From the NCBI GenBank assembly GCA_964520695.1, contig CAZFNO010000001.1, positions 8,211 through 72,210 on the forward strand: 64,000 nt of DNA, in the 5' to 3' direction. This document shows, piece after piece, positions 1 to 64,000 of the stretch (positions are counted from its first letter, which is position 1; every line of letters starts with the position of its first letter). The DNA comes from an uncultured Gammaproteobacteria bacterium (GTDB taxonomy: Bacteria; Patescibacteriota; Microgenomatia; Levybacterales; UBA12049). Made by a program: the position numbers and the translations under genes. Below the pieces are notes generated by a model that was given only the letters and a program-made list of their open reading frames with translations, had not been told where the DNA came from and did not search any database.

Positions 1-210
1 TTTTATTGTTCTTATTCCAAAAGGAACGCTGCACGGATTTATGGTAGTTTCAAATGAGCCGGCAGTTCTTCTTAATTTCCCAACAGCACTTTATAACCCG
101 CAGGACGAACTAAGAGTTCCATACAAAGAGGCGAATATTAAGGACTCGCAAGGAGTGCTTTTTAGTTGGGATACAATTAGGGCTCAATTCTCTCATCTTA
201 AAAGATAGTT

Positions 211-954
211 ATGGCAGTAAAGTCTTTATCTCTTATTATTCCTGCCTATAAGCAAGAAAAAACAATTACAAAAGATCTTAGGCAGCTTGATAAAGTACTA
301 TCAGCCCAAAGAATAGATTATGAATTAATTGTTGTAGTTGACGGATTTTTGGATAAAACTTTTGAGAATGCAAAGAAATTAAAGTTTAGCAGTTTAATTG
401 TTGAGGGATACAGGGAAAATAAAGGAAAGGGGTTTGCGATAAAACACGGAGTAAAAATAGCAAAAGGAGATATTATTGGATTTATTGATTCAGGAATGGA
501 CTTAGATCCCCAAGTGATCTCTATAATGCTTGATACTATGGAATGGAAAAAGGCAGATATTGTTATTGGTTCAAAGCTCCATCCTGATTCAAAAGTTAAT
601 TATCCCCCAATAAGAAAAGTTCTTTCCTGGGGATACAGGACAATTGTTAGAATTCTTTTTGATTTCAACATAAAAGATACACAGGTAGGCCTTAAGATAT
701 TCAGAAAAAAAGTTGCAAAAGACGTATTTCCAAGAATTATTATTAAGAATTTTGCATTTGATGTTGAGGTTTTGGCAGTTGCTAGGCTCTTGGGATACAA
801 AAAAATATATGAGTCACCGGTAAAATTAAGATTCAGAGCAGGGAGCATTACAAGTACGACTTTTCTTAAAACATCTTTCTGGATGCTTTGGGAAACTTTG
901 GCAGTTTTTTATAGAATGAATATTCTTAATTACTATAATAAAAAAAAGAAATAA
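211..954 (+). CDS. Family-2 glycosyltransferase (DPM1/GtrB-like catalytic domain, soluble)
   Basis: N-terminal 'LSLIIPAYKQE' strand, 'VVDGFLD' and 'DSGMDLDP' acidic motifs typical of the GT-A fold / GT2. Confidence 0.75.
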   Translation: MAVKSLSLIIPAYKQEKTITKDLRQLDKVLSAQRIDYELIVVVDGFLDKTFENAKKLKFSSLIVEGYRENKGKGFAIKHGVKIAKGDIIGFIDSGMDLDPQVISIMLDTMEWKKADIVIGSKLHPDSKVNYPPIRKVLSWGYRTIVRILFDFNIKDTQVGLKIFRKKVAKDVFPRIIIKNFAFDVEVLAVARLLGYKKIYESPVKLRFRAGSITSTTFLKTSFWMLWETLAVFYRMNILNYYNKKKK

Positions 955-992
955 GATGTAAGAGATAAGATATAAGAAAAAATACGTTAAAA

Positions 993-1019
993 AATTCATA
1001 TGTCATAAATCTTAAATCT
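993..1019 (+). promoter_or_regulatory. Conserved 27-nt upstream element, copy 1 (AATTCATATGTCATAAATCTTAAATCT)
   Basis: 25/27 identical to 24450..24476; ends 13 nt before the ATG of the ArnT-like gene. Confidence 0.5.
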
Positions 1020-1032
1020 AGTAAAATAAACA

Positions 1033-2352
1033 ATGAACAGAAAAAATGTAGTTATTATTTTTATTTCAATTCTCCTGCTTGGTTTTGTTTTGAGATTTCA
1101 TAATTTTACTGTTTGGCCCAGGCTTGGAGCAACTTTTGATGAATATGCCTGGACATGGCTAGGATTAAGTCTTATAAACAATCAGGTTCCGACTTCATGG
1201 TCGCCTCATATCGCATACGAAAATAATAGGAAATATAAAAAATATCAAGGAGCTGATTTTTGGATTGTTACGCCATATCTTGAGCATCCGCCTTTTTTTG
1301 GATTGGTTGCAGGAGGATTTGCAAAATTAAACGGGGCCGGTGATCTTTTTGACATATCAATTGACAAAATAAGGCCTCTTGCAATAATTCTTGGTGTATT
1401 GTCGATTGGCGCCCTTTTTTTATTAGTGAAAGAACTTTATGATAAAAAAACTGCGCTTTTAGCAAGTTTGATTTATGCTACAGTCCCAACAGTTGCAGTA
1501 GGGTCAAGAATAGTTCAAAACGAAAATTTTTTTATACCATTTTTCCTTTTATCACTCTTTCTCATTGTTAAGTTTATTCATACCAAAAAATCTCTTTTTA
1601 GAAATCTTGCCGCGATTATTTGCGGTTTACTGATTATTTCTAAAATCCCCTGGGTTGCAGCACCAATTGCAATTGTTGCAATTTTGTTTTTTGTTAAAAA
1701 ATATAAAGACGCAGGAAAGTTCTTAGCAATTGTTGGCCTCTTTTTCCTTTTTTATCTTTTTTATGGTTTTTACTTCAACTCGGAAATATTCATAGATTTA
1801 TGGAGACTTCAGCTAGCCCGGTATGATCTGACTTTTAATAGTATCTTTGCTCTTTTTACCGAGCCTTATCTTATTGACAGATATATGATTGACGGGTGGA
1901 TATATTTTGGCTGGTTTGCATTTGTCTTGCTTCTAACAAAAAATATCAAGGAAAATTTCGTTATTGTTTTTGGACTTCTGGCATATTTTGGAGTTTTTAT
2001 ATTTGCAATTCCAAATGAGCCGGGTCACGGCTGGTACAGATACCCATTTTATCCCTTTCTTGTTGTTTCATTGGCCTTATTCATCAAAGAGTATTTTAAT
2101 AAGAATCTATTGTTAACATTTCTCTTTGTTGTTTTAATAGGCTCCTCTCTTTTGGAACTGTCTTTCGGCAGACAATTTGGATTTTCCTTTGGTATATTTC
2201 GTTTATTTTTATTATCCACAGCGATAGTTTTACTTCCTCTATTCTTTAAAAACAAAAAAATCCAAAGATCATCATTTGTCTACAGCAATTTAATGCTTCT
2301 ATTTTTGTTTGTTCTTAATGTCTGGGCAGTATTTGAATACAACGAACAATGA
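1033..2352 (+). CDS. Polytopic membrane glycosyltransferase, GT-C fold (ArnT/PMT/GT39-like)
   Basis: ~11-12 hydrophobic helices; first external loop carries the 'FDEY' acidic motif characteristic of ArnT/PMT enzymes; stop overlaps next start (ATGA). Confidence 0.55.
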   Translation: MNRKNVVIIFISILLLGFVLRFHNFTVWPRLGATFDEYAWTWLGLSLINNQVPTSWSPHIAYENNRKYKKYQGADFWIVTPYLEHPPFFGLVAGGFAKLNGAGDLFDISIDKIRPLAIILGVLSIGALFLLVKELYDKKTALLASLIYATVPTVAVGSRIVQNENFFIPFFLLSLFLIVKFIHTKKSLFRNLAAIICGLLIISKIPWVAAPIAIVAILFFVKKYKDAGKFLAIVGLFFLFYLFYGFYFNSEIFIDLWRLQLARYDLTFNSIFALFTEPYLIDRYMIDGWIYFGWFAFVLLLTKNIKENFVIVFGLLAYFGVFIFAIPNEPGHGWYRYPFYPFLVVSLALFIKEYFNKNLLLTFLFVVLIGSSLLELSFGRQFGFSFGIFRLFLLSTAIVLLPLFFKNKKIQRSSFVYSNLMLLFLFVLNVWAVFEYNEQ

Positions 2353-3437
2353 GGATACTTATTTTAAACTGGAGAGATATAAAAAACCCAAAATCAGGCG
2401 GGGCGGAAATTGTAACTTTGGAGCACGCCAAAGCCTGGGTAAAAAAAGGTCACAGCGTTACCTGGTTTACTTCATCATTTAAAAAAGCAAAAAGAAAAGA
2501 GTTTTTAAACGGAGTAAAAATTGTAAGATTTGGAAATTTTATATCCGTTTATTTATTTGCTCCTTTTTATTATTTTTTTTCTGGGAATAAATTTGATGTT
2601 GTAATAGACCAAATCCACGGCCTCCCCTTTTTTACTCCTCTTTATGTTAGGGTGAAAAAAATTGTACTTATCCATGAAGTGGCTGGCCCAATTTGGGATT
2701 ATATGTATCCGTTTCCGATTAATTATATTGGAAGATTAATTGAACCAATTTATTTTAAGATTTATAAGAATGTGAAATTCTGGACTCCCAGCAACTCAAC
2801 CATAAATGATCTAGTAAGATACGGAATTAATCGCAAAAACTGCATAAAAATACACTGCGGAATAAATAATAAGGTTTTGGAAAAGTTACCAGTGAAAGAA
2901 AAAGACCCAACTTTTATATTTGTTAGCAGGATCGTGAGGATGAAAGGAATTGAAGACGTTATTAAATCTTTTTTTATAATTAATGACTCTATTAAAACTT
3001 CCTCGCTTTGGATCGTGGGAGAAGGAGAAAAAAAATATATTGATTATTTAAAAAAACGATTTAATCTTGATTCTCGAAAAAATGTGAAATTTTTTGGATT
3101 TGTTTCTGATCAAGAAAAGCTAAACCTAATGAGAAAAGCGCATTTACTTTTGCATGCATCTATTAAGGAAGGATGGGGGCTCGTTATAATTGAGGCAGCA
3201 AGCCAGGCAACACCCTCAGTCGTATATAATGTTTCCGGATTAAATGAATCAGTTGTGAGTAATAAAACTGGAATAGTTCTAAAAAAAGATACACCTGAAG
3301 AAATGGCCCTGTCCTCGATGCAGTTACTTAAAAATCCCAAGATTTATCAAAAATATCAAAAATACTCCCTAGATTTAGCAAAAAGTTTGACCTGGAATAA
3401 AGCTACTAAACAAAGTCTTAAATTAATAGAAACATAA
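2349..3437 (+). CDS. Family-4 (GT-B) glycosyltransferase
   Basis: C-terminal 'EGWGLVIIEAASQATP' E-x7-E motif region; N-terminal 'ILILNWRD..GGAE' typical of GT4. Confidence 0.75.
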   Translation: MRILILNWRDIKNPKSGGAEIVTLEHAKAWVKKGHSVTWFTSSFKKAKRKEFLNGVKIVRFGNFISVYLFAPFYYFFSGNKFDVVIDQIHGLPFFTPLYVRVKKIVLIHEVAGPIWDYMYPFPINYIGRLIEPIYFKIYKNVKFWTPSNSTINDLVRYGINRKNCIKIHCGINNKVLEKLPVKEKDPTFIFVSRIVRMKGIEDVIKSFFIINDSIKTSSLWIVGEGEKKYIDYLKKRFNLDSRKNVKFFGFVSDQEKLNLMRKAHLLLHASIKEGWGLVIIEAASQATPSVVYNVSGLNESVVSNKTGIVLKKDTPEEMALSSMQLLKNPKIYQKYQKYSLDLAKSLTWNKATKQSLKLIET

Positions 3438-3438
3438 G

Positions 3439-4278
3439 ATGAAAATATTTATAACTGGTGCGAATGGTCAATTAGGAAAAACTTTCTCTGAAATATATCC
3501 TAAAAAAAATTTATATCTTGGGACTAAAGAAAAATTGGATGTGACACGCAAAAGTCAGGTTTTAACGCAAATAAAAAAAAATAAACCTGAAATAATCTTG
3601 CATTTTGCTTCAATGACCAGGGGAGACGAATGTGCCAGAAATCCCCAAAAAGCATATGAGATAAACGTTAATGGCACAAAAAATATAGTTGAAGCCGCAA
3701 AAAAAAACAATTCAGTTTTATTATTTATAAGCACTAATGAGGTGTTTGATGGTAAGAAAAAAACCCCGTATACAGAAAGAGACAAACCTAATCCTATGAC
3801 GGTTATAGGTATGACAAAATACAATGCGGAAAAAATTATCCAGGAAAAACTAAGCGAGTACTTTATTATAAGAACGTCCTGGCTATATAGTAAATGGAGT
3901 CAGAACTTTCTTCAAACAGTTATTGCTAGGGCTAGGAAAAATAAAAAAATAAAGCTGGTCACGGATGAAATTAGTTCACCCACATATTCTTTGGATCTTT
4001 CATTAGCAATTAAAAAAATAATTTTAACGAAAAAATACGGAGTTTATCATCTTGTTAATACAGGGAAGGCTTCTAGGCTGGAGTTTGCACAAAAAGCATT
4101 CGAATTATCGGGCATTAATGGTACAGAAATAATTCCGATTAAACTCAGGAATTTTAATAGGCGATCAAAACCACCACTTTATACCCCTTTGGATAACAAG
4201 AAAGCAGGACAGTTGGGTATATCATTTCCTAGGTGGGAAAATGCATTAGAAGGATTTATTTCATCAGTTAGTATTTAA
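3439..4278 (+). CDS. dTDP-4-dehydrorhamnose reductase-like SDR (RmlD family)
   Basis: 'MKIFITGANGQLG' Rossmann motif, 'YxxxK' at 'TKYNAEK', length and layout match RmlD/RfbD. Confidence 0.6.
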   Translation: MKIFITGANGQLGKTFSEIYPKKNLYLGTKEKLDVTRKSQVLTQIKKNKPEIILHFASMTRGDECARNPQKAYEINVNGTKNIVEAAKKNNSVLLFISTNEVFDGKKKTPYTERDKPNPMTVIGMTKYNAEKIIQEKLSEYFIIRTSWLYSKWSQNFLQTVIARARKNKKIKLVTDEISSPTYSLDLSLAIKKIILTKKYGVYHLVNTGKASRLEFAQKAFELSGINGTEIIPIKLRNFNRRSKPPLYTPLDNKKAGQLGISFPRWENALEGFISSVSI

Positions 4279-4281
4279 CCT

Positions 4282-5124
4282 ATGAAAAAAACAAAACTCG
4301 TATCAATAGTTATTCCAACCAGAAATTCGGCAGATGTTTTAGAAAAGTGCTTAAAAAGTATTAAATCTCAGGTATATTCTAATGTTGAGATAATTATTGC
4401 GGATGGAAGGTCCAAGGACAATGTTGCTGATCTAGCAAAAAAATACAATTGCCGCTTTTATTTGTTTAATCCTAAAATAAAAGAGGTTTTTTTTGACGCG
4501 CCGCATAAAATAAACTTTGGTGTTTCAAAGGCAAAAGGAAAATATATTTATTGGTTAGATGCCGATATGGAAGTAACAAAAAACTTAATAAAAGAGGCGG
4601 TAGAAGTTTGTGAAAGGAAGGGTGCTGGATCAATAATTATTCCGGAAGAGTCATTTGGTGAGGGTATTTGGGCCAAAGCTAAGCAACTTGAGCGGCGATG
4701 TTACTGGGGAGATAATACGATTGAATCTCCGCGCTTCTTTATTAAAGAGGTTTGGGATGAGGTGGGAGGATTTGATTTAAGTCTTGGTGCTGGAGCAAAT
4801 GATTGGGATCTTCATTTGAAAGTGAAAGAGCATGGATATAAAGTTATGCGGACTAAGGGTTTGGTACTCCATAATGAAGGCAAACTGACATTAACCAAAC
4901 TATTTAAAAAAAGATATATGTATGGAAGGGAGGTCGTTAAGTATATTGAAAAAAGGCCAAAAGCAAGTTTTACCAGTTTTTTTCCAATAAGACGAGCGTA
5001 TATTAAAAACTGGAGAATGTTTGTTAAGTCTCCGATTGTTTCGATTGCATTTATTATCATGAGAACAGCAGAATACACTGGAGGTTTTTTAGGAATTGTT
5101 GCAAGTTATTTTCAAAAAAAGTAG
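4282..5124 (+). CDS. Family-2 glycosyltransferase
   Basis: 'VSIVIPTRNSADVLEKCLKSIKSQ' GT2 N-terminal signature, 'LDADM' DxD-like motif. Confidence 0.8.
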   Translation: MKKTKLVSIVIPTRNSADVLEKCLKSIKSQVYSNVEIIIADGRSKDNVADLAKKYNCRFYLFNPKIKEVFFDAPHKINFGVSKAKGKYIYWLDADMEVTKNLIKEAVEVCERKGAGSIIIPEESFGEGIWAKAKQLERRCYWGDNTIESPRFFIKEVWDEVGGFDLSLGAGANDWDLHLKVKEHGYKVMRTKGLVLHNEGKLTLTKLFKKRYMYGREVVKYIEKRPKASFTSFFPIRRAYIKNWRMFVKSPIVSIAFIIMRTAEYTGGFLGIVASYFQKK

Positions 5125-5134
5125 TTATTTAAAA

Positions 5135-6151
5135 ATGAAATCCAAAAATAAAAAACAATCGTCAATTTCTGTAATTATTCCAACTTATAATTCATCCCGC
5201 ACGATTGGTAAATGTCTTAAAAGTATAATAAATCAGGACTATCCAAAAAGTCTGATTGAAATAATTGTGGTTGATGGTGGATCGTCTGATAGCACTATTG
5301 ATATTGTAAAGAAGTTTGGAGCCAAAATAATAAAAGTTTCAAGTAGTCTTCAGAATGCCGAATATAACAAAGGAATAGGGATAAATTCGGCAAGAAATGA
5401 ACTATTACTGATGCTTGATCATGATAATATTCTGCCTCATAAAATGTGGTTACAAAAAATGGTTGAGCCATTGCAGGAAAACAAAAATGTTGTAGGTGTT
5501 GAGCCACTTCGTTTTCATTACGACAAAAACATGAAATTTATGGATAGATATTTTGCACTTCTTGGAGGTACTGATCCTGTTGCTTATTATCTTGGAAAAA
5601 ACTCTCACCTTTCATATATCTTTGACAAATATAATTTGTTGGGAAATGCAATTGATAAAGGAGAATATTATCTTGTTAGATTTTTTCCGAATAAGCTTCC
5701 TGCGATTGGTGGTAATGGAGCTTTAGTTAAAAGAAACATGATACTGCAATTCGCCAAATCGGATCCTGATAATTTTTTTCATATCGATGTTCACATGGAC
5801 CTTGTAAATAGGGGATTTAATACATACGCAATTGTTAAAGACACTATTATACATATGACGCATAGTCAATTTTTCTCTTTTTTGCGAAGAAGGATGTATT
5901 TTGTTGAGAAATATTATTATGAGGAATCCAAAAAGCGTCGTTATAGTATATATAATCCCAAAGAGGATAATTTAAAACTTCTGTATTATATTTTAATTTC
6001 TCTTACCATAATTAAGCCTCTTTTTGATTCTTTGAGAGGGTATCTTAAGTTAAGAGATAGTGCGTGGTTTGTACATCCTTTTATGTGTTTTTGTATGGTT
6101 TTTGCTTATGGAATACCTGTTATAAAATCAAGCATTTTTAAAAAAAGATGA
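5135..6151 (+). CDS. Family-2 glycosyltransferase
   Basis: 'ISVIIPTYNSSRTIGKCLKSIINQ', 'VVDGGSSD', 'MLDHDN'; start moved to the ATG at 5135 (ORF-track start 5096 overlaps the upstream gene). Confidence 0.8.
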   Translation: MKSKNKKQSSISVIIPTYNSSRTIGKCLKSIINQDYPKSLIEIIVVDGGSSDSTIDIVKKFGAKIIKVSSSLQNAEYNKGIGINSARNELLLMLDHDNILPHKMWLQKMVEPLQENKNVVGVEPLRFHYDKNMKFMDRYFALLGGTDPVAYYLGKNSHLSYIFDKYNLLGNAIDKGEYYLVRFFPNKLPAIGGNGALVKRNMILQFAKSDPDNFFHIDVHMDLVNRGFNTYAIVKDTIIHMTHSQFFSFLRRRMYFVEKYYYEESKKRRYSIYNPKEDNLKLLYYILISLTIIKPLFDSLRGYLKLRDSAWFVHPFMCFCMVFAYGIPVIKSSIFKKR

Positions 6152-7077
6152 ATATAAAAAATAAAAAAGTTTTAGTTACGGGCATAGATGGATTTGTAGG
6201 CAGTCATTTAAGCAATGCGTTAAATAGATTGGGGGCAGATGTTATTGGAATTTCAAAAATCAGAAAAGGAAAAGGCATATATAATATAGATATTGTTAAT
6301 TTTAAAAAGCTCAGTTATGTTTTTAAAAAAGAGAAAATAGAAATATGTTTTCATCTTGCCGGAGTCTCTCTTGTAGAGGAAGGACAAAAAAATCCTTACG
6401 ACACATTTAAAATTAATATTCTTGGAGCCCTTAATATTTTAGAGCTAACAAAAATCTATAATTTAGATCGAGTTATAGTAGCTTCTACAGCTCACGTATA
6501 TGGCGATAATATCCCTCCTTTTAAGGAAACTTACTATCCCCGTCCCTCAAGGCCATATGAAACATCAAAGGCAACAGTAGATTTAATCTCGCAAAGCTAT
6601 GCAGACACCTTCGATCTACCGGTACTGATTCCAAGATTTGTAAATATTTATGGACCAGGAGACGTTCATCAAACGCGACTTATACCAAAAACAATAAAAT
6701 CCGTACTTAAAGGAGAAAATCCTAAAATATGGGGAGGAGAAATAGTTAGGGACTATCTTTTTGTTGATGACGCAATTGATGGATATATAAAACTAGCAAC
6801 TGTTGATTTGAATAAAATTGGCAGGAACAGAATATTTAATTTTGGAAGCGGAAATAAGATATCAGTAATATCAATAGTGGAAAAAACAATTAAATTAAGC
6901 GGTAAACGATTAAAAATACGAAAGGAAAAGAATCAGCGGGAGCTTGAGATTGACCAACAATATGTATCTTTTGAGAAAGCAGATAAATTATTAGGATGGA
7001 GGCCTAAAGTAGGAATTGGTGAGGGTTTAAAGAAGACATTTAAATGGGCAAAAGAAATAGATACGGAAATAATTTAA
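6148..7077 (+). CDS. NAD-dependent sugar epimerase/dehydratase (extended SDR)
   Basis: 'VLVTGIDGFVGSHL' glycine-rich NAD motif, catalytic 'YETSK' (YxxxK). Confidence 0.7.
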   Translation: MNIKNKKVLVTGIDGFVGSHLSNALNRLGADVIGISKIRKGKGIYNIDIVNFKKLSYVFKKEKIEICFHLAGVSLVEEGQKNPYDTFKINILGALNILELTKIYNLDRVIVASTAHVYGDNIPPFKETYYPRPSRPYETSKATVDLISQSYADTFDLPVLIPRFVNIYGPGDVHQTRLIPKTIKSVLKGENPKIWGGEIVRDYLFVDDAIDGYIKLATVDLNKIGRNRIFNFGSGNKISVISIVEKTIKLSGKRLKIRKEKNQRELEIDQQYVSFEKADKLLGWRPKVGIGEGLKKTFKWAKEIDTEII

Positions 7078-7129
7078 AATCTAATTCTTCTTGTCAATAA
7101 TATTTCAATTTGCTATTCTCTTTAAGCAA

Positions 7130-8107
7130 ATGAGAAGAAATAAGACAGCCTTGGTTTTCGGCGCGGGTGGATTTATAGGTGGCCACTTAGTTAAAAAATT
7201 AAAAAAAGATGGATATTATGTTTTCGGAGTTGATCTTAAAAAACCTGAATACAGTGAAACTTTGGCAGACAAATTTATCCTTGGAGATCTGACAGAACAG
7301 AAATTTGTTAAAAAAGTTTTTAATAAAAAATATGACGAAGTTTACCAATTAGCAGCAGACATGGGAGGGGCAGGGTATATATTTACAGGCGACAATGATG
7401 CAAAAATTATGTATAGCTCCGCACTCATTAACTTAAATGTGCTTAATGAAATGGTAAATTCAAAATCAAAGAAAATTTTTTACTCCTCCTCTGCGTGTAT
7501 TTATCCTGAATACAATCAGCTAAATCCTGAAAATCCTAAGACGTCTGAGGACTCGGCCTATCCTGCCGAGCCTGATAGCGAATACGGCTGGGAAAAACTG
7601 TTTTCTGAGCGAATGTTTCTTGCTTATCACAGAAACTTTGGTTTAGAGGTAAGAATAGCCAGATTCCATAACATATTTGGACCTGAAGGAGTATGGAAAG
7701 GTGGACGGGAAAAATCGCCCGCAGCAATTTGCAGAAAAATTGCAGAAGCAAAAGAAGGAGGACAAATTGAGATATGGGGTGACGGTAAACAGACAAGATC
7801 ATATCTTTATATAGATGAGTGTCTTGAGGGAGTTAGAAGGTTTATGGACAGTAACTTTGCAGGCCCTGTGAATATAGGATCTGAAGAAATGGTAGCAATA
7901 AATGATTTAGCAAAAATGGTAATGAAAATAGCAAATAAGAAAGTGAAGCTAAAGCATGTAAAAGGTCCCCTTGGAGTACGAGGGCGTAAATCCGATAACG
8001 CTTTGATAAGAAAAAAGTTGGGTTGGGAGCCTAAAATTCCTCTTATTGACGGAATGACCAAGACCTATATTTGGATTGAGGCTCAAGTTAATAAGTCAGC
8101 AAGATAA
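7130..8107 (+). CDS. NAD-dependent sugar epimerase/dehydratase (extended SDR)
   Basis: 'ALVFGAGGFIGGHLV', catalytic 'YGWEK'; ATG at 7130 preferred over the ORF-track TTG at 7091. Confidence 0.7.
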   Translation: MRRNKTALVFGAGGFIGGHLVKKLKKDGYYVFGVDLKKPEYSETLADKFILGDLTEQKFVKKVFNKKYDEVYQLAADMGGAGYIFTGDNDAKIMYSSALINLNVLNEMVNSKSKKIFYSSSACIYPEYNQLNPENPKTSEDSAYPAEPDSEYGWEKLFSERMFLAYHRNFGLEVRIARFHNIFGPEGVWKGGREKSPAAICRKIAEAKEGGQIEIWGDGKQTRSYLYIDECLEGVRRFMDSNFAGPVNIGSEEMVAINDLAKMVMKIANKKVKLKHVKGPLGVRGRKSDNALIRKKLGWEPKIPLIDGMTKTYIWIEAQVNKSAR

Positions 8108-8116
8108 TTTAAACAG

Positions 8117-8932
8117 ATGATAAAAAATTTAGTTATAGGATCAGAGGGGTTTATTGGCAAACCGTTCTGTAACTTTTTGGAACAAAAAGGAGAAGAAGTA
8201 ATCCGATTTGATATTAAGAAAAATAAAAAAGAAGACGCTAGATTCTTTGAATTTAATTTTAAGAATATTGACAGAATTTATTTTCTTGCTTGGGACGTTG
8301 GCGGATCAAAGTATTTGTACGATTCGAAGCTCCAGATGAGGCAACTAAAATGGAACTTGGAGCTTATGACTAATGTTTTTGCGCATATTGAACGCCAAAA
8401 AAAACCATTTCTTTTTGTTTCAAGTCAGCTGGTTGAAGAATCCGATACTGTTTATGGAGTAACAAAAGCGTTGGGTGAGGTTTGGACAAAAGAATTAGGA
8501 GGGATCTCAGTGAGGGTCTGGAACGCATATGGAGTTATGGAGGAAAAAAATATAAAAAGTCATGTTATTTCCGATTTTATATATCAAGCGCTTGAGAAAA
8601 GAGTGATTAAAACGATGACCGATGGGACTGAATGGCGTCAGTTCACCCACATTAATGATTTATCACGAGCCTTTTATATGGCGCTAAATTCTAAGGAACT
8701 AAGAAGAAGCGTTTATGATGCAAGCAGTTATGAATGGGTAAGAATAATTGATATTGCAGAAATAATTTGCGAGCTAACAGGTGCAAAACTGATTCTAGGC
8801 AAAGTAAAAGGACATGATCCGTCTCCAGCGGTTAATGTTGGGAGAATTCCCGGATGGCTTCCCCAAGTCTCTTTGCATGAGGGAATAAAAGCAATGGTTG
8901 AGAAGGCACGCAAAAAACTTATTAATGACTAA
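8117..8932 (+). CDS. SDR-family sugar epimerase/reductase-like protein
   Basis: 'LVIGSEGFIGKPF' nucleotide-binding motif, 'YGVTKALGE' YxxxK. Confidence 0.6.
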   Translation: MIKNLVIGSEGFIGKPFCNFLEQKGEEVIRFDIKKNKKEDARFFEFNFKNIDRIYFLAWDVGGSKYLYDSKLQMRQLKWNLELMTNVFAHIERQKKPFLFVSSQLVEESDTVYGVTKALGEVWTKELGGISVRVWNAYGVMEEKNIKSHVISDFIYQALEKRVIKTMTDGTEWRQFTHINDLSRAFYMALNSKELRRSVYDASSYEWVRIIDIAEIICELTGAKLILGKVKGHDPSPAVNVGRIPGWLPQVSLHEGIKAMVEKARKKLIND

Positions 8933-10163
8933 AAACATACTCCCAAAGGAGACCTCAGTACTGTTTGTAAGTTTTTCAAAATGGAGCAATGGGAGAAGAC
9001 TGCCGACCAATGGAAGTATTGAACCTCTGAGAGATTTTTTGGTACCTAAGATAAAAAAATTAGTAATTATTGATCAGCTCCATCCAGGAAGTGAAGGTGT
9101 AATGCCAAAAATAGAAGAATACAAAAACCACAGCAAAAAGTTTAAGTCGTATAGATCTTCATGGTATTTACATTTTTTAAAACCCCTTCTTAACTTTTTT
9201 AATCAAAGCAAAACTCAACCAATTTTCAAAGTAAGAGATTTTTTATCGGTTATCGACTGGTCTTTAAGAGATAAAACAAAATTTGACTACTGTATCTGCC
9301 TTGAAAGTATAAATACAATTGCCGCAATAATTCTTAGAAAAATGGGCCGTGTTAAAAAAGTAGTATATTACGTTTCTGATTATTCACCAAATAGGTATAA
9401 AAGCAATTTGTTTAATAAAATCTACCTTTGGCTTGACAGATTTAGCGCAACAAATGCGGATTTTATTTGGGATGTTTCCCCTGCAATGCAAAAGGCAAGA
9501 ATTAGCGCAGGACTGGATTCTAAAAAGTCAGCCCCTGTAATTCATGTTCCTAATGGTTTATACCCCGATCAGATAAAAGCAAATCCTGCGGATAAAATTG
9601 AGCCTTATTCCCTTGTTTACATGGGAACTTTAACGGTAGACAACGGGCCGGATATTGCTATAAAAGCACTGGGAATAGTTCTTAGGAAATTTAAGGATGC
9701 AAAATTGCATATAATAGGAGGTACAAAGAAGGATATTATTTGGCTTGACAAAATTGCTAAAAAAATGAAGATTTCCAATTCAGTCATTTTTTACGGCTTT
9801 ATAGAAGATGGTGTAAAAATGTCAGAGATTCTAAGGAAATGTTCAGTCGGACTGGCGCCATATAGAGATATACCGGGATCGATAAGGCATTACGCCGATG
9901 CAGGCAAAATACGGGCTTACTGTGCTTCTGGACTTGCTGTTGTCAGTTCTTCGGTCCCACCTTTAGGCTTGGAAGTTGAAAAAAAAGGAGGAGCTGTAAT
10001 AACAGGTGACAACTCAAGGAGTTTTGCTAAGGCAATTGATAAAATATTCTCAGACCCAAAACTTTTTTCTTCACTTCGCAAAAATGCAGCAAATTATGCA
10101 AAAGACAGTACCTGGGAAAACACATTCATAAAAGCATTTAGTAAGATGAAAGAAGTTGAATGA
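8925..10163 (+). CDS. GT-B type glycosyltransferase (GT4-like)
   Basis: Two-Rossmann-domain layout, 'LVYMGTL..GPD' start of the C-terminal domain, 'HIIGG'; ATG at 8925 overlaps the upstream stop (ATGACTAA). Confidence 0.5.
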   Translation: MTKNILPKETSVLFVSFSKWSNGRRLPTNGSIEPLRDFLVPKIKKLVIIDQLHPGSEGVMPKIEEYKNHSKKFKSYRSSWYLHFLKPLLNFFNQSKTQPIFKVRDFLSVIDWSLRDKTKFDYCICLESINTIAAIILRKMGRVKKVVYYVSDYSPNRYKSNLFNKIYLWLDRFSATNADFIWDVSPAMQKARISAGLDSKKSAPVIHVPNGLYPDQIKANPADKIEPYSLVYMGTLTVDNGPDIAIKALGIVLRKFKDAKLHIIGGTKKDIIWLDKIAKKMKISNSVIFYGFIEDGVKMSEILRKCSVGLAPYRDIPGSIRHYADAGKIRAYCASGLAVVSSSVPPLGLEVEKKGGAVITGDNSRSFAKAIDKIFSDPKLFSSLRKNAANYAKDSTWENTFIKAFSKMKEVE

Positions 10164-10792
10164 GAGATTTTTTCCTAAAATTTCAAAACCTATTTTTTTA
10201 TTGGGTTTTACAAAGAGATTTGTCAAATTGCAATTCAGTTCTGGACGTTGGCTGCGGTTATCTTTCTCCTATTGCTAAAATTCCCAAAAATTTTAAAAGT
10301 GAGGGGATTGATATCCATAAAAAAACACTTAGTGAAAGCAAAAGGCATAATAATTATGACAAGTATACTTTGGGAGACATTAAAAAATTATCTAAAATTT
10401 ATAAAAAGAGAAGTTTTGATGTTTGCGTTTCAATTGATGTTATAGAGCATCTTTCGAAAAAAGATGCACGTAAACTTATTAAAGCTATGGAAAGTATATC
10501 TAAAAAGAAAGTTGTTTTGTTGACGCCCAATGGCTACTTAGAGCAGCATGATTACGATGGTAATCCATATCAAGTTCACAAATCTGGCTGGGCAAAATCG
10601 GATTTAGAAAAATTAGGATATTCAGTATATGGTTTAAGAGGATTAAAATATCTAAGAGGTGAAAATGCTTCAATAAAATTTAAACCCTGGATTTTTTGGG
10701 GAATCTTATCTTTTATATCAGAAATTTTGTTATTTATGAGTCCCTCATTATCCTTTGATCTTTACGCAACAAAAACACTAAAAGAAAAGTAG
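10160..10792 (+). CDS. Class I SAM-dependent methyltransferase
   Basis: 'VLDVGCGYLSP' motif I, 'FDVCVSIDVIEHL' motif II/III. Confidence 0.7.
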   Translation: MRDFFLKFQNLFFYWVLQRDLSNCNSVLDVGCGYLSPIAKIPKNFKSEGIDIHKKTLSESKRHNNYDKYTLGDIKKLSKIYKKRSFDVCVSIDVIEHLSKKDARKLIKAMESISKKKVVLLTPNGYLEQHDYDGNPYQVHKSGWAKSDLEKLGYSVYGLRGLKYLRGENASIKFKPWIFWGILSFISEILLFMSPSLSFDLYATKTLKEK

Positions 10793-10806
10793 AAAAAAAT
10801 AATCCA

Positions 10807-11514
10807 ATGAATGTGATATATAAATTAAAGTATTTTTATCAGAGAAAAATATTCCCTGGCTTTAAAACAGATAGTGACTCTCTAGTCATAGATATTGGGT
10901 CGGGGGATAGGCCGTTTTGGCGCGCAGATGTTTATTTAGATAAGCTAACACTTGGAAATAATCAGCGCACATCACAAACTTCCACAATTCATAGTATTGG
11001 AAAATTTATTAATAGCGATGCAGAAAAAATGCCATTTAAAAACAAAGTTTTCGATTTCTCATTCTGTAGTCATCTATTGGAACACGTTGAAGATCCTGGG
11101 AAAGTTATTAATGAGATTATAAGGGTTTCAAAGGCAGGTTACCTTGAAGTACCGAATGGGATTTTGGAAGCAATAGAGCCTTTTGATACTCATTTATGGT
11201 TTGTTTTTTATGACGGCAAAAAGCTAATTTTTTACAGAAAAAGTAAAAAATTTCATGATAACCTTTATAAAAACGGGGTAAACTATATTGGACTTATTAA
11301 TAAGATAGATGAACCGTTCATCAGATTTTATTGGAAAAAATATATTAGGTACGAAATAATTAATGATCATCCCAAAAAGGAAAGATATATGAGTCCAATG
11401 CAAAAAGATGAAAATAAAAGTAAGCAATCTTTCAATTACTATATTATACTGGTTAAACTTCTAAGATTTATTTTTTATAAAAATAAGTCAACTGAAGGTA
11501 TTGAAAAAATATAG
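10807..11514 (+). CDS. Class I SAM-dependent methyltransferase
   Basis: '[10 protein letters not shown]', '[16 protein letters not shown]'. Confidence 0.65.
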
Positions 11515-11515
11515 A

Positions 11516-12121
11516 ATGAAGACTTCAATAAAAAATATTTTCTCTGTATTGAAAAGAAAGGGGATAGTAGAATCCTTTGTTTATTCCCTTGAACTAATTT
11601 TAATCAAGCTTTTCTCGATTACTAAAATATTTTTTCTAAAAATTAGAGGCTACAATATCGACTACACGGTTATCTTAAAAGGAAATAATTTTTTCTTTCA
11701 ATCTGTAAGAGCCGCAATTAATATTTCTAAAAATTCAATAATCGGAAAAAGCACTAGAATTAGTGCAGGCGATAATGGAAAAATATCTATTGGGAGAGAT
11801 GTTTTGATAGATGATTTCACCTATATCATGTCTCATGGAAAAATTGAAATCGGTGACAATTCAAAAATTGCGTCATTTTGTTTTATTATAGATTTTAACC
11901 ATAAATATAAAGATAAGATTAAAAATCTAGTAGAACAAGGATATGAAACAAACCCAATTAAAATCGGTAAAAATGTCTGGATAGGCACTCACGTAATAAT
12001 TCTCCCGGGAGTGACAATAGGCGACAGGGCGATCATTGGAGCAGGATCTGTTGTCACTAAAGATATTTCTTCTGCTTCTATTGCGGTTGGTAATCCTGCC
12101 AAAGTAATAAAGAAATATTAA
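11516..12121 (+). CDS. Hexapeptide-repeat (LbH) sugar O-acyltransferase
   Basis: Tandem [LIV]-G-x4 hexapeptides '[34 protein letters not shown]'; ATG at 11516 preferred to the TTG at 11501. Confidence 0.75.
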
Positions 12122-12127
12122 TTTATT

Positions 12128-14353
12128 ATGAGCATAATTCAATCCCGATGGTTAAAAATTAGTCTTAATATTGTAATCATTGGATTTTTGTTCTTACTCC
12201 CATATTACCTATTTGATGGGAGACTCTTTTTGGGGGGAGATGATACTCGACTTCATTACATTTATCCAGCAGAGTTTTTAAAAAACCTGTCATTTTATTC
12301 ATGGGTAAATATCTCCTCACTACCGTCCTATCTTCCCAACCATCACTCAATACCATTTCTTTTTGTTTTTTCAATTTTAGATAGCATTTTAAACAATAAG
12401 ACTCAGCTTTTTTATTTCGCGTTTTCATTACCATTTGTTCTTGGATTCATTTACTCCCAAAAATTTATTAGAGAACTTGTGGATGAGGATTTTGGGATAT
12501 CTTTTACCGCTTCCTTGATATACATTTTTTCTCCAATAACAGTAGTAAGCCAGATGTATAATTTTTTATTTTCAATGTATCTTGTAGCCGCAGTTCCTAT
12601 TGTTGCATATTACTATATTTGTTATTTAAAAAAAGGGAAAAAAACCGAAGTCTATAAAGTAGTCTTTTGGTCAATTTTCTTTTCAATTGCATTTCTGGCT
12701 ATTCAGTGGATATTAGGGATTTTGCTTCCATTAGTATTAGGGCTTATCTTAATGGTATTTATAGACAATCCGATTAGAAAAATAGCAAGAAGAACAGTTA
12801 TTTTCTTTTACTTTGTTATATCTAGTCAGTTATTTTGGCTTACTCCTTTTATAGTTTCCATTTTATATAAAGGTGACAGTAACCTAGGTGAGAAAATATC
12901 ATCACAGAATTTTCTTGATAGTTTTTCTCAGACAGTAACAGGAACAGCTACTAGCAACATTATCTACCCATTATTAACTTTTTATCACAGACAGATAGCT
13001 TTTGATTATGAATGGCATCTTAAAAATGTCTTTAGTAATTACTTCGATTATGTTATGCCACTTAGCATTATTTTTATTTTAGTTCTATTTTTAGGACTTG
13101 TTAAGTATAATCAGGTGTTAAATAATGATAAAAAACAAATATTTATTTTTTTCTTTGCCTCATTTATTTTTATACTATATTTTTCTACAGTTAATATAAG
13201 CTTTCTCAAAGATATTTTTTTGCTTTTGGGTCACGTTCCTGGATTTGCCATATTCAGAAATTTTACAGATAAGTTTGCCCTTTCTTATATTTTTATTTAT
13301 TCTTCTTTATTTGCTTTATGTATCTACGTCATTAAAAAAAGGTACGGGAAATTTCATAAACTGATTATCTTTGCAACAATAATTGTAGTTGTTATTAACT
13401 TTTTCCCAGTAAGACAAATATTAAATAGTCCATTATGGAAAACAAGAAATGTTTATACAACTGTAAATTTTCCCAAGGAATATGTACATTTTGCGGAAAA
13501 CACAAAACGCACTATCCCAGATACAACCAATATTATCGTATTTCCTCAAAACATAACCTCCTATTCAATAATAACTGAGGATAATGGTAAAAATGCTTAC
13601 ATAGGAACTTCTCCTTTTAAATATTTAACTGGAGTAAATGATCTAACCGGATTGACTTCTTATCCGTTATATATATCAATTGAGGTAAAAAAATTAATTA
13701 TAGGGAGAAACTATGAGGGCCTACTCAAGCTCCTTTCACAAATAAATACAGGTTATGCTATGGTGATCAATAATATTCCGGAAGAGGTTTATGACTCCTA
13801 TTTGTTTGAGGAGAAGTATCTTGAGTTTCAAGATCAAAAATTAATTGACGCTATCTCTGAAAAAGAAATAGTAAAAAGCAATAATGGAAATTATGTGGTT
13901 TTTAAACTGAGAAATTCTCCATCCGTTATTTCTTCAACTGCTGACTTTTCATTCAAGAAACATAACCAAATAAAATACGAAATAACACTTAAGGGTTTAA
14001 AAGGTGAACATGAGCTTATTTTCCGAGAAACTTATCATCCCGGCTGGAAACTTTTTGTTACAAAAAAAGATCAACAAAAATGGTTTTACCTTTTTAGAAA
14101 TCCAGTATTTGAAACTTCTCATAAACAAGCAAAGGTATATGGCAATAAATGGACAATTAGCGAAAAAGAGATAAAAATTAATTTAGATAAGGATGATTAT
14201 AAACTGAACTCCGACGGCTCAATTGAAGTGGAATTTGATTTGTATTTTTTCCCTCAAAGCTATTTTTATATAGGGATAATTATGAGTGCCTTTTTTCTTT
14301 TTACCGGTGGTTTTTATTTTTTCAGAAAAACTAAGAATAAAAAAAATAACTAA
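12128..14353 (+). CDS. Large polytopic membrane glycosyltransferase, GT-C fold with YfhO-like C-terminal domain (paralog A)
   Basis: 'GGDDTRLHY' acidic loop after TM1, >12 TM helices, soluble C-terminal domain with 'YHPGWKLFV'; paralogous to 16386..18803. Confidence 0.5.
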   Translation: MSIIQSRWLKISLNIVIIGFLFLLPYYLFDGRLFLGGDDTRLHYIYPAEFLKNLSFYSWVNISSLPSYLPNHHSIPFLFVFSILDSILNNKTQLFYFAFSLPFVLGFIYSQKFIRELVDEDFGISFTASLIYIFSPITVVSQMYNFLFSMYLVAAVPIVAYYYICYLKKGKKTEVYKVVFWSIFFSIAFLAIQWILGILLPLVLGLILMVFIDNPIRKIARRTVIFFYFVISSQLFWLTPFIVSILYKGDSNLGEKISSQNFLDSFSQTVTGTATSNIIYPLLTFYHRQIAFDYEWHLKNVFSNYFDYVMPLSIIFILVLFLGLVKYNQVLNNDKKQIFIFFFASFIFILYFSTVNISFLKDIFLLLGHVPGFAIFRNFTDKFALSYIFIYSSLFALCIYVIKKRYGKFHKLIIFATIIVVVINFFPVRQILNSPLWKTRNVYTTVNFPKEYVHFAENTKRTIPDTTNIIVFPQNITSYSIITEDNGKNAYIGTSPFKYLTGVNDLTGLTSYPLYISIEVKKLIIGRNYEGLLKLLSQINTGYAMVINNIPEEVYDSYLFEEKYLEFQDQKLIDAISEKEIVKSNNGNYVVFKLRNSPSVISSTADFSFKKHNQIKYEITLKGLKGEHELIFRETYHPGWKLFVTKKDQQKWFYLFRNPVFETSHKQAKVYGNKWTISEKEIKINLDKDDYKLNSDGSIEVEFDLYFFPQSYFYIGIIMSAFFLFTGGFYFFRKTKNKKNN

Positions 14354-14366
14354 TTTAGCATTAAGT

Positions 14367-15392
14367 ATGTATTCTAATAAATTTGTAAAATGGATACTGA
14401 TTCCTGGTTTGCTACTGCTTTTATGGATCTCGCTATCTCTGTTTTATAGTTCATATAGAAGTTTTACAGTTTTACAATACGGCCACAAGACAGATGTTTC
14501 TAACAACTTTGGTGAAAGACAATTACTAAAGAATCAGAAGATTCAGGGAAAATTTGTGGCAAAGGAGAATTATTTAGGCATAATCTCTATAAGATTCGGA
14601 GATATTCCGAAGGTAGATTATGATGAAGAAGATTTAATATTGTTTAGAATTAGAGAAAAAGGCCAACAAGATTGGATATATGAAAATAAATATAGGTCTG
14701 GCTCTTTTTTACAAAATCAATATTTCCCATTCGGATTTAAGCAAATAGAAAACTCCAAAGGAAAAGTATATGAATTTGAATTAATTTCCTTAAATGGAGA
14801 AGAATTCAATTCTGTTGAAATAAAAAACACAAATCCTATCTATTTTTCAAAGTATAAATTTCCAAAAAATGAGATTTTTAAAGACAGTAATTCTATTATA
14901 AAATTTATGACTAAAAAATTAATAACTTTTGCAAATAGTTATGATGCATTGCTTTCTTCTTTTGCATTCTTAATTCCTTTTATTTTCTACATGTTGTGGA
15001 TAATATTTTTTGAAATATGGGTCAAAAGTAAAGGAATAATAAACAGAAGAAATTTATTCATAACCTTTGTTTCAGCATTGATAATATCAGAAATTATTTT
15101 CTATGAATTTATAATTGCCGGATTTATGTTAGGCCTTCTTGCCTTATGGGTTTTTACAGTTTATGTCTGTAAACTTAAAAGTACAACAACATTTACATTA
15201 GCTTTTATTCTATTAGCAATTTCCATCATAAGTCTCTATTTTGATTTGGGGGTATCAGCTGACAAGGCTTCAACTTATGCTTATTTTTTGATTATAGTTG
15301 GATTTGCGCAAAGTATAGGGGAGCATAAGAATTACAAACTAAATGATTTGAAAAAGAAATTTCATTTTAAGATTGAGGATAAAACGTCTTGA
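14367..15392 (+). CDS. Membrane protein, partner of the GT-C paralog (TM - ~150 aa soluble domain - 4 TM)
   Basis: N-terminal TM, central hydrophilic domain ('FRIREKGQQDWIYENKYRSG'), C-terminal helices; paralog of 18800..19798; ATG at 14367. Confidence 0.45.
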   Translation: MYSNKFVKWILIPGLLLLLWISLSLFYSSYRSFTVLQYGHKTDVSNNFGERQLLKNQKIQGKFVAKENYLGIISIRFGDIPKVDYDEEDLILFRIREKGQQDWIYENKYRSGSFLQNQYFPFGFKQIENSKGKVYEFELISLNGEEFNSVEIKNTNPIYFSKYKFPKNEIFKDSNSIIKFMTKKLITFANSYDALLSSFAFLIPFIFYMLWIIFFEIWVKSKGIINRRNLFITFVSALIISEIIFYEFIIAGFMLGLLALWVFTVYVCKLKSTTTFTLAFILLAISIISLYFDLGVSADKASTYAYFLIIVGFAQSIGEHKNYKLNDLKKKFHFKIEDKTS

Positions 15393-16348
15393 AAATGCTG
15401 AGCTAATTTTTTTTGACTCTCTAAAGAGGGATGAACGTCATCAGAAAAATCATTTTCTTCAAGCCAGGAGAATGGATCAATAAAATATAAGTTGTTTTTT
15501 TCTGCTAAAATCTTAATTACATTATTATAATTTTGCAATACGTTCTTATTAATATCATTCCTTTGCAATATCCCCACAAGAAATATTTTCCCATCAGGAT
15601 TAAATTTTTTTACATCAGAAACTATTTTAGAATAGTCTTTTTCAAAAGTATCAAGCTCTACATTTCTTGTCGTATCATTAGTGCCCAGAAAAATAATTAT
15701 TACATTCGATTTAAAGCTCATTAAGTCTTTTTTATAACGTTTGATTGCGTTATCGGCACCTGATACTTCCGAAACGGTTGATTCGATAATGCTCGCATTG
15801 TGAAGTTCATAACCTAAATCTTCAGCCAAGAGATGAGTGTAGTTATTTTTTCCATATATCGTAGAAATTGAATCCCCAAGGATTGAGAGAGTTTTGTCGT
15901 GTTTTCTGTAGGAAGTTATGTCTGCACTCCTTTCAACGTAGATTCCTTTTATAGTTATCTGGCATGGATTATAGAAAAAACTGCAGAAGTGGCGAACTGT
16001 AACGGTGTGCGGCTTTTTTTTATCAACAGCAATCGATAGCCTTTGAGTTTCTAAGTTCGGGGAAGAGATTGAATAAACCTTTTCGTCCACAAGTATTTCC
16101 GCTCCCTGATCTGCTTTTGAGTTAGTATCGAATTCAAAGGCTATTTCCTGACTATTATTTATTATAAAACTAAACTCACTTCCTGAATAATTGCTTTGAT
16201 TATTTATCCATCCAACGCCCCTATTTATAGATCCACTGTTTGCAACATTTTTACTTTTGTCGTTGAATAATAAAATATAGGACAAGATTAGTGCTAAAAT
16301 AGATAAAAATATAATTCCTCGTCTAAAATATAAATGTTTTAATTTCAT
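15362..16348 (-). CDS. SGNH/GDSL-family hydrolase with N-terminal membrane anchor
   Basis: Block I 'LGDSIS', block III 'GTNDT', block V 'DDVHPS'; N-terminal hydrophobic helix. Confidence 0.7.
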   Translation of the reverse strand: MKLKHLYFRRGIIFLSILALILSYILLFNDKSKNVANSGSINRGVGWINNQSNYSGSEFSFIINNSQEIAFEFDTNSKADQGAEILVDEKVYSISSPNLETQRLSIAVDKKKPHTVTVRHFCSFFYNPCQITIKGIYVERSADITSYRKHDKTLSILGDSISTIYGKNNYTHLLAEDLGYELHNASIIESTVSEVSGADNAIKRYKKDLMSFKSNVIIIFLGTNDTTRNVELDTFEKDYSKIVSDVKKFNPDGKIFLVGILQRNDINKNVLQNYNNVIKILAEKNNLYFIDPFSWLEENDFSDDVHPSLESQKKLAQHFQDVLSSILK

Positions 16349-16385
16349 TTAGTTTATTCCATGATTATATATTTTTCATAAAAAC

Positions 16386-18803
16386 ATGACAAATAATAAT
16401 ATTTATCTATTGCAGTTTACAAAAAAATATCTTGCTGTTATATTTATAAAATTAATGCACAGGATTTATCCTTCTTCATCAAAAGTTATTAAGTTTTTTA
16501 CAAAAAACTATTTCACCATATTAAACTTTCTGATAATTATTTTCTTACTTCTTCTTCCATACTTTTTATTTGAAGGAAAGTTATTTATCGGCGGTGATGA
16601 TACGAGGCTCTTTTATGCATATCCGAAAGATTATTTAATAAATACTCAATTTTTTGCATGGACTAATTTATCCTCTGTCGGCTGGAATTTTTCTTATCAC
16701 TCTTTTCTTCCTTTTGTATCTTTATGGACAATATTGAGCGAGATTATTGAATCAAAATTAATCTTGAGCTATTTAGCGTTTTCATTTTCTTTTATATTAG
16801 GGTTGGTTTTCTTTCAATTACTTGCAAAAGAATTGATTGTAGAAAAAAAGGAAAGATACAAAGCTGAGATTTTATTAGGATCTCTTTTTTATATTTTCTC
16901 ACCAATAATTATAAATAATCATTTCCTAAACCCTTTAATACCTATATGGCTAATCGGATTAATACCTGCAGTTTGCTACCTTTTTTTGAGGTATTTAAAA
17001 ACAGCAAATCTCATGAATGTTCTTATTGCCTCGATACTCACAACCATTTTTTCTTTTGGATCTCATAATACTCCCTGGGCAGGAGGTTTTTTAATTCCTA
17101 TTTTTCTTTCTATTACGATAGGTTCATTCTTGTTTAAAAAAGGTCAAATATGGTTCTTTATAAGAAGGTTTATAATTTTTTTTGGGATTTTAATCCTAAC
17201 TCAATCGTTCTGGCTTTTCGGCTTCTTGATGGCATTTCTGGATTCTTACTCAAGTAGTTTTACCGCAAAAATAGTATCTGATACCCTGACTAATGAATTT
17301 GCTCGATCAGTCTTGGCGACTTCCAGAGGAACTATTATTTATCCACTTTTAAATTTATTTCCAAGACAAATCGCTTTTGACTATAACTGGACTTTAAAAG
17401 AAGTTTACCTGATGTTTTATGACAGAATTTTTTTTATAAATATAATCTTTATACTGATACTTTTTCTCGGTATTTTAAACTTCAAAACTGTAAAAAATTT
17501 ATGGGAGAGAAAGATATTTGTAATTCTTTTATTGGCTTTTTTACTTTCTCTTTACTTTTTTACGGTAAACATAGGACCCCTTCTTGATTTATACATTTTA
17601 CTTGGTAATATTCCCGGATTTATTCTATTTAGAAATCCTTTTGACAAGTTTGCTATGGGTTTTGCACTAATATATTCTCTTCTAATAACGTATTGCCTTG
17701 TTATACTTAGGCGAAAATTTAAACCCGGCAGTAAAAAATATTTAGTGCTCCTATTTTTATTTTCTTTAGCTATTTTTGCCAACTCAATTATTCCCTTAAG
17801 AAGCATAATAGTTTCTCCTCTTTGGACAACAAGTAAAATTTATAAGAATATCAAAATTCCAGATGAGTACTTAGATTTTATGGATAAGATTAAGAACACG
17901 GTTTCTTCTACTAATAACATTTTTAGCGTACCGTATGGAATTTCACTGTATACAGTTATAAAAGATATAGATTCAAATAACGTTTACGTAGGAGTTTCTC
18001 CGGTAATAATTTTTAGCGGTGTAAACGATATCTCAGGCAACCTCTCATTTAATTATGCCTCGGAAGCTAACACTGCTGAGAAAGCAATTGTAAACAGAAA
18101 TTATGAAGTTTTAAATAATATTTTATTTACACATAATATAAACTATGTATTTGTAACAAAAAATATTCCTGAAGAAGTAAAAAAATCTTTTATATTTAAT
18201 CAGGACGTTTTAAAAGCTCAGGATGAAGAATTTATATCCAACATCACAAAAGAAAGAATTGTCAAAAGTTCGGAAGGAAATTACGAGTTATATTCAGCAA
18301 AGAAGAGAAACTTTCTAATCTCATCTGATAATTTGTCATTTAAAAAAATCAGCAGAGTTAAGTATAAAATTTTGATAAAAAACATAAAAGGAAGACAGGA
18401 ACTTCTTTTTAATGACTCATTTCATCCGGGATGGAAATTATATCCAATGCCTGCAGGGACAAGTTTTGAATGCAAAAATCCAAAAGAAATAACTGAAACT
18501 AAAACCTTTGAATGCGATCATGAAATTAATTTTTTTGAGATAAGTGATCTTGAATACATCTGGAAGGATCCTGTTTTTGAAAATACACACGGAATTAAAA
18601 ACGAATTTTCCAATAAATGGGTGATAGATCCTGTTTTTATTAAAAACAATTTTAACAAAGATAATTACAAAATAAATGAAGATGGTTCCGTGGATTTAAA
18701 TCTTGTTTTATATTTCAAACCACAAGTGTATTTTTATATAGGTATGGCGATAAGTATTTTAAGTTTTGTAATTCTCTCAATTATTGTTTTGAAGCGTAAA
18801 TGA
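16386..18803 (+). CDS. Large polytopic membrane glycosyltransferase, GT-C fold with YfhO-like C-terminal domain (paralog B)
   Basis: 'LFIGGDDTRLFYAYP', many TM helices, C-terminal 'FHPGWKLYP'; colinear with 12128..14353. Confidence 0.5.
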   Translation: MTNNNIYLLQFTKKYLAVIFIKLMHRIYPSSSKVIKFFTKNYFTILNFLIIIFLLLLPYFLFEGKLFIGGDDTRLFYAYPKDYLINTQFFAWTNLSSVGWNFSYHSFLPFVSLWTILSEIIESKLILSYLAFSFSFILGLVFFQLLAKELIVEKKERYKAEILLGSLFYIFSPIIINNHFLNPLIPIWLIGLIPAVCYLFLRYLKTANLMNVLIASILTTIFSFGSHNTPWAGGFLIPIFLSITIGSFLFKKGQIWFFIRRFIIFFGILILTQSFWLFGFLMAFLDSYSSSFTAKIVSDTLTNEFARSVLATSRGTIIYPLLNLFPRQIAFDYNWTLKEVYLMFYDRIFFINIIFILILFLGILNFKTVKNLWERKIFVILLLAFLLSLYFFTVNIGPLLDLYILLGNIPGFILFRNPFDKFAMGFALIYSLLITYCLVILRRKFKPGSKKYLVLLFLFSLAIFANSIIPLRSIIVSPLWTTSKIYKNIKIPDEYLDFMDKIKNTVSSTNNIFSVPYGISLYTVIKDIDSNNVYVGVSPVIIFSGVNDISGNLSFNYASEANTAEKAIVNRNYEVLNNILFTHNINYVFVTKNIPEEVKKSFIFNQDVLKAQDEEFISNITKERIVKSSEGNYELYSAKKRNFLISSDNLSFKKISRVKYKILIKNIKGRQELLFNDSFHPGWKLYPMPAGTSFECKNPKEITETKTFECDHEINFFEISDLEYIWKDPVFENTHGIKNEFSNKWVIDPVFIKNNFNKDNYKINEDGSVDLNLVLYFKPQVYFYIGMAISILSFVILSIIVLKRK

Positions 18804-19798
18804 AGATTTATTTTAATAAAAATTATCTAAAAATAGCCTCTTTTATAATTATCCCTACTTTAATTTTATTTTGGGTGGTTACTTCCCTTCTTTTTATAAA
18901 TCGTATAAGTTTTTCTGTAGTAACCTACCAAACGAGAAATTTAGTTGATTCTGATAATTATTCTGAAATCTATAGAGAAAGATCCTATAAGGGGGAATTT
19001 GAAGCAATTGATAATAATTTAGGATTGGTAATTGTTGATTTAGGCAATTACAGAAGACCGGAATCGGCAAATGAGTACGTAATAGTTTTTAGATTTAAGG
19101 AAAAGGGAGATAGTGGGTGGGCAATTCAAAGAGAATATGACTCAGGACTTTTTGATAGTCAAAGTCAATTTTCTTTTGGAATACCTGTGTTGGTGGATTC
19201 TAAAAATAAATATTTTCAATTTGAGATTGCATCAGAAAAAGGAAGCTTGGAAAATCACATTAAAATCAAGAAAAAATCATCATTTATAACAGGATATCAA
19301 TATTCAAAGTCAGAAATTTTAGGAGTAGATTTGAAAGCTTTTAACTTTTTCTATAGTAAATTTTTAGGATTTATTACGGATTTAGAACTATTGACGAAAT
19401 CTTTAATTTATTTAATCCCATTAGCAATATATATATTGGTTTTATTCTTCTTGAATCGCATTTTTCTAAGAGTAAAATACGTTAATATTCCATTTACTGG
19501 TAAATATCTTAAGGTTCTGTTATTGCTAGTGCTTATAAAATTATTGCTGCCACAAGATTTTAAGGTTAGTATGTTTTTTATCTTAGTGGGAGTTTGGACG
19601 GCCATCGTGTATTTTCTAAAACTAAAAAGCAGTGTGTCGTTTTTGTTAAGCTTCACTCTTTTAATTTTATGGATTCTAATTATTCCATTTGATCTTTCAA
19701 ATATTCAAAAGTTGTTGAATGTATCGGTTTACATATTTTTAGCATTCGGAGTCTTTCAGCTGTTATATGAAGAGGTAGGAAGGGTGAGTAAAAAATGA
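18800..19798 (+). CDS. Membrane protein, partner of GT-C paralog B
   Basis: Same architecture as 14367..15392 ('FRFKEKGDSGWAIQREYDSG'); ATGA overlap with the upstream gene. Confidence 0.45.
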   Translation: MKIYFNKNYLKIASFIIIPTLILFWVVTSLLFINRISFSVVTYQTRNLVDSDNYSEIYRERSYKGEFEAIDNNLGLVIVDLGNYRRPESANEYVIVFRFKEKGDSGWAIQREYDSGLFDSQSQFSFGIPVLVDSKNKYFQFEIASEKGSLENHIKIKKKSSFITGYQYSKSEILGVDLKAFNFFYSKFLGFITDLELLTKSLIYLIPLAIYILVLFFLNRIFLRVKYVNIPFTGKYLKVLLLLVLIKLLLPQDFKVSMFFILVGVWTAIVYFLKLKSSVSFLLSFTLLILWILIIPFDLSNIQKLLNVSVYIFLAFGVFQLLYEEVGRVSKK

Positions 19799-20460
19799 GA
19801 GAAAGAGTATTTGTTAAAAAATATAAATATGGATATATTCTTGAGGAAGAAAGTCAGGTGTTTTTTAGAGATTTGTATGAAAGGCTTGGCTTGAGTCGTC
19901 TTTTTTTGAATAAAAAAATTTTGGATGTAGGATGCGGTTTTGGTACAGGAACAATAATTTTTTCAGAATTCGCTAAACTGGTAATAGGAGTCGATATAAT
20001 TGAATACAATGAATGGGAACTTTTTAAAAGTAATAAGATAAAATTTCGGAAAGCAAGCTCTACAATGCTTCCTTTTGATGATAATTCCTTTGACGGAGTT
20101 TATCTAAAGGATTTACTGCATCACATTAAAGGAGCGGATAAGACTCTTAGAGAAATAAAGAGAGTTACTAAGAATAACGGAATTATAGTAATAGTTGAAG
20201 CAAATAGGTATAACCCTGTTTTTTACCCATATGTAACTAAAATAAAAGGACATGATCATTTTACTCAAAAAGAATTCAAGAATTTGATTGAGGAGAATTT
20301 CTCGGATCGAAAATTTATTTATTTGGAAGCTTATCCGCCATTTAGATTTCCCCTAAAATTTTATAAATACATTTTAAAGATTGAAAAATTAGTAAATAAG
20401 ATAGAGTTTCTTAAGCCAATATTTTGCTACAATGTGGCCATTATAAAAAATTCTAAATAG
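19795..20460 (+). CDS. Class I SAM-dependent methyltransferase
   Basis: 'ILDVGCGFGTGT' motif I, 'FDGVYLKDLLHHI'. Confidence 0.7.
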   Translation: MRERVFVKKYKYGYILEEESQVFFRDLYERLGLSRLFLNKKILDVGCGFGTGTIIFSEFAKLVIGVDIIEYNEWELFKSNKIKFRKASSTMLPFDDNSFDGVYLKDLLHHIKGADKTLREIKRVTKNNGIIVIVEANRYNPVFYPYVTKIKGHDHFTQKEFKNLIEENFSDRKFIYLEAYPPFRFPLKFYKYILKIEKLVNKIEFLKPIFCYNVAIIKNSK

Positions 20461-20462
20461 AA

Positions 20463-22322
20463 TCATTTTTTATGAAAGAGTTTCCTTTTTTTAAATATGA
20501 TAATAATCCAACTTCCAAGAGAAACACCGGACATTAATAATCCATAATGGAAAGGCGCTGAAGAGTAAATAAACTCGTATTTATGCTCTCCCGGCAATGA
20601 TTCAACTTCCAAAAATCTTCCCTTTAAAATTTCAATTCTTTCATCATCAACAAACGCCTTCCAGCCTGGATAATTAGTTTCCAATAAAATTAGATGACTC
20701 TTTTTGTTTGAATTTGCAATAACTGTTATTTTATTTGGCGTGAAATTAACTTTCTGCGAGTTTTTGTTTATTCTTGCAAACGGAAGCGCTCTTAAATCTC
20801 TATAAAGAAAAATATCATCTCTGAATTTTCTTAGCATTATAAGATTAGAACTTTTAGTACTAATATTTGAAATCAAAAAACCAGGTTTTATATCGTTATA
20901 TGGATTAAGTCCTTTGAAGTTGTATTTTTCTCCCAAACTTTCTTTAAGAAAAAGTCCATAGTTTGATTGAAGCAGAAGAATTTTGTTCGAATAAGCTTTA
21001 TCTTGAGGAATTTCGCCTTGGGACTGTTTATGAACAGTATAATAATTATCTTCATTATTATCTCGTATCCAATCTAAGACAGCACGGTATTCTTTATTAA
21101 TTTCTTCAAATTTTCTTGTAGAAAGAACATTTTGCGAAAATGTATAAACAATAAGGAGGTTTATCAACAGAAGTCCTATTGCAAATTTTTTATTTTTCCA
21201 TTTATCAATAAATACTCCCAAGGATACTAAAATAATTATTCCCCAATACATTAATATTCTACTTGGAACATGAAAGTATTGTAGGGGTTCAATAATTGAG
21301 ATTAGGTAATGGATTGGATTTAGAGGAGAGTCTGGAGTAGAGAGCAATATAAATAACACTGTAAGTATAATAAGAATTGAGGTTTTTTTGTTGTGTTTGT
21401 CAAAAAATGCTACTTTAAAAATAAAGAATAATCCAAGAATTGACAAAGGGCCGATGAAAGCCAAACTTTCCCACCATCCAAAACTTTCTTTAATTAAAGT
21501 ATCGGGAAACAAAAACTCAAATGGTAAGAATAAATTGAAAATTATGCTATAAATATCGAGTCCCCCTACAAACGGTTCCTTTATCTTTGAAATATGATCT
21601 TGGAGCTGTATCATGGGTAGAATTTTGATTGAGGAAAACGCAAGAAATAAGACAACCGCAAGTGCTAAATGAAAAGAAACTTTTCTATCTTTAAATAAAT
21701 AATATAGAAAAACTGCTCCTGCTAAATATAAAGAAAATAAAGCATTATAAATATCTCCTGAAAAAAAGATTAGAGATAGAGTTATTGCTGTTACTCCAGA
21801 CCATAAAATATTTTTAGTCTGTGCTGTTTTTACTAAGCAAAAAATAAATAATGGAAGAAATGCAAAAGATACCACCTTTTCTAAATGACCCGCAATAATT
21901 CTTGAAGCTAAATAAGCTCCACTTGCATAAGTTATTGAGATTATTACAGAGACCGTATTTGAAATTTTATAAAGCCTTGCAAGTAAAAACATAGAAATGC
22001 AGGCTATAAATACTGAAATAAAATACATTGCTTTTATTGCCAATTGATAAGGAAGAAGTAGTATAGGGATACTGATAATCGGGTTATATATGCCGTAAAG
22101 CGGATCTGCAACGCTTGGAATTCCTTGATTTATAAAAGGATTCCACTGCGGAAAAATACCATACTTGAGTATGGATTCTTTAAAGTGCAGAAGTGGTACA
22201 ATATTTCCATTGAGATCATTGTTAACAATAATATTGGGATCAAGAATAAATTGGATTAAAATAATAACACTTGAAATAAAAAAAAGGATATAAATGCTCG
22301 GCTTCATGAGTGAAACTACCAT
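20463..22322 (-). CDS. YfhO-like GT-C membrane glycosyltransferase
   Basis: ~13 TM helices, C-terminal 'LETNYPGWKAFVDDERIE' resembling the YfhO-family tail. Confidence 0.5.
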   Translation of the reverse strand: MVVSLMKPSIYILFFISSVIILIQFILDPNIIVNNDLNGNIVPLLHFKESILKYGIFPQWNPFINQGIPSVADPLYGIYNPIISIPILLLPYQLAIKAMYFISVFIACISMFLLARLYKISNTVSVIISITYASGAYLASRIIAGHLEKVVSFAFLPLFIFCLVKTAQTKNILWSGVTAITLSLIFFSGDIYNALFSLYLAGAVFLYYLFKDRKVSFHLALAVVLFLAFSSIKILPMIQLQDHISKIKEPFVGGLDIYSIIFNLFLPFEFLFPDTLIKESFGWWESLAFIGPLSILGLFFIFKVAFFDKHNKKTSILIILTVLFILLSTPDSPLNPIHYLISIIEPLQYFHVPSRILMYWGIIILVSLGVFIDKWKNKKFAIGLLLINLLIVYTFSQNVLSTRKFEEINKEYRAVLDWIRDNNEDNYYTVHKQSQGEIPQDKAYSNKILLLQSNYGLFLKESLGEKYNFKGLNPYNDIKPGFLISNISTKSSNLIMLRKFRDDIFLYRDLRALPFARINKNSQKVNFTPNKITVIANSNKKSHLILLETNYPGWKAFVDDERIEILKGRFLEVESLPGEHKYEFIYSSAPFHYGLLMSGVSLGSWIIIIFKKRKLFHKK

Positions 22323-22344
22323 TGTATTATAGCATTCGATAATT

Positions 22345-24405
22345 ATGAAATTATTTATTCGAAATCTCCCCTTGATAATGTTCTTACTTCTTGTGCTTTG
22401 GGTTTTTAAATCCTGGTTTTTGTCTCCAACTATTTCAGCAGGGGATTTTTGGTATTACTTTAGGTCAATGTTTGATAACTATCACCTTTATCCTTATGCA
22501 TGGTATACAGCTGGTATTTCAAATGGCATGGGATGGCAAGGTTTTGCCTATCAGAATGGCATGATTATATCTGCTGCCGCTGTTGGTTTTGCAAAACTTT
22601 TTAATTTAAGCTGGGAAAATTCATCAAGATTTATTTTTTATATACCATTTATATTTTTATCCTTCACATCATCTGCGTTTTTTATTAAAAAAGTCTTTCC
22701 CAAGAATAAGTTTTGGATTCTTTCTCCAATTATTTTTTCACTAAACACCTATGTTCTTATGACTATAGGAGGAGGCCAATTGCCAACCGCACTTTCCTAC
22801 GCCTTTATGCCGTTTACAATATTCTCTTTTATGAAACTTGCTGAAAAGGTAAGCTCAAAAAAAGCGGAAATTATTCAATATATAATTCTTTGCTCATTAC
22901 TCCTTGCTGTGCAAACGTTACTCGACTTGCGAATTGCATTTATAACTTCTATTGCAGTTTTAATTTATTTAGTATTTGAATTTTGGGATAAAGGTTTGAA
23001 AATCGGATTGAAAACTTTAATTTTCTACTCATTCTCTTTTATAATTCTGGCTCTCATTAATTCCTATTGGATTATTCCGGTTATCTTTTTTGGAATAAAT
23101 CCTATCGAACAGCTTGGAATCGCGTATAGCTCTTCAGGAATTGTTGAGTTCTTAGGTTTTGCAAGGTTTGAGAATTCTATCTCACTTCTTCATCCATACT
23201 GGCCTGAAAATATTTTTGGAAAAGTTGGGTTTATGAGGTGGGAGTTTTTGTTACTTCCAATAATAGCTTTCTCATCACTTTTATTTATCGGAAAAGACAG
23301 AAAAGAAACCAAATATATTTTATTTTTTGCGGTAATTGGGCTTTTAGGCATTTTTCTTGGAAAAGGAGCTAGTGAGCCTTTGGGAAATCTATATATTTGG
23401 GTGTTTGATAATATCCCCGGTTTTCAGCTTTTTCGCGATTCATTCAAATGGTACACGCTGATTATTATTTCTTACAGCATCCTAATTCCTTTTACTGCTT
23501 GGAATGTTTATAAATGGATAGAAAAATATAAACAATTTTCAATTCTTAATTTTAAATTTTCAATCAAATCTAAATATTTTAATTTTCAAAACGTATTTGC
23601 GGTTTTAGTTTTTGTTTACTTATTGTTTTTGATTCGGCCGGCAATACTGGGACAGATTGGGGGGACTTTTCAAGTTAGAGATGTACCCAAGTCATACATT
23701 CAATTAGACAATTTTTTATCTCAGGATGAAAGTTTTTTTAGGACTTTATGGATACCCAATACTATGCTTTTTGGGCACTACACAAATAATCATCCTCAAA
23801 TTTCCGCAAGAGATTATTTTAAGGATTATAATTTAGACTCTCTTTCGGCAACTGTTGCATCAGCCTCATCGCAGGACATACTCGATCTAGCCTCGGTAAA
23901 GTACGTAATTATTCCGGAAGACACTGAGTCTCAAATTTATTTAACGGACAGAAAATATGATGAGAGTAAATATCAATTTATTGTTGGTTCACTAGAGAAA
24001 GCTCAGTGGCTAGAGAAGATTGACCAGTTCGGGAAAGTTGTTGTTTACAAAGCTCCAAACTACAAAGATCATTTCTGGTGTGAATGTGATGCAAAAATAA
24101 GTTATGAATTTATAAATCCAACAAAATATATCGTAAAAATTAATAATGCAGAAAAAGGAGACAGATTGATTTTTTCAGAGAGCTTTGATGAAAAATGGGT
24201 TGCAAAAAAAGAAAATTTTGAGGTAAATTCTGAAGTATACGAAGGCAAATTTAACAGTTTCAGGTTGCCTGAGGGTGATTATGGGCTGGAAATTTATTAT
24301 TCTCCTCAAGATTTGGTTGATTTAGGAGTAAAAATAAGCGTTTTAACCCTGTTTACTACAATCATAATTCTTGCTTCCAGTTTGTTAATGAGGCGTAAAA
24401 AATGA
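22345..24405 (+). CDS. YfhO-like GT-C membrane glycosyltransferase
   Basis: Polytopic; 'GDFWYY' loop after TM1; C-terminal 'DEKWVAKKENFEV..GDYGLEIYY' plus a final TM as in YfhO proteins. Confidence 0.5.
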   Translation: MKLFIRNLPLIMFLLLVLWVFKSWFLSPTISAGDFWYYFRSMFDNYHLYPYAWYTAGISNGMGWQGFAYQNGMIISAAAVGFAKLFNLSWENSSRFIFYIPFIFLSFTSSAFFIKKVFPKNKFWILSPIIFSLNTYVLMTIGGGQLPTALSYAFMPFTIFSFMKLAEKVSSKKAEIIQYIILCSLLLAVQTLLDLRIAFITSIAVLIYLVFEFWDKGLKIGLKTLIFYSFSFIILALINSYWIIPVIFFGINPIEQLGIAYSSSGIVEFLGFARFENSISLLHPYWPENIFGKVGFMRWEFLLLPIIAFSSLLFIGKDRKETKYILFFAVIGLLGIFLGKGASEPLGNLYIWVFDNIPGFQLFRDSFKWYTLIIISYSILIPFTAWNVYKWIEKYKQFSILNFKFSIKSKYFNFQNVFAVLVFVYLLFLIRPAILGQIGGTFQVRDVPKSYIQLDNFLSQDESFFRTLWIPNTMLFGHYTNNHPQISARDYFKDYNLDSLSATVASASSQDILDLASVKYVIIPEDTESQIYLTDRKYDESKYQFIVGSLEKAQWLEKIDQFGKVVVYKAPNYKDHFWCECDAKISYEFINPTKYIVKINNAEKGDRLIFSESFDEKWVAKKENFEVNSEVYEGKFNSFRLPEGDYGLEIYYSPQDLVDLGVKISVLTLFTTIIILASSLLMRRKK

Positions 24406-24449
24406 TAAAATCACGTTGGATTTAAGTATTAAGACATAAGAGTTATCTT

Positions 24450-24476
24450 AATTCATAAATCATAAATCTTAAATCT
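24450..24476 (+). promoter_or_regulatory. Conserved 27-nt upstream element, copy 2 (AATTCATAAATCATAAATCTTAAATCT)
   Basis: Ends 7 nt before the ATG of the GtrB-like gene. Confidence 0.5.
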
Positions 24477-24483
24477 CTTAGCT

Positions 24484-25410
24484 ATGCTGAGTTTTGTTGT
24501 TCCGGTATTTGATGAAGAAGAGAGCCTTGGAGCTTTTTACAAAGAGCTAAAGAAACATGCAGAGGAGCTGGACTCTTCTCATGAAATAATTTTCATTGAT
24601 GATGGTTCCAGAGACAAAACTCTCGATTTGCTTAAAAATTTAGAAAAAAAAGACCCAAAAGTTAGAGTTTACTCTTTTAGAAGAAATCATGGTAAAGCAG
24701 AAGCGCTCACTTTTGGATTTCAAAAAACAAAAGGCGATTTGATAGTGACTTTGGATGCAGATCTTCAGGATAAGCCGTCGGAGATTAAAAAACTAATTGA
24801 AAAGCAAAAAGAGTATTTTGATGTGGTTTCCGGATGGAGAAAAAAACGAAAAGATTCTTTTGCTAAGGTTATTTTCTCTAAATCTTTTAATTTTGTAGCC
24901 CGAATTCTTTGGGGAATAAAGCTTCATGATTATAACTGCGGGCTAAAGATTTATACAAAAGATGTTGCAAAGGAGCTTAATCTTTATGGCGGAATGCATA
25001 GATTTATACCCCTTTTGGCATCAGATGCAGGGTTTAGGGTAACAGAAGTCGCCGTAGAGCACGATGTAAGACGCTATGGTGTGTCAAAGTACAGTGCATG
25101 GAAAGTTTTGACTCAAATGCCTGATATGATGTCTATGTTTTTTCTTTCCAAATTCGGGAAAAGACCACTTCATCTATTTGGTTTTGTAGGATTATTTTTA
25201 TTTCTCGTTGGAGTTCTAATTTCTTTATATCTCTCAATTGACTGGTTTTTGGGAGCGCCTATAGGGGGAAGGCCCTTATTTTTCCTGGGAATACTTTTAA
25301 TACTTGTTGGCGTTCAGATCTCACTAACAGGACTTATCGCAGATCTTATTCTTAATGTTGCTAATAGAAATCAATCGAATTCTATAAGCCTTAGATATTC
25401 ATCGAATTAG
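24484..25410 (+). CDS. Polyprenol-phosphate sugar synthase (GtrB/CsbB/DPM1-like GT2 with C-terminal TM pair)
   Basis: 'SFVVPVFDEEESL', 'IFIDDGSRD', 'LDADLQD'; two C-terminal TM helices. Confidence 0.8.
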   Translation: MLSFVVPVFDEEESLGAFYKELKKHAEELDSSHEIIFIDDGSRDKTLDLLKNLEKKDPKVRVYSFRRNHGKAEALTFGFQKTKGDLIVTLDADLQDKPSEIKKLIEKQKEYFDVVSGWRKKRKDSFAKVIFSKSFNFVARILWGIKLHDYNCGLKIYTKDVAKELNLYGGMHRFIPLLASDAGFRVTEVAVEHDVRRYGVSKYSAWKVLTQMPDMMSMFFLSKFGKRPLHLFGFVGLFLFLVGVLISLYLSIDWFLGAPIGGRPLFFLGILLILVGVQISLTGLIADLILNVANRNQSNSISLRYSSN

Positions 25411-25453
25411 TTATAAAGTATATTGCTATGTAGCACTGTACTTTAAGTCGAAA

Positions 25454-25672
25454 ATGAAGTTTCAAGATATTTTATTTATTATAGTTTTAATTCCTCTTTT
25501 GTACAAAAGAAATCCAAAACTTTTTGTCTGGGCAGGTTTAATTTCTCTTATTCTTTCAATGCCACTGTTTTACTTTTGGATATTCTTTACCGCCCAGCGT
25601 TTAGTTATTTATGCCTTTATATTATTCGCCACGGCAGTGGTTTTAAATTTAATAGTGCTCAGAAGGGGATAG
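25454..25672 (+). CDS. Small hydrophobic membrane protein (2-3 TM)
   Basis: 72-aa ORF, almost entirely hydrophobic; sits downstream of the GtrB-like gene. Confidence 0.3.
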   Translation: MKFQDILFIIVLIPLLYKRNPKLFVWAGLISLILSMPLFYFWIFFTAQRLVIYAFILFATAVVLNLIVLRRG

Positions 25673-25796
25673 GCTATCAAATAGATTTCCCTTATCACAC
25701 CTTGACCAATTTTTATTTTAAAACTATAACACTACGTCGTATCAAAGTTTTTTGAAAATACCGTGAGGGTTATACTTTTAGTTAAATTAGTAGAAG

Positions 25797-26396
25797 TTGA
25801 ATGCTGGAGGTCAAAAATTATACAATTGTAGGGTGAGGATTGGGATTGATATTAGTCAGCTTGCATTTGGGAGTGAAGGTGTGGCAAATTACCTTAGAAA
25901 TCTGGTTGAAAGCCTGGCGCTTGCTGATAAAAAAAACGATTACATCCTGTTTTACTCATCGCTTAGAAGACCTGTGCCTAGTCTTAAAATTAATAATCCA
26001 AAATTTAAAATCAAAGCTTATAAATTTCCTCCTACTTTTCTTGAAAGGCTTTGGAATAAATTCCACATTTTTCCTATTGAGAACTTTGTGGGTAGCGTTG
26101 ACTGGTTTATTACGTCTGACTGGACAGAACCTCCGGTCAAAAAGGCAAAGAAGGCAACAATTATTTACGATCTAATTGTCTATAAATATCCCGAAGAGAC
26201 CCATAATCTAGTGGAAATCAATTATTCTGGACTAAAAATTTCTCCAAATATTGTCGCGTCCCAGCAGGGAAAACTTAAATGGGTAAAAAAAGAGTCCGAT
26301 ATGATTTTTACAATATCCGAAGCTAGCAAGAAAGATATTGTTGATATTCTAGGTATAGATAGCTCAAAAATTAGGGTGATATATCCGGGAGTTTGA
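25797..26396 (+). pseudogene. Truncated GT4 glycosyltransferase (N-terminal Rossmann domain only)
   Basis: 'RIGIDISQLAFGSEG..KKNDYILF' matches N-termini of 26435 and 35825. Stops at 'KIRVIYPGV', exactly where the C-terminal domain begins in the paralogs. No ATG start, only TTG 25797 or GTG 25833. Confidence 0.5.
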
Positions 26397-26434
26397 AACT
26401 AAAACTATTATCTATTTATTAATTACTTTTTAAA

Positions 26435-27634
26435 ATGAATATTGGAATTAATGGGTTTGAGGCGGTGGTGCCACGTTTTGGATTTGATAAAAAAACTAAT
26501 CTTCCAATTCGAGTAGGAAGCGCAGAGTATGCATATCAGCTTTTGGCAGCTTTAAATAAAATTGATAAAAAAAATAATTATTTTGTTTATTTACCTGTAG
26601 ATCCAACTCCCGATATGCCTAAAGAGACAGAAAGCTGGGGATATATTGTTTTTTCCTCAAAAAAACTATGGACGCTTGCAGGCCTTTCAAAAAAGCTTGC
26701 AGAGGATAAAAATCGTCTTGATGTTTTTTTCTCTCCAACCCATTATCTTCCTATAACTAACAAAAAATCTGTAATCTCAATTCTGGACGTTTCTTACCTT
26801 AAGTTTCCGAAACTATTCAAAACAAAAGACCTTTATAAGCTCAAGATTTGGGGAAAGTTGTCGATTAAGAAAGCAAAAAAGATATTAACAATAAGCGAGG
26901 CTTCCAAGAGTGATATAATTAAATATTACGGATTAAAATCGGATAAGATAGAAGTTGTATATCCGGGAATTAAAAAAGCGTCAAGCGTTAAGGGGAAAGG
27001 GTTAAGTATGGAAGAATTAAAAAAGAAATTTGGAATAAAAGGAGACTATATACTTTTCGTCGGGACGCTTCAGCCGAGAAAAAATATTGTTCGTCTGATC
27101 GAGGCGTTTAGCATGGTCGTTCAGAAGTATTCTCCGAGCGATCCGCCAGCTGGCGGAGAATCGGGAAATCAGTTCTCGACAAGCTCGAACAATAATGAAT
27201 TACAGCTGGTTATAGTAGGGAAAAAAGGGTGGCAATATGAGCAGATTTTAGACGCTCCTTCAAAATTTAATGTTTCAGACCGCGTTTTGTTTCTTGAAAG
27301 TGTTTCGGACGGGGATCTGCCTGTGCTTTACAAACATGCAAAAATGTTTATCTTACCAAGTCTTTATGAAGGATTCGGTCTCCCGGTACTTGAGGCAATG
27401 CAATACGGATGTCCTGTTATAACAAGCAATGTTTCATCACTTCCTGAGGCAGGCGGAGATGCGGCTTTGTATGTAGATCCTGAAAATGTGAATGACATAA
27501 AAGAAAAAATGGGAAGACTTTTAAATGATGAAAAATTGAGAAAAGACTTGATTGAGAAAGGAAAACATCAAATTAAGAAGTTTTCTTGGGAAAAGTCAGC
27601 AAGACAAACTTTGAGAAATCTTGAAGAAATTTAG
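26435..27634 (+). CDS. Family-4 glycosyltransferase carrying an ~25-aa low-complexity insertion
   Basis: '[18 protein letters not shown]' EX7E motif; insertion '[25 protein letters not shown]' encoded by a GC-rich patch. Confidence 0.8.
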
Positions 27635-27661
27635 CTTTCCACCCTTGGGGTGGACTAGTGT

Positions 27662-28216
27662 ATGATAAAAAAAATAATAAGACGAATAAACACAATTATA
27701 ATTGAACTTGAAAACTGGATAATGCACGTGTCAGGATATGTTCCATCACACCACTTCAGACGGTTAATTTATAGACTGGGTGGCATGAAGATTGGAAGAG
27801 GTTCAACTATTCATACAGGATTAAGACTTTACAATGCAAAGAATATAAAAATCGGTCAGGACACAATTGTTGGTGAAGGAGCGGTTTTGGACGGGAGGGA
27901 TAGTTTGGTAATCGGTGATCATGTGGATATTGCAACGGATGTTATGATTTATAACTCAGAACATGATGTTTATGATTCGAGTTTCAAAGCAATATCAGCA
28001 CCAGTTGAGATTTCTGATTATGTTTTTATTGGGCCTAGGGCGATAATTCTTCCCGGAGTCAAGATAGGACGCGGCGCTGTTATCGGGGCAGGCGCAGTTG
28101 TAACAAAAGATGTTGAGGCATTCAAAATTGTCGGAGGAGTTCCTGCTAAAGAAATAGGGGAGCGACAAAACAAAAATCCCAACTATAAATTAGGACGTGC
28201 CGCTTGGTTTAGGTAA
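27662..28216 (+). CDS. Hexapeptide-repeat (LbH) acetyltransferase
   Basis: 'IGPRAIILPGVKIGRGAVIGAGAVVTKDV' hexapeptide repeats. Confidence 0.75.
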   Translation: MIKKIIRRINTIIIELENWIMHVSGYVPSHHFRRLIYRLGGMKIGRGSTIHTGLRLYNAKNIKIGQDTIVGEGAVLDGRDSLVIGDHVDIATDVMIYNSEHDVYDSSFKAISAPVEISDYVFIGPRAIILPGVKIGRGAVIGAGAVVTKDVEAFKIVGGVPAKEIGERQNKNPNYKLGRAAWFR

Positions 28217-28221
28217 ATTTT

Positions 28222-29088
28222 ATGCCAAAGGTTACAATTATTATTCTCACCTATAATTCAGCAGGTTTTATAAAAAAATTATTAGAAAGTATAAAAAGAC
28301 AGCATAAAGACCTTTCTGGTTTGGAGATAATTATCGTCGACAACGATTCTAACGACAAAACAATTGAAGAAGTCTTAAATGCAAAACTTCAAACTTCAGA
28401 CTTTAAATTAATAAGGAATAAAGAAAATGTTGGGTTTGCGAAGGGGATAAATATTGGAGCGGAAAAAGCAACAGGTGATTTTTTACTTTTTATAAATCCT
28501 GACACAGAATTTGAGAAAGGAGATATATGGAAAATGACTGAAGTTTTTGCAATTCATAAGGAGGTGGGAATAGTCGGCGGAAAACTTTTAAAGAATAACG
28601 GAAAAGTAGAGAAATCAGCCGGGAATTTTTTTGGTTTTTTTGAGACCATTATTATGGCATTTGGATTGGACGAGGTATTTGGTGTTCGAACAAGTCCTGA
28701 GAAACTAACAAAAGTAGGTTTTGTCAGCGGCGGTTTTCTGATGATTAAAAAAGACTTATTCGAAAAGCTTGGGGGTTTTGATGAAAACTTTTTTATGTAT
28801 ATTGAGGACATGGATCTTTGCAAAAGAGCAAAAGAGGAAGGTTTTAGCACTTACTTTACGCCTGATGTAGTTTTGGTACACGCATCACATGGTTCATCGA
28901 ATAGATCGTTTGCTATTGAAAATATTTATAAAAGCATAATTTATTATCACGAAAAACATTCAAACTCTATTGTTTATTTTTTGGTAAAAATGATTCTTAA
29001 GCTTAAAGCGTTTGTTCTTGTAATAATTGGCAGAATTATCAATAATAAATATCTAGTCAATTCGTATAGTAAGGCACTTAGTGTATGA
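28222..29088 (+). CDS. Family-2 glycosyltransferase
   Basis: 'KVTIIILTYNSAGFIKKLLESIKRQ', 'IIVDNDSND', 'NPDTE', 'EDMDLC'. Confidence 0.8.
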   Translation: MPKVTIIILTYNSAGFIKKLLESIKRQHKDLSGLEIIIVDNDSNDKTIEEVLNAKLQTSDFKLIRNKENVGFAKGINIGAEKATGDFLLFINPDTEFEKGDIWKMTEVFAIHKEVGIVGGKLLKNNGKVEKSAGNFFGFFETIIMAFGLDEVFGVRTSPEKLTKVGFVSGGFLMIKKDLFEKLGGFDENFFMYIEDMDLCKRAKEEGFSTYFTPDVVLVHASHGSSNRSFAIENIYKSIIYYHEKHSNSIVYFLVKMILKLKAFVLVIIGRIINNKYLVNSYSKALSV

Positions 29089-32000
29089 AAAAAATTTTCT
29101 CATGGGTTTGGGACAATATATTATTTCTTGAGTCACTTTTTCTTTTGGCTTTCATACCCCTTTATCCAAAAATCCCGGTTTTAGATATTCAGAACACCTG
29201 GGTTTATGTGAGAATAGAGGATTTTATTGTTTCTTTTATTCTTCTTTCATGGCTTACTCTTTTGGTAAAAAAGAAAATTACTCTAAAAACTCCTCTAACT
29301 TTTCCGGTTCTCATTTTTTGGATTGTTGGATCAGTTGCTACTCTTCATGGAGTACTTATTGTCTTTCCAAACTTACCCAATGTTTTTCCAAATGTAGCAT
29401 TTTTAAGTCTTCTTCGTCATATTGAATATGTAAGCCTCTTTTTTATCGGCTACCACGGACTGCGCAATAAGAAACTCCTTCCATACGTGGTGGGGGCGCT
29501 TACAGTAATTCTTCTTGCTGTAATAGCATACGGATTTGGACAAAAATATTTAGGCTTTCCGGCATTCCTGACTGGAAATGAAGAATTTGCAAAAGGAATT
29601 CCCATAAGACTTTCCGAGTTATCAAGAGTCCCTTCAACATTTGCAGGTCATTATGATTTGGCTGCTTATCTTGTTTTGATAGTTCCCATAATGCTAAGCC
29701 TTTTTTTTGGTCTAAAAAACATTTTGTTTAGATTATTTTTTCTTGGTGTAACTCTTCTTGGAACTGCCCTTATGTTTATGACAGTATCGCGCGTTTCTTT
29801 TGTTGCCCTATTTGTCTCGTTTTTTGCAGTTTTATTTTTTATGAGACGAAAAATATTTTTTGTGGCGCTTCCTCTCGCTTTTATTTTTGGAACAATTCTT
29901 CTTTCCTATCAGCCCTCGCTTCTTGATAGATTTAAAAGCACAGTTTCTGAAGTGGATGTAATAGTTGATTCGAGAACAGGGGAATCAGTGGGTCATGTCA
30001 AATTTGTTGAGAAGGAGTATCTTTCGGATAAGCTTATTCTTCAAAGGAGAGTAAAGGACAGCGTTGAACTTGCAAATGTCATGGCCACAATTGATCAGGA
30101 TGAGCAGTATTCGCTTAATTCCCCTGTATTTCCTTTTAGACTGGTTCCTGAGGAAGTGCCTTTGGTTACGGCTGTTAATATCTCAACAGGGGAGAGTTTG
30201 CCTTCGGGAACAGGATATATTAACCTGTCACTCTCTCCAGTCACGAAAAGACTTAACAATTTCTTTTATGAACTTCCCAAAGAAGAAGGATCAACCCTGT
30301 CAGCGCAAGTCATTGTGTTTCATGGACCGTTTATTGTTAAGCGGGCAGCAGCGTATGATCTATCTTTTACCACCAGATTTCAGGGAGAATGGCCCAATGC
30401 TATAAATGCTTTCAAAAAAAATATCTTTCTTGGAAGCGGATACGGGGGAGTTGGCCTTGCAATAGATAATAATTATTTGCGAATTTTAGGTGAAACAGGA
30501 ATCCTGGGGTTTAGTGCATTTTTCTCGCTATTCTTAATTCTTGCAATATATATTAGAAAAATTTATCCAAGTGTTGATTCGTCTCTTGCCAAAAGCTTCA
30601 TTATTGGGTTTACCGCGGGTCTTTTTGGTCTTTTTCTTAATGCGACTTTGATTGATATATTTGAAGCATCCAAAATCGCATTTGTTTTGTGGCTTCTTGT
30701 GGGAATTGTCTTTGCGCTTCTGATCCAGTATCAGAAAAAGACAATAGATATTCTTTCAGAACTGAGAAGTTCAATCTCGTCTCCATTTGTAATAATCGCA
30801 ATTTTGGCAGTCTTAACAGGTGTTATATTTTCTCCGGCTATAAATAACTTTTTTGTAGGAGACGATTTCACCTGGTTTCGCTGGGCGGCTGAATGTGGTG
30901 CAAATTGTCAGCCGGCAAGAGAGATTCTTAATTATTTTACAAGTTCAGACGGCTTTTTCTACAGGCCCGGAGCAAAAACCTATTTCCTCCTTATGTATAA
31001 AACTTTCTGGCTTAATCAAAGCGTTTATCACATGGTTTCTATCCTTCTCCATTTTGTTGTGGCAAGTCTTATGTTCTTACTTTCCTGGAAGATTTTTAAA
31101 AATGTTTTCTTAGCGGCTGCTGCTTCTTTTGTTTTCCTAATCTTAAGCGGTGCAACAGAGGCTGTGTTTTGGATATCAACAACAGGATATTTATTTAATA
31201 CTGTCTTTGGTCTTTTGGGAATATTGCTGTTTATACTTTGGGATGATAGAAGAAAGCTCTATTTTCTTGGGGGGTCAATATTTTCAATATCTTTGTCTTT
31301 TCTTTTCCACGAGCTTGGGATTGTTTATCCTTTTCTTGTGCTTGTTTACGCCCTATTATACGGAAAAGATACAAATACTGGGAATTTTTTCAGAAGATGG
31401 GATCTTGCAATCGTTTTTTCTACAATTCCTATTTATCTTGTAATCAGATTTTTGTCCGGGAGCCATTGGTTCTCAGGAGACTATTCCTATAATCTATTAA
31501 AGCTTCCGCTTAATGTTATTGGAAACAGTTTGGGATATTTGGTTTTGACTCTTTTGGGACCTATTACTCTTCCCGTTTACACACTACTCCGAGAAACACT
31601 TAGAGAAAATTTGATAGTTGCAGTAACAATTATTCCTGTTGCCGCGTTTGTTTTGTTTATTGTTTACAAATACAGTATTAAAATATTTGATCTTAGAGAG
31701 AAAAAAATAGTTTTATTTGGAATTTTATTTTTTGCAGTTTCTCTTATTCCTTTTCTTGGTCTTGGGAACATTTCATCAAGATATAGTTATTTGGCATCGT
31801 TTGGAATTGTTATTATTTTAATAGTTTTTGCCAAAAAGTTTTTTGCGTATCTTGCGCAGATGGATAGAAAAATTGCTTCACTGGTTATAAGTCTTTTTGT
31901 AATAATTTTTGTGCTTTTTCATGTCATATCGCTCCAGCAGTCCTATTTTAATTGGAATGAGGCGGGAACCAAAACTAAAAAATTCTTTTTATCAATAGAT

Positions 32001-32291
32001 GCTCAATATTCAAACCTTTGGGTTTCACCCAATACTCAATTTCATTTTGTCAATGTTCCCATAAAAGTCGGAGAAGCTTGGGTATTTCCAGTAGGACTCA
32101 CTGACGCCCTTTGGTTTGCGATACAAAATGAAAATGCCAAAATCTTTGTCCACTCAGATGTCGGTGAAGCAATAAGTGCCTCAGAAGGACGGCTGGACCT
32201 GGATAGACCTGTTTTAATATTCCAGCCTGACGGAAGCCTTATTACCCCCTACGCCGCAACAGTTTCTTCTGATTTGATAAACCAGCCCTGA
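29085..32291 (+). CDS. 1068-aa fusion membrane protein: O-antigen ligase/polymerase-like (Wzy_C) domain + GT-C-like domain
   Basis: N half: ~12 TM plus large external loop ending 'GSGYGGVGLAIDNNYLRILGETGILG' (ligase-like signature, His position is Asp). C half: second polytopic domain starting 'FFVGDDFTWFRW'. Confidence 0.5.
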   Translation: MKKIFSWVWDNILFLESLFLLAFIPLYPKIPVLDIQNTWVYVRIEDFIVSFILLSWLTLLVKKKITLKTPLTFPVLIFWIVGSVATLHGVLIVFPNLPNVFPNVAFLSLLRHIEYVSLFFIGYHGLRNKKLLPYVVGALTVILLAVIAYGFGQKYLGFPAFLTGNEEFAKGIPIRLSELSRVPSTFAGHYDLAAYLVLIVPIMLSLFFGLKNILFRLFFLGVTLLGTALMFMTVSRVSFVALFVSFFAVLFFMRRKIFFVALPLAFIFGTILLSYQPSLLDRFKSTVSEVDVIVDSRTGESVGHVKFVEKEYLSDKLILQRRVKDSVELANVMATIDQDEQYSLNSPVFPFRLVPEEVPLVTAVNISTGESLPSGTGYINLSLSPVTKRLNNFFYELPKEEGSTLSAQVIVFHGPFIVKRAAAYDLSFTTRFQGEWPNAINAFKKNIFLGSGYGGVGLAIDNNYLRILGETGILGFSAFFSLFLILAIYIRKIYPSVDSSLAKSFIIGFTAGLFGLFLNATLIDIFEASKIAFVLWLLVGIVFALLIQYQKKTIDILSELRSSISSPFVIIAILAVLTGVIFSPAINNFFVGDDFTWFRWAAECGANCQPAREILNYFTSSDGFFYRPGAKTYFLLMYKTFWLNQSVYHMVSILLHFVVASLMFLLSWKIFKNVFLAAAASFVFLILSGATEAVFWISTTGYLFNTVFGLLGILLFILWDDRRKLYFLGGSIFSISLSFLFHELGIVYPFLVLVYALLYGKDTNTGNFFRRWDLAIVFSTIPIYLVIRFLSGSHWFSGDYSYNLLKLPLNVIGNSLGYLVLTLLGPITLPVYTLLRETLRENLIVAVTIIPVAAFVLFIVYKYSIKIFDLREKKIVLFGILFFAVSLIPFLGLGNISSRYSYLASFGIVIILIVFAKKFFAYLAQMDRKIASLVISLFVIIFVLFHVISLQQSYFNWNEAGTKTKKFFLSIDAQYSNLWVSPNTQFHFVNVPIKVGEAWVFPVGLTDALWFAIQNENAKIFVHSDVGEAISASEGRLDLDRPVLIFQPDGSLITPYAATVSSDLINQP

Positions 32292-32309
32292 CTAGACTAA
32301 AATAAAATA

Positions 32310-33782
32310 GTGAAAAAAACTACTCTCCTCCTTCTTTTGGGAATTCTTGTTCTCGGATTTGCGCTTCGTTTGTATAAGTTTGATGCTCCCGTTGCCGACT
32401 GGCATTCATGGCGTCAAGCAGACACTTCGGCTGTTTCAAGAAACTTTGTGGAGCAAGGTTTTGATCTTTTGCATCCAAAATTTGATGATCTTTCAAACGT
32501 CGCATCAGGACAGAATAATCCCAAGGGTTATCGATTTGTAGAATTTCCTATATATAACGGCCTTCAGGCTGGTTTGTTTAAGACCTTAGGAGTATTTACT
32601 CTTGAAGGATGGGGAAGGATGATATCTATTTTTTCATCTCTTTTTGTTTCGGTTTTTGTTTTTCTCATTCTCAAAAAGCATCACTCAGAAACAGCGGGTT
32701 TAATAGGAGCATTTTTTGCGGCAGGCCTTCCTTTTAGTGTTTATTTCGGAAGAACAATTCTTCCCGACATGTCCATGGCAGCAGCAATGCTCGGAGGAAT
32801 TTATTTCTTCGATCTGTGGACTTCGGAAAACTTAAAACTTAAAACTAAAAGCGCAAAACTACAGCTAAAAAATAAAAGTTTAATATATTTTGTTTTGAGT
32901 TTAATACTTACAACAGTGGCACTACTTTTAAAACCATTTGCCTTATTTTTTACACTTCCCATGGTTTATCTAGCGTTTAAAACGTTTGGGAAAAAGGCAT
33001 TTGTAAACCCTTATCTTTGGGTATTTGCAGTTATGTCTATCCTGCCATTGGGTTTATGGAGGATTTGGATGATGCAGTTTCCGGAAGGAATTCCCGCTAA
33101 CTCTTGGTTATTTAATGAAGGAAACATTAGATTTAAAGGTGCTTATTTTTATTGGATATTTGGAGAAAGATTGGGAAAACTAATTCTGGGCTACTGGGGA
33201 ATATCACTTCTGGTTTTGGGTATTATTTCAAAAATAAAAAAAGACGGGTGGTTTTTATATTCATTTATTTTTTCATCGCTTTTATATCTGGTGATTATAG
33301 CGCGTGGTAATGTTCAGCATGACTATTACCAAGTACTAATTATTCCAACGCTCGCTATCTTTTTAGGACTAGGCGGGGAATTCCTCCTTAATTTTGTAAA
33401 AACCTACACAAATAAATATGTGGGACCCGCAGTGTTTATTGTTATAACTTTTTTTACGCTGAGTCTTAGCTGGTATTATGTTCGTGATCTCTACAATATA
33501 AATAATCCCTCAATAATAACCGCAGGCGAAGCGGCGGACAGACTCCTGCCTAAAGATGCAAAAGTTATAGCAATACAGGGTGGTGATACATCTTTTCTTT
33601 ACCAGACCAAAAGACGCGGCTGGGCCAGTTTCGCCTACGATATAGAAGAGTTGGTAGGCCTTGGCGCGGATTATCTTATCTTCGCAAACCCAACCCCGTC
33701 CGATCTTACTTTTTCAAAAAAGTATGAGGTATTTGATCAAGCACCTGAATATATAATATATGATCTCAACAAACCGTTATGA
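32310..33782 (+). CDS. GT-C fold membrane glycosyltransferase (ArnT/PMT/GT39-like)
   Basis: GTG start; 'WHSWRQADTSAVSRNF' first loop, ~11 TM helices, soluble C-terminal tail. Confidence 0.55.
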   Translation: MKKTTLLLLLGILVLGFALRLYKFDAPVADWHSWRQADTSAVSRNFVEQGFDLLHPKFDDLSNVASGQNNPKGYRFVEFPIYNGLQAGLFKTLGVFTLEGWGRMISIFSSLFVSVFVFLILKKHHSETAGLIGAFFAAGLPFSVYFGRTILPDMSMAAAMLGGIYFFDLWTSENLKLKTKSAKLQLKNKSLIYFVLSLILTTVALLLKPFALFFTLPMVYLAFKTFGKKAFVNPYLWVFAVMSILPLGLWRIWMMQFPEGIPANSWLFNEGNIRFKGAYFYWIFGERLGKLILGYWGISLLVLGIISKIKKDGWFLYSFIFSSLLYLVIIARGNVQHDYYQVLIIPTLAIFLGLGGEFLLNFVKTYTNKYVGPAVFIVITFFTLSLSWYYVRDLYNINNPSIITAGEAADRLLPKDAKVIAIQGGDTSFLYQTKRRGWASFAYDIEELVGLGADYLIFANPTPSDLTFSKKYEVFDQAPEYIIYDLNKPL

Positions 33783-34954
33783 AAATTTTAATGCTCTCAT
33801 CTTATCTTCCTTATCCTCTTTGGGATGGAGGGAGAATAAGACTTTTTAATATTTTAAAGTTTCTCTCAAAAAGTCATGACGTTACCTTAATCTGCGAAAA
33901 AAGACCGAGTCAATCAAAAAACGATGAAGAGGAAGTTAGGAAAATATGCAAAAAGCTAATTGTTGTAGATAGGCCTCCTGTTTGGTCAATTCAAAATATT
34001 TCTAAATCTTTTTTTTCGCTGGATTCTCTTCTTGTAACTTCCCATACAAATAAAATAATAAAAGAAGCGATACGAAAAGAACTTTCGGAAAGCGATTTTG
34101 ATCTAATACACGTTGAGACATTTTATGTTATGCAAAACCTGCCAAAGGTCAACATTCCAATAGTTTTGATTGAACATAATATAGAGTATGAAATATACGG
34201 CCGTTATTTAAAAAAATCAAAAGCATTTATTAAACCTTTTCTTCTTCCGGATATTTTAAAGCTTAAAAGAAGAGAGAGGCAGTCCTGGAAAAGGGCAGAT
34301 AAAGTAGTGGCAGTTTCTCTCCATGATCGGAAAGTAATAGGCGATTCAGAACTTGTACCAAACGGAGTTGACGTAGATAAATTTAGTTTTACAAAACCGC
34401 AGATTAGAAAAAATAAAAAAGTTCTATTCATCGGCGATTTTAAGTGGGTGCAAAATAGAGACAGTACAGTTTTTATAATAAAAAATATCTGGCCCAGAAT
34501 TATCTATGAAAATAAAAATAAGTTGGATTTAAAACTTTGGGTGGTGGGAAAAAATATTCCCGAAAAAATCAAAAAACTCTTGGATTCTTCAATAATCTTT
34601 GATGAGGATGCACCTAACGCTACGGAGAAAATATTTGAGGCATCTGATGTACTTCTTGCACCGATCAGAATTGGAGGAGGGAGCAGTTTTAAGATTTTGG
34701 AAGCGATGTCAGCGGGCGTTCCGGTTGTAACTTCAAAGCTTGGAAATGAGGGAATAGGAGCTTTGGATAATGCCCAAATTATGGTTTGTGACCTACCGGA
34801 AGAATATGTGGGAGCTGTAACTAAGCTTCTTAACGATAATTATCTTTATGAGAAAATAGCAAGAAATGCAAGGGAATTTGTAGAGAAAAACTTTGATTGG
34901 AGGATAATTGTTAAAAAGCTGGATGAAGTATATAAATCGGCTGTATCAAGATGA
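33779..34954 (+). CDS. Family-4 glycosyltransferase
   Basis: 'GGGSSFKILEAMSAGVPVV' EX7E motif. Confidence 0.75.
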   Translation: MKILMLSSYLPYPLWDGGRIRLFNILKFLSKSHDVTLICEKRPSQSKNDEEEVRKICKKLIVVDRPPVWSIQNISKSFFSLDSLLVTSHTNKIIKEAIRKELSESDFDLIHVETFYVMQNLPKVNIPIVLIEHNIEYEIYGRYLKKSKAFIKPFLLPDILKLKRRERQSWKRADKVVAVSLHDRKVIGDSELVPNGVDVDKFSFTKPQIRKNKKVLFIGDFKWVQNRDSTVFIIKNIWPRIIYENKNKLDLKLWVVGKNIPEKIKKLLDSSIIFDEDAPNATEKIFEASDVLLAPIRIGGGSSFKILEAMSAGVPVVTSKLGNEGIGALDNAQIMVCDLPEEYVGAVTKLLNDNYLYEKIARNAREFVEKNFDWRIIVKKLDEVYKSAVSR

Positions 34955-35823
34955 AAAAACTTACAATTTCAATAGTTAATTTTAACAGCGGAGATCATCT
35001 TTTGAAATGCTTAGAGTCTTTGGATAATGCTAAAAAAGAACTTGATTTTGACGTTTATGTTGTTGATAACGCATCAACGGACGGGAGTTTAGAAGACGCC
35101 CAAAAAAAATATCCAGAGTTTAACTTTATTAAAAATACAAAAAATTTGGGCTTTGGCTCGGCGCATAATCTTGTATTGAAAAAAGCAAAAACCCCCTATC
35201 TCCTAACACTCAACCCTGATACCAGCATAAAGGAAGGAACGTTATCTTATATGGTAGATTTTATGGATAATAATTTAGATGTTGGGGCTGCGACTTGTAG
35301 AATAGAAAAAGAAGACGGAACGCTTGACTTGGCTTCTCATAGAGGATTTCCTACCCTTAAATCATCCTTCTATTATTTCTTTTTAAAAAATAACAAATAT
35401 TACCACATGACTGATAAAAATATGAAAGAGATACACGGTGTGGATTCAATAGTGGGTGCTTTTATGATGCTTCGACGTTCTGTCCTTGAGAAGGTTGGTT
35501 ATTTTGATGAAGACTACTTTTTGTATGGGGAGGACATAGATTTATGTTTCAGAATAAAAGAGGAAGGATATAAGGTGATGTATACACCCGAAGTTAAAAT
35601 TATTCATATCAAAGGAGCATCATCCGGCATAAAAAGTCACAGCAGGGGAAAATCTGTAGCTGATTCAATTACAAAAAAATTGGCTATGGACAGTTTTTAC
35701 GATTCAATGAAGATTTTTTACAAAAAACACTACGCCCAAAAATATCCATCACTTGTTAATTTATTGGTTTTTTTGGCAATTGATCTAAAAAAAATAATGT
35801 CAAAAGGGAAAAAAATAGTTTAA
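34951..35823 (+). CDS. Family-2 glycosyltransferase
   Basis: 'LTISIVNFNSGDHLLKCLESL', 'VVDNASTD', 'LNPDT', 'EDIDLC'. Confidence 0.8.
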   Translation: MKKLTISIVNFNSGDHLLKCLESLDNAKKELDFDVYVVDNASTDGSLEDAQKKYPEFNFIKNTKNLGFGSAHNLVLKKAKTPYLLTLNPDTSIKEGTLSYMVDFMDNNLDVGAATCRIEKEDGTLDLASHRGFPTLKSSFYYFFLKNNKYYHMTDKNMKEIHGVDSIVGAFMMLRRSVLEKVGYFDEDYFLYGEDIDLCFRIKEEGYKVMYTPEVKIIHIKGASSGIKSHSRGKSVADSITKKLAMDSFYDSMKIFYKKHYAQKYPSLVNLLVFLAIDLKKIMSKGKKIV

Positions 35824-35824
35824 T

Positions 35825-36967
35825 ATGATTATTGGAATTGACGCTCGGCTTTGGAGGGAGACCGGGGTTGGAAGATACATAAGAAATTTGGTTATTAATC
35901 TTGAAAAAATCGATAAGAAAAACGACTACGTTTTATTTGTTTTGGATTCTGATAAAGAACAAATCTCAGAAAAAATTAAAAATGAAAAGTGGAGGATTGT
36001 TCCAACAAAAATTAAATGGCACTCGATTTCAGAACAGTTAAGATTTCCAAAAATAATTAAAAAAGAAAATGTTGATCTAATGCATTTTCCTTATCAAATA
36101 AACGTTCCGATTCTTTACAATAAACCATACATAATAACAATCCACGATTTAGTAAGACACTATTTTATAACAGGAAAAGCTTCAACTAACGCTTTATGGC
36201 TATATGGATTTAAAATGATTGGCTACAAAACCATGATAAATTTAGCTGCAAAAAGAGCTAATAAGATAATTGCAGTTTCCAATTCTACAAAAAGAGACGT
36301 TATGAGCAGGTTGGGAATTAATGATAAAAAAATAGAAATAATATATGAAGCGGCCGATGATTTTTTCGCCAAAAACGGATCGACTGGCCGAAACTCAGAT
36401 AAAGAATTAGATATTAAAAACTATTTTTTATACATAGGAAATATTTATCCTCATAAAAATACAGAAAGACTTGTTGAAGCGTTTAAAATATTTTCCAAAG
36501 AAAACGATACAAAGCTGATTTTTGTAGGGAAAAAAGACTATTTTTATAAAAATCTTGAAAAAAAATTAGAGAAATTAATTCGTGAAGGGAGAATTATTAT
36601 TTATTATGATATATCAGATGATAAGCTTTACTCACTTTACAAAAATGCAATTTGCCTTGTTCGGCCGTCTCTCATGGAGGGATTTAGCCTTCCGCCTCTT
36701 GAAGCGCTGTCTTGCAAGTGTTTAGTTTTGGCATCAAATATCAGCACTCACAAAGAAATTTTTGGTGATTCAATCATTTATTTTGATCCTTACAATACCC
36801 GTGACATTATTGATAAAATGGGCTACGTTTATTCTCTTGATAAAAAAACAAGAGAGAGATATATAGAAAAAGGTTTAAAACTTGCTCAAAGTTTCTCTTG
36901 GGAGCAAACTGCAAGGCAAACATTAAAAGTTTATGAAGACTGCATTGGTATACGACAGAATAAATAA
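35825..36967 (+). CDS. Family-4 glycosyltransferase
   Basis: 'MIIGIDARLWRETGVGRY', 'MEGFSLPPLEALSCKCLVL'. Confidence 0.8.
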   Translation: MIIGIDARLWRETGVGRYIRNLVINLEKIDKKNDYVLFVLDSDKEQISEKIKNEKWRIVPTKIKWHSISEQLRFPKIIKKENVDLMHFPYQINVPILYNKPYIITIHDLVRHYFITGKASTNALWLYGFKMIGYKTMINLAAKRANKIIAVSNSTKRDVMSRLGINDKKIEIIYEAADDFFAKNGSTGRNSDKELDIKNYFLYIGNIYPHKNTERLVEAFKIFSKENDTKLIFVGKKDYFYKNLEKKLEKLIREGRIIIYYDISDDKLYSLYKNAICLVRPSLMEGFSLPPLEALSCKCLVLASNISTHKEIFGDSIIYFDPYNTRDIIDKMGYVYSLDKKTRERYIEKGLKLAQSFSWEQTARQTLKVYEDCIGIRQNK

Positions 36968-38021
36968 ATGGGGAGGAGCAGAAAGAGTTCTTCTAGCGCT
37001 ACATAAAATTTTTCCCGAAGCACCAGTATTCACATCTGTGCACAGCAGGCAAAATACACCCTGGTCAAAAGTCTTTAATGTAAGAACTTCAAGTCTTCAA
37101 AAAATCAAATTTTTCCAAGACAACAATCATTTTATCCCGCTTCTTATGCCCAGTGCTTTTGAAACATTTTCTTTTGATAAGTATGATTTGGTTATTTCAA
37201 TAAGCAGCGAGGCGGCAAAAGGAATAATTACCAAGCCCGGCACTCTTCACATTTGTTATTGTCTTACCCCAACTCGTTATTTGTGGAGCGGGCACAAAGA
37301 TTATTTTTCAAATAAATACCTAAGAACGATTGCTCATCCGGCAATAAATTATTTGAGGCATTGGGACAAAATTTCATCCAGAAGGCCAGATCATTTTATT
37401 TCAATTTCAAAAGAAGTTCAGAAAAGAGTAAAAAAATATTATGGAATTGACTCAGATGTAATTTTTCCTCCGGTTATGTTGGAGAAAAAGTCAAAAAGGA
37501 GAGAAAACTTAGGCAATCACTTTCTTATGGTTTCTAGGATGTCCCGGTTTTCATATTATAAAAAAGTAGACTTAGTTATTGACGCGTTTAATAAAAGTAA
37601 ATTACCTTTAAAAATTGTAGGTCATGGCCCTATGATACGAAGGTTTAAAAATAAAGCAAGCGGAAACATTGATTTTTTGGGAGAATTGAGAGATAAAGAA
37701 TTAATTACTCAATATGAAAAATGCAGGGCGCTGGTTTTTCCTGGAGTTGAAGATTTTGGACTGGTGATGGCCGAAGCCCAGACTTTTGGGAAACCCGTTA
37801 TAGCATATAGAGCGGGTGGCGCTTTAGAAATTATAGTTGAGGGTAAAACCGGAGAGTTTTTTGACAGGCAGAGTGCTGATTCACTAGCATCAGCATTGAA
37901 AAGGTTTGATGAAAAAAGATATAATATGACTGAAATAGAAAGAAATGCGAAGAGATTTACTTTTGAGAATTTCAAAACAAATTTTGAGAAATTCTTGAAA
38001 GATAAAATAAATCAAATATGA
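36933..38021 (+). CDS. Family-4 glycosyltransferase
   Basis: 'KWGGAERV', 'EDFGLVMAEAQTFGKPVIA'. Confidence 0.75.
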   Translation: MKTALVYDRINKWGGAERVLLALHKIFPEAPVFTSVHSRQNTPWSKVFNVRTSSLQKIKFFQDNNHFIPLLMPSAFETFSFDKYDLVISISSEAAKGIITKPGTLHICYCLTPTRYLWSGHKDYFSNKYLRTIAHPAINYLRHWDKISSRRPDHFISISKEVQKRVKKYYGIDSDVIFPPVMLEKKSKRRENLGNHFLMVSRMSRFSYYKKVDLVIDAFNKSKLPLKIVGHGPMIRRFKNKASGNIDFLGELRDKELITQYEKCRALVFPGVEDFGLVMAEAQTFGKPVIAYRAGGALEIIVEGKTGEFFDRQSADSLASALKRFDEKRYNMTEIERNAKRFTFENFKTNFEKFLKDKINQI

Positions 38022-39100
38022 AGGTTGTAATTTTTGCAGGAGGTGTTGGAACAAGGCTCTGGCCGCTGTCAAGAAAACACACTCCAAAGCAGTTTGAAAA
38101 AATAGTAGGAGATCGGTCAACTCTTCAGCTAGCAGTAGAAAGACTTTACCCTGCATTTAAACCGTCGGATATCTACGTTTCAACAGGAGAAAATTATAAA
38201 AAAATAATTCAAAAACAACTTCCCGAGATACCTAGGGAAAATTTTATTTTCGAACCGGAACAAAGAGATGTTGGTCCAGCAGTTGCAACAGCTTTGGCAA
38301 TTGTTGGAAAAAATTCACCCCAGGAGCCGGTTGCAATTGTTTGGAGCGATCATTTTGTAAAAAAAGAAAGAAGATTTAGGGAAGTACTTTCCTTTTCTGA
38401 AAAACTTGTTTCCAAAAATCCAGACCGCTTAGTATTCATAGGCCAGCGGGCTCGATTTGCGAATCAAAATCTAGGTTGGCTTGAATTCGGTGATCAAGTA
38501 GACTCAATCAGGGGAACAAAGGTCTTTTCCTTTAAGCGTTTGATTTATAGACCAACTTTAGGGGAGGCACAAAAATATTTAGAGAGCGATAGATATGCCT
38601 GGAATCCCGGATATTTCGTAACAACTCCGAAATTTATCCTTGACTCCTATAAAAAACTTGCTCCTTCCATATGGAGGGGAGTGATTAAAATACAGGCTTC
38701 CTTTGGAAAAGACAATTTCAACAGTGTTATGAGGCAAGAGTATCCAAAGCTTGAAAAAATAAGCTTTGACAACGCAATTCTTGAGAAACTTCCAACAGAT
38801 AATGTTTTAGTAATTGCGGCAGATCTTGGATGGAGTGATGTGGGGGCCTGGGAAGCTCTTAAGGAGGCGCTTCAGATTAAAAGCACTGAGAATGTTGAAA
38901 GAGGAAAAGTTCTTCTAACTGATTCAAAAGACAATCTTGTGTTTAACTTTACGGACCAGCTTGCGGTGGGAATTGATCTTGAAGGGATGATTGTAATTAA
39001 CACAGACGACGTGGTTCTTATCTGTCATAAGAATTCAATACCAAAGGTTAAAAAGTTGGTAGAAAGTCTGGCTGGCACTCCCCACGAACATCTTACCTAA
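38018..39100 (+). CDS. Mannose-1-phosphate guanylyltransferase-like sugar nucleotidyltransferase
   Basis: 'VIFAGGVGTRLWPLSRKHTPKQF' signature of GMP/ManC-type NTP-transferases. Confidence 0.75.
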   Translation: MKVVIFAGGVGTRLWPLSRKHTPKQFEKIVGDRSTLQLAVERLYPAFKPSDIYVSTGENYKKIIQKQLPEIPRENFIFEPEQRDVGPAVATALAIVGKNSPQEPVAIVWSDHFVKKERRFREVLSFSEKLVSKNPDRLVFIGQRARFANQNLGWLEFGDQVDSIRGTKVFSFKRLIYRPTLGEAQKYLESDRYAWNPGYFVTTPKFILDSYKKLAPSIWRGVIKIQASFGKDNFNSVMRQEYPKLEKISFDNAILEKLPTDNVLVIAADLGWSDVGAWEALKEALQIKSTENVERGKVLLTDSKDNLVFNFTDQLAVGIDLEGMIVINTDDVVLICHKNSIPKVKKLVESLAGTPHEHLT

Positions 39101-39151
39101 ATGATTTTATTTTAAAAATACTTTAGGATTCGTGGGGTTAATTTTAAAATT

Positions 39152-39817
39152 ATGCCGTATAAAGAAGTTAAAAAGGAAATATATTACGAGATCATGAAAA
39201 GAGTGTTTGATATTATCTGCTCCTCTATTCTTTTGATACTTTTCATGCCGGTAATAATTTTGGTTTCGATTGCAATAAAGTTTGACTCTAAAGGACCGAT
39301 TTTGGCGGATACTCCAGAGCGTGTTGGGAAAAACGGTAAGCTTTTTAAGATGTATAAATTCCGCTCAATGATTGAAAATGCCCATGAGCTCCTCCGGGAA
39401 AATCCAAAGTTTGCCAAACTTTATCAGGACTATAAAAAGGGAAGCTATAAGTTAAGGGATGATCCAAGAATAACTAAAGTGGGACGTTTTATAAGGAAGC
39501 ACTCTTTGGATGAAGTACCTCAGTTTTTTAACGTACTAAAGGGAGAGATGAGCCTTGTAGGACCTAGGGCTTACTACCCTGATGAACTTAGAGAACAGCA
39601 GAAAAGATACCCTAGGACTAAAGACGATGTAGAGATTGTATTATCGGTAAAACCGGGTGTTACGGGATACTGGCAGGTTTCCGGAAGATCAGAAATAAAT
39701 TTTGATAAGAGGATAAAAATGGATGCAGAATATGTGAGAAAAAGATCACTAATTTATGATTTGATTATTGTTCTAAAAAGTCCCTGGGCAATGATCTCCG
39801 GAAAAGGCGCTTTGTAA
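39152..39817 (+). CDS. Polyprenyl-phosphate sugar phosphotransferase (bacterial sugar transferase, WbaP/PglC-like)
   Basis: N-terminal TM 'ICSSILLILFMPVIILVSIAI', 'KFRSM', 'DEVPQFFNVLKGEMSLVGPR'. Confidence 0.85.
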   Translation: MPYKEVKKEIYYEIMKRVFDIICSSILLILFMPVIILVSIAIKFDSKGPILADTPERVGKNGKLFKMYKFRSMIENAHELLRENPKFAKLYQDYKKGSYKLRDDPRITKVGRFIRKHSLDEVPQFFNVLKGEMSLVGPRAYYPDELREQQKRYPRTKDDVEIVLSVKPGVTGYWQVSGRSEINFDKRIKMDAEYVRKRSLIYDLIIVLKSPWAMISGKGAL

Positions 39818-39853
39818 TTGACACGCCCATTAGCTTACTTGTATCATATAGCA

Positions 39854-41866
39854 ATGGAAGGATTTAAGAAGATTGAGCTTGGCTCATCTTCTCCCGCAAC
39901 CAACACTACTTCTGATACTTCGCAGCCAGTAATCCAAACAGTCCTCCCGCAAAGATCAAGGCGAGGAAGTGAGATGGGTGGAGTTTCAAGGTTTGACAAA
40001 CTCGCTTCATTAGTCAGACTCCGAAACAAAAAAGTCGGAGTCGGACTTTTGATATTTGCCATTATTTTCTTGGTATTAATTTTAATTCCCTCATTTCTTG
40101 TTTTCTCCTCAGCAAAAAAAACATATGCACAAGTTAATTTAACTCTTGCTGCCCTTAAAAATCAGGATATAGAGCGGGCAGGCAAAGAGCTTAAAAATAC
40201 AAGAGAATCTCTTGAAGATACCAAAAATAAGCTGAATTTGCTGTTTATACTAAGATTCATCCCAGGTCCAAACATTTATTACAATGATGCAAGACACCTT
40301 GTCAATGCCGGATTCCACGGTCTTGACGCAGCTGATATCTTTGTGGAGTCTGTTGAGCCCTATGCAGATGTTTTAGGCCTTAAAGGTCAGGGAAGTTTTA
40401 CCGGAGGAACAGCCGAGCAAAGGATTCAAACAGCCGTTGCTACCATGGGCAAAGTTACGCCTAAGATAGATGAAATAGCAAAATCGCTTACTTTTGCCAA
40501 AGAAGAAATAGAAGAACTAAATTCAAATCACTATCCCGGATTTATCATGGGGGGTAAAATAAAAAATACGGTAATTAGGACAAGAACCCTGGCAAATGAC
40601 GGAGTTACATTTATTGAAGAAGCAAAACCTCTTATTAAGGTCCTTCCGGAACTTTTGGGGGAGAAAGAACCTAAAAAATATCTGGTAATTTTTCAAAATG
40701 ATAAAGAACTTAGGCCAACTGGAGGATTTATTACAGCGTATGCAATATTTAACGTTGACAAGGGAGTAATAACAGCTGAGAAGTCTGAAGATATATATTC
40801 ACTTGATGACACGATTTCAGGAAAGGAAAAAGCCCCTGAGCCAATAAGAAAATATCTTGCCAATGTCCCGCTTTATAATCTAAGAGACAGCAATCTATCG
40901 CCGGATTTCCAAAAATCTATGGAAGACTTTCGGGAGATTTATGATAAGGCAAGAGGGGGAGAGGATGTTGACGGAATTGTAGCTCTAGACACCCACGCTT
41001 TAGTTTCGGTCATGAATGTATTAGGAGATATTGAAGTTAACGGCCAGACGTTTAGCAGTACTAAAACAGATGAGCGGTGCGACTGTCCTCAAGTTATATA
41101 TGAGCTTTTAGAGTTTGCCGGAATTAGGGTGCAGTATATAAGGCCTGACAGGAAAAGCATTATTGGGGATCTCATGCTCTCGATTATGAAAAAGGCGCTT
41201 TCTTCCTCTCCTGGAAAGTATTGGGGTCCGCTGATCCAGACTGGATTTTCGGAAATTTCAAAAAAACACGTACTTTTTAGCCTTGAAAATAAAGATGCCC
41301 AAAAAGGACTTTCCGCAGTTAACGCGGCAGGAGAAATAAGAGATTTTAAGGGAGATTATTTTCACCTTAATGAAGCAAATTTTGGAGGAAGTAAATCGAA
41401 TTTATTTGTAGACCAGAACGTTACTCATGAGTACAGTATGTCAAAAGACGGAATTATAACCAAAACTGTTACAGTTAATTATAAAAATACTCATAAACCC
41501 TCAAATTGTAATTTAGAAGCTGAGAATGCCCTGTGTCTTAACGCACCATGGAGGAATTGGTTCCGAGTTTATGTTCCAAAGGGAAGTAAGTTAATAGACT
41601 CATCAGGATCTGAGGTTAAGATGTCAACATATGAAGAGTTTGGTAAAACAGTATATGAAGGGTTTTTAACAGTAAGGCCTCTGGGAATAGCAAGGCTCAC
41701 CATCAGTTATTCTCTTCCTTTCAAGCTCGAAAAAGGTTCTGACCTGCCGCTGATGATTCAAAAACAGCCGGGAACAGAAGGAGATGAATATACCATTAGA
41801 GTAGGTGACGTGGAGGTAGAAAAGTTTGTACTTGACAGGGATGTGACTTTATACTTAGACTTATAA
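39854..41866 (+). CDS. DUF4012-like extracytoplasmic protein with N-terminal TM anchor
   Basis: 'IFQNDKELRPTGGFITAYA' matches the DUF4012 core; ATG at 39854 preferred over the TTG at 39818. Confidence 0.55.
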   Translation: MEGFKKIELGSSSPATNTTSDTSQPVIQTVLPQRSRRGSEMGGVSRFDKLASLVRLRNKKVGVGLLIFAIIFLVLILIPSFLVFSSAKKTYAQVNLTLAALKNQDIERAGKELKNTRESLEDTKNKLNLLFILRFIPGPNIYYNDARHLVNAGFHGLDAADIFVESVEPYADVLGLKGQGSFTGGTAEQRIQTAVATMGKVTPKIDEIAKSLTFAKEEIEELNSNHYPGFIMGGKIKNTVIRTRTLANDGVTFIEEAKPLIKVLPELLGEKEPKKYLVIFQNDKELRPTGGFITAYAIFNVDKGVITAEKSEDIYSLDDTISGKEKAPEPIRKYLANVPLYNLRDSNLSPDFQKSMEDFREIYDKARGGEDVDGIVALDTHALVSVMNVLGDIEVNGQTFSSTKTDERCDCPQVIYELLEFAGIRVQYIRPDRKSIIGDLMLSIMKKALSSSPGKYWGPLIQTGFSEISKKHVLFSLENKDAQKGLSAVNAAGEIRDFKGDYFHLNEANFGGSKSNLFVDQNVTHEYSMSKDGIITKTVTVNYKNTHKPSNCNLEAENALCLNAPWRNWFRVYVPKGSKLIDSSGSEVKMSTYEEFGKTVYEGFLTVRPLGIARLTISYSLPFKLEKGSDLPLMIQKQPGTEGDEYTIRVGDVEVEKFVLDRDVTLYLDL

Positions 41867-41867
41867 T

Positions 41868-42404
41868 ATGAGGTCGTATAGGCTAGAGGGAATTGTTATA
41901 AAGAGAAAAGATTTTGGAGAGGCAGACCGGATTCTAACAGTTTTTACAAAGCAAAAAGGGAAAATCCAGATTGTTGCTAAGGGTGTACGCAGGATCACGA
42001 GCAGGAGGTCTTCCCACGTTGAGCTTCTTAATCAATCGATAATAGGCGTGTACGATGGAAAACTCCCGATTCTCACGGAAGCACAGTGTCTAAGCCACTT
42101 TTCAGGCCTTAAAAATGACCTTAAAAAAGCAGGATGGGCATTTTATGTTTGTGAGCTGGTAGACGGTTTGCTTGCCGAGAATCAAGAGCACAGGCAGGTT
42201 TATAGCCTGATTCAGCGAACCTTGTTTGAACTTGAAATAACTTACGATCCTCGACCTCTAATAAAGCGGTTTGAGCAGGAAATACTTATTCTTCTTGGAT
42301 TCTGGCCAAAGGAGAGATTGTTTCTTGAGGAGCCGGAGGTTTATATTGAAGATATAATGGAAAAAAAGATCAAAACAAAAAAAATCTTCTCCAAAATCTC
42401 CTAG
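41868..42404 (+). CDS. recO: DNA repair protein RecO (short form)
   Basis: 'LEGIVIKRKDFGEADRILTVFTKQKGKIQIVAKGVRR' OB-fold N-terminus typical of RecO. Confidence 0.65.
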   Translation: MRSYRLEGIVIKRKDFGEADRILTVFTKQKGKIQIVAKGVRRITSRRSSHVELLNQSIIGVYDGKLPILTEAQCLSHFSGLKNDLKKAGWAFYVCELVDGLLAENQEHRQVYSLIQRTLFELEITYDPRPLIKRFEQEILILLGFWPKERLFLEEPEVYIEDIMEKKIKTKKIFSKIS

Positions 42405-42563
42405 AGTCGCTTTGTCATTCTGAACGGATTCAATTCTCTCACCGTAAACTCCGTGAAGAATCTTTTATTTGTCTGTTATGCTGAATTTATTTCAGCATCT
42501 AGATCCTGAAACAAGTTCAGGATGACATTGGTATAGAGATTCTATTTTTGTTATCATTGCAGT

Positions 42564-43871
42564 ATGGAAGAAAACCTGATGGAAAAGATTGTCGCGCTAG
42601 CAAAACGGCGGGGTTTTATTTATCCCGGATCGGAAATCTACGGAGGGCTCGCAGGCACGTGGGATTATGGCCCGCTGGGAGTTGAGTTGAAGAATAATAT
42701 TAAAAAAGAGTGGTGGAAGTCCATGGTCCAGCTTCGAGACGACGTTGTAGGACTGGACGCAGCCATAATGATGAATCCTACTGTTTGGGAAGCCTCAGGC
42801 CACGTTAGCGCCTTCACAGACCCATTGGTTGAATGTAAGGTTTGTCACGTTCGTTTGCGAGCAGACAAAAAAGAAGAAATCGAACAGCACGAAAAAACTC
42901 ACAAAGAAGCTTCCTGGACACAGCCACGTAAGTTTAATTTATTGGTAAAAACATATTTGGGGGTTTTGGAGGAAGACAAACAAGAACTCTTTCTCCGCGG
43001 AGAAATAACACAAGGCGCTTTTGTTAATTTTGAAAATGTAGTTAGTTCGACTCGTGTCAAAATACCCTTTGGAATTGCTCAGATTGGAAAAGCATTTAGA
43101 AATGAAATAACTCCCGGAAATTTTACTTACCGCTCGCGTGAATTTGAACAGATGGAGCTTGAGTTTTTTGTCGGCCCGACCGATGCGGAAGCCAATAAAT
43201 GGTTTGAGTATTGGAAAGGGGAGCGGATGGAGTGGTATAAAAGTTTAGGTTTAAACAAAGACAAACTTCGTTTCCGAAAGCATGAAGATACAGAGCGTGC
43301 ACATTACGCCAAATCCGCGGAAGATATAGAATATGAAGCGCCCTTTGGATGGAGTGAATTTGAAGGAATTCATCACAGGGGAGATTGGGACCTCTCGCGA
43401 CATAAATTAGGATATGTTGACGAAGACGGGAAGAAATTTACACCCTGGGTCATTGAAACATCAGGAGGGGTGGACAGGTCTGCTTTATTTTTCTTACTCG
43501 ATTCTTATAAAGAAGTTGACCCTTCGGCAGGCTCAGGGCAAGGAAAAAGAGTTTGGCTAAGTTTGAATCCTAAACTCGCGCCATACAAAGTTGCAGTTTT
43601 TCCACTGTTAGGAAACAAACCTAAACTTATAGATAAAGCAAAAGGCATTTATGACAGTTTGAGGCCTCATTTTATGACCGCTTGGGATGACCGTGGTAAC
43701 ATCGGCAAGCGCTATCTTTCCCAGGATGAAGCAGGAACGCCGTGGTGTGTAACAGTTGATTTTCAAACTATTGAAGATGACACTGTCACTATCCGCGACC
43801 GCGATACAACAAAACAGGAAAGAGTAAAAATCTCAGATCTTGAATCTTACTTTAAAACTAAGTTGGAGTAA
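42564..43871 (+). CDS. glyQS: Glycine--tRNA ligase (dimeric class II)
   Basis: 'RRGFIYPGSEIYGGLAGTWDYGPLG' motif 1 region, class II motifs downstream. Confidence 0.85.
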   Translation: MEENLMEKIVALAKRRGFIYPGSEIYGGLAGTWDYGPLGVELKNNIKKEWWKSMVQLRDDVVGLDAAIMMNPTVWEASGHVSAFTDPLVECKVCHVRLRADKKEEIEQHEKTHKEASWTQPRKFNLLVKTYLGVLEEDKQELFLRGEITQGAFVNFENVVSSTRVKIPFGIAQIGKAFRNEITPGNFTYRSREFEQMELEFFVGPTDAEANKWFEYWKGERMEWYKSLGLNKDKLRFRKHEDTERAHYAKSAEDIEYEAPFGWSEFEGIHHRGDWDLSRHKLGYVDEDGKKFTPWVIETSGGVDRSALFFLLDSYKEVDPSAGSGQGKRVWLSLNPKLAPYKVAVFPLLGNKPKLIDKAKGIYDSLRPHFMTAWDDRGNIGKRYLSQDEAGTPWCVTVDFQTIEDDTVTIRDRDTTKQERVKISDLESYFKTKLE

Positions 43872-43872
43872 T

Positions 43873-43920
43873 ACTTCAATGATTTAAATCATTGAAGTAA
43901 CCATAACGGTTATTATTTTA
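43873..43920 (+). terminator. Rho-independent terminator after glyQS
   Basis: Perfect 28-nt palindrome TACTTCAATGATTT|AAATCATTGAAGTA, then a second short hairpin ATAACGGTTAT and a TATTTT run. Confidence 0.6.
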
Positions 43921-43967
43921 AATCGGAATCTTGACAATTGGTAATTTTTTAATCTATTCTAATTTAA

Positions 43968-44477
43968 GTGGAACAGCAAACAAATACAAACAAGCTTGAA
44001 AAACTAAAAGACAAAAAAATTTTAGCGGCAATTGCTGTTTTTTTAATTTTGACGGTACTTGGGGGCATATTTGTGTTTGCCAGAAATCAAAAAAATGATC
44101 AGTTCTCAAATAGTCCTTTGATTGGGGACACTTCAAATCTTCCCGAGCTTTCACCTTCGGACATAGGCATGGTTGTAACGGTTAGGAAAGATAAAAAAGC
44201 GCTGATGTTTGAGCTTACAAAAACAGACGATATAAAAACTGTTGAGTATACAATAGAATACGAAAAAGAAATTGACGGAGAAAGAGTGCCTGAGGGAATT
44301 TTTGGACTTATGAATATATCAGAAGACGGGATTACAAAGACAGATTTCAGGGAATTCGGCACTTGTTCGGCTGGTAGATGCCGCTATGATGAAGTAGTAT
44401 CTGATATAACTATTATTCTTAAGGTAACAAAGAACGACGGCAAAGAATATCAGGTTAAAGAAATTGTTAAGCTTTAA
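43968..44477 (+). CDS. Hypothetical membrane-anchored protein
   Basis: GTG start, N-terminal TM 'ILAAIAVFLILTVLGGIFVFA', no recognisable domain. Confidence 0.4.
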   Translation: MEQQTNTNKLEKLKDKKILAAIAVFLILTVLGGIFVFARNQKNDQFSNSPLIGDTSNLPELSPSDIGMVVTVRKDKKALMFELTKTDDIKTVEYTIEYEKEIDGERVPEGIFGLMNISEDGITKTDFREFGTCSAGRCRYDEVVSDITIILKVTKNDGKEYQVKEIVKL

Positions 44478-44612
44478 AAACTCCACTGGACAATTAGCCT
44501 CCAGTTAGATCGGAAGAAAACTTCTTATTTAGTGTTTCTTCGGCGTTTAAGACACTATTTTATCCATATTGGCACTTGACAGATTTTTCACAGGGATTCA
44601 AAATGATAATAA

Positions 44613-44642
44613 GTGGTACAAAGTAGGAAAAGGTAGGAAATT
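44613..44642 (+). promoter_or_regulatory. Putative MraZ operator: three 10-bp-phased direct repeats
   Basis: GTGGTACAAA / GTAGGAAAAG / GTAGGAAATT, ~45 nt upstream of mraZ and just downstream of a TTGACA -35 box (44576..44581). Confidence 0.45.
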
Positions 44643-44689
44643 TAAACTTTGTACAGACATAAGGCAGGCCGCGCCATAGGCGGGTAAAT

Positions 44690-45121
44690 ATGTTAATAGG
44701 CAGGCACGATAGTAAACTTGATGAAAAAAATAGGATTTCATTTCCCTTTAAGTTTAAAAAAGAACTTGGAGTAAATCTAATCATCACGCAAGGATTTGAA
44801 GGCTCTTTGATAGTAATTTCCAGGAAGCAGATGGGGTTTTTGACCAAGGGGTTAGAGGGTAAGCCTATAACCAACAAAGAAGCTCGTGATGTCGAAGCAT
44901 TCCTGCTTGGTTCAGCCGAAGAAGTAACCCTTGATAATAAGGGAAGATTTATTTTGCCTGACCATTTAAAAAGATATGCCGGTATAACGACAGAAGTTGC
45001 GTGTCTTGGAATTATGAATTACGTTCGGATTTGGGACAAAAAACGCTGGGAGGAGTACAACAGGGAGCACTTGATAAAAAACATTTCAGAAATTACCCAA
45101 AAACTGTCCGATGAAAAATGA
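44690..45121 (+). CDS. mraZ: Transcriptional regulator MraZ
   Basis: 'GRHDSKLDEKNRISFP' and duplicated domain 'LDNKGRFILP'. Confidence 0.85.
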   Translation: MLIGRHDSKLDEKNRISFPFKFKKELGVNLIITQGFEGSLIVISRKQMGFLTKGLEGKPITNKEARDVEAFLLGSAEEVTLDNKGRFILPDHLKRYAGITTEVACLGIMNYVRIWDKKRWEEYNREHLIKNISEITQKLSDEK

Positions 45122-46020
45122 CAAATTATCACAAGTCAGTACTTTTACAGGAAGCAATTGAAGGCCTGCGGATTCGGCCGGGAAGAAGATACATTGACGC
45201 AACGCTTGGTGGTGGAGGACACAGCCTGGCGATAATTAAGCGCGGAGGAATCGTTTTAGGTTTGGATGCAGATCAAGACGCCATAGATTTTGTTTCACAA
45301 AATCTAGAATCAAGAATTAAGAATCACGAATTAATAATTGTAAGGGGAAATTTTGCGGACATTGACAAAATTGCAAAAGATGAGGGATTTGAAAAAGTTT
45401 GGGGAATTTTGTTTGATCTGGGTGTTTCTTCCCACCAGCTCGAAACTCCGCAAAGAGGATTTTCATACCTTAAGTCAGGGCCTTTGGACATGAGAATGGA
45501 CCAAGGACTTGGAGTTAAGGCAGCCGATTTACTAAATGCGCTTGGAAAAGATGAACTTTATGAAATATTTAAAAAATTTGGTGAGGAGGGGCGTTCTCGC
45601 GCCATATCTTCGGCTATTGTGCTCGCCCGTAGAGTGAAGCCGTTTGATAAAACAGATGAATTAGTGGGTCTTTTGACAAAAGTATACGGATTTTTAGATA
45701 AAAGAGATTTTGCAAAAGCCAAAAGCAGCAGTAAAGTTTTTCAGGCGCTACGTATTGCTGTTAATGATGAATTAGGGAACTTGGAGACTGCTCTTCCTAA
45801 AGCGCTAAACCTTTTGGAAGAGGGGGGTAGAATCGCAGTGATTTCTTTTCATTCTTTGGAGGACAGAATTGTTAAAAACTTTTTTACAAAGTTTGAAAAA
45901 GAAAATAAGGGAGTTGCTGTTACAAGAAAACCTATTATTCCAAGCGAAGCTGAAATTGAGGCAAATAATAAGAGCAGGGGGTCAAAGCTCAGAATATTTG
46001 AAGCCCGTTTTCAGAGTTAG
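45118..46020 (+). CDS. rsmH: 16S rRNA (cytosine1402-N4)-methyltransferase RsmH
   Basis: 'HKSVLLQEAIEGL..YIDATLGGGGHS', 'FDLGVSSHQL'. Confidence 0.9.
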   Translation: MTNYHKSVLLQEAIEGLRIRPGRRYIDATLGGGGHSLAIIKRGGIVLGLDADQDAIDFVSQNLESRIKNHELIIVRGNFADIDKIAKDEGFEKVWGILFDLGVSSHQLETPQRGFSYLKSGPLDMRMDQGLGVKAADLLNALGKDELYEIFKKFGEEGRSRAISSAIVLARRVKPFDKTDELVGLLTKVYGFLDKRDFAKAKSSSKVFQALRIAVNDELGNLETALPKALNLLEEGGRIAVISFHSLEDRIVKNFFTKFEKENKGVAVTRKPIIPSEAEIEANNKSRGSKLRIFEARFQS

Positions 46021-46029
46021 GATTAGAAT

Positions 46030-46314
46030 ATGAAGAAACCAATTCTTATCGTATCAATGCTGATTATCACAATAGTAGCGTTATTCATAGTAAGATCTGT
46101 AGTTGCTAACGAAATTTCAACATCAGGAGTTGCTTTAGGGGTTATTGAGGATGAGACAAAAAGATATAAAACCGAAAACACACTTCTTAAAGAGCAAATA
46201 AATGATCTATCATCTCTTGCTCATATAGCTTCATCTGCAGGAAAGCTCGGATTCTCACAAAGCAAATCAAATATTGCTCTAAAGAGAGCACTTCCTATAG
46301 CTCTTGGACAATGA
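46030..46314 (+). CDS. FtsL-like small bitopic division protein
   Basis: 94 aa, single TM then coiled-coil region; sits at the ftsL position between rsmH and ftsI. Confidence 0.4.
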   Translation: MKKPILIVSMLIITIVALFIVRSVVANEISTSGVALGVIEDETKRYKTENTLLKEQINDLSSLAHIASSAGKLGFSQSKSNIALKRALPIALGQ

Positions 46315-47996
46315 TTACAAGGCTTCGAATAGTAATAGTTATATTTACAATAACATTTATCGTAATAATCTTAAGACTTTTTTATTGGCAGGTAATAAGA
46401 GCTGAGGAACTGTCAGCTCTTGGAAATGCCCAATATGGTAAATCGGTAAAAATAGAACCGGTAAGAGGAGAAATTAGAACGTCTGACGATTTTCCTATTG
46501 CTTCAAATAAAATTTCATACCTTCTTTATGCAAATCCTAAGCAAATTAGAGATAAAAACAGCGTATCAGCGTTTCTTTCAAATACGCTTTTCATTGATCA
46601 GGCATCGGTAAGCGCACAGCTTGATCAGGATTTATTTTGGGTTCCTATTCAGCGAGGGATAAATGAGAAAATAAAAAAAGAAATTGAGGAAAGAAAAATT
46701 ACAGGCCTTGGATTTGAACAGGAATTTCAGCGCCATTATCCCGAAGCATCTATGGCTGCACATCTTTTGGGCTTTGTGGGGAGGGATGAGCAGGGAAGCT
46801 CCAAGGGTTATTTTGGAATTGAGGGATTTTACGACAGAATTCTCAGGGGAAGAGAAGGCAAAGCGATTCAAATAAGAGATGCACTGGGTCGGCCGATTTT
46901 AGCACGTGTCAATAGCGAGAAGTCATTTGGTACAGACGGAGGCAGTCTTGTCCTAAACATAGACAGGTCAATTCAATATTTAGCGGAGAAAAAGCTGAAA
47001 GATGGTATAGAAAGGTACGGTGCATCAGGCGGAATGGTAGGAATTATTAACCCCAAAACCGGAGCTGTTATTGTAATGGCGGCTTTTCCCAGCTTTGAGC
47101 CCAAGAATTATGAGGTTTTTTCGGATGAAGAGTATAAGAATCCGTTTGTATCAAACCTATATGAGCCTGGATCTACATTTAAGCCGCTTGTGATGTCCGG
47201 TGCTTTTAATGAAAAACTTTTAAAACCTGCAAGCAAATGTCCAATTTGCTCGGGCCCAGTTAGTATTGGAGGGTATGAGATAAAAACATGGAATGATAAA
47301 TATTTTCCTAGCTCATCCATGCTTGAGGTTATACAGCATTCAGATAACATAGGAATGGTGTATACTGCAAAGACTTTAGGGCTTGATAAAATGATTTCTT
47401 ATCTTGATAAATTCGGCATTGGCAAGCTTACGGGAATTGACCTTGAAGGGGAAACTGCATCTTCGCTTAAGCCGAAGGATCAGTGGTACGAAGTGGATTT
47501 GGCGACAACAGGTTTTGGTCAGGGAATCTCCATAACTCCAATTCAGCTTTTAGTCGCATTCTCAGCTATTGCAAATGACGGAGTTATAATGGAGCCCCAA
47601 GTAGTTTCATCAATAATTGATAACAGCGGAAAAACTACAAAGATCAATCCAAAGAAAGTAGCCAGCCCTGTTTCTTCCTCAACCGCAAAAGTTATGAAGG
47701 AAGTGCTCGTAAATGCGGTAGAAAATGGAGAAGCAAAGTGGACAAAACTTGAAGGATATAGAATTGCCGGAAAAACCGGAACGGCGTCAATTCCTATTGA
47801 AGGAAAATATGACCCTGAGAAAACAATAGCCTCATTTATTGGTTTTGCGCCGGCCAACGATCCTAAATTTGTGATGATTGTTATTCTGGACAAACCAACC
47901 TCGGCAATATTTGGTTCAGAAACAGCAGCTCCAATTTTTTTCAGCATTGCCAAAGACCTGCTTTCTTATTTTGGTGTTGCACCAGATAATTTATGA
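46311..47996 (+). CDS. ftsI: Penicillin-binding protein (FtsI/PBP2-type transpeptidase)
   Basis: Active-site 'STFKP', 'HSDN', 'KTGTA' motifs; N-terminal TM. Confidence 0.85.
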   Translation: MITRLRIVIVIFTITFIVIILRLFYWQVIRAEELSALGNAQYGKSVKIEPVRGEIRTSDDFPIASNKISYLLYANPKQIRDKNSVSAFLSNTLFIDQASVSAQLDQDLFWVPIQRGINEKIKKEIEERKITGLGFEQEFQRHYPEASMAAHLLGFVGRDEQGSSKGYFGIEGFYDRILRGREGKAIQIRDALGRPILARVNSEKSFGTDGGSLVLNIDRSIQYLAEKKLKDGIERYGASGGMVGIINPKTGAVIVMAAFPSFEPKNYEVFSDEEYKNPFVSNLYEPGSTFKPLVMSGAFNEKLLKPASKCPICSGPVSIGGYEIKTWNDKYFPSSSMLEVIQHSDNIGMVYTAKTLGLDKMISYLDKFGIGKLTGIDLEGETASSLKPKDQWYEVDLATTGFGQGISITPIQLLVAFSAIANDGVIMEPQVVSSIIDNSGKTTKINPKKVASPVSSSTAKVMKEVLVNAVENGEAKWTKLEGYRIAGKTGTASIPIEGKYDPEKTIASFIGFAPANDPKFVMIVILDKPTSAIFGSETAAPIFFSIAKDLLSYFGVAPDNL

Positions 47997-49333
47997 AGAT
48001 ACTAATAAATTTATACCTTTCCTATATTAGATTTTTCGCAAAACTTAAAATTAAGAAAACAAAACCTACAGTTGTGGGAATTGGCGGATCAAACGGAAAA
48101 AGTTCTCTGGCATCATTTGTATATTTAGTTCTGAAAAACAAGTATAAAGTAAAGACAAGCAAGGGTAAGAACAGTGAAACGGGAATCCCTTTTAATATTT
48201 TGGATATTGATATAAAAGAATACACGCTTTTAAATTGGATCAAAGCCGCTTTTATAATACCTTTTAAGCTATTGACTGATTCACAAAAAATAGATGTTTA
48301 TGTCGCAGAGATGGGAATAGACAGTCCTGATCCCCCAAAAAATATGGAGTATCTTCTTAGAATTTTAAGGCCCAGTATTGCAGTTCTTACCAACATTTCT
48401 ATTGAGCACAGTCTTTATTTTGACTACCTTGTGAAAGAAGATGAGGATTCTCAAAGGAAAAAAAACATCTTAAAATTAATATCAAGAGAAGAAGGACTTC
48501 TTCTCAAATCTCTTGGGGGCAGCGACAGAGCTGTGGTAAATTTAGATGATGAAAATATAAAAAATCTTCTTCCCCTTAAATCAAAAATAGTAACCGTATC
48601 AAAGACGGATAAATCATCAGATTTTTATATAAAAAACGTAAAGAGCAGCTTAGAAAATTTTAATATTGAATTTATATTCCTTAATGAAATATATGAGATA
48701 AAAACTGCCCAACCCCTCCCGAATTACTATGCAACAACTCTTGTTCTTTGTATTGCGGTGTGTTTTTCCCTTGGGATAAGTATTAAAGAATCAATAATTC
48801 AACTTGAAAAAAATTTCATCCTTCCGCCCGGAAGGTTTTCAATTTTTTCCGGCGTTAAGGGAAGCATTGTAATTGATTCTTCTTATAATTCATCCCTGGA
48901 TTCGGCATCAGGAGCAATTGAAGGATTAAAGGGAATTAGTGGAAACAGAAGAAGAGTAGGGATACTGGGCGATATGAGGGAGCTAGGATCACTAAGCCGA
49001 ATTCAGCACGAACTTTTAGCGCAGATAATTTTGAAAAATTTAGATTTTGCAAGTATAATTGGACCTTTGATGGTGAAATATGTTGAACCAATTCTTAAAA
49101 AACACAATTTTAATTACACCGCATTCGGTAGCTATAAATCGGCAAAGGAAGAAATTTTAAAAAGCATAAAAGAGGATGACATAATTCTTGTTAAAGGATC
49201 ACAAAATACATTGTTTTTGGAGCGGGCAGTAGAGCTTTTGTTAAAAGATAAATCGGATATTAAGAAGCTTTGCAGAAGAGGCAGGTATTGGGATAAAGAA
49301 AGAAACAAAAGCGTAAACAAATTGTATAATTAA
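47993..49333 (+). CDS. murF: Mur ligase family protein, MurF-like (N-terminal domain absent)
   Basis: P-loop 'GIGGSNGKSS', 'KGKNSETGIP' resembling the MurF GN-NN-IGxP motif; begins directly at the P-loop. Confidence 0.5.
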   Translation: MKILINLYLSYIRFFAKLKIKKTKPTVVGIGGSNGKSSLASFVYLVLKNKYKVKTSKGKNSETGIPFNILDIDIKEYTLLNWIKAAFIIPFKLLTDSQKIDVYVAEMGIDSPDPPKNMEYLLRILRPSIAVLTNISIEHSLYFDYLVKEDEDSQRKKNILKLISREEGLLLKSLGGSDRAVVNLDDENIKNLLPLKSKIVTVSKTDKSSDFYIKNVKSSLENFNIEFIFLNEIYEIKTAQPLPNYYATTLVLCIAVCFSLGISIKESIIQLEKNFILPPGRFSIFSGVKGSIVIDSSYNSSLDSASGAIEGLKGISGNRRRVGILGDMRELGSLSRIQHELLAQIILKNLDFASIIGPLMVKYVEPILKKHNFNYTAFGSYKSAKEEILKSIKEDDIILVKGSQNTLFLERAVELLLKDKSDIKKLCRRGRYWDKERNKSVNKLYN

Positions 49334-49337
49334 ATTT

Positions 49338-50528
49338 ATGATTCAGAAAATTAAGAATATTTACCATTTAATTGTAGTAATACTGGCAAATGTGCTGTTC
49401 CTTTTCCCGGGAAGACGACTTACTGTAATAGGAATTACAGGAACTGACGGTAAGACTACGGCAGCCAATATTATTTATCATATACTGACAAGCTCGGGGG
49501 AGAAGGCCGCAATTATCTCAAGCCTGGGGGCAGTAATTGACAAAAAAAAATACGATATAGGATTTCACGTCACAACCCCGTCACCCTTTAGTCTTCAAAA
49601 ATATTTATGGCGTGCAAAAAGAAAAGGAGCAAGGTATTTTATAATTGAGGTTACTTCTCATGCGATTGATCAGAAAAGAATATTTGGAATACCGTTTAAA
49701 ATAGGCGTTTTGACAAATGTAACATATGAACACCTGGATTATCATAGGACTTTTGATGCGTACTTTAAAACCAAAACAAAATTATTAAGAGATGCCCAAG
49801 TTGCAGTAGTAAATAGAGATGACGGAACTTATACCTTTCTTGTTGATGCCCAAAGGTTAAAAGATCCAAAGAATTGGATTACATACGGGCTATCTGATAA
49901 TTCTGACATAAATCCTAATACTTTCAGTTTTAAAACAAAATTATTGGGAGATTTTAATAAGTACAATGTGCTGGCTGCAGTTTCCGTATGTAAATATCTT
50001 GGAGTTCAGGATGAAAAGATAAGACATGCGGTTTCGGAATATATCAATCCCATTGGACGTGCAGACATAGTTTATAACAAGGAATTTAGCGTAATAATTG
50101 ATTTTGCTCATACTCCTAATGCTTTTGATCAAATATTAAAAGCAGTAAGACCGCTTTTTAAGGGACGGCTAATTCATGTTTTTGGATCAGCGGGAAAAAG
50201 AGATACTCATAAAAGGCCAATGATGGGAGAAATTTCATCACAATATGCGGATATTATGATATTAACTGCGGAGGATCCAAGAGGAGAAGACGTAGGAAAA
50301 ATCAACGATGAGATTGCCTCGGGAGTAAAAGAGAGAAAAAGCCAGATAATAAAAATTCCTGATAGGGAAGAAGCAATTATAGCAGCAATAAAGATGTCGA
50401 AAAAAGGTGACGTAGTTCTAATTACCGGAAAAGCTCATGAAAAATCGATTAATTATTTCGGAAAGGAAGAACCGTGGGATGAATACCAAACCGTTGAAAA
50501 AGCACTGTCTACCAGGCCTAAAAAATGA
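49338..50528 (+). CDS. murE: Mur ligase family protein, MurE-like (short form)
   Basis: 'IGITGTDGKTT' P-loop, 'TAEDPRGE' resembling the MurE DNPR motif; only 396 aa. Confidence 0.5.
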   Translation: MIQKIKNIYHLIVVILANVLFLFPGRRLTVIGITGTDGKTTAANIIYHILTSSGEKAAIISSLGAVIDKKKYDIGFHVTTPSPFSLQKYLWRAKRKGARYFIIEVTSHAIDQKRIFGIPFKIGVLTNVTYEHLDYHRTFDAYFKTKTKLLRDAQVAVVNRDDGTYTFLVDAQRLKDPKNWITYGLSDNSDINPNTFSFKTKLLGDFNKYNVLAAVSVCKYLGVQDEKIRHAVSEYINPIGRADIVYNKEFSVIIDFAHTPNAFDQILKAVRPLFKGRLIHVFGSAGKRDTHKRPMMGEISSQYADIMILTAEDPRGEDVGKINDEIASGVKERKSQIIKIPDREEAIIAAIKMSKKGDVVLITGKAHEKSINYFGKEEPWDEYQTVEKALSTRPKK

Positions 50529-51961
50529 GCCGACAGGGTAAAAAAATCAAAAATATTCATTTTGTTGGAATAAAAGGAGTCGGCATGACCCCGCTTGCAA
50601 TTATTGCAAAAGAGGCGGGAATAAATGTGTCGGGCTCAGATGTTTCAGAAACCTTTATAACAGATAGTCAGCTTGAAATTGCCGGGATTAAAGCAGATAT
50701 AGGTTTTTCAAAAGAGAATGTTTGGCACTCAGATCTGGTTGTAGTTACGGCTGCTCATAACGGACTCGAAAATGAAGAAGCAAAGGAAGCAATCGAAAAA
50801 AATATTCCTGTTTTGACCCAAGCGGAGGCTTTAGGAGAATTTCAAAAAGGAAAAATTCTTGGGAAAGAATACTTTGGAATATCTGTTGCCGGTTCTCATG
50901 GAAAAACTACAACAACAGCAATTCTTGCAACTATCCTACTTGAAAACGGGATGGATCCTTCCTACGCAGTTGGGACGGGAAATATTCCGTCTCTTGGTCT
51001 TCCGGGACATTTTGGCAAAGGCAAATATTTCATAGCAGAGGCTGATGAATACTTTACGGACGTAGTGCACAAGAAATTCCCTAAGTTTGTCTACCAGAAT
51101 CCAAATCTTATTATTGTGACAAATATTGACTATGATCATCCCGACGTTTATCTATCAGTAGACGAAATAAGAGAAGAATTCATAAAGTTTGCCAACAAAC
51201 TTCCAGAGGATGGAATTTTAATAGCCAACGGAGATGGTGAAGAAAACAGAAAGTTTATTAGCGAGGTTTCGGATAAAAGAATAATAAAATACGGATTCTC
51301 TCCGGATAATGATTTTATAATCGAGAGAGTCAGTTTTTCAAAAGATTTGATGGTTTTTTGGATAAAAACTAAAGATACGGATCTGGGACAGTTCTTTGTA
51401 AAAATCTTCGGAGAGCACAATAGCCTTAACTGCCTTTCAGCTATTATAGCATCGCTTGAAATTGGTTTATCCCCAGATCAGATTAAGAGAGGACTTTTGG
51501 CCTTTTCGGGAACAAAAAGACGCCAGGAATATATAGGGAGAGTAGGAGAAAAAGTTATAATGTATGATGATTATGCACACCATCCTGAAGAAATTATAAA
51601 TACCTTATCTGCATTTAGAGCAAATTTTCCAAAACACCGGATAATATCTGTTTTTCAGCCTCACATGTACTCAAGAACAATTAAACTTTTTGATAGATTT
51701 GCCAAATCATTTGGAGACGCTGACGAAGTACTAATATTGGAGATTTTTGCATCATTCAGGGAAAAAAAACATCCTAATTTTTCATCAAAGCTTTTATCGG
51801 ATGAAATTATAAAGAATGGCATAAAGTCCAAGTATTTCCCAAATGCTGACGATGTGGTAAAATACCTTTCTTCTCAAAGCTTTACCCAAGACAGCCTAAT
51901 AATTACCATGGGTGCTGGGGATATATATAAAGCTGGAGAAAAATTAATAAATAATGGATAA
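50525..51961 (+). CDS. murC: UDP-N-acetylmuramate--L-alanine ligase
   Basis: 'IHFVGIKGVGMTPLAIIAKEAGINVSGSD' MurC N-terminal signature, 'GSHGKTTTTA'. Confidence 0.8.
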   Translation: MSRQGKKIKNIHFVGIKGVGMTPLAIIAKEAGINVSGSDVSETFITDSQLEIAGIKADIGFSKENVWHSDLVVVTAAHNGLENEEAKEAIEKNIPVLTQAEALGEFQKGKILGKEYFGISVAGSHGKTTTTAILATILLENGMDPSYAVGTGNIPSLGLPGHFGKGKYFIAEADEYFTDVVHKKFPKFVYQNPNLIIVTNIDYDHPDVYLSVDEIREEFIKFANKLPEDGILIANGDGEENRKFISEVSDKRIIKYGFSPDNDFIIERVSFSKDLMVFWIKTKDTDLGQFFVKIFGEHNSLNCLSAIIASLEIGLSPDQIKRGLLAFSGTKRRQEYIGRVGEKVIMYDDYAHHPEEIINTLSAFRANFPKHRIISVFQPHMYSRTIKLFDRFAKSFGDADEVLILEIFASFREKKHPNFSSKLLSDEIIKNGIKSKYFPNADDVVKYLSSQSFTQDSLIITMGAGDIYKAGEKLINNG

Positions 51962-53285
51962 GTTAATTATAAACGGAGGAAAAAAACTAAGCGGCGAAAC
52001 ATATGTATCCGGTTCCAAAAATGTGGCGTTAAAAGCTTTGGTTGCAGCCTGTCTAACCCGGGAGGAAGTTATAATTGAAAATGTTCCCCTGATATCAGAT
52101 GTGGTGGTTATGACAGATATAATTACCGAGCTTGGCGGGAAAATTAAAACTCAGGACCATACTATTAGTATAAAAGCGGAAAGTCTTCCCAAATCTAAAG
52201 TTGATCTTTCTAAAGCTGCTGAAATAAGAACTTCTGCAATGTTTATGGCACCGCTTCTTGCCAGAAATAAAGAGGCGATAATTCCAAATCCCGGCGGATG
52301 TAGAATAGGAGCGCGCCCAATTGACAGAACAATTGATGGATTTGAGAAAATGGGCGTTGAGGTTAAATATCAAAGCAGGGACGGATATTTTTATATGAAG
52401 GCCCCGGATGGGCTTTACGGCATTGATTATACATTTGCGAAAAGCACACATACGGGTACGGAAACACTAATTATCGCAGCCGTCCTCGCAAAAGGGAAGA
52501 CGACTCTTAAGAATGCTGCGGAAGAGCCGGAAATTGATGAACTTATAGGACTCCTGAATAGAATGGGTGCAAAAATAAAAAGAACAAAAAAAAGAGAAAT
52601 CGAGATTATTGGCGTTGGAAAGTTGAACGGTACCAGATTCAAAATTCATTCAGATAGAAATGAAGTAGTTACCCTTGCAATCGCAGCCGTCATTACAAAA
52701 GGAGACATTTTTATAAAAGGTCTAAAAGATCAGGATATTAAAGAATTTATAGAAAAAATGGTAGAGGTTGGGGCGGGAGTGGAAGTTGAGATCAGCGGAA
52801 TTAGATTTTTTTACAAAGGGGAACTAAAGCCTTGCAGGATAGAAACCTCACCCTATCCGGGTTTTATGACAGACTGGCAAGGTCCTTGGGCTGTTCTTAT
52901 GACGCAAGCGCAGGGAACATCTGAGCTTATAGAGCGTGTATATGAAGATAGATTCGGGTATGTAACTGAGCTTCAAAAAATGGGGGCAAAAATAAAATAT
53001 TTTAATCCCGATGTTAAAAATCCCGAAGAATATTATAACTTTAATACGGATGATGACTCCCCCGATAATAAGCACGCAATACGGATTAAAGGTCCTACAA
53101 AATTGCACAACGGTGTAGTAACAATCTCAGACCTAAGAGCCGGTGCAACTCTCGCATTGGCATCACTGGCAGCTGATGGCGAAAGTGTTATTCTTGAGGC
53201 ACACTATTTAGACAGAGGATATGAGAAATTCGAATATAGATTAAAAAGTCTGGGTGCTGATATAATTAGACAAAGCTATGAGTAA
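51954..53285 (+). CDS. murA: UDP-N-acetylglucosamine 1-carboxyvinyltransferase
   Basis: 'INGGKKLSGETYVSGSKNVALKAL', active-site 'CRIGARPIDR'. Confidence 0.9.
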   Translation: MDKLIINGGKKLSGETYVSGSKNVALKALVAACLTREEVIIENVPLISDVVVMTDIITELGGKIKTQDHTISIKAESLPKSKVDLSKAAEIRTSAMFMAPLLARNKEAIIPNPGGCRIGARPIDRTIDGFEKMGVEVKYQSRDGYFYMKAPDGLYGIDYTFAKSTHTGTETLIIAAVLAKGKTTLKNAAEEPEIDELIGLLNRMGAKIKRTKKREIEIIGVGKLNGTRFKIHSDRNEVVTLAIAAVITKGDIFIKGLKDQDIKEFIEKMVEVGAGVEVEISGIRFFYKGELKPCRIETSPYPGFMTDWQGPWAVLMTQAQGTSELIERVYEDRFGYVTELQKMGAKIKYFNPDVKNPEEYYNFNTDDDSPDNKHAIRIKGPTKLHNGVVTISDLRAGATLALASLAADGESVILEAHYLDRGYEKFEYRLKSLGADIIRQSYE

Positions 53286-54027
53286 AACAGGAGCCGTGAT
53301 TCTTGCGGCCGGAAAAGGAAAGCGGATTAATGCAAAGAAGTCAAATAAGGTGACTTTTCTTCTTGGGGATAAGCCCATGATTCTTCACTCCGCACAGCTC
53401 CTTAAAAAATTAAAAATCAATCCCATCATTATAGTTATAGGATTTGCTAAGAAATCTGTTAAAAATTTATTCAATGGGGATGTAATTTTTGCAGAACAGA
53501 AAAAAAGACTAGGAACAGCTCATGCTGCAAGTACTGCGATTAAAAAATTACCAAAGAACATAAAAGATGTGCTTATTATTAACGGTGATGATTCTGCATT
53601 TTATACAAAAGATATAATTAAAAAACTACTATCAAATCATAATAAAAACAGAAATTCAATAACCCTTTTAACGATTGAGGTTTCTAACCCAACAGGTCTT
53701 GGGCGAATAATAAGAGGTAAAAGGGGCGAGGTTTTATATATTGCAGAGGAAAAAGACGCATCCGAAAAACAAAAGCAAATTAAAGAAATTAATCCAGGAT
53801 GTTATGTATTTAGTGTTTCTTTTTTAAAGGAATATCTGCCAAAAGTTAAAAAAAGCCACGTCACAGGAGAATATTACCTGGTAGGTCTTATTGATTTGGC
53901 GGTTCGAGGAGGAGAAAAAATTCAGGCAATTGCCGGAGGAAAACTTCCTTGGCGAGGTGTAAATACAGAAGATGAACTTAAAGAGGCTGAAAAGCTTTTT
54001 CAAAAAAGAAAACAAAATTTTTTATAA
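53278..54027 (+). CDS. Sugar-1-phosphate nucleotidyltransferase (GlmU N-terminal uridyltransferase domain only)
   Basis: 'AVILAAGKGKR' nucleotidyltransferase motif; no LbH acetyltransferase domain. Confidence 0.6.
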   Translation: MSKTGAVILAAGKGKRINAKKSNKVTFLLGDKPMILHSAQLLKKLKINPIIIVIGFAKKSVKNLFNGDVIFAEQKKRLGTAHAASTAIKKLPKNIKDVLIINGDDSAFYTKDIIKKLLSNHNKNRNSITLLTIEVSNPTGLGRIIRGKRGEVLYIAEEKDASEKQKQIKEINPGCYVFSVSFLKEYLPKVKKSHVTGEYYLVGLIDLAVRGGEKIQAIAGGKLPWRGVNTEDELKEAEKLFQKRKQNFL

Positions 54028-54052
54028 ACTTTTCATAATTTCAATTACTTAA

Positions 54053-55066
54053 ATGGATCAATTATTAGGACTTACGCTTCTTTCACTTTTTATAACAGGA
54101 ATTCTTATTGTTCCTTTTATTGACTTTCTTTACAAGCTCAAATTCAGAAGACAAAAACAGCGCACAAAAGATATTTTTAATAAACCGACACCGGTTTTCG
54201 ATAGATTCAGCCAAGGGAAAATAGGGACTCCTTTTGGAGGAGGAATATTGATAATTGGTGTTGTTACAATTCTTTCTTTGTGGAGTTACGGAGTATTTAG
54301 CATAACCGTGTCATTATGGGAAATATTTGTTCTTCTTTTTTCATTTCTAGGATTTGGACTTTTGGGGTTTTATGATGATTTTAAAAAGCTGGTTGATAAA
54401 AATCACCATAGCGAAATTTTTGGACTAAGATTTAGATATAAATTTTTACTACAGTGGATACTTGCTCTTATCATATCTCTGATTTTATATTTTAAACTGG
54501 GATACTCCTTTATTTTTATTACAGGACTTGGTCTTATAGATCTGGGATATTTATATATAATTATTTCAACAGTTGCAATTGTTTCGTTTGTTAATGCGTT
54601 TAATATTGCAGACGGTCTTGACGGACTTGCCCCGGGACTTCTTATAATTTGCCTGGGTGCATTTTTGGCAATTTCTTCAAGTCAGCTGGATGAAACACTT
54701 GCTATATTTATTTCAATCGTGATCGGTTCAGTCGCGGCATTTTTATATTTCAATATTTACAAAGCAAGGATTTGGCTTGGAGATACAGGGTCTATGTCTT
54801 TGGGCGCAATTCTTGCCGTAACAGGACTTCTCACAGGCAAAATACTTGCTTTAGCAGTAATCGGAGGAGTTTTTGTAATTGAAGTAGGGTCATCTCTTAT
54901 TCAGCTTTTGGCAAAAAAATATTTGAAAAGAAAAATATTTCCCGTTGCTCCGTTTCACTTGCTTTTGCAAAGAAGGGGATGGGAAGAGCCCAAGATTGTA
55001 ATGCGGGCATGGCTTTTCGGCTTTTTCTTTGCAGTTCTTGGTCTATATATAGCTCTTATTAATTGA
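54053..55066 (+). CDS. mraY: Phospho-N-acetylmuramoyl-pentapeptide transferase
   Basis: 'NAFNIADGLDGLA', 10 TM. Confidence 0.9.
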   Translation: MDQLLGLTLLSLFITGILIVPFIDFLYKLKFRRQKQRTKDIFNKPTPVFDRFSQGKIGTPFGGGILIIGVVTILSLWSYGVFSITVSLWEIFVLLFSFLGFGLLGFYDDFKKLVDKNHHSEIFGLRFRYKFLLQWILALIISLILYFKLGYSFIFITGLGLIDLGYLYIIISTVAIVSFVNAFNIADGLDGLAPGLLIICLGAFLAISSSQLDETLAIFISIVIGSVAAFLYFNIYKARIWLGDTGSMSLGAILAVTGLLTGKILALAVIGGVFVIEVGSSLIQLLAKKYLKRKIFPVAPFHLLLQRRGWEEPKIVMRAWLFGFFFAVLGLYIALIN

Positions 55067-55178
55067 TAATAAAAACCCAAATTGCTTCCAATAATACAAG
55101 TTAATATCTATACTATAATTATATAGAGTGAAATTAATAAGTCTTAACAAATCTATAATTTTTATAAGAAAATCAGAC

Positions 55179-56237
55179 ATGGTTTTTCTCCTAAGCGTTT
55201 CAGCCCTAACGCTTTTTGGGCTTATTATGATCTATGATGCCTCAAGTTATATTGCATTTAGAGATTTTGGAGACAAATACAGCTATATAAAAGACCAGAT
55301 TTTTTGGGTAATATTGGGCTTTGGCGTTCTTTTTCTAGCGTCGGTTTTTGATTATCATAAATTTTATAATCTTGCCCTCCCCATTCTTATTGTTTCAATT
55401 ATTCTTCTTAGTGTTCTTTTTATCCCTGGGATTGGGATTACCGCTCTTGGGGCAACGCGCTGGATTGATTTTGGTTTTTTTGTTCTTCAGCCATCAGAAT
55501 TTGCAAAAATTGCGCTTACCATATATTTATCTGCGTGGTTTTCTACCAAAGAAAAAGGAAGACTTTTGGCGTTCCTACTTTTAGTAGGGTTTGTTATCTT
55601 TTTAATTATGCTTCAGCCGGATATGGGTACTGCATCAATTGTTTTAGGCGTTGCAATGATGATTTATTTTTTGTCAGGTGCAAATTTATTTCATTTTTTG
55701 GCGCTTATTCCTGCTGTTGGAGTAGCCGGCGCAATTTTTATAATAATTGAGCCGTACAGACTGTCTCGCCTTATGACTTTTATAACCCCCCAGCAAGACC
55801 TTGGTGCATCTTCTTACCATATACGCCAGATTTTAATAGCGCTTGGATCGGGAGGAATTTTTGGCGTTGGTCTTGGTAATTCTTTGCAGAAATATGCTTA
55901 TCTTCCTGAAGCAACCACGGATTCAATATTTGCAATTATGGCCGAAGAAATAGGGTTTGTAGGCATTTTTGTTGTTCTTACCATAATGCTTTTTATTATA
56001 CTTAGGGGTTTTAAGATTTCAATGAACGCAAAAGATAATTTTGGAAAGCTTCTTGCCGGCGGTATAACATCTATGATTGCTATTCAGACAGTAGTTAATT
56101 TGGGAGCCCAAAGCGCACTCATCCCTTTGACCGGAGTTCCGCTGCCATTTCTGTCTTATGGAGGATCAGCTTTGATTGTTAGTCTTTTTTCAATAGGGAT
56201 ACTTCTTAACATTTCTAAGCAGAGCGTAAAAACTTAA
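55179..56237 (+). CDS. ftsW: FtsW/RodA/SpoVE-family peptidoglycan polymerase
   Basis: SEDS topology; ATG at 55179 preferred to the GTG at 55128. Confidence 0.8.
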   Translation: MVFLLSVSALTLFGLIMIYDASSYIAFRDFGDKYSYIKDQIFWVILGFGVLFLASVFDYHKFYNLALPILIVSIILLSVLFIPGIGITALGATRWIDFGFFVLQPSEFAKIALTIYLSAWFSTKEKGRLLAFLLLVGFVIFLIMLQPDMGTASIVLGVAMMIYFLSGANLFHFLALIPAVGVAGAIFIIIEPYRLSRLMTFITPQQDLGASSYHIRQILIALGSGGIFGVGLGNSLQKYAYLPEATTDSIFAIMAEEIGFVGIFVVLTIMLFIILRGFKISMNAKDNFGKLLAGGITSMIAIQTVVNLGAQSALIPLTGVPLPFLSYGGSALIVSLFSIGILLNISKQSVKT

Positions 56238-56244
56238 CAAAAAA

Positions 56245-57351
56245 ATGAAAGCATTAATAATAGGGGGACATCCTTCCCCAGCCTTGGGCGTAATTGAGGA
56301 ACTGTCAAAAAATATGGAAGTAATATACGTTGGCAGAAAATTTGCAATGGAAGGGGATAGCGCTGTATCCTTTGAATACCGGGAAGTATCAAAGCTTAAA
56401 ATTCCGTTTGAAAACTTAAGCACCGGAAGACTTCAGCGGTCTTTTACACGGCATACGCTGCCGTCTCTTGCAAAAATTCCCGCAGGACTTTTTAAATCAA
56501 TTATTATTCTTAAAAAATTCAAACCTGATGTTGTGGTGGGGTTTGGCGGCTACGTTAGTGTTCCCATAATTATTGCCTCGAATTTACTTAAAATACCAAT
56601 AGTTATACATGAGCAAACTTTAGATGCAGGAGCCGCGAATAAATTTAGCGCCAGATTTGCCGAAAAAATATGCATTTCCACCTCCTCCTCGGAGAAATAT
56701 TTTCCTAAAGAAAAAATAGTTTTAACGGGAAATCCTATAAGAAAATCAATTCTAAATCCCAAGAAAAAGACTATCTTTAATCTGGAAAAACCCACTCTTT
56801 ATATTACCGGCGGAAGTCAGGGATCGCATTTTATTAATTCTCTTGTCATGGATTGTCTTCCAAAACTTTTAGAGAAATACAGCATAATTCATCAGACAGG
56901 AGACGCCAGAAAATTTTCAGATTTTCAGAAGCTATCAATTCTTAAAGAAGGGCTTAACAAAGACAAAAAAGGAAAGTATTTTATTTCAAAGTTTTTTTCA
57001 GATGATGAAGTGGCGGGAGTATATTCAATATCAAGCCTTGTAATTGGAAGGGCAGGAATAAACACTGTTACAGAACTGATTGCTTTAAACAAGCCGGGAC
57101 TTCTCATCCCTTTTGCGTACACTCAGAAAAATGAGCAGGAAAAGAATGCGGCTTTTTTAGAAGAAGCGGGACTAGCGGAGGTTTTAAGTCAGAAAAATCT
57201 GGAAACCGAAGAATTTATTAAAAAGACGGATTTAATGATGAAAAATATTGATAAATACAAAGCCTCAGATATTAAAAATTTTTATTTTAAAAATGCAGCA
57301 AAAAAAGTTGCTCAGGTTGTCTATGAAACTGCTCAAAACCACGGTAACTAA
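56245..57351 (+). CDS. murG: UDP-GlcNAc:lipid I GlcNAc transferase
   Basis: 'ALIIGGHPSPALGV', 'TGGSQGS'. Confidence 0.85.
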   Translation: MKALIIGGHPSPALGVIEELSKNMEVIYVGRKFAMEGDSAVSFEYREVSKLKIPFENLSTGRLQRSFTRHTLPSLAKIPAGLFKSIIILKKFKPDVVVGFGGYVSVPIIIASNLLKIPIVIHEQTLDAGAANKFSARFAEKICISTSSSEKYFPKEKIVLTGNPIRKSILNPKKKTIFNLEKPTLYITGGSQGSHFINSLVMDCLPKLLEKYSIIHQTGDARKFSDFQKLSILKEGLNKDKKGKYFISKFFSDDEVAGVYSISSLVIGRAGINTVTELIALNKPGLLIPFAYTQKNEQEKNAAFLEEAGLAEVLSQKNLETEEFIKKTDLMMKNIDKYKASDIKNFYFKNAAKKVAQVVYETAQNHGN

Positions 57352-57742
57352 AAAACAAAGAAAGAAATTAAAACAAAAAAATTTTTCGGTTTTTCTAATT
57401 CTACTGGGACTTTTACTGATTACCGCCTCGCTTTTTTATTTTGCTTTTCTTGAAGAAAAACAGCTTTATATTAATCCTCTGTCCTATGATCAAACGTCAA
57501 AAAACTCTGAAATTGAAAAAAATTTGAAAGAAAAAAATATTTCCTTCAAAACAATTGTAACAACAAAAGACCTTAATTATATTATAAGACTTGATGATCA
57601 AAGAGAGGTTATTTTAGATTCAAAAAAAGATATTGTAGGGCAACTGTCCTCTTTACAACTAATTATCTCTCAGCTTACAATAGAAGGAAAGATGTTTAAG
57701 AGTCTTGACTTTAGATATCAAAAACCTATTATTAAATTTTAG
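57323..57742 (+). CDS. FtsQ/DivIB-like short bitopic protein
   Basis: Basic N-terminus, one TM 'FSVFLILLGLLLITASLFYFAF', ~90-aa periplasmic part; at the ftsQ position; overlaps murG by 29 nt. Confidence 0.4.
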   Translation: MKLLKTTVTKKQRKKLKQKNFSVFLILLGLLLITASLFYFAFLEEKQLYINPLSYDQTSKNSEIEKNLKEKNISFKTIVTTKDLNYIIRLDDQREVILDSKKDIVGQLSSLQLIISQLTIEGKMFKSLDFRYQKPIIKF

Positions 57743-57744
57743 CC

Positions 57745-59043
57745 ATGAGTGAAGGTAGAATAATTACAGGAGTAGACATTGGAACTTCAAAAATCGTTAC
57801 AATAATTGCAAAGGTAGATGAGACGGTAAATGTTTTGGGCGTGTCAGAAGCCCCCTCAACGGGAATTAAAAAAGGACAGATTGTAAATATAGAAGAGGCA
57901 GTAGTTTCTGTTAACAATTCGATTGAAGCAGCAGAGAGAATGGCCGGGGTCTCGGTTTCCAGGATTGTCGCATCAATTGGAGGAGCAAGTATAGAATCAC
58001 AAAATTCAAGAGGAGTTGTTGCGGTAGCTCAGCCGGAAGGGGACGTTAATACGTCGGACGTTAATAGGGTAATTGATGCTGCTAAAGCGGTTTCACTTCC
58101 CTCAACCAGGGAAATAATCCACGTACTGCCTCGAAGCTTCACAGTTGACGGACAGGAAGGAATCAAAGACCCGGTAGGAATGACCGGGACAAGACTTGAG
58201 GTAGAAACCCATATTGTAACAGCAGGAAGTCCTGCCGTCAGAAATCTTGAAAAAGCATTTTCTCAAGTGGGAGTTGATGTTGAGGCACTAGTTTTTTCGG
58301 GGTATGCAAGCTCACTTTCTGCATTATCAGACACTGAAAAAGAATTAGGAGTTGTTCTTGTAGACATTGGGGCTGGAACTACCGATATTTCAATCTATAT
58401 TGACGGATCTGTAGCCTTCTCATCAGTACTTCCAATTGGAGCCCGCCATATTACAAATGATTTGGCAATTGGACTTCGAATTTCTCTTGAGTCATCTGAG
58501 AAAGTTAAGCTTTTTCTCTCCCGTCCAAAAAAGACGATCTTAAAACCCCAAGACAGGGAAGATGAGCCAAAAGAAAGAAGACTCTCAGATGAGCTGGATT
58601 TATCAAGTCTTGTACTTCCCGAGCAACTTTCTAAAGTTTCACAAAAAACATTAATTGACGGGATTATTAGACCCCGCTTAAACGAAATATTTACAATGGT
58701 AGGGCTTGAAATTAAAAAATCAGGATTCGGCGGACAAACTCCATCAGGCCTTGTAATAACAGGGGGAGGTGCCAAAACGGTTGGTGCTGTTGATTGCGCA
58801 AAAAGAATGCTTGCTATGCCCGTAAGAATTGGTGAGCCGCAAAATCTAAAAGGAATAATCGATGAAATTCAGGGAGCTTCATATTCAACTGTTGTAGGAC
58901 TCGCAATTTACGGAGCGTTAACCGGGGTCCAGTCAAGCTCTACATTTAAGTTTAACGTGAACCTTGGCGGACTTTCCGGTATTAAAATTCCCTCAAAACT
59001 TCCTAAAAAAATCATCGAATTTATAAAATCATTTATCCCTTAG
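57745..59043 (+). CDS. ftsA: Cell division protein FtsA
   Basis: 'ITGVDIGTSKI', 'VLVDIGAGTTD' actin-fold phosphate motifs. Confidence 0.9.
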   Translation: MSEGRIITGVDIGTSKIVTIIAKVDETVNVLGVSEAPSTGIKKGQIVNIEEAVVSVNNSIEAAERMAGVSVSRIVASIGGASIESQNSRGVVAVAQPEGDVNTSDVNRVIDAAKAVSLPSTREIIHVLPRSFTVDGQEGIKDPVGMTGTRLEVETHIVTAGSPAVRNLEKAFSQVGVDVEALVFSGYASSLSALSDTEKELGVVLVDIGAGTTDISIYIDGSVAFSSVLPIGARHITNDLAIGLRISLESSEKVKLFLSRPKKTILKPQDREDEPKERRLSDELDLSSLVLPEQLSKVSQKTLIDGIIRPRLNEIFTMVGLEIKKSGFGGQTPSGLVITGGGAKTVGAVDCAKRMLAMPVRIGEPQNLKGIIDEIQGASYSTVVGLAIYGALTGVQSSSTFKFNVNLGGLSGIKIPSKLPKKIIEFIKSFIP

Positions 59044-59105
59044 TTTTAGTAACTAGTAATTAGAAAATAGTTTTTAGTTTAAAATGTTATCGAAATGATC
59101 GGGGC

Positions 59106-59134
59106 TTGCAAAAACGTTTTTCATTTGCTACGAT
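59106..59134 (+). promoter_or_regulatory. Candidate ftsZ promoter (TTGCAA-17-TACGAT)
   Basis: -10 ends 9 nt before the ATG at 59144, implying a very short or no leader. Confidence 0.4.
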
Positions 59135-59143
59135 TTGTCAACT

Positions 59144-60286
59144 ATGCTCATAAAACCTCAGACGACTAATTTTGCAAAAATAAGAGTAATGGGTATAGGG
59201 GGCGGAGGAACAAATGCCCTAAACTCTATGATTGCGCAGTCATCCATTCAGGGCGTGGATTTCATAGCAGTTAATACAGATGCACAATCTCTTCTTCTTA
59301 ATCAGGCGGCAACAAAAGTTCAGATTGGAGAAGAACTGACAAAAGGACTGGGCTCTGGCGGAAATCCGGAAATTGGAGTACAAGCTGCTGAAGAGTCATA
59401 TGAAAAATTAAAAGATATTTTAGGAGGTACAGACATGGTTTTTCTGGCAGCCGGAATGGGAGGAGGGACAGGATCGGGTTCAACCCCTGTTATAGCAAGG
59501 GCAGCAAAAGAAGTTGGAGCATTAACAGTTGCTGTTGCAACAAAACCATTTACATTTGAGGGAACAAGAAGAATGGTAGTTGCCGAGGAAGCAATTGAAA
59601 ATTTAAAAGACAAAGTAGATACGCTGATTGTAATTCCAAATCAGAGAATTTTAGATGTAGTTGATAAAAAACTTTCACTTCTTGAAGCATTTAAAGTTGC
59701 GGATTCGGTGCTCACCCAGGGAGTTCAGGGAATCTCCGATCTTATAACAATGCCCGGACTTATCAATGTAGACTTTGCGGATGTCAGAACAATTATGCAA
59801 AACGCAGGCACCTCTCTTATGGGAATTGGAACAGGAGTGGGTGAGAATAGAGCCCAAGCAGCAGCGCGGGCTGCAATTGCCTCTCCTCTTCTTGAAATTA
59901 CAATAGAAGGGGCAAGGGGAGTTCTATTTAATGTAATAGGAGGACCGGATCTTACAATGAGCGAGGTGGATGATGCGGCAAAAATTATTGCACAAGCCGC
60001 AGACTCTGATGCAAATATAATTTTTGGTGCAACGATTGATGAGAGTATGAAAGATCAAATGAAAATAACGGTTATTGCAACAGGATTTGACAGCACCCGC
60101 CAGACATTACGCGAGTTTGTTGCTCCTCAGAGGTTTGATTCATCGCAGGCTTTTGGTGCTCAGCAGGAACAAAATACGGATTCACAGCAGGGTCAGGAAG
60201 AACCTCCTCCGCCCTCATCTCCACCTAGTGCTGAAGATGAGGAAGACGTCTGGGACATCCCCGCATTCCTAAGACAGAAGAATTAA
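59144..60286 (+). CDS. ftsZ: Cell division GTPase FtsZ
   Basis: 'GIGGGGTNA', 'GGTGSG' tubulin signature, conserved C-terminal peptide 'DIPAFLRQKN'; ATG at 59144. Confidence 0.95.
   Translation: MLIKPQTTNFAKIRVMGIGGGGTNALNSMIAQSSIQGVDFIAVNTDAQSLLLNQAATKVQIGEELTKGLGSGGNPEIGVQAAEESYEKLKDILGGTDMVFLAAGMGGGTGSGSTPVIARAAKEVGALTVAVATKPFTFEGTRRMVVAEEAIENLKDKVDTLIVIPNQRILDVVDKKLSLLEAFKVADSVLTQGVQGISDLITMPGLINVDFADVRTIMQNAGTSLMGIGTGVGENRAQAAARAAIASPLLEITIEGARGVLFNVIGGPDLTMSEVDDAAKIIAQAADSDANIIFGATIDESMKDQMKITVIATGFDSTRQTLREFVAPQRFDSSQAFGAQQEQNTDSQQGQEEPPPPSSPPSAEDEEDVWDIPAFLRQKN
60259..60286 (+). repeat. Copy A of ftsZ 3'-end repeat (native gene end, PAFLRQKN + TAA)
   Basis: CCCCGCATTCCTAAGACAGAAGAATTAA. 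Confidence 0.7.
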
Positions 60287-60293
60287 CCCCAGG

Positions 60294-60321
60294 TTGACAA
60301 TTCAGGACAAAGTGATATTAT
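60294..60321 (+). promoter_or_regulatory. Sigma70-like promoter TTGACA-16-TATTAT
   Basis: -10 ends 7 nt before the ATG at 60329, so a leaderless transcript is predicted. Confidence 0.55.
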
Positions 60322-60328
60322 TTGAGAT

Positions 60329-60886
60329 ATGGCAATAAGAGTTGAGAACATTGTCGCAAGACCTCCGTATCCAGAAAAACATCCACTTGCCCCAGTTGAA
60401 ATCAGCCCAGAATCAGCAAAGTTAGTTATGAGAGAAAGGGTTAAGAGGTATGCAGAGGGAATTCCTCAAGGATTTGTATCCAGAGCAAGAGGTCCAAGGA
60501 GATCATTGACCCTGATTAGTATAGATAGGGAGGGAGGATGGATGAATTCTACTGAAGCGGGTCATCCTGGATATGTTTTAGACGGAGTCCAGCTTCAAGA
60601 TTTGACAATTGAAGCCATGCAAGAGTTCGGATTAAACACAAATATTACTTATGAATCAGAACACAGTCTCAATCCGCATCCCAACGGAACAATAAGGGAG
60701 CGTACGGTATATCCAAGTCAGACAGTAAAAGGACTATCTTTTGAAAGATGGTTTGATTCTGTAGAGGCTACCGGAGAACCAGTATCCGTGGACTGGAGAT
60801 TGTTAGACACTCATGTAAATCCTGGTGAAGTGCTTATAGGAATGACACCTCCTAAGGAGGTTGTCGCAGTTCAACCTTCTAACTAA
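60329..60886 (+). CDS. Hypothetical protein (185 aa, no TM, unrecognised)
   Basis: Clean ORF with dedicated promoter; no known motif. Confidence 0.5.
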   Translation: MAIRVENIVARPPYPEKHPLAPVEISPESAKLVMRERVKRYAEGIPQGFVSRARGPRRSLTLISIDREGGWMNSTEAGHPGYVLDGVQLQDLTIEAMQEFGLNTNITYESEHSLNPHPNGTIRERTVYPSQTVKGLSFERWFDSVEATGEPVSVDWRLLDTHVNPGEVLIGMTPPKEVVAVQPSN

Positions 60887-60942
60887 AATAATTCCCTCTT
60901 GATATCAATTCTCAAAAAGTTTATATTTTGCCTAGGTGTTTT

Positions 60943-60992
60943 TAGTCCTTCGGCCTTACTCCCTCCAGAGGCGGGCAAGCAGGATAAAACAG
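60943..60992 (+). repeat. GC-rich conserved element, copy 1 (TAGTCCTTCGGCCTTACTCCCTCCAGAGGCGGGCAAGCAGGATAAAACAGG)
   Basis: Shares ~40 nt with 63276..63320, differing mainly by small indels. Confidence 0.6.
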
Positions 60993-60993
60993 G

Positions 60994-61019
60994 CCGCATT
61001 TCTCAGGCAGAAGAATTAG
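60994..61019 (+). repeat. Copy B of ftsZ 3'-end repeat (AAFLRQKN + TAG)
   Basis: CCGCATTTCTCAGGCAGAAGAATTAG; keeps reading frame and stop. Confidence 0.65.
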
Positions 61020-61020
61020 A

Positions 61021-61048
61021 TTGACAATTCAGGAACTACTTGTATAAT
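61021..61048 (+). promoter_or_regulatory. Sigma70-like promoter TTGACA-16-TATAAT
   Basis: TTGACAATTCAGGA is identical over 14 nt to the promoter at 60294; -10 ends 7 nt before the ATG at 61056. Confidence 0.55.
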
Positions 61049-61055
61049 TCTTACC

Positions 61056-61727
61056 ATGACTTTGGAACATGAACTAAGAACTGATTTTGGTGATCCACTC
61101 TCGGAACAACTAAGTCCTTTAGCCGCAGCAGAAGAATTTACGAGAATTTGTGAGATGCTTGATGAAAGACATATCTCATCGTTTCAGGCAGAGGAGGATT
61201 ATTGGGAATCCGGTAAAAGAATATTTGCAGGAGATCCTACAAAAAGACTTGGTGAATTATTATCTCAGTATTATGCCGGTACTCCAACCGCAAGAAAACG
61301 TTTATTGACGGAAGGATTCATAAAACACGGATATAATATGGGGGACGTGGTAAGTGATATTCCCTTTGGAAATTGGCCCGGAGACCTTGGAATGGATATT
61401 GAAAACGGAAGTGCGGGAGTATTTGAGAGGGAGGGAGCGCGGAAAATAGAAAGAACAGAGCTTCTGTTCTGGCTTCCTATTGAGATTGATTTTGATCTAG
61501 CAGGTATGATGGGAAGTTTGTCCGGTGATCCCAAAAAATCAATAGAGGCGTTTTTACAACAAATAGAAGAGTATGAAAAGGTATTCGGAGAGCCTTATGA
61601 CAGCCCCAGAGAAGAAGATACCGAGCATGAAAGGGTAGAAGCTGAGAAAGCAAAAGCAACAATACAGAGGCTTAAAAAAATTTTAGAAAGATTGGGACCT
61701 TCGAGTAATACAAGACTTGATAATTAA
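61056..61727 (+). CDS. Hypothetical acidic protein (223 aa)
   Basis: Clean ORF, own promoter, no recognisable domain. Confidence 0.5.
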   Translation: MTLEHELRTDFGDPLSEQLSPLAAAEEFTRICEMLDERHISSFQAEEDYWESGKRIFAGDPTKRLGELLSQYYAGTPTARKRLLTEGFIKHGYNMGDVVSDIPFGNWPGDLGMDIENGSAGVFEREGARKIERTELLFWLPIEIDFDLAGMMGSLSGDPKKSIEAFLQQIEEYEKVFGEPYDSPREEDTEHERVEAEKAKATIQRLKKILERLGPSSNTRLDN

Positions 61728-61760
61728 TTCCCCTGGCTCTATTCAAAGAGTGATCAATAG

Positions 61761-61787
61761 CCCGCATTCCTAAGGCAGAAGAATTAA
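61761..61787 (+). repeat. Copy C of ftsZ 3'-end repeat (stop-PAFLRQKN-TAA)
   Basis: CCCGCATTCCTAAGGCAGAAGAATTAA, 26/27 identical to copy A; its TTAA also provides the stop of the antisense gene 61784..62014. Confidence 0.65.
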
Positions 61788-62014
61788 ATTGTACTATAAC
61801 CCCTAACGTGGAGAATGTCGTTCTTGCTGACCCTGCGGACATCAGAAAATTTAAGAGTTATTAATGCAACAGTTTTACCTGTTGCTGTAACAAATTCTAC
61901 CTCAATTGTCTTACCATCTTCATATGCATTTACAACTGCTCCCATATCTCCAGCTCTGAGGCCGTGTTCAGGAATGTCGCGCTTAAGTATGACTGTTTCT
62001 AATTCTTCAAACAT
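61784..62014 (-). CDS. DUF4926-like small protein (antitoxin-like partner)
   Basis: 'VILKRDIPEHGLRAGDMGAVVNAYEDGKTIEVEF' resembles the DUF4926 core; start taken at the internal ATG (62014). Confidence 0.45.
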   Translation of the reverse strand: MFEELETVILKRDIPEHGLRAGDMGAVVNAYEDGKTIEVEFVTATGKTVALITLKFSDVRRVSKNDILHVRGYSTI

Positions 62015-62021
62015 ACGCTTA

Positions 62022-62297
62022 TTATAGAGGATAAGCCGTGATAAATCTAGGGCTACCCTCATCTTTCTTTACAAACCAAACAGTGTTTATTTTAACTTTC
62101 TTACCGCTTGGTGATTTTATTATTCCGTCTAACACGTAATTTGTACCATAAGGCAATTTTCTAGATTCTTTTATTTCATTTGATTGGGCGATTGTTATGA
62201 ATGATTTAATCAAAATATCTATGTTGTTATTATTAAAACCAAGTTTTCGAAAAAACTTCGCTTTAGATCTACCGACTATGTGTGTTTCTGAAAGCAA
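62022..62297 (-). CDS. DUF6883-like small protein (toxin-like partner)
   Basis: 'GRSKAKFFRKLGF' and C-terminal 'VWFVKKDEGSPRFITAYPL' resemble the DUF6883 family; TTG start, possibly N-terminally truncated. Confidence 0.45.
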   Translation of the reverse strand: MLSETHIVGRSKAKFFRKLGFNNNNIDILIKSFITIAQSNEIKESRKLPYGTNYVLDGIIKSPSGKKVKINTVWFVKKDEGSPRFITAYPL

Positions 62298-62356
62298 ATA
62301 ATTAGTTTAGCCCGCCAAATCAATCTAAATTATCCTTTTATTTTAATCCTTTAAGG

Positions 62357-62384
62357 TTGACAATATTTAATCCTGTAGTATAAT
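62357..62384 (+). promoter_or_regulatory. Sigma70-like promoter TTGACA-16-TATAAT
   Basis: -10 ends 6 nt before the ATG at 62391 (leaderless). Confidence 0.55.
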
Positions 62385-62390
62385 TCGTGC

Positions 62391-63194
62391 ATGGCTGGCT
62401 GGCTTGAAAGAAATATTAATAGAATAAAAGATCGAGAGAGGGAACTCGAAGAAGAAAGAATCAGAAAACAAAAAGAAGAATTAAGACTACATCAGGAGCA
62501 AGAACAAATTAGGATCGATGAAACATCGAAGGGAAATAGAAGACTTTTAGAGACGTTAGAGAGACTAAATGCAAGGGGATGTTTGGAAGATATAAATACT
62601 TTAACATGGGATGGTGTTGGTACTATTACCATCGATGATCTATTGGCGAATAGAGGGCGAATGGGCATTGAACTTTCTTTTGAATATCCGAGGTATTCTA
62701 CTTATTATTCTCCTGCCTCTGGAATCTTTGATAGCTATAGATCAGCGTCAACTTCTCATTCCGTTAAGTGGGTTTCAACCATGATTAGAGTAGGCCTTGT
62801 TTTAACATTATTAGAAGTACCAGCATTAGAATTGGAAGCCACTTACGGATTTGATACCGACTCTTATGGACAAGCAAAACCGCAATTTAGAGAGCATGTA
62901 TCTGATGTTTTAGTTGATTCGCCAGAATCAGCAAAAGTTGTTATAGAAGATTTCTTAGGAAAAGATATATTAAGACGACAAAGATCCGAATCGTTTCCAC
63001 TTCAACTTGCCAAAAAGGGTTTTGTAGGAATTAATAAAGGTTTACTAACTGGTAGTCCTGGGTGGGAGGAGCGCGTACAACGCGTACAAAGCTTTATAGA
63101 TTCTTCCCCAATTGGGACTTACACTGCGCCTGAGCCAGAATGGATGAGAACACACACTGCAGCACCATATCGTGAGTCTCCTGACAATTGGTAA
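62391..63194 (+). CDS. Hypothetical protein with N-terminal coiled coil (267 aa)
   Basis: 'RIKDRERELEEERIRKQKEELRLHQEQEQIR' heptad-like charged segment, then a globular domain; unrecognised. Confidence 0.5.
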   Translation: MAGWLERNINRIKDRERELEEERIRKQKEELRLHQEQEQIRIDETSKGNRRLLETLERLNARGCLEDINTLTWDGVGTITIDDLLANRGRMGIELSFEYPRYSTYYSPASGIFDSYRSASTSHSVKWVSTMIRVGLVLTLLEVPALELEATYGFDTDSYGQAKPQFREHVSDVLVDSPESAKVVIEDFLGKDILRRQRSESFPLQLAKKGFVGINKGLLTGSPGWEERVQRVQSFIDSSPIGTYTAPEPEWMRTHTAAPYRESPDNW

Positions 63195-63275
63195 TCCAGT
63201 ATTTCTAGTCATAAATATGATATATTCTAATCAGATGTTTTTAGTATGAATTGAAGCTAGAAATAATCTCTGACT

Positions 63276-63320
63276 TAGTCCGTTCGGCAAGCTCTCTCCA
63301 GAGGCGGGCAGGATAAAACA
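63276..63320 (+). repeat. GC-rich conserved element, copy 2 (TAGTCCGTTCGGCAAGCTCTCTCCAGAGGCGGGCAGGATAAAACA)
   Basis: Matches 60943..60992; here fused directly to a promoter with no ftsZ-tail copy. Confidence 0.6.
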
Positions 63321-63329
63321 TTCCCCATA

Positions 63330-63357
63330 TTGACAAATTGATATAGTTTGATATAAT
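63330..63357 (+). promoter_or_regulatory. Sigma70-like promoter TTGACA-16-TATAAT
   Basis: 20-nt leader containing AGGAA before the ATG at 63378. Confidence 0.5.
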
Positions 63358-63377
63358 CCACGCTTAGGAATAAACAT

Positions 63378-64000
63378 ATGAATGAAATACCAGGTCAGCC
63401 ACCAAAAGACGAACCAAAGGCAGTTCAAATGCCTACTGGAGACGAAATGCTACGAAGGCTTCAAGCTACTGGTCTTTATGGATTAACTCCACAGACAGAT
63501 GCTTTTTATGATCAGTTTATGAAATATTCTGCAGGCCATCAACTTAATGGAATGGGTCTCACTAATACTTGGGAACTTGCAAGTTATGATACTTTAAGAC
63601 AGTATCCCCCAGCTCTGAGAGCAGTAATCGGTGCTGGATTTGACAGAGTAATTGATGCAATAACTCCTGATGAAAAGGTGGCAGATGATGCAAAACAATT
63701 TAGAAAAAAAGTACTTGAGGAATTAGCAAGAAAAGCTAAAGAAAGTGAACCCACACCAGAGGAGCTTGGTCCAGCAGATTCGCTAACTGATTTAGCAAGA
63801 TATTCACAAGCCCGTAGAATAGCAGATATCGTGTTTGAGTATGCCAGTGGCGACGTTGGTGTTTCATTTGATTATATATGGATGCAGGATAGAAGAGGAG
63901 AAAGTCCAAATCCATACTACAAACAAACCCATAGAGGTTTTTTCTTAGAAGGATATTATGGACAAATAAGTACACTATGGACTCCATGGGGAGAATATGG
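63378..64000 (+). CDS. Hypothetical protein, 5' part only (runs off the window; not in the ORF track)
   Basis: Manual translation from the ATG at 63378 ('MNEIPGQPPKDEPKAVQMPTGDEML...') gives 207 sense codons with no stop to position 64000. Confidence 0.45.
   Translation, partial: MNEIPGQPPKDEPKAVQMPTGDEMLRRLQATGLYGLTPQTDAFYDQFMKYSAGHQLNGMGLTNTWELASYDTLRQYPPALRAVIGAGFDRVIDAITPDEKVADDAKQFRKKVLEELARKAKESEPTPEELGPADSLTDLARYSQARRIADIVFEYASGDVGVSFDYIWMQDRRGESPNPYYKQTHRGFFLEGYYGQISTLWTPWGEY

Follow-up and report, generated by a model that had tools for sequence, protein, structure and literature searches.

Cytoplasmic assembly, flipping and transfer is the normal logic of a glycan locus with a PglC-type primer, Leloir glycosyltransferases of families GT2 and GT4, a Wzx protein and a WaaL/Wzy-like domain, and the locus described here has all of these, with twelve such Leloir enzymes. 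DUF4012 proteins have been noted in an EPS cluster of Bifidobacterium and are enriched in CPR and Gram-positive bacteria, and pilus-related families stand out in CPR (PMC6744442).

We analyzed a stretch of 64,000 nucleotides (the window) from an uncultivated Candidatus Levybacteria (Microgenomates, CPR) bacterium. Bases 1 to 41866 cover most of a chromosomal supercluster for envelope-glycan biosynthesis, whose length is 44 kb or more. The gene content supports a cell-surface sugar-polymer or envelope-glycan locus that is unusually rich in GT-C-type enzymes. A sequence-only reading had treated this part as a complete locus, but the cluster is truncated at the left edge of the window, with a Wzx-type gene and an RmlC-like gene just upstream of that edge. 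Its gene counts agreed nearly item by item with our Pfam and NCBIfam inventory, apart from GT2 enzymes, of which there are six (starting at 211, 4282, 5096, 24484, 28222 and 34951) and not five. The seven GT4 enzymes comprise six of full length (2349, 8898, 26435, 33779, 35825 and 36933) and a 199-aa N-terminal-half GT4 (25797). As had been read, there are a PglC-type priming transferase (39152), a DUF4012 protein (39818), a ManC-like, GDP-mannose-forming enzyme (38018), four SDRs including RmlD (3439, 6148, 7091 and 8117), three methyltransferases (10160, 10807 and 19795), two hexapeptide acetyltransferases (11501 and 27662) and one SGNH esterase (15362-16348). Seven GT-C-type membrane proteins were identified as well (A, B, D, F, G, H and I), with support that is uneven between members. 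The left part of the window holds the following genes.

1-208, + strand, 3' end of an RmlC-like cupin gene (184 aa whole; start 346 nt upstream of the window)
211-954, + strand, GT2 glycosyltransferase, 247 aa (PF00535, E 3.2e-17)
1033-2352, + strand, A, PMT_2-family GT-C protein, 439 aa, ~9 TM helices (PF13231, 61.4 bits, cutoff 26.1)
2349-3437, + strand, GT4 glycosyltransferase (PF00534, E 4.9e-32)
3439-4278, + strand, RmlD, dTDP-4-dehydrorhamnose reductase (TIGR01214, 243.8 bits, cutoff 224.05; PF04321, E 1.8e-71)
4282-5124, + strand, GT2 glycosyltransferase (PF00535, E 5.2e-23)
5096-6151, + strand, GT2 glycosyltransferase, single C-terminal TM helix (PF00535, E 1.7e-24)
6148-7077, + strand, SDR, NDP-hexose 4,6-dehydratase- or epimerase-like (PF01370, E 2.2e-49)
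7091-8107, + strand, SDR, GDP-fucose synthase- or epimerase/reductase-like (PF01370, E 1.6e-42; NF047922, 111 bits, below cutoff)
8117-8932, + strand, divergent SDR (PF01370, E 8.3e-20)
8898-10163, + strand, GT4 glycosyltransferase (PF13692 and PF00534, E ~1e-14)
10160-10792 and 10807-11514, + strand, two class I SAM methyltransferases (PF08241, E 2e-9 and 1.5e-10)
11501-12121, + strand, hexapeptide O-acetyltransferase, WbbJ/WcaF-like (PF00132, E 1.7e-18; NF007240, 114 bits, below cutoff)
12128-14353, + strand, B, polytopic, putative AftD-N/MmpA-like GT-C superfamily, 741 aa, ~11 TM helices
14367-15392, + strand, C, membrane protein, partner of B, 341 aa (AlphaFold model, pLDDT 86.9)
15362-16348, - strand, SGNH/GDSL esterase, N-terminal TM helix (PF13472, E 5.8e-20)
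16386-18803, + strand, D, paralog of B, 805 aa (blastp against B, E 7e-138, 37% identity)
18800-19798, + strand, protein E, paralog of C, 332 aa (blastp against C, E 6e-28, 29% identity)
19795-20460, + strand, SAM methyltransferase (PF08241, E 1.4e-19)
20463-22322, - strand, F, polytopic, 619 aa, superfamily of B, D and G by hhalign

For the SDR at 6148, the top NCBIfam matches were CDP- and dTDP-glucose 4,6-dehydratases, all below cutoff. The esterase is acetylxylan-esterase-like (E 1e-10, below cutoff).

No Wzx, Wzz or ABC exporter had been recognized, and within the window this held: Pfam and NCBIfam profiles matched none among ORFs of at least 150 aa, including the proteins called GT-C. 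For the locus it did not hold. A contig (L001) that is 100% identical to window bases 1-1127 reaches 2478 nt further upstream, where it encodes a 426-aa protein (P0162) with ~12 hydrophobic, predicted TM segments. This gene ends 321 nt before the first window base, so the apparent absence of a flippase is a window-edge artifact, and the pathway therefore looks conventional. P0162 is the identical protein on a 73,336-nt NCBI contig, and the contig of H (P0001) and C (P0121) has that same length, which places the Wzx-type gene on the contig of the window. By itself the candidate gave a weak MatE match in Pfam (E 0.011) and no NCBIfam match. Nearly all of its homologs among the matches listed (120; 48-81% identity) carry PF01943 or PF13440 (Polysacc_synt), and several are annotated as “O-antigen/teichoic acid export membrane protein” or “oligosaccharide flippase”; a 58% identical ortholog has strong precomputed matches to both (E ≤1e-5). 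From these close homologs and its topology, we assign it as a predicted flippase of the MOP/Wzx family. In a related genome (contig k139_481270), the order Wzx-GT2-PMT_2-GT4 is as here, and the H ortholog follows ~32 kb downstream on the same strand. The GT2 at 211 is 66% identical to the gene after Wzx in a related genome, and the L083 ortholog of A is 62% identical. The reported lack of RmlC likewise came from the start of the window: the RmlC-like gene (L001 2132-2686) agrees with the window at 100% identity across the overlap and matched dTDP_sugar_isom (E 1.5e-11), with a sub-cutoff score against TIGR01221 (rmlC; 39.7 bits, cutoff 155.75).

To the right of F, bases 22345-41866 form a syntenic core common to ~80 species of Levy-, Roizman- and Gottesmanbacteria. 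Core genes were found within 10 kb of H in the same order in 44 to 80 of 80 species-level loci, and this core is vertically inherited. It consists of the following genes and is followed by RecO.

22345-24405, + strand, G, putative AftD-N/MmpA/DUF6541-like GT-C protein, 686 aa, opens the core
24484-25410, + strand, GtrB/ArnC/PgfS-like polyprenol-phosphate glycosyltransferase (GT2), two C-terminal TM helices (PF00535, E 2.4e-32)
25454-25672, + strand, conserved 72-aa membrane protein ORF, ~3 TM helices, no assigned function
25797-26396, + strand, stand-alone N-terminal-half GT4, 199 aa (PF13439 match at C-terminus)
26435-27634, + strand, GT4 glycosyltransferase (PF00534, E 7.4e-38; 78 of 80 loci)
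27662-28216, + strand, hexapeptide acetyltransferase, WcaF-like (PF00132, E 2.9e-16; NF007797, 101.6 bits, below cutoff)
28222-29088, + strand, GT2 glycosyltransferase (PF00535, E 8.8e-29)
29085-32291, + strand, H, two-domain fusion, 1068 aa, ~22 TM helices
32310-33782, + strand, I, PMT_2-family GT-C protein, 490 aa (PF13231, 21.1 bits, below cutoff)
33779-34954 (GT4), 34951-35823 (GT2), 35825-36967 (GT4) and 36933-38021 (GT4), + strand (Pfam; 59 to 78 of 80 loci)
38018-39100, + strand, ManC-like mannose-1-phosphate guanylyltransferase without a PMI domain (PF00483 and ManC_GMP_beta-helix)
39152-39817, + strand, small PglC-type polyprenol-phosphate phosphoglycosyltransferase, priming enzyme (PF02397, Bac_transf, E 4.1e-62)
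39818-41866, + strand, DUF4012 protein, 682 aa, single N-terminal TM helix and large extracytoplasmic part (PF13196, E 3.8e-26)

The GtrB-like enzyme scored 171 bits against ArnC (NF007986) and 145 bits against PgfS, both below cutoff. By tblastn, 49 of the 80 loci have the 72-aa protein (50-65% identity), with its gene usually 4-51 nt from the GtrB-like gene or straight after G. The related loci that were mapped have ORFs of 174-190 aa in the position of the half-size GT4, and 62 of 80 loci have a homolog; because it is conserved, it is not a pseudogene. I occurs in 74 of 80 loci, and one ortholog has a strong precomputed PF13231 match (E ≤1e-5). The ManC-like enzyme reached 231 bits against TIGR01479, below the cutoff of 373. 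The match of the primer to TIGR03025 (256 bits) is confined to the catalytic domain, and the median identity of its orthologs is 75%.

B, D, F and G belong to one superfamily by hhalign and are distantly linked to AftD-N and MmpA (PMC8698533). B has two motifs, GGDD after TM1 and FRNxxDKF, as well as an extracytoplasmic C-terminal domain and a last TM helix; it has no Pfam match of its own, and one of 49 members of its family (1172 representatives) matched GT-C_AftD (4.9e-4). The B and G families aligned with probability 100 (E 1.5e-41). F, also with no Pfam match, aligned at probabilities of 96.3 and 96.8 (555 columns) with alignments A3 and A5, respectively. G matched DUF6541 in Pfam (E 3.2e-4) and MmpA in NCBIfam (E 9.3e-7), 2 of 23 G orthologs matched GT-C_AftD (best, 3.6e-5), and 40 of the 80 related loci have a G homolog. 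It is these sub-threshold AftD-N, MmpA and DUF6541 matches and the motifs that suggest a GT-C assignment for the four proteins; hhalign against the PMT_2 family was negative. C, with no Pfam match and a family of 41 members only, was modeled by AlphaFold with a TM helix at the N-terminus, followed by a CBM-like beta-sandwich and then five predicted helices, chiefly membrane spanning. Foldseek matched the model to CBM6, CBM36 and CBM35 (E 2e-5 to 1e-3). A C homolog directly follows a B/D/G-type gene in 7 of 7 related loci, and its paralog, protein E, is alignable in A4. B with C and D with protein E are duplicated modules, each a GT-C-like protein and a CBM-like membrane partner.

H joins a WaaL/Wzy_C-like domain (residues ~1-550, with a beta-rich insert at 287-425) to a PMT/ArnT-like domain (residues ~556-1068) with an invariant D593-D594 pair. 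The predicted fold supports the C-terminal half as GT-C. WaaL ligase was the top structural match of the N-terminal half, and the Wzy_C match was sub-threshold (17.5 bits, cutoff 31.7). At what we take to be the position of the WaaL catalytic His, H has an invariant Asp. Given that Asp and the sub-threshold match, ligase or polymerase activity is not assured.

We consider it probable that the locus encodes a lipid-linked pathway of the Wzx/Wzy type in which GT-C proteins decorate the glycan unusually heavily outside the cytoplasm. The sequence-only reading had instead proposed that, with no flippase or exporter, GT-C enzymes build the polymer mainly on the outer face from polyprenol-P-monosaccharides. 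Seven GT-C-type proteins, a GtrB-like donor synthase and the lack of Wzx, Wzz or ABC matches within the window fit that proposal, but a Wzx-family gene is on the same contig and is kept at the equivalent position in a related genome, the Leloir enzymes and primer point to a cytoplasmic lipid-linked oligosaccharide, and there is one clear polyprenol-P-sugar synthase only. The proposal is largely refuted and now very improbable; its emphasis on outer-face assembly was overstated because a primer, twelve Leloir enzymes, Wzx and a WaaL/Wzy-like domain are present. Another reading, that the core is a general protein glycosylation system and not a polysaccharide pathway, would make the Wzy_C-like domain of H a PglL/PilO-type O-oligosaccharyltransferase and have PMT_2-type GT-C domains O-glycosylate surface proteins, e.g., pilins or S-layer proteins. 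Pfam Wzy_C does also take in PglL/PilO O-oligosaccharyltransferases, and profile searches of the locus found neither Wzz/PCP nor an LCP-type ligase. The prominence of pilus-related families in CPR also fits (PMC6744442). However, the N-terminal half of H is structurally closest to WaaL, the 12 or more glycosyltransferases, the genes for methyl and acetyl modification and the duplicated GT-C modules fit a complex polymer better, and DUF4012 is noted in an EPS/CPS cluster (PMC6744442), so we find this reading unlikely.

The two parts of the region also differ. The variable part runs from upstream of the window to 22322 and differs between genomes; it opens with Wzx, RmlC-like, GT2, PMT_2 GT-C and GT4 genes, and its later genes include the deoxy-sugar SDRs, methyl- and acetyltransferases, the esterase and the duplicated modules. 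Its GC3 is 0.260, compared with 0.301 in the core and 0.302 in housekeeping genes. The sharp change in conservation and GC3 at ~22.3 kb, the cassette-like variation of the middle genes between kept flanks and the divergent orientation of F and G at the junction would suit two independent pathways side by side: one for an essential wall-associated glycan, made by the core and exported by a separate route, and the other a strain-variable, Wzx-dependent surface polysaccharide cassette, as in an O-antigen or capsule locus. Yet a single primer, Wzx and Wzy_C-like domain were found in the ~44 kb examined (the 9.3 kb of off-window contig being covered partly), and conservation of the Wzx family (48-62% identity in most homologs) is similar to that of H (52-60%); we rate two pathways as a rather poor bet. 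Only the left ~22 kb varies from genome to genome, and the description “island” holds for that part alone. GC is indeed lower at 1-41866 than in the dcw region (33.3% versus 37.9% at 41867-64000, a smaller gap than the ~10% claimed), with a minimum of 29.3% in 10160-22322, and this, with the low GC3, could be read as a horizontally acquired genomic island. Such an origin of the region is improbable: the right ~19.5 kb keeps its gene order across ~80 species and has a GC3 close to that of housekeeping genes, many genes encode membrane proteins, which are AT-biased in composition, Wzx-GT2-PMT_2-GT4 and D-E-MTase-F-G also occur in other Levybacteria, and the region searched contained no tRNA, notable or flanking repeat, or integrase- or transposase-type Pfam match.

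The Wzx/Wzy-type pathway that we favor builds on the gene families, folds, synteny and Wzx gene found here, from which we infer substrates, step order and acceptor. The PglC-type enzyme would prime polyprenol phosphate, and GT4 and GT2 enzymes would extend the lipid-linked oligosaccharide on the cytoplasmic face, with GDP-mannose and a 6-deoxyhexose as likely donors. The upstream Wzx-family protein would flip it, and the N-terminal domain of H may then polymerize it or ligate it to an envelope acceptor. The GtrB/ArnC-like synthase makes some outer-face glycosylation plausible: GT-C domains (the C-terminal half of H, I, A, G, B, D and F) would add extra sugars outside the membrane from polyprenol-P-monosaccharides that it supplies, although no GtrA-type flippase for these was found. 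As the earlier reading had also envisaged, and consistent with the methyl-, acetyl- and esterase-type enzymes present, the glycan would finally be methylated, O-acetylated and de-esterified.

A Logan contig (L001), found with the gene at 211-954, overlaps the left end of the window. Its positions 2479-3605 are identical to window 1-1127, and it therefore extends the window 2478 nt upstream, where coordinates are given here as negative numbers. The genes of this extended locus on which the argument turns are as follows.

−1601 to −321 (L001): Wzx candidate, 426 aa, about 12 hydrophobic segments by Kyte-Doolittle, a rough method
L001 into the window: RmlC-like cupin, 184 aa, its last 69 codons at window 1-208 (Pfam/NCBIfam)
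Start 3439, + strand: RmlD (TIGR01214, 243.8 bits, above the cutoff of 224)
Start 38018, + strand: ManC-like guanylyltransferase (Pfam/NCBIfam)
39152-39817, + strand: PglC-type primer (Bac_transf), a polyprenol-phosphate phosphoglycosyltransferase (PF02397, E 4.1e-62; TIGR03025, 256 bits over the catalytic domain)
Start 39818, + strand: DUF4012 protein (Pfam)

Scanned alone, the Wzx candidate gave only a weak MatE match (Pfam, E 0.011). An identical database protein (P0162) lies on a 73,336-nt NCBI contig, and the records of the membrane proteins H (29085) and C (14367) likewise give 73,336 nt. Polysacc_synt (PF01943) or Polysacc_synt_3 (PF13440) is present in nearly all of the 120 P0162 homologs listed (48 to 81% identity); among the matches listed, the carriers include the homologs with 81% and 61% identity and about 100 others. 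Several sources name these homologs O-antigen/teichoic acid export proteins or oligosaccharide flippases. A 58% identical ortholog on the ENA contig k139_481270 has strong precomputed matches to both PF01943 and PF13440 (E at most 1e-5). It is followed by orthologs of the window GT2 (66%), PMT_2 (62%), and GT4 (42%) genes; the distance from it to the H ortholog, encoded downstream on the same strand, is about 32 kb, as in the window genome. Searches of PDB sequences with the candidate or its family profile gave no meaningful match. By its relatives rather than its own HMM score, we assign the 426-aa protein upstream of the window as a predicted Wzx.

Given the Wzx and RmlC-like genes upstream and the same layout in k139_481270, the absence of Wzx and RmlC noted in the sequence-only reading is an artefact of the window edge. 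A glycan pathway lacking a flippase is not real here, since the predicted Wzx gene ends 321 nt upstream of the window. The window itself does lack a Wzx, as had been said (none in the Pfam/NCBIfam scans), and the possibility that an exporter was hidden among the proteins called GT-C was tested with a negative result, with 0 of 7 being a Wzx or ABC exporter. A gene “absent” from a locus that touches a window edge is not to be read as absence. For the dTDP-L-rhamnose set, RmlD scored above its cutoff, while the upstream RmlC-like cupin and an RmlB-like SDR (6148) were sub-threshold. The earlier statement that no RmlA, RmlB, or RmlC is visible overlooks the RmlC-like gene, whose 3' end is in the window, and stood for RmlA. 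Scans of the window and L001 gave no RmlA match; 53278 is a GlmU N-terminal domain and 38018 is ManC-like.

The rest of the gene-content list was borne out nearly item by item by Pfam and NCBIfam scans. ORFs of at least 150 aa make up 98% of window 1-41866, so that the segment is almost wholly coding, and only two of these ORFs, 15362-16348 and 20463-22322, are on the − strand. The count of seven GT4 held as six full-length enzymes plus a 199-aa N-terminal half, whereas the count of five GT2 was one short, six being found. Besides RmlD, the segment has three SDRs assigned to no single nucleotide sugar, three SAM methyltransferases, two hexapeptide acetyltransferases, and one membrane-anchored SGNH esterase. 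Its nine polytopic proteins have 8 to 22 TM segments each by rough hydropathy counts. No match to Wzz/PCP (PF02706 or related, E ≤0.01) was found among ORFs of at least 150 aa in the window or in L001. Window scans found no ABC ATPase or ABC-2 permease genes, and neither an LCP ligase nor a tyrosine kinase was seen in the locus. The GtrA-like small flippase family (PF04138) had no match in any scanned ORF, including a conserved 72-aa protein, and an ArnE/F-type flippase was not detected at the locus. A promoter and terminator scan of window 14-27 kb returned counts equal to the shuffled expectation.

The locus had also been described as an island about 10% lower in GC than the adjacent dcw genes. 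GC ranges from 28 to 42% across the window, and the glycan segment is indeed lower (33.3% in 1-41866 against 37.9% downstream), but the gap is 4.6 points overall and reaches 8.6 points for 10160-22322 only. To place the locus among relatives, one genome per GTDB species was scanned, giving 224 relatives of H, and 80 loci were analysed together with at most 10 kb to either side. From the GT-C-type protein G (22345) to RecO, gene order is the same in Levy-, Roizman-, and Gottesmanbacteria. Genes of this core (22345-41866) occur in 44 to 80 of the 80 loci with median identities of 38 to 75%. GC3 is 0.301 for the core, 0.302 for housekeeping genes, and 0.260 for the left part, which runs from upstream of the window to 22322. 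Left-part genes within reach of the flanks are rare in the 80 loci, with the membrane protein F (20463, − strand) in 1, the methyltransferase at 19795 in 2, and the adjacent membrane proteins D (16386) and E (18800) in 3 to 5. Segments of the left part were found on contigs of other Levybacteria, namely, Wzx-GT2-PMT_2-GT4 (L083) and D-E-methyltransferase-F-G (L029). The whole 64 kb has no tRNA and no Rfam match at or above the gathering score, and window scans showed no integrase or transposase domain and no notable or flanking repeat. For the core, synteny, housekeeping GC3, and the lack of mobile-element marks argue against an island. Cassette-like variability, when compared across related genomes, applies to the left part, while 22345 to RecO is conserved.

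Positions 1-876 of L001, ahead of the Wzx gene, encode part of another polytopic protein (291 aa or more) that has about 7 hydrophobic segments and matches nothing in Pfam, and more GT-C-type genes (MptA_B family, a weak YfhO match, and PMT_2) lie upstream of Wzx in L083. These genes imply that the supercluster reaches well beyond the window. We therefore describe the region as a chromosomal supercluster made up of a lineage-wide core and a variable, cassette-like arm.

Downstream, the glycan genes are followed by RecO, GlyRS, and a complete dcw (cell-division) cluster comprising MraW, FtsI, three Mur ligases, MurA, a GlmU N-terminal-domain protein, MraY, FtsW, MurG, FtsA, and FtsZ. The 435-aa synthetase after RecO is GlyRS and not HisRS. 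RecO (41868-42404) has 178 aa and a truncated RecO_C match; complete orthologs in two related loci have 178 to 179 aa. The GlmU-like gene (53278-54027, 249 aa), between MurA and MraY, covers the N-terminal uridyltransferase half only (197.6 bits, model positions 3-242 of 452), and an acetyltransferase half was not found anywhere in the window. Two ORFs with one TM helix each, 57248-57742 (164 aa, 27% GC) and 43968-44477 (169 aa, no Pfam match), are at the expected FtsQ-like and MraZ/FtsL-like dcw positions.

The most conspicuous core protein is H (1068 aa), whose family keeps a length of about 1060 aa in more than 1300 homologs across Microgenomates. We built a model of H from 26 homologs (pLDDT 75.8). 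The GT-C enzymes next among its structural matches were Pmt4 (16.8), ALG12 (16.3), AglB (15.4), STT3B (15.3), AftA (14.7), ArnT (13.5), and AftD (13.2), and Foldseek was concordant. Wzy_C matches were found in 18 of 26 family members. On these structural and family matches, H is modelled as a fusion protein, in which residues ~1-550 make up a WaaL/Wzy-like domain carrying a beta-rich insert (287-425) and residues ~556-1068 a GT-C domain. PDB sequence searches with H and its family profile gave no meaningful match. The C-terminal half of H, like the proteins A (1033) and I (32310), combines an HMM or fold match to GT-C with a polytopic topology and an acidic motif in the first outer loop. The GT-C domain of H has an invariant D593-D594 pair after the first helix of that domain. 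The Wzy_C signature region (residues ~450-475) reads GSGYGSVSLAVDNNYLRILGE.GLLG, and D461 is Asp in 26 of 26 aligned homologs. We take this position to be that of the catalytic His in WaaL-type ligases, from which H would differ by its invariant Asp. Compared with the WaaL O-antigen ligase (PDB 7tpj/7tpg) and the PglL and Wzy proteins of the Wzy_C family, H also has the beta-rich insert of about 140 residues and adds about 500 residues of C-terminal GT-C domain. Unlike in WaaL hosts, LPS and an outer membrane are not expected in this organism (PMC6744442).

The other GT-C-type proteins fall into two groups. A exceeds the Pfam threshold for the GT-C family PMT_2, and I matches PMT_2 below threshold here but strongly in the precomputed match of an ortholog. 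B (12128) and D are paralogs (37% identity) in a family of 1172 cluster representatives. The B/D family aligned with the G family by hhalign with probability 100 (E 1.5e-41), and F joined at probability 96 to 97; by these profile alignments B, D, F, and G belong to one superfamily. Pfam and NCBIfam gave no or only weak matches for B to F. The matches of B/D/F/G to known families were all sub-threshold, the best being GT-C_AftD at 3.6e-5, DUF6541 at 3.2e-4, and NCBIfam MmpA at 9.3e-7, and scans of 49 B-family and 23 G-family members added one or two sub-threshold GT-C_AftD or DUF6541 matches. PDB sequence searches with the B/D and G family profiles gave no meaningful match. When the B/D and G families were each aligned with the PMT_2 family by hhalign, the result was negative, so a direct sequence link to classical GT-C families was not made. 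Topology and a GGDD/GD motif fit GT-C, and a conserved Asp is D38 in B and D34 in G. By HMM, B/D/F/G weakly resemble, below thresholds, AftD-N (PF11847) and MmpA (NF053599) of the mycobacterial and corynebacterial GT-C machinery as well as DUF6541, and the architecture agrees, with about 10 to 11 TM segments, an acidic motif following TM1, and a C-terminal domain outside the cytoplasm. MmpA itself resembles the N-terminal membrane part of AftD and has no demonstrated transferase activity (PMC8698533). Because every link to a known family is sub-threshold, GT-C status for B, D, F, and G is plausible but not proven.

Unlike AftD and MmpA, B and D each have a CBM-like membrane protein as a partner, an arrangement that we did not find described. 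C (14367-15392) and E (18800-19798) are paralogs (29% identity) in a family of 41 members without a Pfam match. In the C model (pLDDT 86.9), a TM helix at the N-terminus is followed by a beta-sandwich, which Foldseek matched to CBM6, CBM36, and CBM35 (E 2e-5 to 1e-3), and then by five predicted helices, most of them spanning the membrane. We rejected a GtrA-like flippase identity for C or E; matches came through the CBM-like sandwich only, and the TM part gave no informative match. In 7 of 7 related loci having one, the C/E homolog lies directly 3' of a B/D/G-type gene; B-C and D-E are therefore two-gene modules in which C and E would be glycan-binding partners of the transferases.

Within the core, 24484-25410 encodes a GT2 with two C-terminal TM helices, a GtrB/ArnC-like polyprenol-P-sugar synthase (ArnC model 171 bits and PgfS model 145 bits, both below equivalog cutoffs). 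As in GtrA/GtrB/Gtr*, CsbB/GtcA/YfhO, and ArnC/ArnEF/ArnT, this GT2 stands beside GT-C-type proteins (G, the C-terminal half of H, and I). In contrast to the Gtr-type three-component systems, GtrA or ArnE/F is replaced in position by the 72-aa membrane protein (25454-25672; about 3 TM, no family match). This protein occurs in 49 of 80 loci at 50 to 65% identity, its gene usually 4 to 51 nt from the GtrB-like GT2 or directly after G, and by position it could be a polyprenol-P-sugar flippase or a subunit of one. The half-size GT4 (25797-26396, 199 aa) breaks off at the expected start of the C-terminal Rossmann domain. It has homologs in 62 of 80 loci, and all related loci that were mapped have a 174- to 190-aa ORF in this position; since the half-size ORF is conserved, we rejected the view that it is a pseudogene.

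The logic of the locus matches that of a Wzx/Wzy-dependent polysaccharide locus combined with Gtr/YfhO/ArnT-type extracytoplasmic glycosylation. In common with O-antigen and Gram-positive capsule/EPS loci, it has a Bac_transf primer, many GT2 and GT4, RmlD, an RmlC-like protein, ManC, acetyl- and methyltransferases, a MOP/Wzx-family protein, a Wzy_C/WaaL-like domain, and cassette-like variation mid-locus. It differs from them in that Wzz/PCP, a tyrosine kinase, and an LCP ligase were not found, in the fusion of the Wzy_C-like domain to GT-C, in its seven GT-C-type proteins, far above the usual number, and in that a large part is conserved across several candidate phyla rather than serotype-variable. 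DUF4012 is enriched in CPR and Gram-positive bacteria (PMC6744442). The Bifidobacterium longum 105-A EPS/CPS cluster (cited in PMC6744442) has a DUF4012 gene, and both clusters hold a membrane-anchored DUF4012 protein together with a priming transferase; a difference is that the DUF4012 gene here is the invariant last gene of the core, with recO and glyS next and dcw a few kb beyond. The locus stands out for how many GT-C-type proteins it has, for the conserved fusion of WaaL-like and GT-C domains, for the modules of GT-C and CBM partner, and for a core of about 20 kb kept across several candidate phyla. Searching the literature on CPR, GT-C, and O-antigen ligase turned up no description of this cluster.

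From the gene families, folds, synteny, and Wzx gene observed here, we infer an order of priming, extension, flipping, polymerisation or ligation, GT-C decoration, and modification. The PglC-type enzyme would prime polyprenol phosphate, after which 12 Leloir GTs would assemble a lipid-linked oligosaccharide with GDP-mannose (ManC) and 6-deoxyhexose sugars (RmlD, the RmlC-like protein, and SDRs) as donors. Wzx would then flip this oligosaccharide, and the WaaL/Wzy-like domain of H would polymerise it or ligate it to an acceptor, which may be lipid, peptidoglycan, or protein. GT-C domains may add sugars outside the membrane from polyprenol-P-monosaccharides made by the GtrB/ArnC-like GT2 (24484), with methylation, O-acetylation, and esterase trimming coming last. 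The glycan is accordingly predicted to contain mannose, 6-deoxyhexose, and O-methyl and O-acetyl groups. That the locus is instead a protein-glycosylation system seems improbable to us, and we give an equally low chance to its being two juxtaposed pathways. We also raise, as less likely than not, the idea that H is a previously undescribed bifunctional enzyme, which would transfer a lipid-PP-glycan to an envelope acceptor and also glycosylate from a polyprenol-P-sugar. As accessory parts of such a scheme, the B-C and D-E modules could serve in acceptor recognition and the 72-aa protein in sugar-donor flipping.

To our knowledge, CPR/Patescibacteria are hard to culture and their envelope chemistry is essentially unknown. 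The uncharacterised conserved proteins to study are the WaaL-GT-C fusion, DUF4012, the half-size GT4, and the 72-aa protein. If H were bifunctional, it would stand at the centre of the assembly of a CPR wall glycan that would be lineage-wide and perhaps essential. The fixed-order core of about 20 kb, a few kb upstream of dcw and common to Levy-, Roizman-, and Gottesmanbacteria, offers a concrete candidate, open to test, for the pathway that makes their main wall or surface glycan.

What the first reader, a model, noticed from the sequence alone, without database searches (positions are those of the whole stretch)
20463..25672. Divergent YfhO-like pair with a 22-nt intergenic region, plus a GtrB/CsbB-like enzyme and a small membrane protein: a complete lipid-carrier glycosylation module
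The two YfhO-like genes start back-to-back only 22 nt apart. The palindromic TATTATA in that spacer can act as a -10 box in both directions. Directly downstream are a GtrB/CsbB-type C55-P-sugar synthase and a 72-aa hydrophobic protein. In Firmicutes, CsbB + GtcA/GtrA + YfhO glycosylate teichoic acids. Finding the same logic with four YfhO paralogs in a probably wall-teichoic-acid-free CPR cell suggests a different acceptor, such as S-layer, pilin or lipoglycan.
Basis: inference. Interest (0 to 1): 0.5.

Follow-up and report, generated by a model that had tools for sequence, protein, structure and literature searches.

The report
Carrier-lipid sugar-decoration genes in a Patescibacteria glycan island
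These four genes encode a membrane sugar-decoration system of a known general type, made of very divergent enzymes plus a new 72-residue partner protein, and they sit inside a 40-kb cell-envelope glycan island of an uncultured ultra-small bacterium.

Summary
The four ORFs are real and lie at the stated coordinates. The 308-aa protein is a clear GtrB/ArnC-type polyprenyl-phosphate glycosyltransferase (PP-GT).

Neither large protein (619 aa, "F619"; 686 aa, "F686") hits the Pfam YfhO model. Profile-profile comparison (E 1e-51 and 1e-28, full length) and confident AlphaFold models show both are remote YfhO/AftD-like GT-C glycosyltransferases.

The 72-aa protein ("S72") is a conserved, uncharacterised small membrane protein. 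It matches neither GtrA nor GacJ/DUF2304. It is tightly linked to the PP-GT: 34 of 37 PP-GT genes have it within 1.5 kb, often overlapping.

The widely conserved unit is F686 + PP-GT + S72. F619 is a rare, lineage-specific extra gene, always on the opposite strand.

The 22-nt spacer is probably 37 nt, because F619 homologues start at Met6. TATTATA is not a palindrome. Its complement is a perfect extended -10 (TGCTATAAT) facing F619, conserved in 6 of 6 comparable loci. A shared bidirectional promoter is plausible but unproven.

No flippase was identified, so "complete module" is not shown. The likeliest acceptor is the glycopolymer made by the surrounding island. This is a new variant of a known kind, of moderate interest.

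The parts
20463..22322 (-). F619: a 619-aa (probably 614-aa, starting at Met6 = ATG 22307-22305) divergent YfhO-superfamily GT-C glycosyltransferase. It is a lineage-specific accessory gene and the only opposite-strand gene in this part of the island.
   Evidence: There is no Pfam hit. hhalign of the family against PF09586 proteins gives 100% probability, E 1e-51, over 578 columns. The AlphaFold2 model has pLDDT 89.4 and pTM 0.90. Foldseek hits are STT3, PglB, AftD, AftA and ArnT. Asp36, the PQWNP motif and the C-terminal NYPGW motif are invariant. The start codon assignment rests. The gene is present in 2 of 75 F686-anchored loci.
22326..22334 (-). Extended -10 promoter element TGCTATAAT facing F619. 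Its plus-strand complement contains TATTAT, a possible -10 for the 686-aa gene.
   Evidence: The block (T)TGATGYTATAATACAA is conserved in 6 of 6 loci with this divergent arrangement. It lies 16-25 nt upstream of the consensus Met and 11-15 nt from the start of the divergent gene. TGNTATAAT occurs only 6 times in 128 kb.
22323..22344 (.). Intergenic spacer between the longest ORFs (22 nt). The functional spacer is probably 22308-22344 (37 nt).
22345..24405 (+). F686: a 686-aa GT-C glycosyltransferase of a large Patescibacteria family with YfhO/AftD-like architecture. It is the conserved GT-C partner of the PP-GT and S72.
   Evidence: It has 463 homologues, almost none with a Pfam domain, and only a weak DUF6541 match. 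hhalign against YfhO proteins gives 99.8% probability, E 1e-28, over 648 columns; against F619 it gives 97.6%. The AlphaFold2 model has pLDDT 84.2. Foldseek hits are AftD (4e-8), STT3, AftA, DPY19 and PglB. Asp34 after TM1 is invariant.
24484..25410 (+). PP-GT: a 308-aa GT2 polyprenyl-phosphate glycosyltransferase of the GtrB/ArnC/CsbB/PgfS type. It would make a carrier-lipid-monophosphate sugar on the cytoplasmic face of the membrane.
   Evidence: PF00535 matches at 2e-32. There are full-length matches to solved ArnC (8e-42) and GtrB sll0501 (6e-31), and a match to DPMS (4e-15). NCBIfam matches ArnC (3e-50), PgfS (2e-42) and AglJ (1e-22), all below equivalog cut-offs. Two C-terminal TM segments are predicted.
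25454..25672 (+). S72: a 72-aa conserved small membrane protein of a new, unannotated family, with motifs KxQD and PLFxxWIFFTAQRL. It is a partner of the PP-GT; its biochemical role is unknown.
   Evidence: The family has 92 clusters at 50% identity, almost all 70-80 aa long; the alignment is. No Pfam, NCBIfam or PDB match was found. S72 lies within 1.5 kb of 34 of 37 PP-GT genes, and 17 of the 25 PP-GT->S72 gaps are between -4 and +14 nt. It stays with the PP-GT in 9 of 10 loci where the PP-GT and F686 are more than 2.5 kb apart.
12128..19798 (+). Context: two further YfhO-like GT-C paralogues (741 aa at 12128-14353; 805 aa at 16386-18803). Each is followed by a 330-370-aa polytopic protein of unknown family. 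A GDSL esterase lies between the two units on the minus strand.
   Evidence: BLASTP against F686 gives 3e-5 and 5e-6. hhalign against YfhO proteins gives 95% and 90% over the N-terminal core, including the GGDD loop. TM counts are and the esterase.
25797..32291 (+). Context: a conserved downstream block made of a GT4 N-domain-only gene, a GT4, a hexapeptide acyltransferase, a GT2 and a 1068-aa protein with about 22 TM segments and weak Wzy_C similarity.
   Evidence: The block follows S72 in all 10 loci of the close sample and in many of the 75 metagenome loci.

Best explanation
The region is part of a roughly 40-kb envelope-glycan island (window about 1033-41866) in a Microgenomates-type Patescibacteria genome.

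Within the island, F686 (GT-C), the PP-GT (GT2) and S72 form a conserved multi-component transmembrane glycosylation unit. The proposed mechanism has three steps:
1. The PP-GT loads a monosaccharide from a nucleotide sugar onto polyprenyl phosphate at the cytoplasmic face.
2. The lipid-linked sugar is translocated across the membrane.
3. F686 transfers the sugar onto an acceptor outside the membrane, using the conserved Asp in its first external loop. In this lineage the extra paralogue F619 would do the same.

The acceptor is most likely the glycopolymer assembled by the surrounding island.

S72 is a new small three-segment membrane protein that works with the PP-GT. It could be an activating or anchoring subunit, functionally like GacJ, or the missing translocator.

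F619 is a lineage-specific addition. It is transcribed from its own conserved extended -10 promoter in the roughly 37-nt divergent spacer. Because F619 interrupts the operon, F686, the PP-GT and S72 need a promoter there too, possibly the same AT-rich element read on the other strand.

Shown here: gene models, homology and fold of all four proteins, catalytic motifs, gene linkage and promoter-element conservation. Inferred: the direction of sugar flow, the acceptor, the role of S72 and bidirectionality.
For: PP-GT identity rests.

GT-C identity and YfhO-like architecture of F619 and F686 rest.

Linkage: in 75 non-duplicate metagenome loci anchored on F686, 34 of 37 PP-GT genes have S72 within 1.5 kb and 25 of 52 S72 genes directly follow F686. 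S72 follows the PP-GT in 9 of 10 loci where the PP-GT and F686 are separated.

Island content: Bac_transf initiating transferase, RmlD, epimerases/dehydratases, GT2 and GT4 enzymes, methyl- and acetyltransferases, PMT_2-type GT-Cs and a Wzy_C-like 22-TM protein.

Promoter. In a relative that lacks F619, the F686 homologue overlaps the upstream methyltransferase gene by 4 nt, which indicates an operon.

Precedent for GT-A + small membrane protein + GT-C systems acting on wall polymers: PMC5836110, PMC7389260, PMC8035078 and bioRxiv 10.1101/180810.
Against: - There is no biochemical evidence; the sugar, lipid and acceptor are unknown.
- No recognised flippase (GtrA, Wzx or ABC) was found among the ORFs scanned in the island.
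- At least 10 loci keep F686 and S72 without a PP-GT nearby. The PP-GT is therefore either encoded elsewhere in those genomes or is not obligatory for F686.
- The best fold matches include oligosaccharyltransferases (STT3, PglB), so a lipid-PP-oligosaccharide donor is not excluded.
- The plus-strand -10 (TATTAT) would leave only a 5-8-nt leader for F686, and no transcript data exist.
Confidence: 0.6

Rival explanations
1. One reading: a complete CsbB-GtcA-YfhO-type three-component module in which S72 is a GtrA-family flippase and the two YfhO-like genes share one palindromic bidirectional -10.
For: A PP-GT, GT-Cs and a small membrane protein are adjacent. S72 is strongly linked to both the PP-GT and F686, as expected for a component acting between them. 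The AT-rich element is conserved and reads TATTAT on the F686 strand in 5 of 6 loci.
Against: No GtrA (PF04138) match was found for S72 or for 20 relatives at E<=10, and there is no NCBIfam hit. S72 is 72 aa against about 120-140 aa and 3-4 TM for GtrA-type proteins (PMC8035078). TATTATA is not a palindrome. F619 is absent from 73 of 75 F686-anchored loci, so the pair is not the conserved unit. Conservation of the element is fully explained by the F619 promoter alone.
Confidence: 0.2
2. S72 is a functional analogue of GacJ/Rv3632: a small three-helix subunit that binds the PP-GT and raises its affinity for the carrier lipid. Translocation would then be done by an unlinked or unknown protein.
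For: GacJ is a small 3-TM protein encoded immediately downstream of gacI. [quoted passage not shown] S72 has about 3 hydrophobic segments. It is usually immediately downstream of the PP-GT, abutting or overlapping it, and it tracks the PP-GT when F686 is distant.
Against: No DUF2304 match was found in 21 family members. S72 is 72 aa against 113 aa for GacJ. No PP-GT-S72 fusions appear among 92 family clusters. S72 persists next to F686 in loci with no PP-GT nearby.
Confidence: 0.35
3. F686 and/or F619 are not monosaccharide side-chain transferases. Instead they act on the island's lipid-PP-linked oligosaccharide, as an oligosaccharyltransferase, ligase or polymerase. The PP-GT would then be an optional add-on.
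For: F686 is present in all loci whereas a PP-GT is missing from some. Fold matches include STT3 and PglB. The island has an initiating Bac_transf enzyme but no recognised ligase or oligosaccharyltransferase among the scanned ORFs.
Against: The nearest sequence relatives are YfhO proteins, and the best structural match of F686 is AftD; both use polyprenyl-monophosphate sugars (PMC8035078). The PP-GT is adjacent to F686 in about half of the loci that have enough sequence. A Wzy_C-like 22-TM protein is already present to act as polymerase or ligase.
Confidence: 0.15
4. The adjacency is only shared membership of a large glycan island, and the four genes have no special functional coupling.
For: The island holds more than 30 glycan genes in one orientation. 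F619 is variable in presence and position.
Against: The F686-PP-GT-S72 linkage is kept across relatives with only 36-45% protein identity, with overlapping stop and start codons. S72 moves together with the PP-GT.
Confidence: 0.1

Closest known systems
CsbB-GtcA-YfhO (Bacillus, Staphylococcus, Listeria) teichoic-acid glycosylation and other multi-component transmembrane glycosylation systems (PMC5836110, PMC7389260, PMC8035078)
   Same: A GT2 polyprenyl-phosphate sugar synthase with a C-terminal membrane hairpin. A large GT-C enzyme with an Asp in the first external loop, a C-terminal extracytoplasmic beta-domain and a final TM helix. A small membrane protein encoded alongside.
   Different: The GT-Cs fall below the Pfam YfhO threshold and form Patescibacteria-specific families. 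The small protein is not GtrA-family and is about half the size. The context is a rhamnose/GT4/GT2 polysaccharide island, and no teichoic-acid genes were seen among the ORFs scanned in this window. Several GT-C paralogues lie in one island with a single PP-GT.
GacI-GacJ-GacK-GacL of Streptococcus pyogenes (GlcNAc side chain on the polyrhamnose wall carbohydrate; bioRxiv 10.1101/180810) and PpgS-Rv3632 of Mycobacterium tuberculosis
   Same: A PP-GT is followed immediately by a small three-helix membrane protein. A GT-C transfers the sugar to a wall polysaccharide encoded by the same cluster. The island contains an RmlD gene.
   Different: S72 shows no DUF2304 similarity and is 72 aa against 113 aa. 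No Wzx-type GacK equivalent was found. GacL is a PMT_2-type GT-C, whereas F686 and F619 are YfhO/AftD-like.
GtrA-GtrB-GtrC serotype-conversion modules of Shigella and Salmonella, and the solved GtrB (sll0501) and ArnC structures
   Same: The PP-GT aligns over its full length with GtrB and ArnC, including the catalytic motifs and the TM hairpin. A variable, type-specific GT-C (here F619) added to a shared PP-GT resembles the variable GtrC.
   Different: There is no GtrA homologue. The genes are chromosomal within a glycan island, with no phage context. The sugar specificity is unknown, since the NCBIfam ArnC, PgfS and AglJ equivalog cut-offs are not reached.
Mycobacterial AftD (PDB 6W98) and the N-terminal GT-C_AftD domain
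   Same: AftD is the best structural match of F686 (Foldseek E 4e-8). Proteins of more than 1000 aa lie near F686 in relatives. In the two loci with gene annotation (L018, L019) they carry PF11847, and the F686 HMM detects such large paralogues in 13 metagenome loci.
   Different: F686 is half the size of AftD and lacks AftD's multiple carbohydrate-binding modules and acyl-carrier-protein partner. Sequence similarity is detectable only weakly (6 of 39 family members, best E 4e-4).

Membership tests
YfhO (Pfam PF09586) | Matches the family HMM at or above the gathering score | tested here: not met
   No PF09586 hit for the 619-, 686-, 805- or 741-aa proteins, even at E<=10. Only 1 of 22 F619-family and 2 of 39 F686-family members give weak hits.
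YfhO (Pfam PF09586) | Full-length homology to bona fide YfhO proteins | tested here: met
   hhalign against 9 proteins that all match PF09586: F619 family 100% probability, E 1e-51, 578 columns; F686 family 99.8%, E 1e-28, 648 columns. The 805- and 741-aa proteins reach only 90-95% over the N-terminal core.
YfhO (Pfam PF09586) | GT-C fold: polytopic N-terminal domain, conserved Asp in the first external loop, C-terminal extracytoplasmic beta-domain and terminal TM helix | tested here: met
   AlphaFold2 models have pLDDT 89 and 84. Foldseek matches are to STT3, PglB, AftD, AftA, DPY19, ALG12 and (E<=0.001 for F619 only) ArnT. Invariant D36 (F619) and D34 (F686) align to the invariant Asp of the YfhO set.
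YfhO (Pfam PF09586) | Transfers sugar from C55-P-sugar to teichoic acid | not testable with these tools
   This needs biochemistry or genetics.
GtrB/ArnC/CsbB/DPM1-type polyprenyl-phosphate glycosyltransferase (GT2) | GT-A catalytic domain with DDGS, the DxD(LQ) motif and the catalytic Asp | tested here: met
   PF00535 at 2e-32. D39-D40-G-S, D91-A-D93-L-Q95 and D149 are aligned with ArnC and/or GtrB. DPMS matches at 4e-15.
GtrB/ArnC/CsbB/DPM1-type polyprenyl-phosphate glycosyltransferase (GT2) | C-terminal two-helix membrane hairpin and full-length alignment to solved members | tested here: met
   Residues 2-294 align to ArnC (8e-42) and 2-291 to GtrB (6e-31). TM segments are predicted at 227-260 and 261-293, unique among the GT2s of the window.
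GtrB/ArnC/CsbB/DPM1-type polyprenyl-phosphate glycosyltransferase (GT2) | Assignment to a specific equivalog (sugar specificity) | tested here: not met
   ArnC scores 171 bits against a cut-off of 529, PgfS 145 against 500 and AglJ 81 against 325.
GtrA/GtcA flippase family (PF04138) | HMM match | tested here: not met
   No PF04138 hit for S72 or for 20 relatives at E<=10. No NCBIfam hit.
GtrA/GtcA flippase family (PF04138) | Small protein with 3-4 TM helices, about 120-140 aa | tested here: not met
   S72 is 72 aa, and family members are almost all 70-80 aa. About 3 short hydrophobic segments are predicted.
GtrA/GtcA flippase family (PF04138) | Genetic linkage to a GtrB-type enzyme and a GT-C | tested here: met
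   34 of 37 PP-GT genes have S72 within 1.5 kb, and 25 of 52 S72 genes directly follow F686.
GacJ/Rv3632 (DUF2304, PF10066) | HMM match | tested here: not met
   No DUF2304 hit among 21 members at E<=10.
GacJ/Rv3632 (DUF2304, PF10066) | Small roughly 3-TM protein encoded immediately downstream of the PP-GT; sometimes fused to it | tested here: inconclusive
   Position and coupling are met: 25 loci have the order PP-GT->S72, and 17 of those gaps are between -4 and +14 nt. No PP-GT fusion appears among 92 clusters; the only fusion is to an unrelated 650-aa membrane part.
GacJ/Rv3632 (DUF2304, PF10066) | Forms a complex with the PP-GT and stimulates it | not testable with these tools
   This needs co-expression and kinetics.
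Bidirectional (face-to-face) promoter | Conserved -10 element at a working distance from each start codon | tested here: inconclusive
   Towards F619 the feature is met: TGYTATAAT lies 16-25 nt before the consensus Met in 6 of 6 loci. Towards F686 there is only TATTAT or CATTAT, 12-15 nt before the ATG, and its conservation cannot be separated from that of the opposite strand. No transcript data exist.

The most novel reading that the evidence does not exclude
S72 defines a new Patescibacteria-specific family of 72-residue, three-segment membrane proteins. In this reading it is the third component of transmembrane glycosylation, replacing GtrA/Wzx as the translocator of polyprenyl-phosphate sugars or acting as an obligatory subunit bridging the PP-GT and the GT-C. 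The island would then build a wall glycopolymer independent of teichoic acid, decorated outside the membrane by up to six or seven GT-C enzymes.
Probability: 0.2. Interest if true: 0.6.

Novelty: new variant of a known kind. Interest (0 to 1): 0.38.

Why it matters
Almost nothing is known experimentally about the cell-envelope glycans of Patescibacteria, although their surface mediates an epibiotic, host-dependent lifestyle.

This locus shows that the GT-A / small membrane protein / GT-C logic used by Firmicutes to decorate wall polymers is widespread in Microgenomates-type genomes. Here it uses GT-C families that current domain models miss and a small partner protein unrelated to GtrA or GacJ.

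That gives three concrete annotation targets: the F619, F686 and S72 families. It also gives a small, tractable test system, namely the PP-GT with or without S72 expressed in E. coli membranes.

The conserved extended -10 in a genome that almost lacks Shine-Dalgarno sequences is also a usable promoter example for these organisms.

Tried and rejected
- Direct Pfam and NCBIfam scans of the large proteins and of S72 found no YfhO, GtrA or DUF2304 match.
- Sequence searches of the F619, F686 and S72 sequences and profiles against PDB chains found nothing.
- An Rfam scan of 20000-26600 at E<=1 found nothing.
- The generic promoter/terminator scan was not above shuffled sequence.
- The AFDB50 fold library was unavailable.
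- An interim conclusion from the 10 closest loci was that S72 belongs with the downstream GT4 block and that the PP-GT is an occasional insert. The larger 75-locus sample overturned this by showing strong PP-GT-S72 coupling.
- Recent horizontal origin of F619 is not indicated by base composition: 30% GC, similar to its neighbours at about 27-33%.
- The 721-aa S72 fusion protein P0205 was checked as a possible partner clue. Its C-terminal part matches neither F686 nor any Pfam family nor any ORF in the collected loci.
- A literature search returned no listed paper that mentions YfhO together with Patescibacteria.

Full report
**1. Observation**

- 20463-22322 (-), 619 aa, here called F619
- 22345-24405 (+), 686 aa, here called F686
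- 24484-25410 (+), 308 aa
- 25454-25672 (+), 72 aa, here called S72

Between the longest ORFs lie 22 nt, TGTATTATAGCATTCGATAATT. TATTATA is not a palindrome; its reverse complement is TATAATA. On the minus strand the spacer reads AATTATCGAATGCTATAATACA, which contains a perfect extended -10, TGCTATAAT.

**2. The GT2 enzyme**

The 308-aa protein matches PF00535 at 2e-32. It aligns over its whole length with solved ArnC (8e-42) and GtrB/sll0501 (6e-31), and over its catalytic domain with DPMS (4e-15). The motifs D39-D40-G-S and D91-A-D93-L-Q95 and the residue D149 are conserved.

It is the only GT2 in the window with the two-helix C-terminal hairpin. NCBIfam ranks ArnC, PgfS and AglJ first, but all are far below equivalog cut-offs. 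The enzyme class is therefore firm and the sugar is unknown.

**3. The two large proteins**

None of the 619-, 686-, 805- or 741-aa proteins hits Pfam YfhO, even at E<=10, and none has an NCBIfam name. Deeper analysis rescues a weaker form of the claim.

- F619 has about 24 close relatives without Pfam assignment. Beyond them come distant hits that carry PF09586, and all nine of those were verified against Pfam.
- Profile-profile comparison of the F619 family with those YfhO proteins gives 100% probability, E 1e-51, over 578 columns. It covers the invariant first-loop Asp (D36), the P-x-W-N-P motif and the C-terminal YPGW...G-x-H domain.
- F686 belongs to a large family (463 hits) named only from Levybacteria or "Patescibacteria group" MAGs. 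Its profile matches the YfhO set at 99.8%, E 1e-28, over 648 columns, and matches F619 at 97.6%.
- The AlphaFold2 models are confident: pLDDT 89.4 with pTM 0.90, and pLDDT 84.2 with pTM 0.84.
- Both models hit only GT-C enzymes at significant E-values. F619 matches STT3, PglB, AftD, AftA, ALG12, DPY19 and ArnT. F686 matches AftD best (4e-8).
- No solved structure is detectable by sequence.
- The 805- and 741-aa proteins are weaker relatives. BLASTP against F686 gives 5e-6 and 3e-5, and hhalign against YfhO gives 90-95% over the N-terminal core including a GGDD loop.

"YfhO-like" is therefore right as an architecture and superfamily label, but not as Pfam family membership.

**4. The small protein**

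S72 is a real gene. Twenty close homologues turned up in the word-indexed search, and 92 clusters at 50% identity in the exhaustive HMM search, nearly all 70-80 aa long. Invariant residues include K2, Q4 and D5 and the motif PLFxxWIFFTAQRL.

S72 has about three hydrophobic segments. Neither S72 nor 20 relatives match GtrA (PF04138), DUF2304 (GacJ) or anything else credible in Pfam at E<=10. NCBIfam and PDB also give nothing.

**5. What travels with what**

The closest loci first suggested that the PP-GT and F619 were occasional inserts and that S72 belonged to the downstream block of GT4 N-domain gene, GT4 and hexapeptide transferase. A larger and less biased sample corrected this. It comprises 80 metagenome loci anchored on the F686 family, 75 of them non-duplicate.

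- 37 PP-GT genes were found, and 34 have S72 within 1.5 kb.
- In 25 loci the order is PP-GT then S72, and in 9 the reverse.
- 17 of the 25 PP-GT-to-S72 gaps are between -4 and +14 nt, which suggests translational coupling.
- 25 of 52 S72 genes directly follow F686.
- Where the PP-GT lies more than 2.5 kb from any F686-family gene, S72 stays with the PP-GT in 9 of 10 loci.
- At least 10 loci keep F686 and S72 with no PP-GT nearby.
- F619 occurs in only 2 of the 75 loci.

Wherever F619 lies within this cluster it is on the opposite strand. It is divergent from F686 in the window, L003, L005, L006, L008 and L021, and divergent from the PP-GT in L004, L009 and L013. It is absent in L002, where the F686 homologue overlaps the upstream methyltransferase gene by 4 nt. 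The one exception in position is L072, where the F619-family gene lies about 6 kb upstream of F686 on the same strand.

The conserved unit is therefore F686 + PP-GT + S72. The "divergent YfhO-like pair" is a lineage-specific elaboration.

**6. The spacer**

In all six loci with the F619/F686 divergent arrangement, the spacer holds the block (T)TGATGYTATAATACAA. It lies 11-15 nt from the F686 start codon and 16-25 nt from the family-consensus Met of F619.

In the window the upstream in-frame ATG (22322) is only 3 nt past TATAAT. That is too close to lie on a transcript started from this promoter. The 12 nearest homologues all begin at the position of Met6. The true start is therefore most likely ATG 22307-22305, and the spacer is about 37 nt.

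TGNTATAAT occurs only six times in 128 kb, whereas the loose promoter scan is uninformative. On the F686 strand the same block reads TGTATTATA in 5 of 6 loci. TATTAT keeps the critical A at position 2 and T at position 6 of the hexamer, but it would give only a 5-8-nt leader. Its conservation also cannot be separated from that of the other strand.

The genome almost lacks Shine-Dalgarno sequences. It has several arrangements of a -10 followed by 6-7 nt and then ATG, which resemble leaderless starts. Short leaders are therefore not disqualifying. Bidirectionality is plausible, and some promoter for F686 is logically required once F619 interrupts the operon, but it is unproven. No Rfam family matches the region.

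**7. Context**

Window positions about 1033-41866 form one glycan island. It contains:
- PMT_2-type GT-Cs of 439 and 490 aa
- RmlD and three epimerases/dehydratases
- several GT2 and GT4 enzymes
- methyltransferases and hexapeptide acyltransferases
- a GDSL esterase
- the four YfhO-like GT-Cs
- a 1068-aa protein with about 22 TM segments and weak Wzy_C similarity
- a nucleotidyltransferase
- a Bac_transf initiating enzyme
- a DUF4012 protein

RecO, a class II aminoacyl-tRNA synthetase and the start of the dcw cluster (MraW and a PBP) follow. No GtrA, Wzx or ABC exporter was seen among the scanned ORFs.

**8. Mechanism and comparison**

[quoted passage not shown] The PP-GT makes a polyprenyl-P-sugar, which is translocated, and the GT-C(s) transfer the sugar to a polymer outside the membrane.

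The island context, and the beta-rich C-terminal domains seen in the models in an architecture shared with YfhO/AftD-type enzymes, point to the island's own glycopolymer as acceptor.

In position and size class S72 behaves most like GacJ, though it has no sequence similarity to it. A translocator role is equally open, because S72 is linked to both enzymes and no flippase is present. A rival reading, in which F686 acts on a lipid-PP-oligosaccharide, is kept at low probability.

**9. Verdict**

This is a known kind of system built from divergent, unmodelled GT-C families plus a new small partner protein, so it counts as a new variant of a known kind. Interest is moderate and centres on S72 and on how widespread the F686 + PP-GT + S72 unit is in Patescibacteria.

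Noticed in passing
window 12128-15392 and 16386-19798: A duplicated two-gene unit: a YfhO-like GT-C (741 or 805 aa) followed by a 368- or 332-aa polytopic membrane protein with 4-6 TM segments. The two smaller proteins have no Pfam or NCBIfam match and are related to each other. Genes like the 332-aa one end within 150 nt upstream of F686 in at least 9 of 58 metagenome loci.
   Followed up: partly
window 25797-26396 and 26435-27634: A 199-aa ORF carrying only part of the GT4 N-terminal domain sits immediately upstream of a full-length GT4. This split arrangement (about 180 aa plus about 370 aa) is conserved in all 10 closely examined loci and in many of the metagenome loci, so it is not a pseudogene.
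   Followed up: partly
window 41868, 49338, 61056, 62391 and genome-wide: Only 4 of 39 gene starts examined have a Shine-Dalgarno-like motif. At 49338, 61056 and 62391 a TATAAT (often TGnTATAAT) lies 6-7 nt before the ATG, and at 41868 it directly abuts the ATG. This suggests frequent leaderless or near-leaderless mRNAs.
   Followed up: partly
protein P0205 (from the exhaustive search): A 721-aa protein has an S72 domain at residues 1-67 fused to a roughly 650-aa polytopic membrane part. That part matches neither F686, nor any Pfam family, nor any ORF in the collected loci. It could be a real fusion or a gene-calling artefact.
   Followed up: partly
window 29085-32291: A 1068-aa protein with about 22 predicted TM segments has only a weak Wzy_C match (E 0.004). 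It is conserved downstream of the GT4-hexapeptide-GT2 block in relatives and is a candidate polymerase or ligase of the island.
   Followed up: no
F686 residues 273-297 (window about 23161-23235): This is the most densely invariant stretch of the F686 family (E276, L281, H283, P284, P287, N289, F291, G292, F296). It is also the only segment modelled with pLDDT below 50. It is probably a flexible external loop that orders on substrate binding, as seen in other GT-C enzymes.
   Followed up: no
L003 1859-2074 and 3678-3893; L019 5818-6183: Small GIY-YIG ORFs (71 aa, two copies) are inserted within the homologous cluster of one relative. A bAvd/23S_rRNA_IVP-type ORF lies between the two GT4 genes in another. 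Both are signs of mobile-element traffic in these islands.
   Followed up: no
window 20460-20463: The methyltransferase gene and F619 converge with only 2 nt between their stop codons, and they overlap in several relatives. This leaves no room for terminators, so convergent transcripts must overlap.
   Followed up: no
L006-L009, L011, L013, L017 (record titles): Several MAG records that carry these Patescibacteria-type loci are titled 'uncultured Gammaproteobacteria bacterium'. This looks like a mislabel in the source records.
   Followed up: no

What the first reader, a model, noticed from the sequence alone, without database searches (positions are those of the whole stretch)
29085..32291. 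1068-aa fusion of an O-antigen-ligase/polymerase-like domain with a second GT-C-like membrane domain; ligase signature His replaced by Asp
The N half has the Wzy_C-type loop motif 'GSGYGGVGLAIDNNYLRILGETGILG', with Asp where ligases usually have the conserved His. The C half is a separate polytopic domain starting with a 'GDD' acidic loop, like the other GT-C proteins in the locus. One polypeptide combining a ligase/polymerase with an oligosaccharyltransferase-like domain is an unusual architecture. It could couple polymerisation and transfer of a surface glycan.
Basis: partly seen in the sequence, partly recalled or inferred. Interest (0 to 1): 0.6.

Follow-up and report, generated by a model that had tools for sequence, protein, structure and literature searches.

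The report
Fused WaaL-like and GT-C glycosyltransferase
This is a real, widely conserved 1068-residue membrane protein of Levybacteria-type (CPR) bacteria that joins two different kinds of lipid-linked-sugar transferase in one chain; relatives encode the same two parts as neighbouring genes, so the two enzymes almost certainly act together on one cell-surface glycan.

Summary
The ORF (29085-32291, +, 1068 aa) is real and is not an assembly artefact. 549 species-representative genomes encode a relative, and in the best 80 both halves are contiguous and in frame.

**Split relatives.** A sister lineage encodes the two halves as adjacent separate genes in the same gene order.

**Most likely function.** Two coupled outer-face steps in one glycan pathway. 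The donors, acceptors and exact roles are inferred, not shown. The architecture appears undescribed. I rate it a new variant of known kinds, of moderate interest.

The parts
29085..32291 (+). Whole ORF, 1068 aa. The start ATG overlaps the stop of the upstream GT2 gene (ATGA).
   Evidence: Full-length homologues.
29085..30731 (+). N module, aa 1-549. WaaL/Wzy_C-type (GT-C_B) fold with 12 predicted TM helices and a long outer loop between TM9 and TM10.
29790..29792 (+). Arg236 in the invariant 'TVSRVS'. It lies at the start of the Wzy_C match and is a candidate equivalent of the first diphosphate-binding Arg of WaaL.
   Evidence: Invariant in 120/120 homologues. The Wzy_C match begins at aa ~223. 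The equivalence to WaaL Arg is inferred, not superposed.
29943..30338 (+). Beta-rich insert of 132 aa (aa 287-418) inside the catalytic outer loop. It contains the conserved 'STGE.LP.GTGYINL.LSP'. Its function is unknown.
   Evidence: Strands in the AF2 model, moderate to low pLDDT. 56% mean pairwise identity. Removing it raises Wzy_C from 17.5 to 45.6 bits.
30339..30524 (+). Wzy_C catalytic loop segment, aa 419-480. Contains invariant Y424, D425, R431, Q433, W436, the GSGY stretch, and the motif D461-N462-X9-G472-XX-G475 (nt 30465-30509).
   Evidence: Motif definition.
30732..30782 (+). Linker, aa 550-566. Lys-rich and predicted cytoplasmic, with a short amphipathic helix joining TM12 of the N module to TM1 of the C module.
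   Evidence: 45% mean identity, the least conserved segment. The stand-alone C-domain protein P0186 starts exactly here.
30783..32009 (+). C module membrane part, aa 567-975. GT-C_A fold with about 13 TM helices.
30858..30866 (+). G592-D593-D594, at the start of the first outer loop of the C module, within '[GAS]DDF.W..W'. Candidate catalytic acid pair.
   Evidence: D593 and D594 invariant in 120/120. Kept in stand-alone and split relatives.
32010..32288 (+). Small C-terminal alpha/beta domain, aa 976-1068, predicted to lie outside the membrane. Contains the invariant 'AWVFPVG' (nt 32076-32096).
   Evidence: Largely absent from the split-lineage C proteins, whose matches end at aa ~1008-1016.
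28222..29088 (+). GT2 glycosyltransferase immediately upstream, translationally coupled to the fusion gene.
   Evidence: Pfam. Immediately upstream in 57/72 testable genomes.
27662..28216 (+). Hexapeptide-repeat acetyltransferase, a conserved upstream partner.
   Evidence: Pfam. Within 1.3 kb upstream in 71/72 testable genomes.
32310..33782 (+). Second, separate GT-C (weak PMT_2 match), a conserved partner immediately downstream.
   Evidence: Pfam, E 4e-4. The orthologues carry PMT_2 on record. Immediately downstream in 71/74 testable genomes.
24484..25410 (+). ArnC/GtrB/PgfS-like GT2 with two C-terminal TM helices. Probable polyprenyl-phosphate-sugar synthase, which would supply the donor for GT-C_A enzymes.
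   Evidence: NCBIfam: ArnC E 3e-50 over the full length, PgfS E 2e-42, both below their equivalog cut-offs. Sequence.
39152..39817 (+). Bac_transf phosphoglycosyl transferase. It would prime a polyprenyl-PP-linked glycan, the donor type used by WaaL/Wzy-type enzymes.
   Evidence: Pfam E 4e-62. NCBIfam WbaP/EPS_sugtrans. Present in the same position in L002 and L003.

Best explanation
The gene encodes a genuine two-module integral membrane glycosyltransferase of about 25 TM helices. It arose by fusion of two neighbouring genes and is conserved across Microgenomates (Levybacteria, Roizmanbacteria, Gottesmanbacteria).

**Module 1 (aa 1-549).** A WaaL/Wzy-type GT-C_B enzyme. By analogy it takes a flipped polyprenyl-diphosphate-linked glycan as donor. 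That glycan would be primed by the locus PGT at 39152-39817 and extended by the many GT4/GT2 enzymes nearby. Invariant arginines (R236, R431) would hold the diphosphate and invariant Asp461 would activate the acceptor hydroxyl. The Asp puts it chemically with the inverting polymerases and SEDS enzymes rather than with lipid-A-core ligases.

**Module 2 (aa 567-1068).** A GT-C_A enzyme with an invariant D593-D594 pair in its first outer loop. It most likely uses a polyprenyl-monophosphate sugar, made by the ArnC-like GT2 at 24484-25410, to add a single sugar.

[quoted passage not shown] The two modules would carry out consecutive extracytoplasmic steps on the same surface glycan. Either the C module branches the chain that the N module polymerises, or the C module installs the acceptor sugar onto which the N module transfers the glycan.

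**Shown:** the folds, the invariant residues, conservation of the fusion, the split-gene relatives and the conserved synteny.
**Inferred:** the donors, the acceptors, the order of the steps and the catalytic roles of individual residues.
For: - **Real and conserved.** The 120 best homologues are all full length. 549 species genomes encode a relative, and 80/80 examined are contiguous and in frame. Both halves are under constraint, with 67-73% pairwise identity in the N half and 53% in the C half.
- **Topology.** Twelve helices in the N module put the linker in the cytoplasm, so both catalytic loops face outward.
- **Coupling.** In a sister lineage the N (522-540 aa) and C (447-480 aa) halves are separate adjacent genes in the same gene order in 4 of 4 look-ups, and they overlap by ATGA in L086.
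- **Pathway context.** The PGT, the ArnC-like GT2, many GT4/GT2 genes, a ManC-like nucleotidyl transferase and a second GT-C are conserved around the gene.
- **Precedent.** Outer-face GT-C enzymes fed by an ArnC-like synthase are described in PMC11127046.
Against: - No biochemical data exist for any member of the family.
- No Wzx-type, ABC-type or GtrA-type flippase was recognised among the window ORFs scanned, so the pathway is incomplete as read here.
- The residue equivalences to WaaL R191/R265/H313 rest on motif and HMM register, not on a structural superposition.
- Several other GT-C-like proteins in the locus could be the users of the polyprenyl-P-sugar.
- The fold search does not distinguish a monosaccharide-transferring GT-C_A from an OST. 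STT3B is nominally the top hit.
- Inter-module packing in the AF2 model could not be inspected because no PAE was available. The only indication is pTM 0.79.
Confidence: 0.6

Rival explanations
1. Polymerase plus OST-like transferase. The N module polymerises repeat units on the lipid carrier. The C module then transfers the finished polyprenyl-PP-linked polymer en bloc to its final acceptor, a protein or lipid, acting like an oligosaccharyltransferase.
Confidence: 0.15
2. Ligase with a built-in primer (the WadA logic). The C module puts a single sugar from a polyprenyl-P-sugar onto the final acceptor, such as a surface protein Ser/Thr, a lipid or the wall. The N module then acts as a ligase, transferring the polyprenyl-PP-linked glycan onto that sugar. 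This is a sub-case of the best explanation with the roles specified.
Against: The ligase His is replaced by Asp in every member. No curated ligase model is reached: TIGR03097 scores 28.4 bits against a cut-off of 188. No acceptor protein was identified.
Confidence: 0.2
3. One module is non-catalytic. For example, the C module could be a scaffold, a substrate-binding partner or a lipid-carrier handler, as PIG-U/GAB1 are GT-C-like but non-transferase subunits. The fusion would then be a single enzyme with an accessory domain.
Against: The DD pair and many charged residues are invariant across 120 homologues: R627, K631, H649, E692, E743, R788, D799 and R899. The DD pair is also kept in distant stand-alone relatives. 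Catalytic GT-C enzymes score higher than PIG-U.
Confidence: 0.08
4. Artefact: a missed stop, a frameshift or a chimeric join between two genes in this assembly.
For: In a related lineage the two halves are indeed separate genes.
Against: The frame is open across the junction. There are 120 full-length homologues from independent sources. In 80/80 independent species genomes the halves are contiguous and in frame. The linker is alignable across the family.
Confidence: 0.01

Closest known systems
WaaL O-antigen ligase (PDB 7TPG/7TPJ; CAZy GT121; GT-C_B)
   Different: Asp replaces the catalytic His in every member. A 132-residue beta-rich insert splits the catalytic loop. The protein is fused to a second transferase. 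The host is a CPR bacterium, and no lipid A/LPS genes were seen in the window. No curated ligase model is reached.
Inverting Wzy-type polymerases and SEDS (RodA/FtsW); CAZy clan GT-C1 (GT119, GT125-129)
   Different: No Wzx or chain-length regulator was recognised nearby. Structurally the module is nearer to WaaL than to SEDS. Membership of a specific CAZy polymerase family could not be tested here.
GT-C_A glycosyltransferases: STT3/PglB/AglB (GT66), PMT (GT39), ArnT (GT83), ALG12, AftA
   Different: 8-12% identity. No Pfam or NCBIfam model matches the window's C half. There is no WWD motif, and the C-terminal domain is very small. The nearest subfamily is undecided.
WadA, a bimodular O-antigen ligase (GT25 + GT121)
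   Same: A WaaL-type module fused to a second glycosyltransferase of the same pathway. PMC10920833 suggests coupled action of the two modules.
   Different: [quoted passage not shown] Here the partner is a second polytopic, lipid-donor GT-C whose catalytic loop is predicted on the outer face.
Three-component periplasmic glycosylation systems (GtrA/GtrB/GtrC type; PMC11127046, PMC8035078)
   Same: An ArnC/GtrB-like polyprenyl-P-sugar synthase plus GT-C enzyme(s) encoded alongside a Wzy-type glycan pathway.
   Different: No GtrA-like flippase was found. The GT-C is covalently fused to the WaaL/Wzy-type enzyme instead of acting as a free modifier.

Membership tests
Pfam Wzy_C (PF04932) / GT-C_B fold | HMM score at or above the gathering threshold (31.7 bits) | tested here: met
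   The intact protein scores 17.5 bits, which fails. With the aa 287-418 insert removed in silico it scores 45.6 bits, E 8.2e-12, in one stretch over HMM positions 3-149 of 149. 23/59 relatives hit directly, with a best E of 1.9e-8.
Pfam Wzy_C (PF04932) / GT-C_B fold | 12-TM architecture with a long outer loop before the last three helices; structural similarity to WaaL/SEDS | tested here: met
Pfam Wzy_C (PF04932) / GT-C_B fold | Conserved outer-face arginines that bind the lipid diphosphate | tested here: inconclusive
   R236, R282, R431 and R466 are invariant in 120/120. Their equivalence to WaaL R191/R265 was not verified by superposition.
O-antigen ligase proper (WaaL, CAZy GT121) | Catalytic His at the head of H[NSQ]X9GXX[GTY] | tested here: not met
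   Asp461 occupies this position. The D form occurs in 120/120 homologues and the H form in 0/120. Motif as quoted.
O-antigen ligase proper (WaaL, CAZy GT121) | Match to a curated ligase model | tested here: not met
   NCBIfam gives nothing for the intact protein. The trimmed N core scores only 28.4 bits on TIGR03097, whose cut-off is 188.1.
O-antigen ligase proper (WaaL, CAZy GT121) | Lipid A-core acceptor / LPS pathway in the host | not tested
   Only a 64-kb window was available, and no LPS genes were seen in it.
Inverting Wzy-type polymerases (CAZy clan GT-C1) | Asp/Glu at the ligase-His position plus conserved Arg on the outer face | tested here: met
   D461 and the arginines are invariant. 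Criterion taken from PMC10920833.
Inverting Wzy-type polymerases (CAZy clan GT-C1) | Accompanying Wzx flippase and chain-length regulator in the locus | tested here: not met
   No Polysacc_synt/MATE-like or Wzz hit among the ORFs scanned between 211 and 49330. Several membrane ORFs remain unannotated.
Inverting Wzy-type polymerases (CAZy clan GT-C1) | Sequence membership of a CAZy polymerase family (GT125-129) | not testable with these tools
   No CAZy family models were available.
GT-C_A fold glycosyltransferases | Fold similarity to solved GT-C_A enzymes | tested here: met
GT-C_A fold glycosyltransferases | Acidic catalytic residue(s) in the first outer loop after TM1 | tested here: met
   D593 and D594 are invariant in 120/120. 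They are kept in stand-alone and split relatives. Their position just after TM1 (aa 567-587) is seen.
GT-C_A fold glycosyltransferases | Match to a curated sequence family (PMT_2, PMT, ArnT etc.) | tested here: not met
   No Pfam or NCBIfam hit for the window's C half. 2/59 relatives hit PMT_2 weakly. 10 stand-alone relatives have no Pfam hit.
Oligosaccharyltransferase (STT3/PglB/AglB, GT66) | WWDYG-type motif in a large C-terminal outer domain | tested here: not met
   No WWD in this protein; it is present in only 2/120 homologues. The C-terminal domain is about 93 aa. That WWDYG defines OSTs is taken from established knowledge of GT66.
Three-component outer-face glycosylation system | Polyprenyl-P-sugar synthase (ArnC/GtrB-like GT2) in the locus | tested here: met
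   ORF 24484-25410 matches ArnC at E 3e-50 over the full length and has two C-terminal TM helices. The score is below the equivalog cut-off, so the sugar is unknown.
Three-component outer-face glycosylation system | GtrA-type small flippase | tested here: not met
   None was recognised among the ORFs scanned, and there are no unassigned gaps large enough within 24-40 kb.

The most novel reading that the evidence does not exclude
The fusion is a self-contained 'polymerise-and-attach' machine. A Wzy-type polymerase would be physically wired to a GT-C_A module that anchors the product to its final acceptor, or primes that acceptor. In Microgenomates this would replace the separate WaaL, LCP or O-OTase ligases of other bacteria. 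It would also define a new GT-C_A family, with no Pfam or NCBIfam model at present, that has its own donor/acceptor chemistry.
Probability: 0.15. Interest if true: 0.75.

Novelty: new variant of a known kind. Interest (0 to 1): 0.5.

Why it matters
WaaL/Wzy-type (GT-C_B) and OST/PMT/ArnT-type (GT-C_A) enzymes are the two structural classes of lipid-donor membrane glycosyltransferases. [quoted passage not shown]

A natural, strongly conserved covalent fusion with split-gene relatives is direct comparative evidence that such a pair works as a unit. It offers one polypeptide in which to study the coupling structurally and biochemically.

It also marks the core of a conserved module: acetyltransferase, GT2, the fusion, and a second GT-C. 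This module sits in the main surface-glycan locus of a large CPR group whose envelope chemistry is essentially unknown.

Finally, it flags a large GT-C_A sequence family that current domain libraries do not model. With the C-half profile, 1,178 cluster representatives match at E<=1e-30.

Tried and rejected
- **Sequence searches against PDB.** I searched with the full-length profile, the C-half-rich profile and the trimmed N-core profile. None returned a meaningful hit; all had E>=0.8 to unrelated proteins. Only fold comparison identified the modules.
- **Pfam and NCBIfam on the intact protein.** These gave only a sub-threshold Wzy_C hit, which looked like 'no HMM support'. The 132-aa insert explains this.
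- **BLASTP of each half against the other large membrane ORFs of the window.** No relationship was found, so the C half is not a recent paralogue of the neighbouring GT-Cs.
- **The locus of the stand-alone C-domain protein P0186 (L001).** It has no N-half homologue next to it. The Zixibacteria (L084) and L085 contexts are unrelated loci. The split-gene evidence therefore comes only from the 447-480-aa subgroup.
- **Literature searches.** Five searches for such a fusion, or for CPR O-antigen-ligase-like proteins, found nothing relevant.
- **A simple hydropathy TM count.** It was too crude, so AF2 secondary structure was used instead.
- **Record titles.** I rejected 'uncultured Gammaproteobacteria' as taxonomy for many matching MAGs. 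The same genes, gene order and small contigs are otherwise labelled Levybacteria or Patescibacteria.
Full report
**1. The observation**

The window has an ATG-to-stop ORF of 1068 codons at 29085-32291 on the + strand. Its start overlaps the stop codon of the upstream GT2 gene (ATGA). With the window's composition, stop codons make up about 7.7% of random triplets. An open frame of this length therefore has a chance probability of about 1e-37.

The quoted peptide is at aa 450-475 and 'GDD' is at aa 592-594. Comparison removes it:
- The 120 best database homologues are all 1045-1080 aa, 52-60% identical, with 96-100% coverage.
- A scan of one genome per species found 549 genomes that encode a relative.
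- In all 80 loci retrieved, the two halves are contiguous and in the same frame.

The closest genome is a Candidatus Levybacteria MAG at 71% identity. Other named hosts are Roizmanbacteria, Gottesmanbacteria and 'Patescibacteria'. The window is 35% G+C, tightly packed and almost entirely on one strand. It is therefore a Microgenomates (CPR) genome.

**2. The N half**

Pfam gives only a sub-threshold Wzy_C hit on the intact protein: 17.5 bits against a cut-off of 31.7, at aa 422-480. NCBIfam gives nothing.

The AlphaFold model has pLDDT 79.5 and pTM 0.79. It shows 12 helices, with a long loop between the ninth and tenth. That loop contains a beta-rich segment at aa 287-418. Removing this segment in silico raises the Wzy_C match to 45.6 bits (E 8.2e-12) in a single stretch covering HMM positions 3-149 of 149. 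The insert, not divergence, is what hides the domain. 23 of 59 relatives hit Wzy_C directly.

**3. His to Asp**

The WaaL motif H[NSQ]X9GXX[GTY] (as quoted) is matched in register by D461-N462-X9-G472-XX-G475. Asp is present in 120 of 120 homologues and His in none.

Its meaning is different from what was implied. PMC10920833 reports that the O-ligase His aligns with an essential Asp in SEDS and with a conserved Asp or Glu in nearly all inverting Wzy-type polymerase families. It proposes that all of these activate the acceptor. The Asp argues against filing the protein as an O-antigen ligase proper. It is compatible with an active enzyme of the polymerase/SEDS chemical type.

Invariant arginines R236, R282, R431 and R466 are candidates for the diphosphate-binding pair. 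R236 sits at the start of the Wzy_C match and R431 sits 30 residues before D461. I could not verify these equivalences by superposition.

**4. The C half**

The C half was modelled alone with a more diverse alignment and gives pLDDT 92.6 and pTM 0.92. The model has about 13 helices followed by a small alpha/beta domain.

The acidic pair D593-D594 lies just after the first helix and is invariant. So are R627, K631, H649, E692, E743, R788, D799 and R899. The motif '[GAS]DDF.W..W' survives in distant stand-alone relatives.

The label 'OST-like' is too narrow. Monosaccharide-transferring families score as well as OSTs. There is no WWD motif, and the outer C-terminal domain is only about 93 residues.

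No Pfam or NCBIfam model matches the window's C half or ten stand-alone relatives. Only 2 of 59 relatives touch PMT_2 weakly. A C-half-only profile nevertheless finds 1,178 cluster representatives at E<=1e-30 and about 45,000 at E<=1e-10. The looser count probably includes other GT-C families.

**5. Topology**

Twelve helices in the N module place the Lys-rich linker (aa 550-566) in the cytoplasm. The first helix of the C module then leads outward. The WaaL-type loop and the DD loop are thus both predicted on the outer face (inference). This orientation is the one expected for both enzyme classes, so the fusion is topologically coherent.

**6. Origin and coupling**

All 35 long (at least 700 aa) representatives that matched the N half carry an N half homologous to this one; one further long hit, P0326, did not match. 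This points to a single origin for the fusion.

Stand-alone C-domain proteins also exist. P0186 (493 aa, inside a 72-kb contig) begins exactly at the domain boundary.

The most telling evidence comes from a subgroup of 447-480-aa relatives. In four of four look-ups, the C-domain gene lies directly downstream of an unannotated 522-540-aa gene. The gene order is the same as here: GT4, GT4, acetyltransferase, GT2, N gene, C gene, PMT_2, GT4, GT2.

In the three loci with DNA available:
- The upstream proteins are 36-37% identical to aa 4-548 of the fusion (E 1e-85 to 1e-90).
- The downstream proteins are 28-30% identical to aa 568-1016.
- Both keep the Asp motif and the DD motif.
- In L086 the two genes overlap by ATGA.

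This is a classical fusion of neighbouring, co-translated genes. It is the strongest evidence that the two enzymes work together.

**7. Context**

The gene sits in a roughly 40-kb glycan locus containing:
- many GT4 and GT2 genes
- sugar-nucleotide enzymes
- methyl- and acetyltransferases
- a ManC-like nucleotidyl transferase
- a Bac_transf phosphoglycosyl transferase (39152-39817)
- a DUF4012 protein
- several further GT-C-like membrane proteins

.

The core neighbourhood is conserved across the genomes that could be tested. A PMT_2-like GT-C is immediately downstream in 71/74. The hexapeptide acetyltransferase is upstream in 71/72. The GT2 is immediately upstream in 57/72.

ORF 24484-25410 resembles ArnC, PgfS and GtrB over its full length and has two C-terminal helices. 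It is the kind of enzyme that makes polyprenyl-P-sugar donors for outer-face GT-C enzymes (PMC11127046).

No Wzx-, ABC- or GtrA-type flippase was recognised in the window.

**8. Mechanism proposed**

*Shown:* two intact, conserved, differently folded lipid-donor transferase modules, derived from adjacent genes and embedded in a PGT-initiated glycan locus.

*Inferred:*
- The N module uses the flipped polyprenyl-PP-glycan as donor. Arg residues would hold the diphosphate and Asp461 would act as base.
- The C module uses a polyprenyl-P-sugar, with D593/D594 as the catalytic acids.
- The two act consecutively on the same surface glycan.

Two role assignments remain open. In one, the N module is a polymerase and the C module adds a branch. 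In the other, the C module primes an acceptor and the N module ligates the glycan onto it, which is the WadA logic.

It is not excluded, but it is less likely for the reasons given in section 4. A non-catalytic C module is unlikely given its invariant charged residues. The artefact explanation is refuted.

**9. Comparison and novelty**

Each module is a new, divergent member of a known structural class. The N module passes the Wzy_C and GT-C_B tests but fails the defining His of O-antigen ligases. The C module passes the GT-C_A fold and acidic-loop tests but belongs to no curated sequence family and fails the OST hallmark.

Five literature searches found no description of a GT-C_B::GT-C_A fusion. 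The nearest precedent is WadA, a GT25 + GT121 fusion. Public records call these proteins 'hypothetical' or 'O-antigen ligase family protein'.

I rate it a new variant of known kinds. The architecture and its conservation are solid. The function is inferred. Interest is moderate (0.5).

Noticed in passing
window 12128-14353 and 16386-18803; 14286-15392 and 18800-19798: This looks like a tandemly duplicated two-gene module. Two large polytopic proteins (741 and 805 aa, 37% identical) have no Pfam hit and carry 'LF[LI]GGDDTRL' after TM1, a GT-C-like acidic loop. Each is followed by a paralogous smaller membrane protein (368 and 332 aa, 29% identical).
   Followed up: partly
window 29943-30338 (aa 287-418 of the fusion): A 132-aa beta-rich insert sits inside the catalytic loop of the Wzy_C module. 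It is conserved at 56% pairwise identity and carries an invariant 'TGE.LP.GTGYINL.LSP' stretch that AF2 models poorly. Its function is unknown, and it is why domain scans miss Wzy_C.
   Followed up: partly
window 25797-26396: A 199-aa ORF (TTG start) carries only a fragment of a Glyco_transf_4 domain and lies just before a complete GT4 gene (26435-27634). The same short ORF plus GT4 pair is present in L002 (174 aa) and L003 (177 aa), so it may be a conserved small gene rather than a pseudogene remnant.
   Followed up: no
window 211-49330 (all ORFs of at least 120 aa scanned): No Wzx/MATE-like, ABC-type or GtrA-like flippase was recognised in or near this large PGT-initiated glycan locus. Several membrane ORFs remain unannotated, for example 20463-22322 (-) and 22345-24405.
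   Followed up: partly
window 22345-24405; L001 2908-4809: A 686-aa polytopic protein with weak DUF6541 and MmpA-like hits has a 32%-identical homologue two genes upstream of the stand-alone C-domain gene in L001. This suggests a recurring association with this GT-C family.
   Followed up: no
L005-L082 (genome contigs records): Many MAG records that carry this Levybacteria-type gene, with the same gene order and sub-megabase contigs, are titled 'uncultured Gammaproteobacteria bacterium' (TPA_asm). This is almost certainly a placeholder or mislabel.
   Followed up: no
L084 8001-9449; L085 8001-9476: Stand-alone relatives of the C module occur outside glycan-polymer loci. One is in a Zixibacteria MAG among Kdo/Lpt (LPS core) genes. 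Another lies next to SprB/Por_Secre_tail-type surface proteins and type IV pilus genes. This hints that the family has diverse acceptors.
   Followed up: partly
window 45118-49330 and beyond: The glycan locus is followed, after RecO and a class II tRNA synthetase, by a cell-division/wall cluster: MraW, a PBP transpeptidase and Mur ligases.
   Followed up: no
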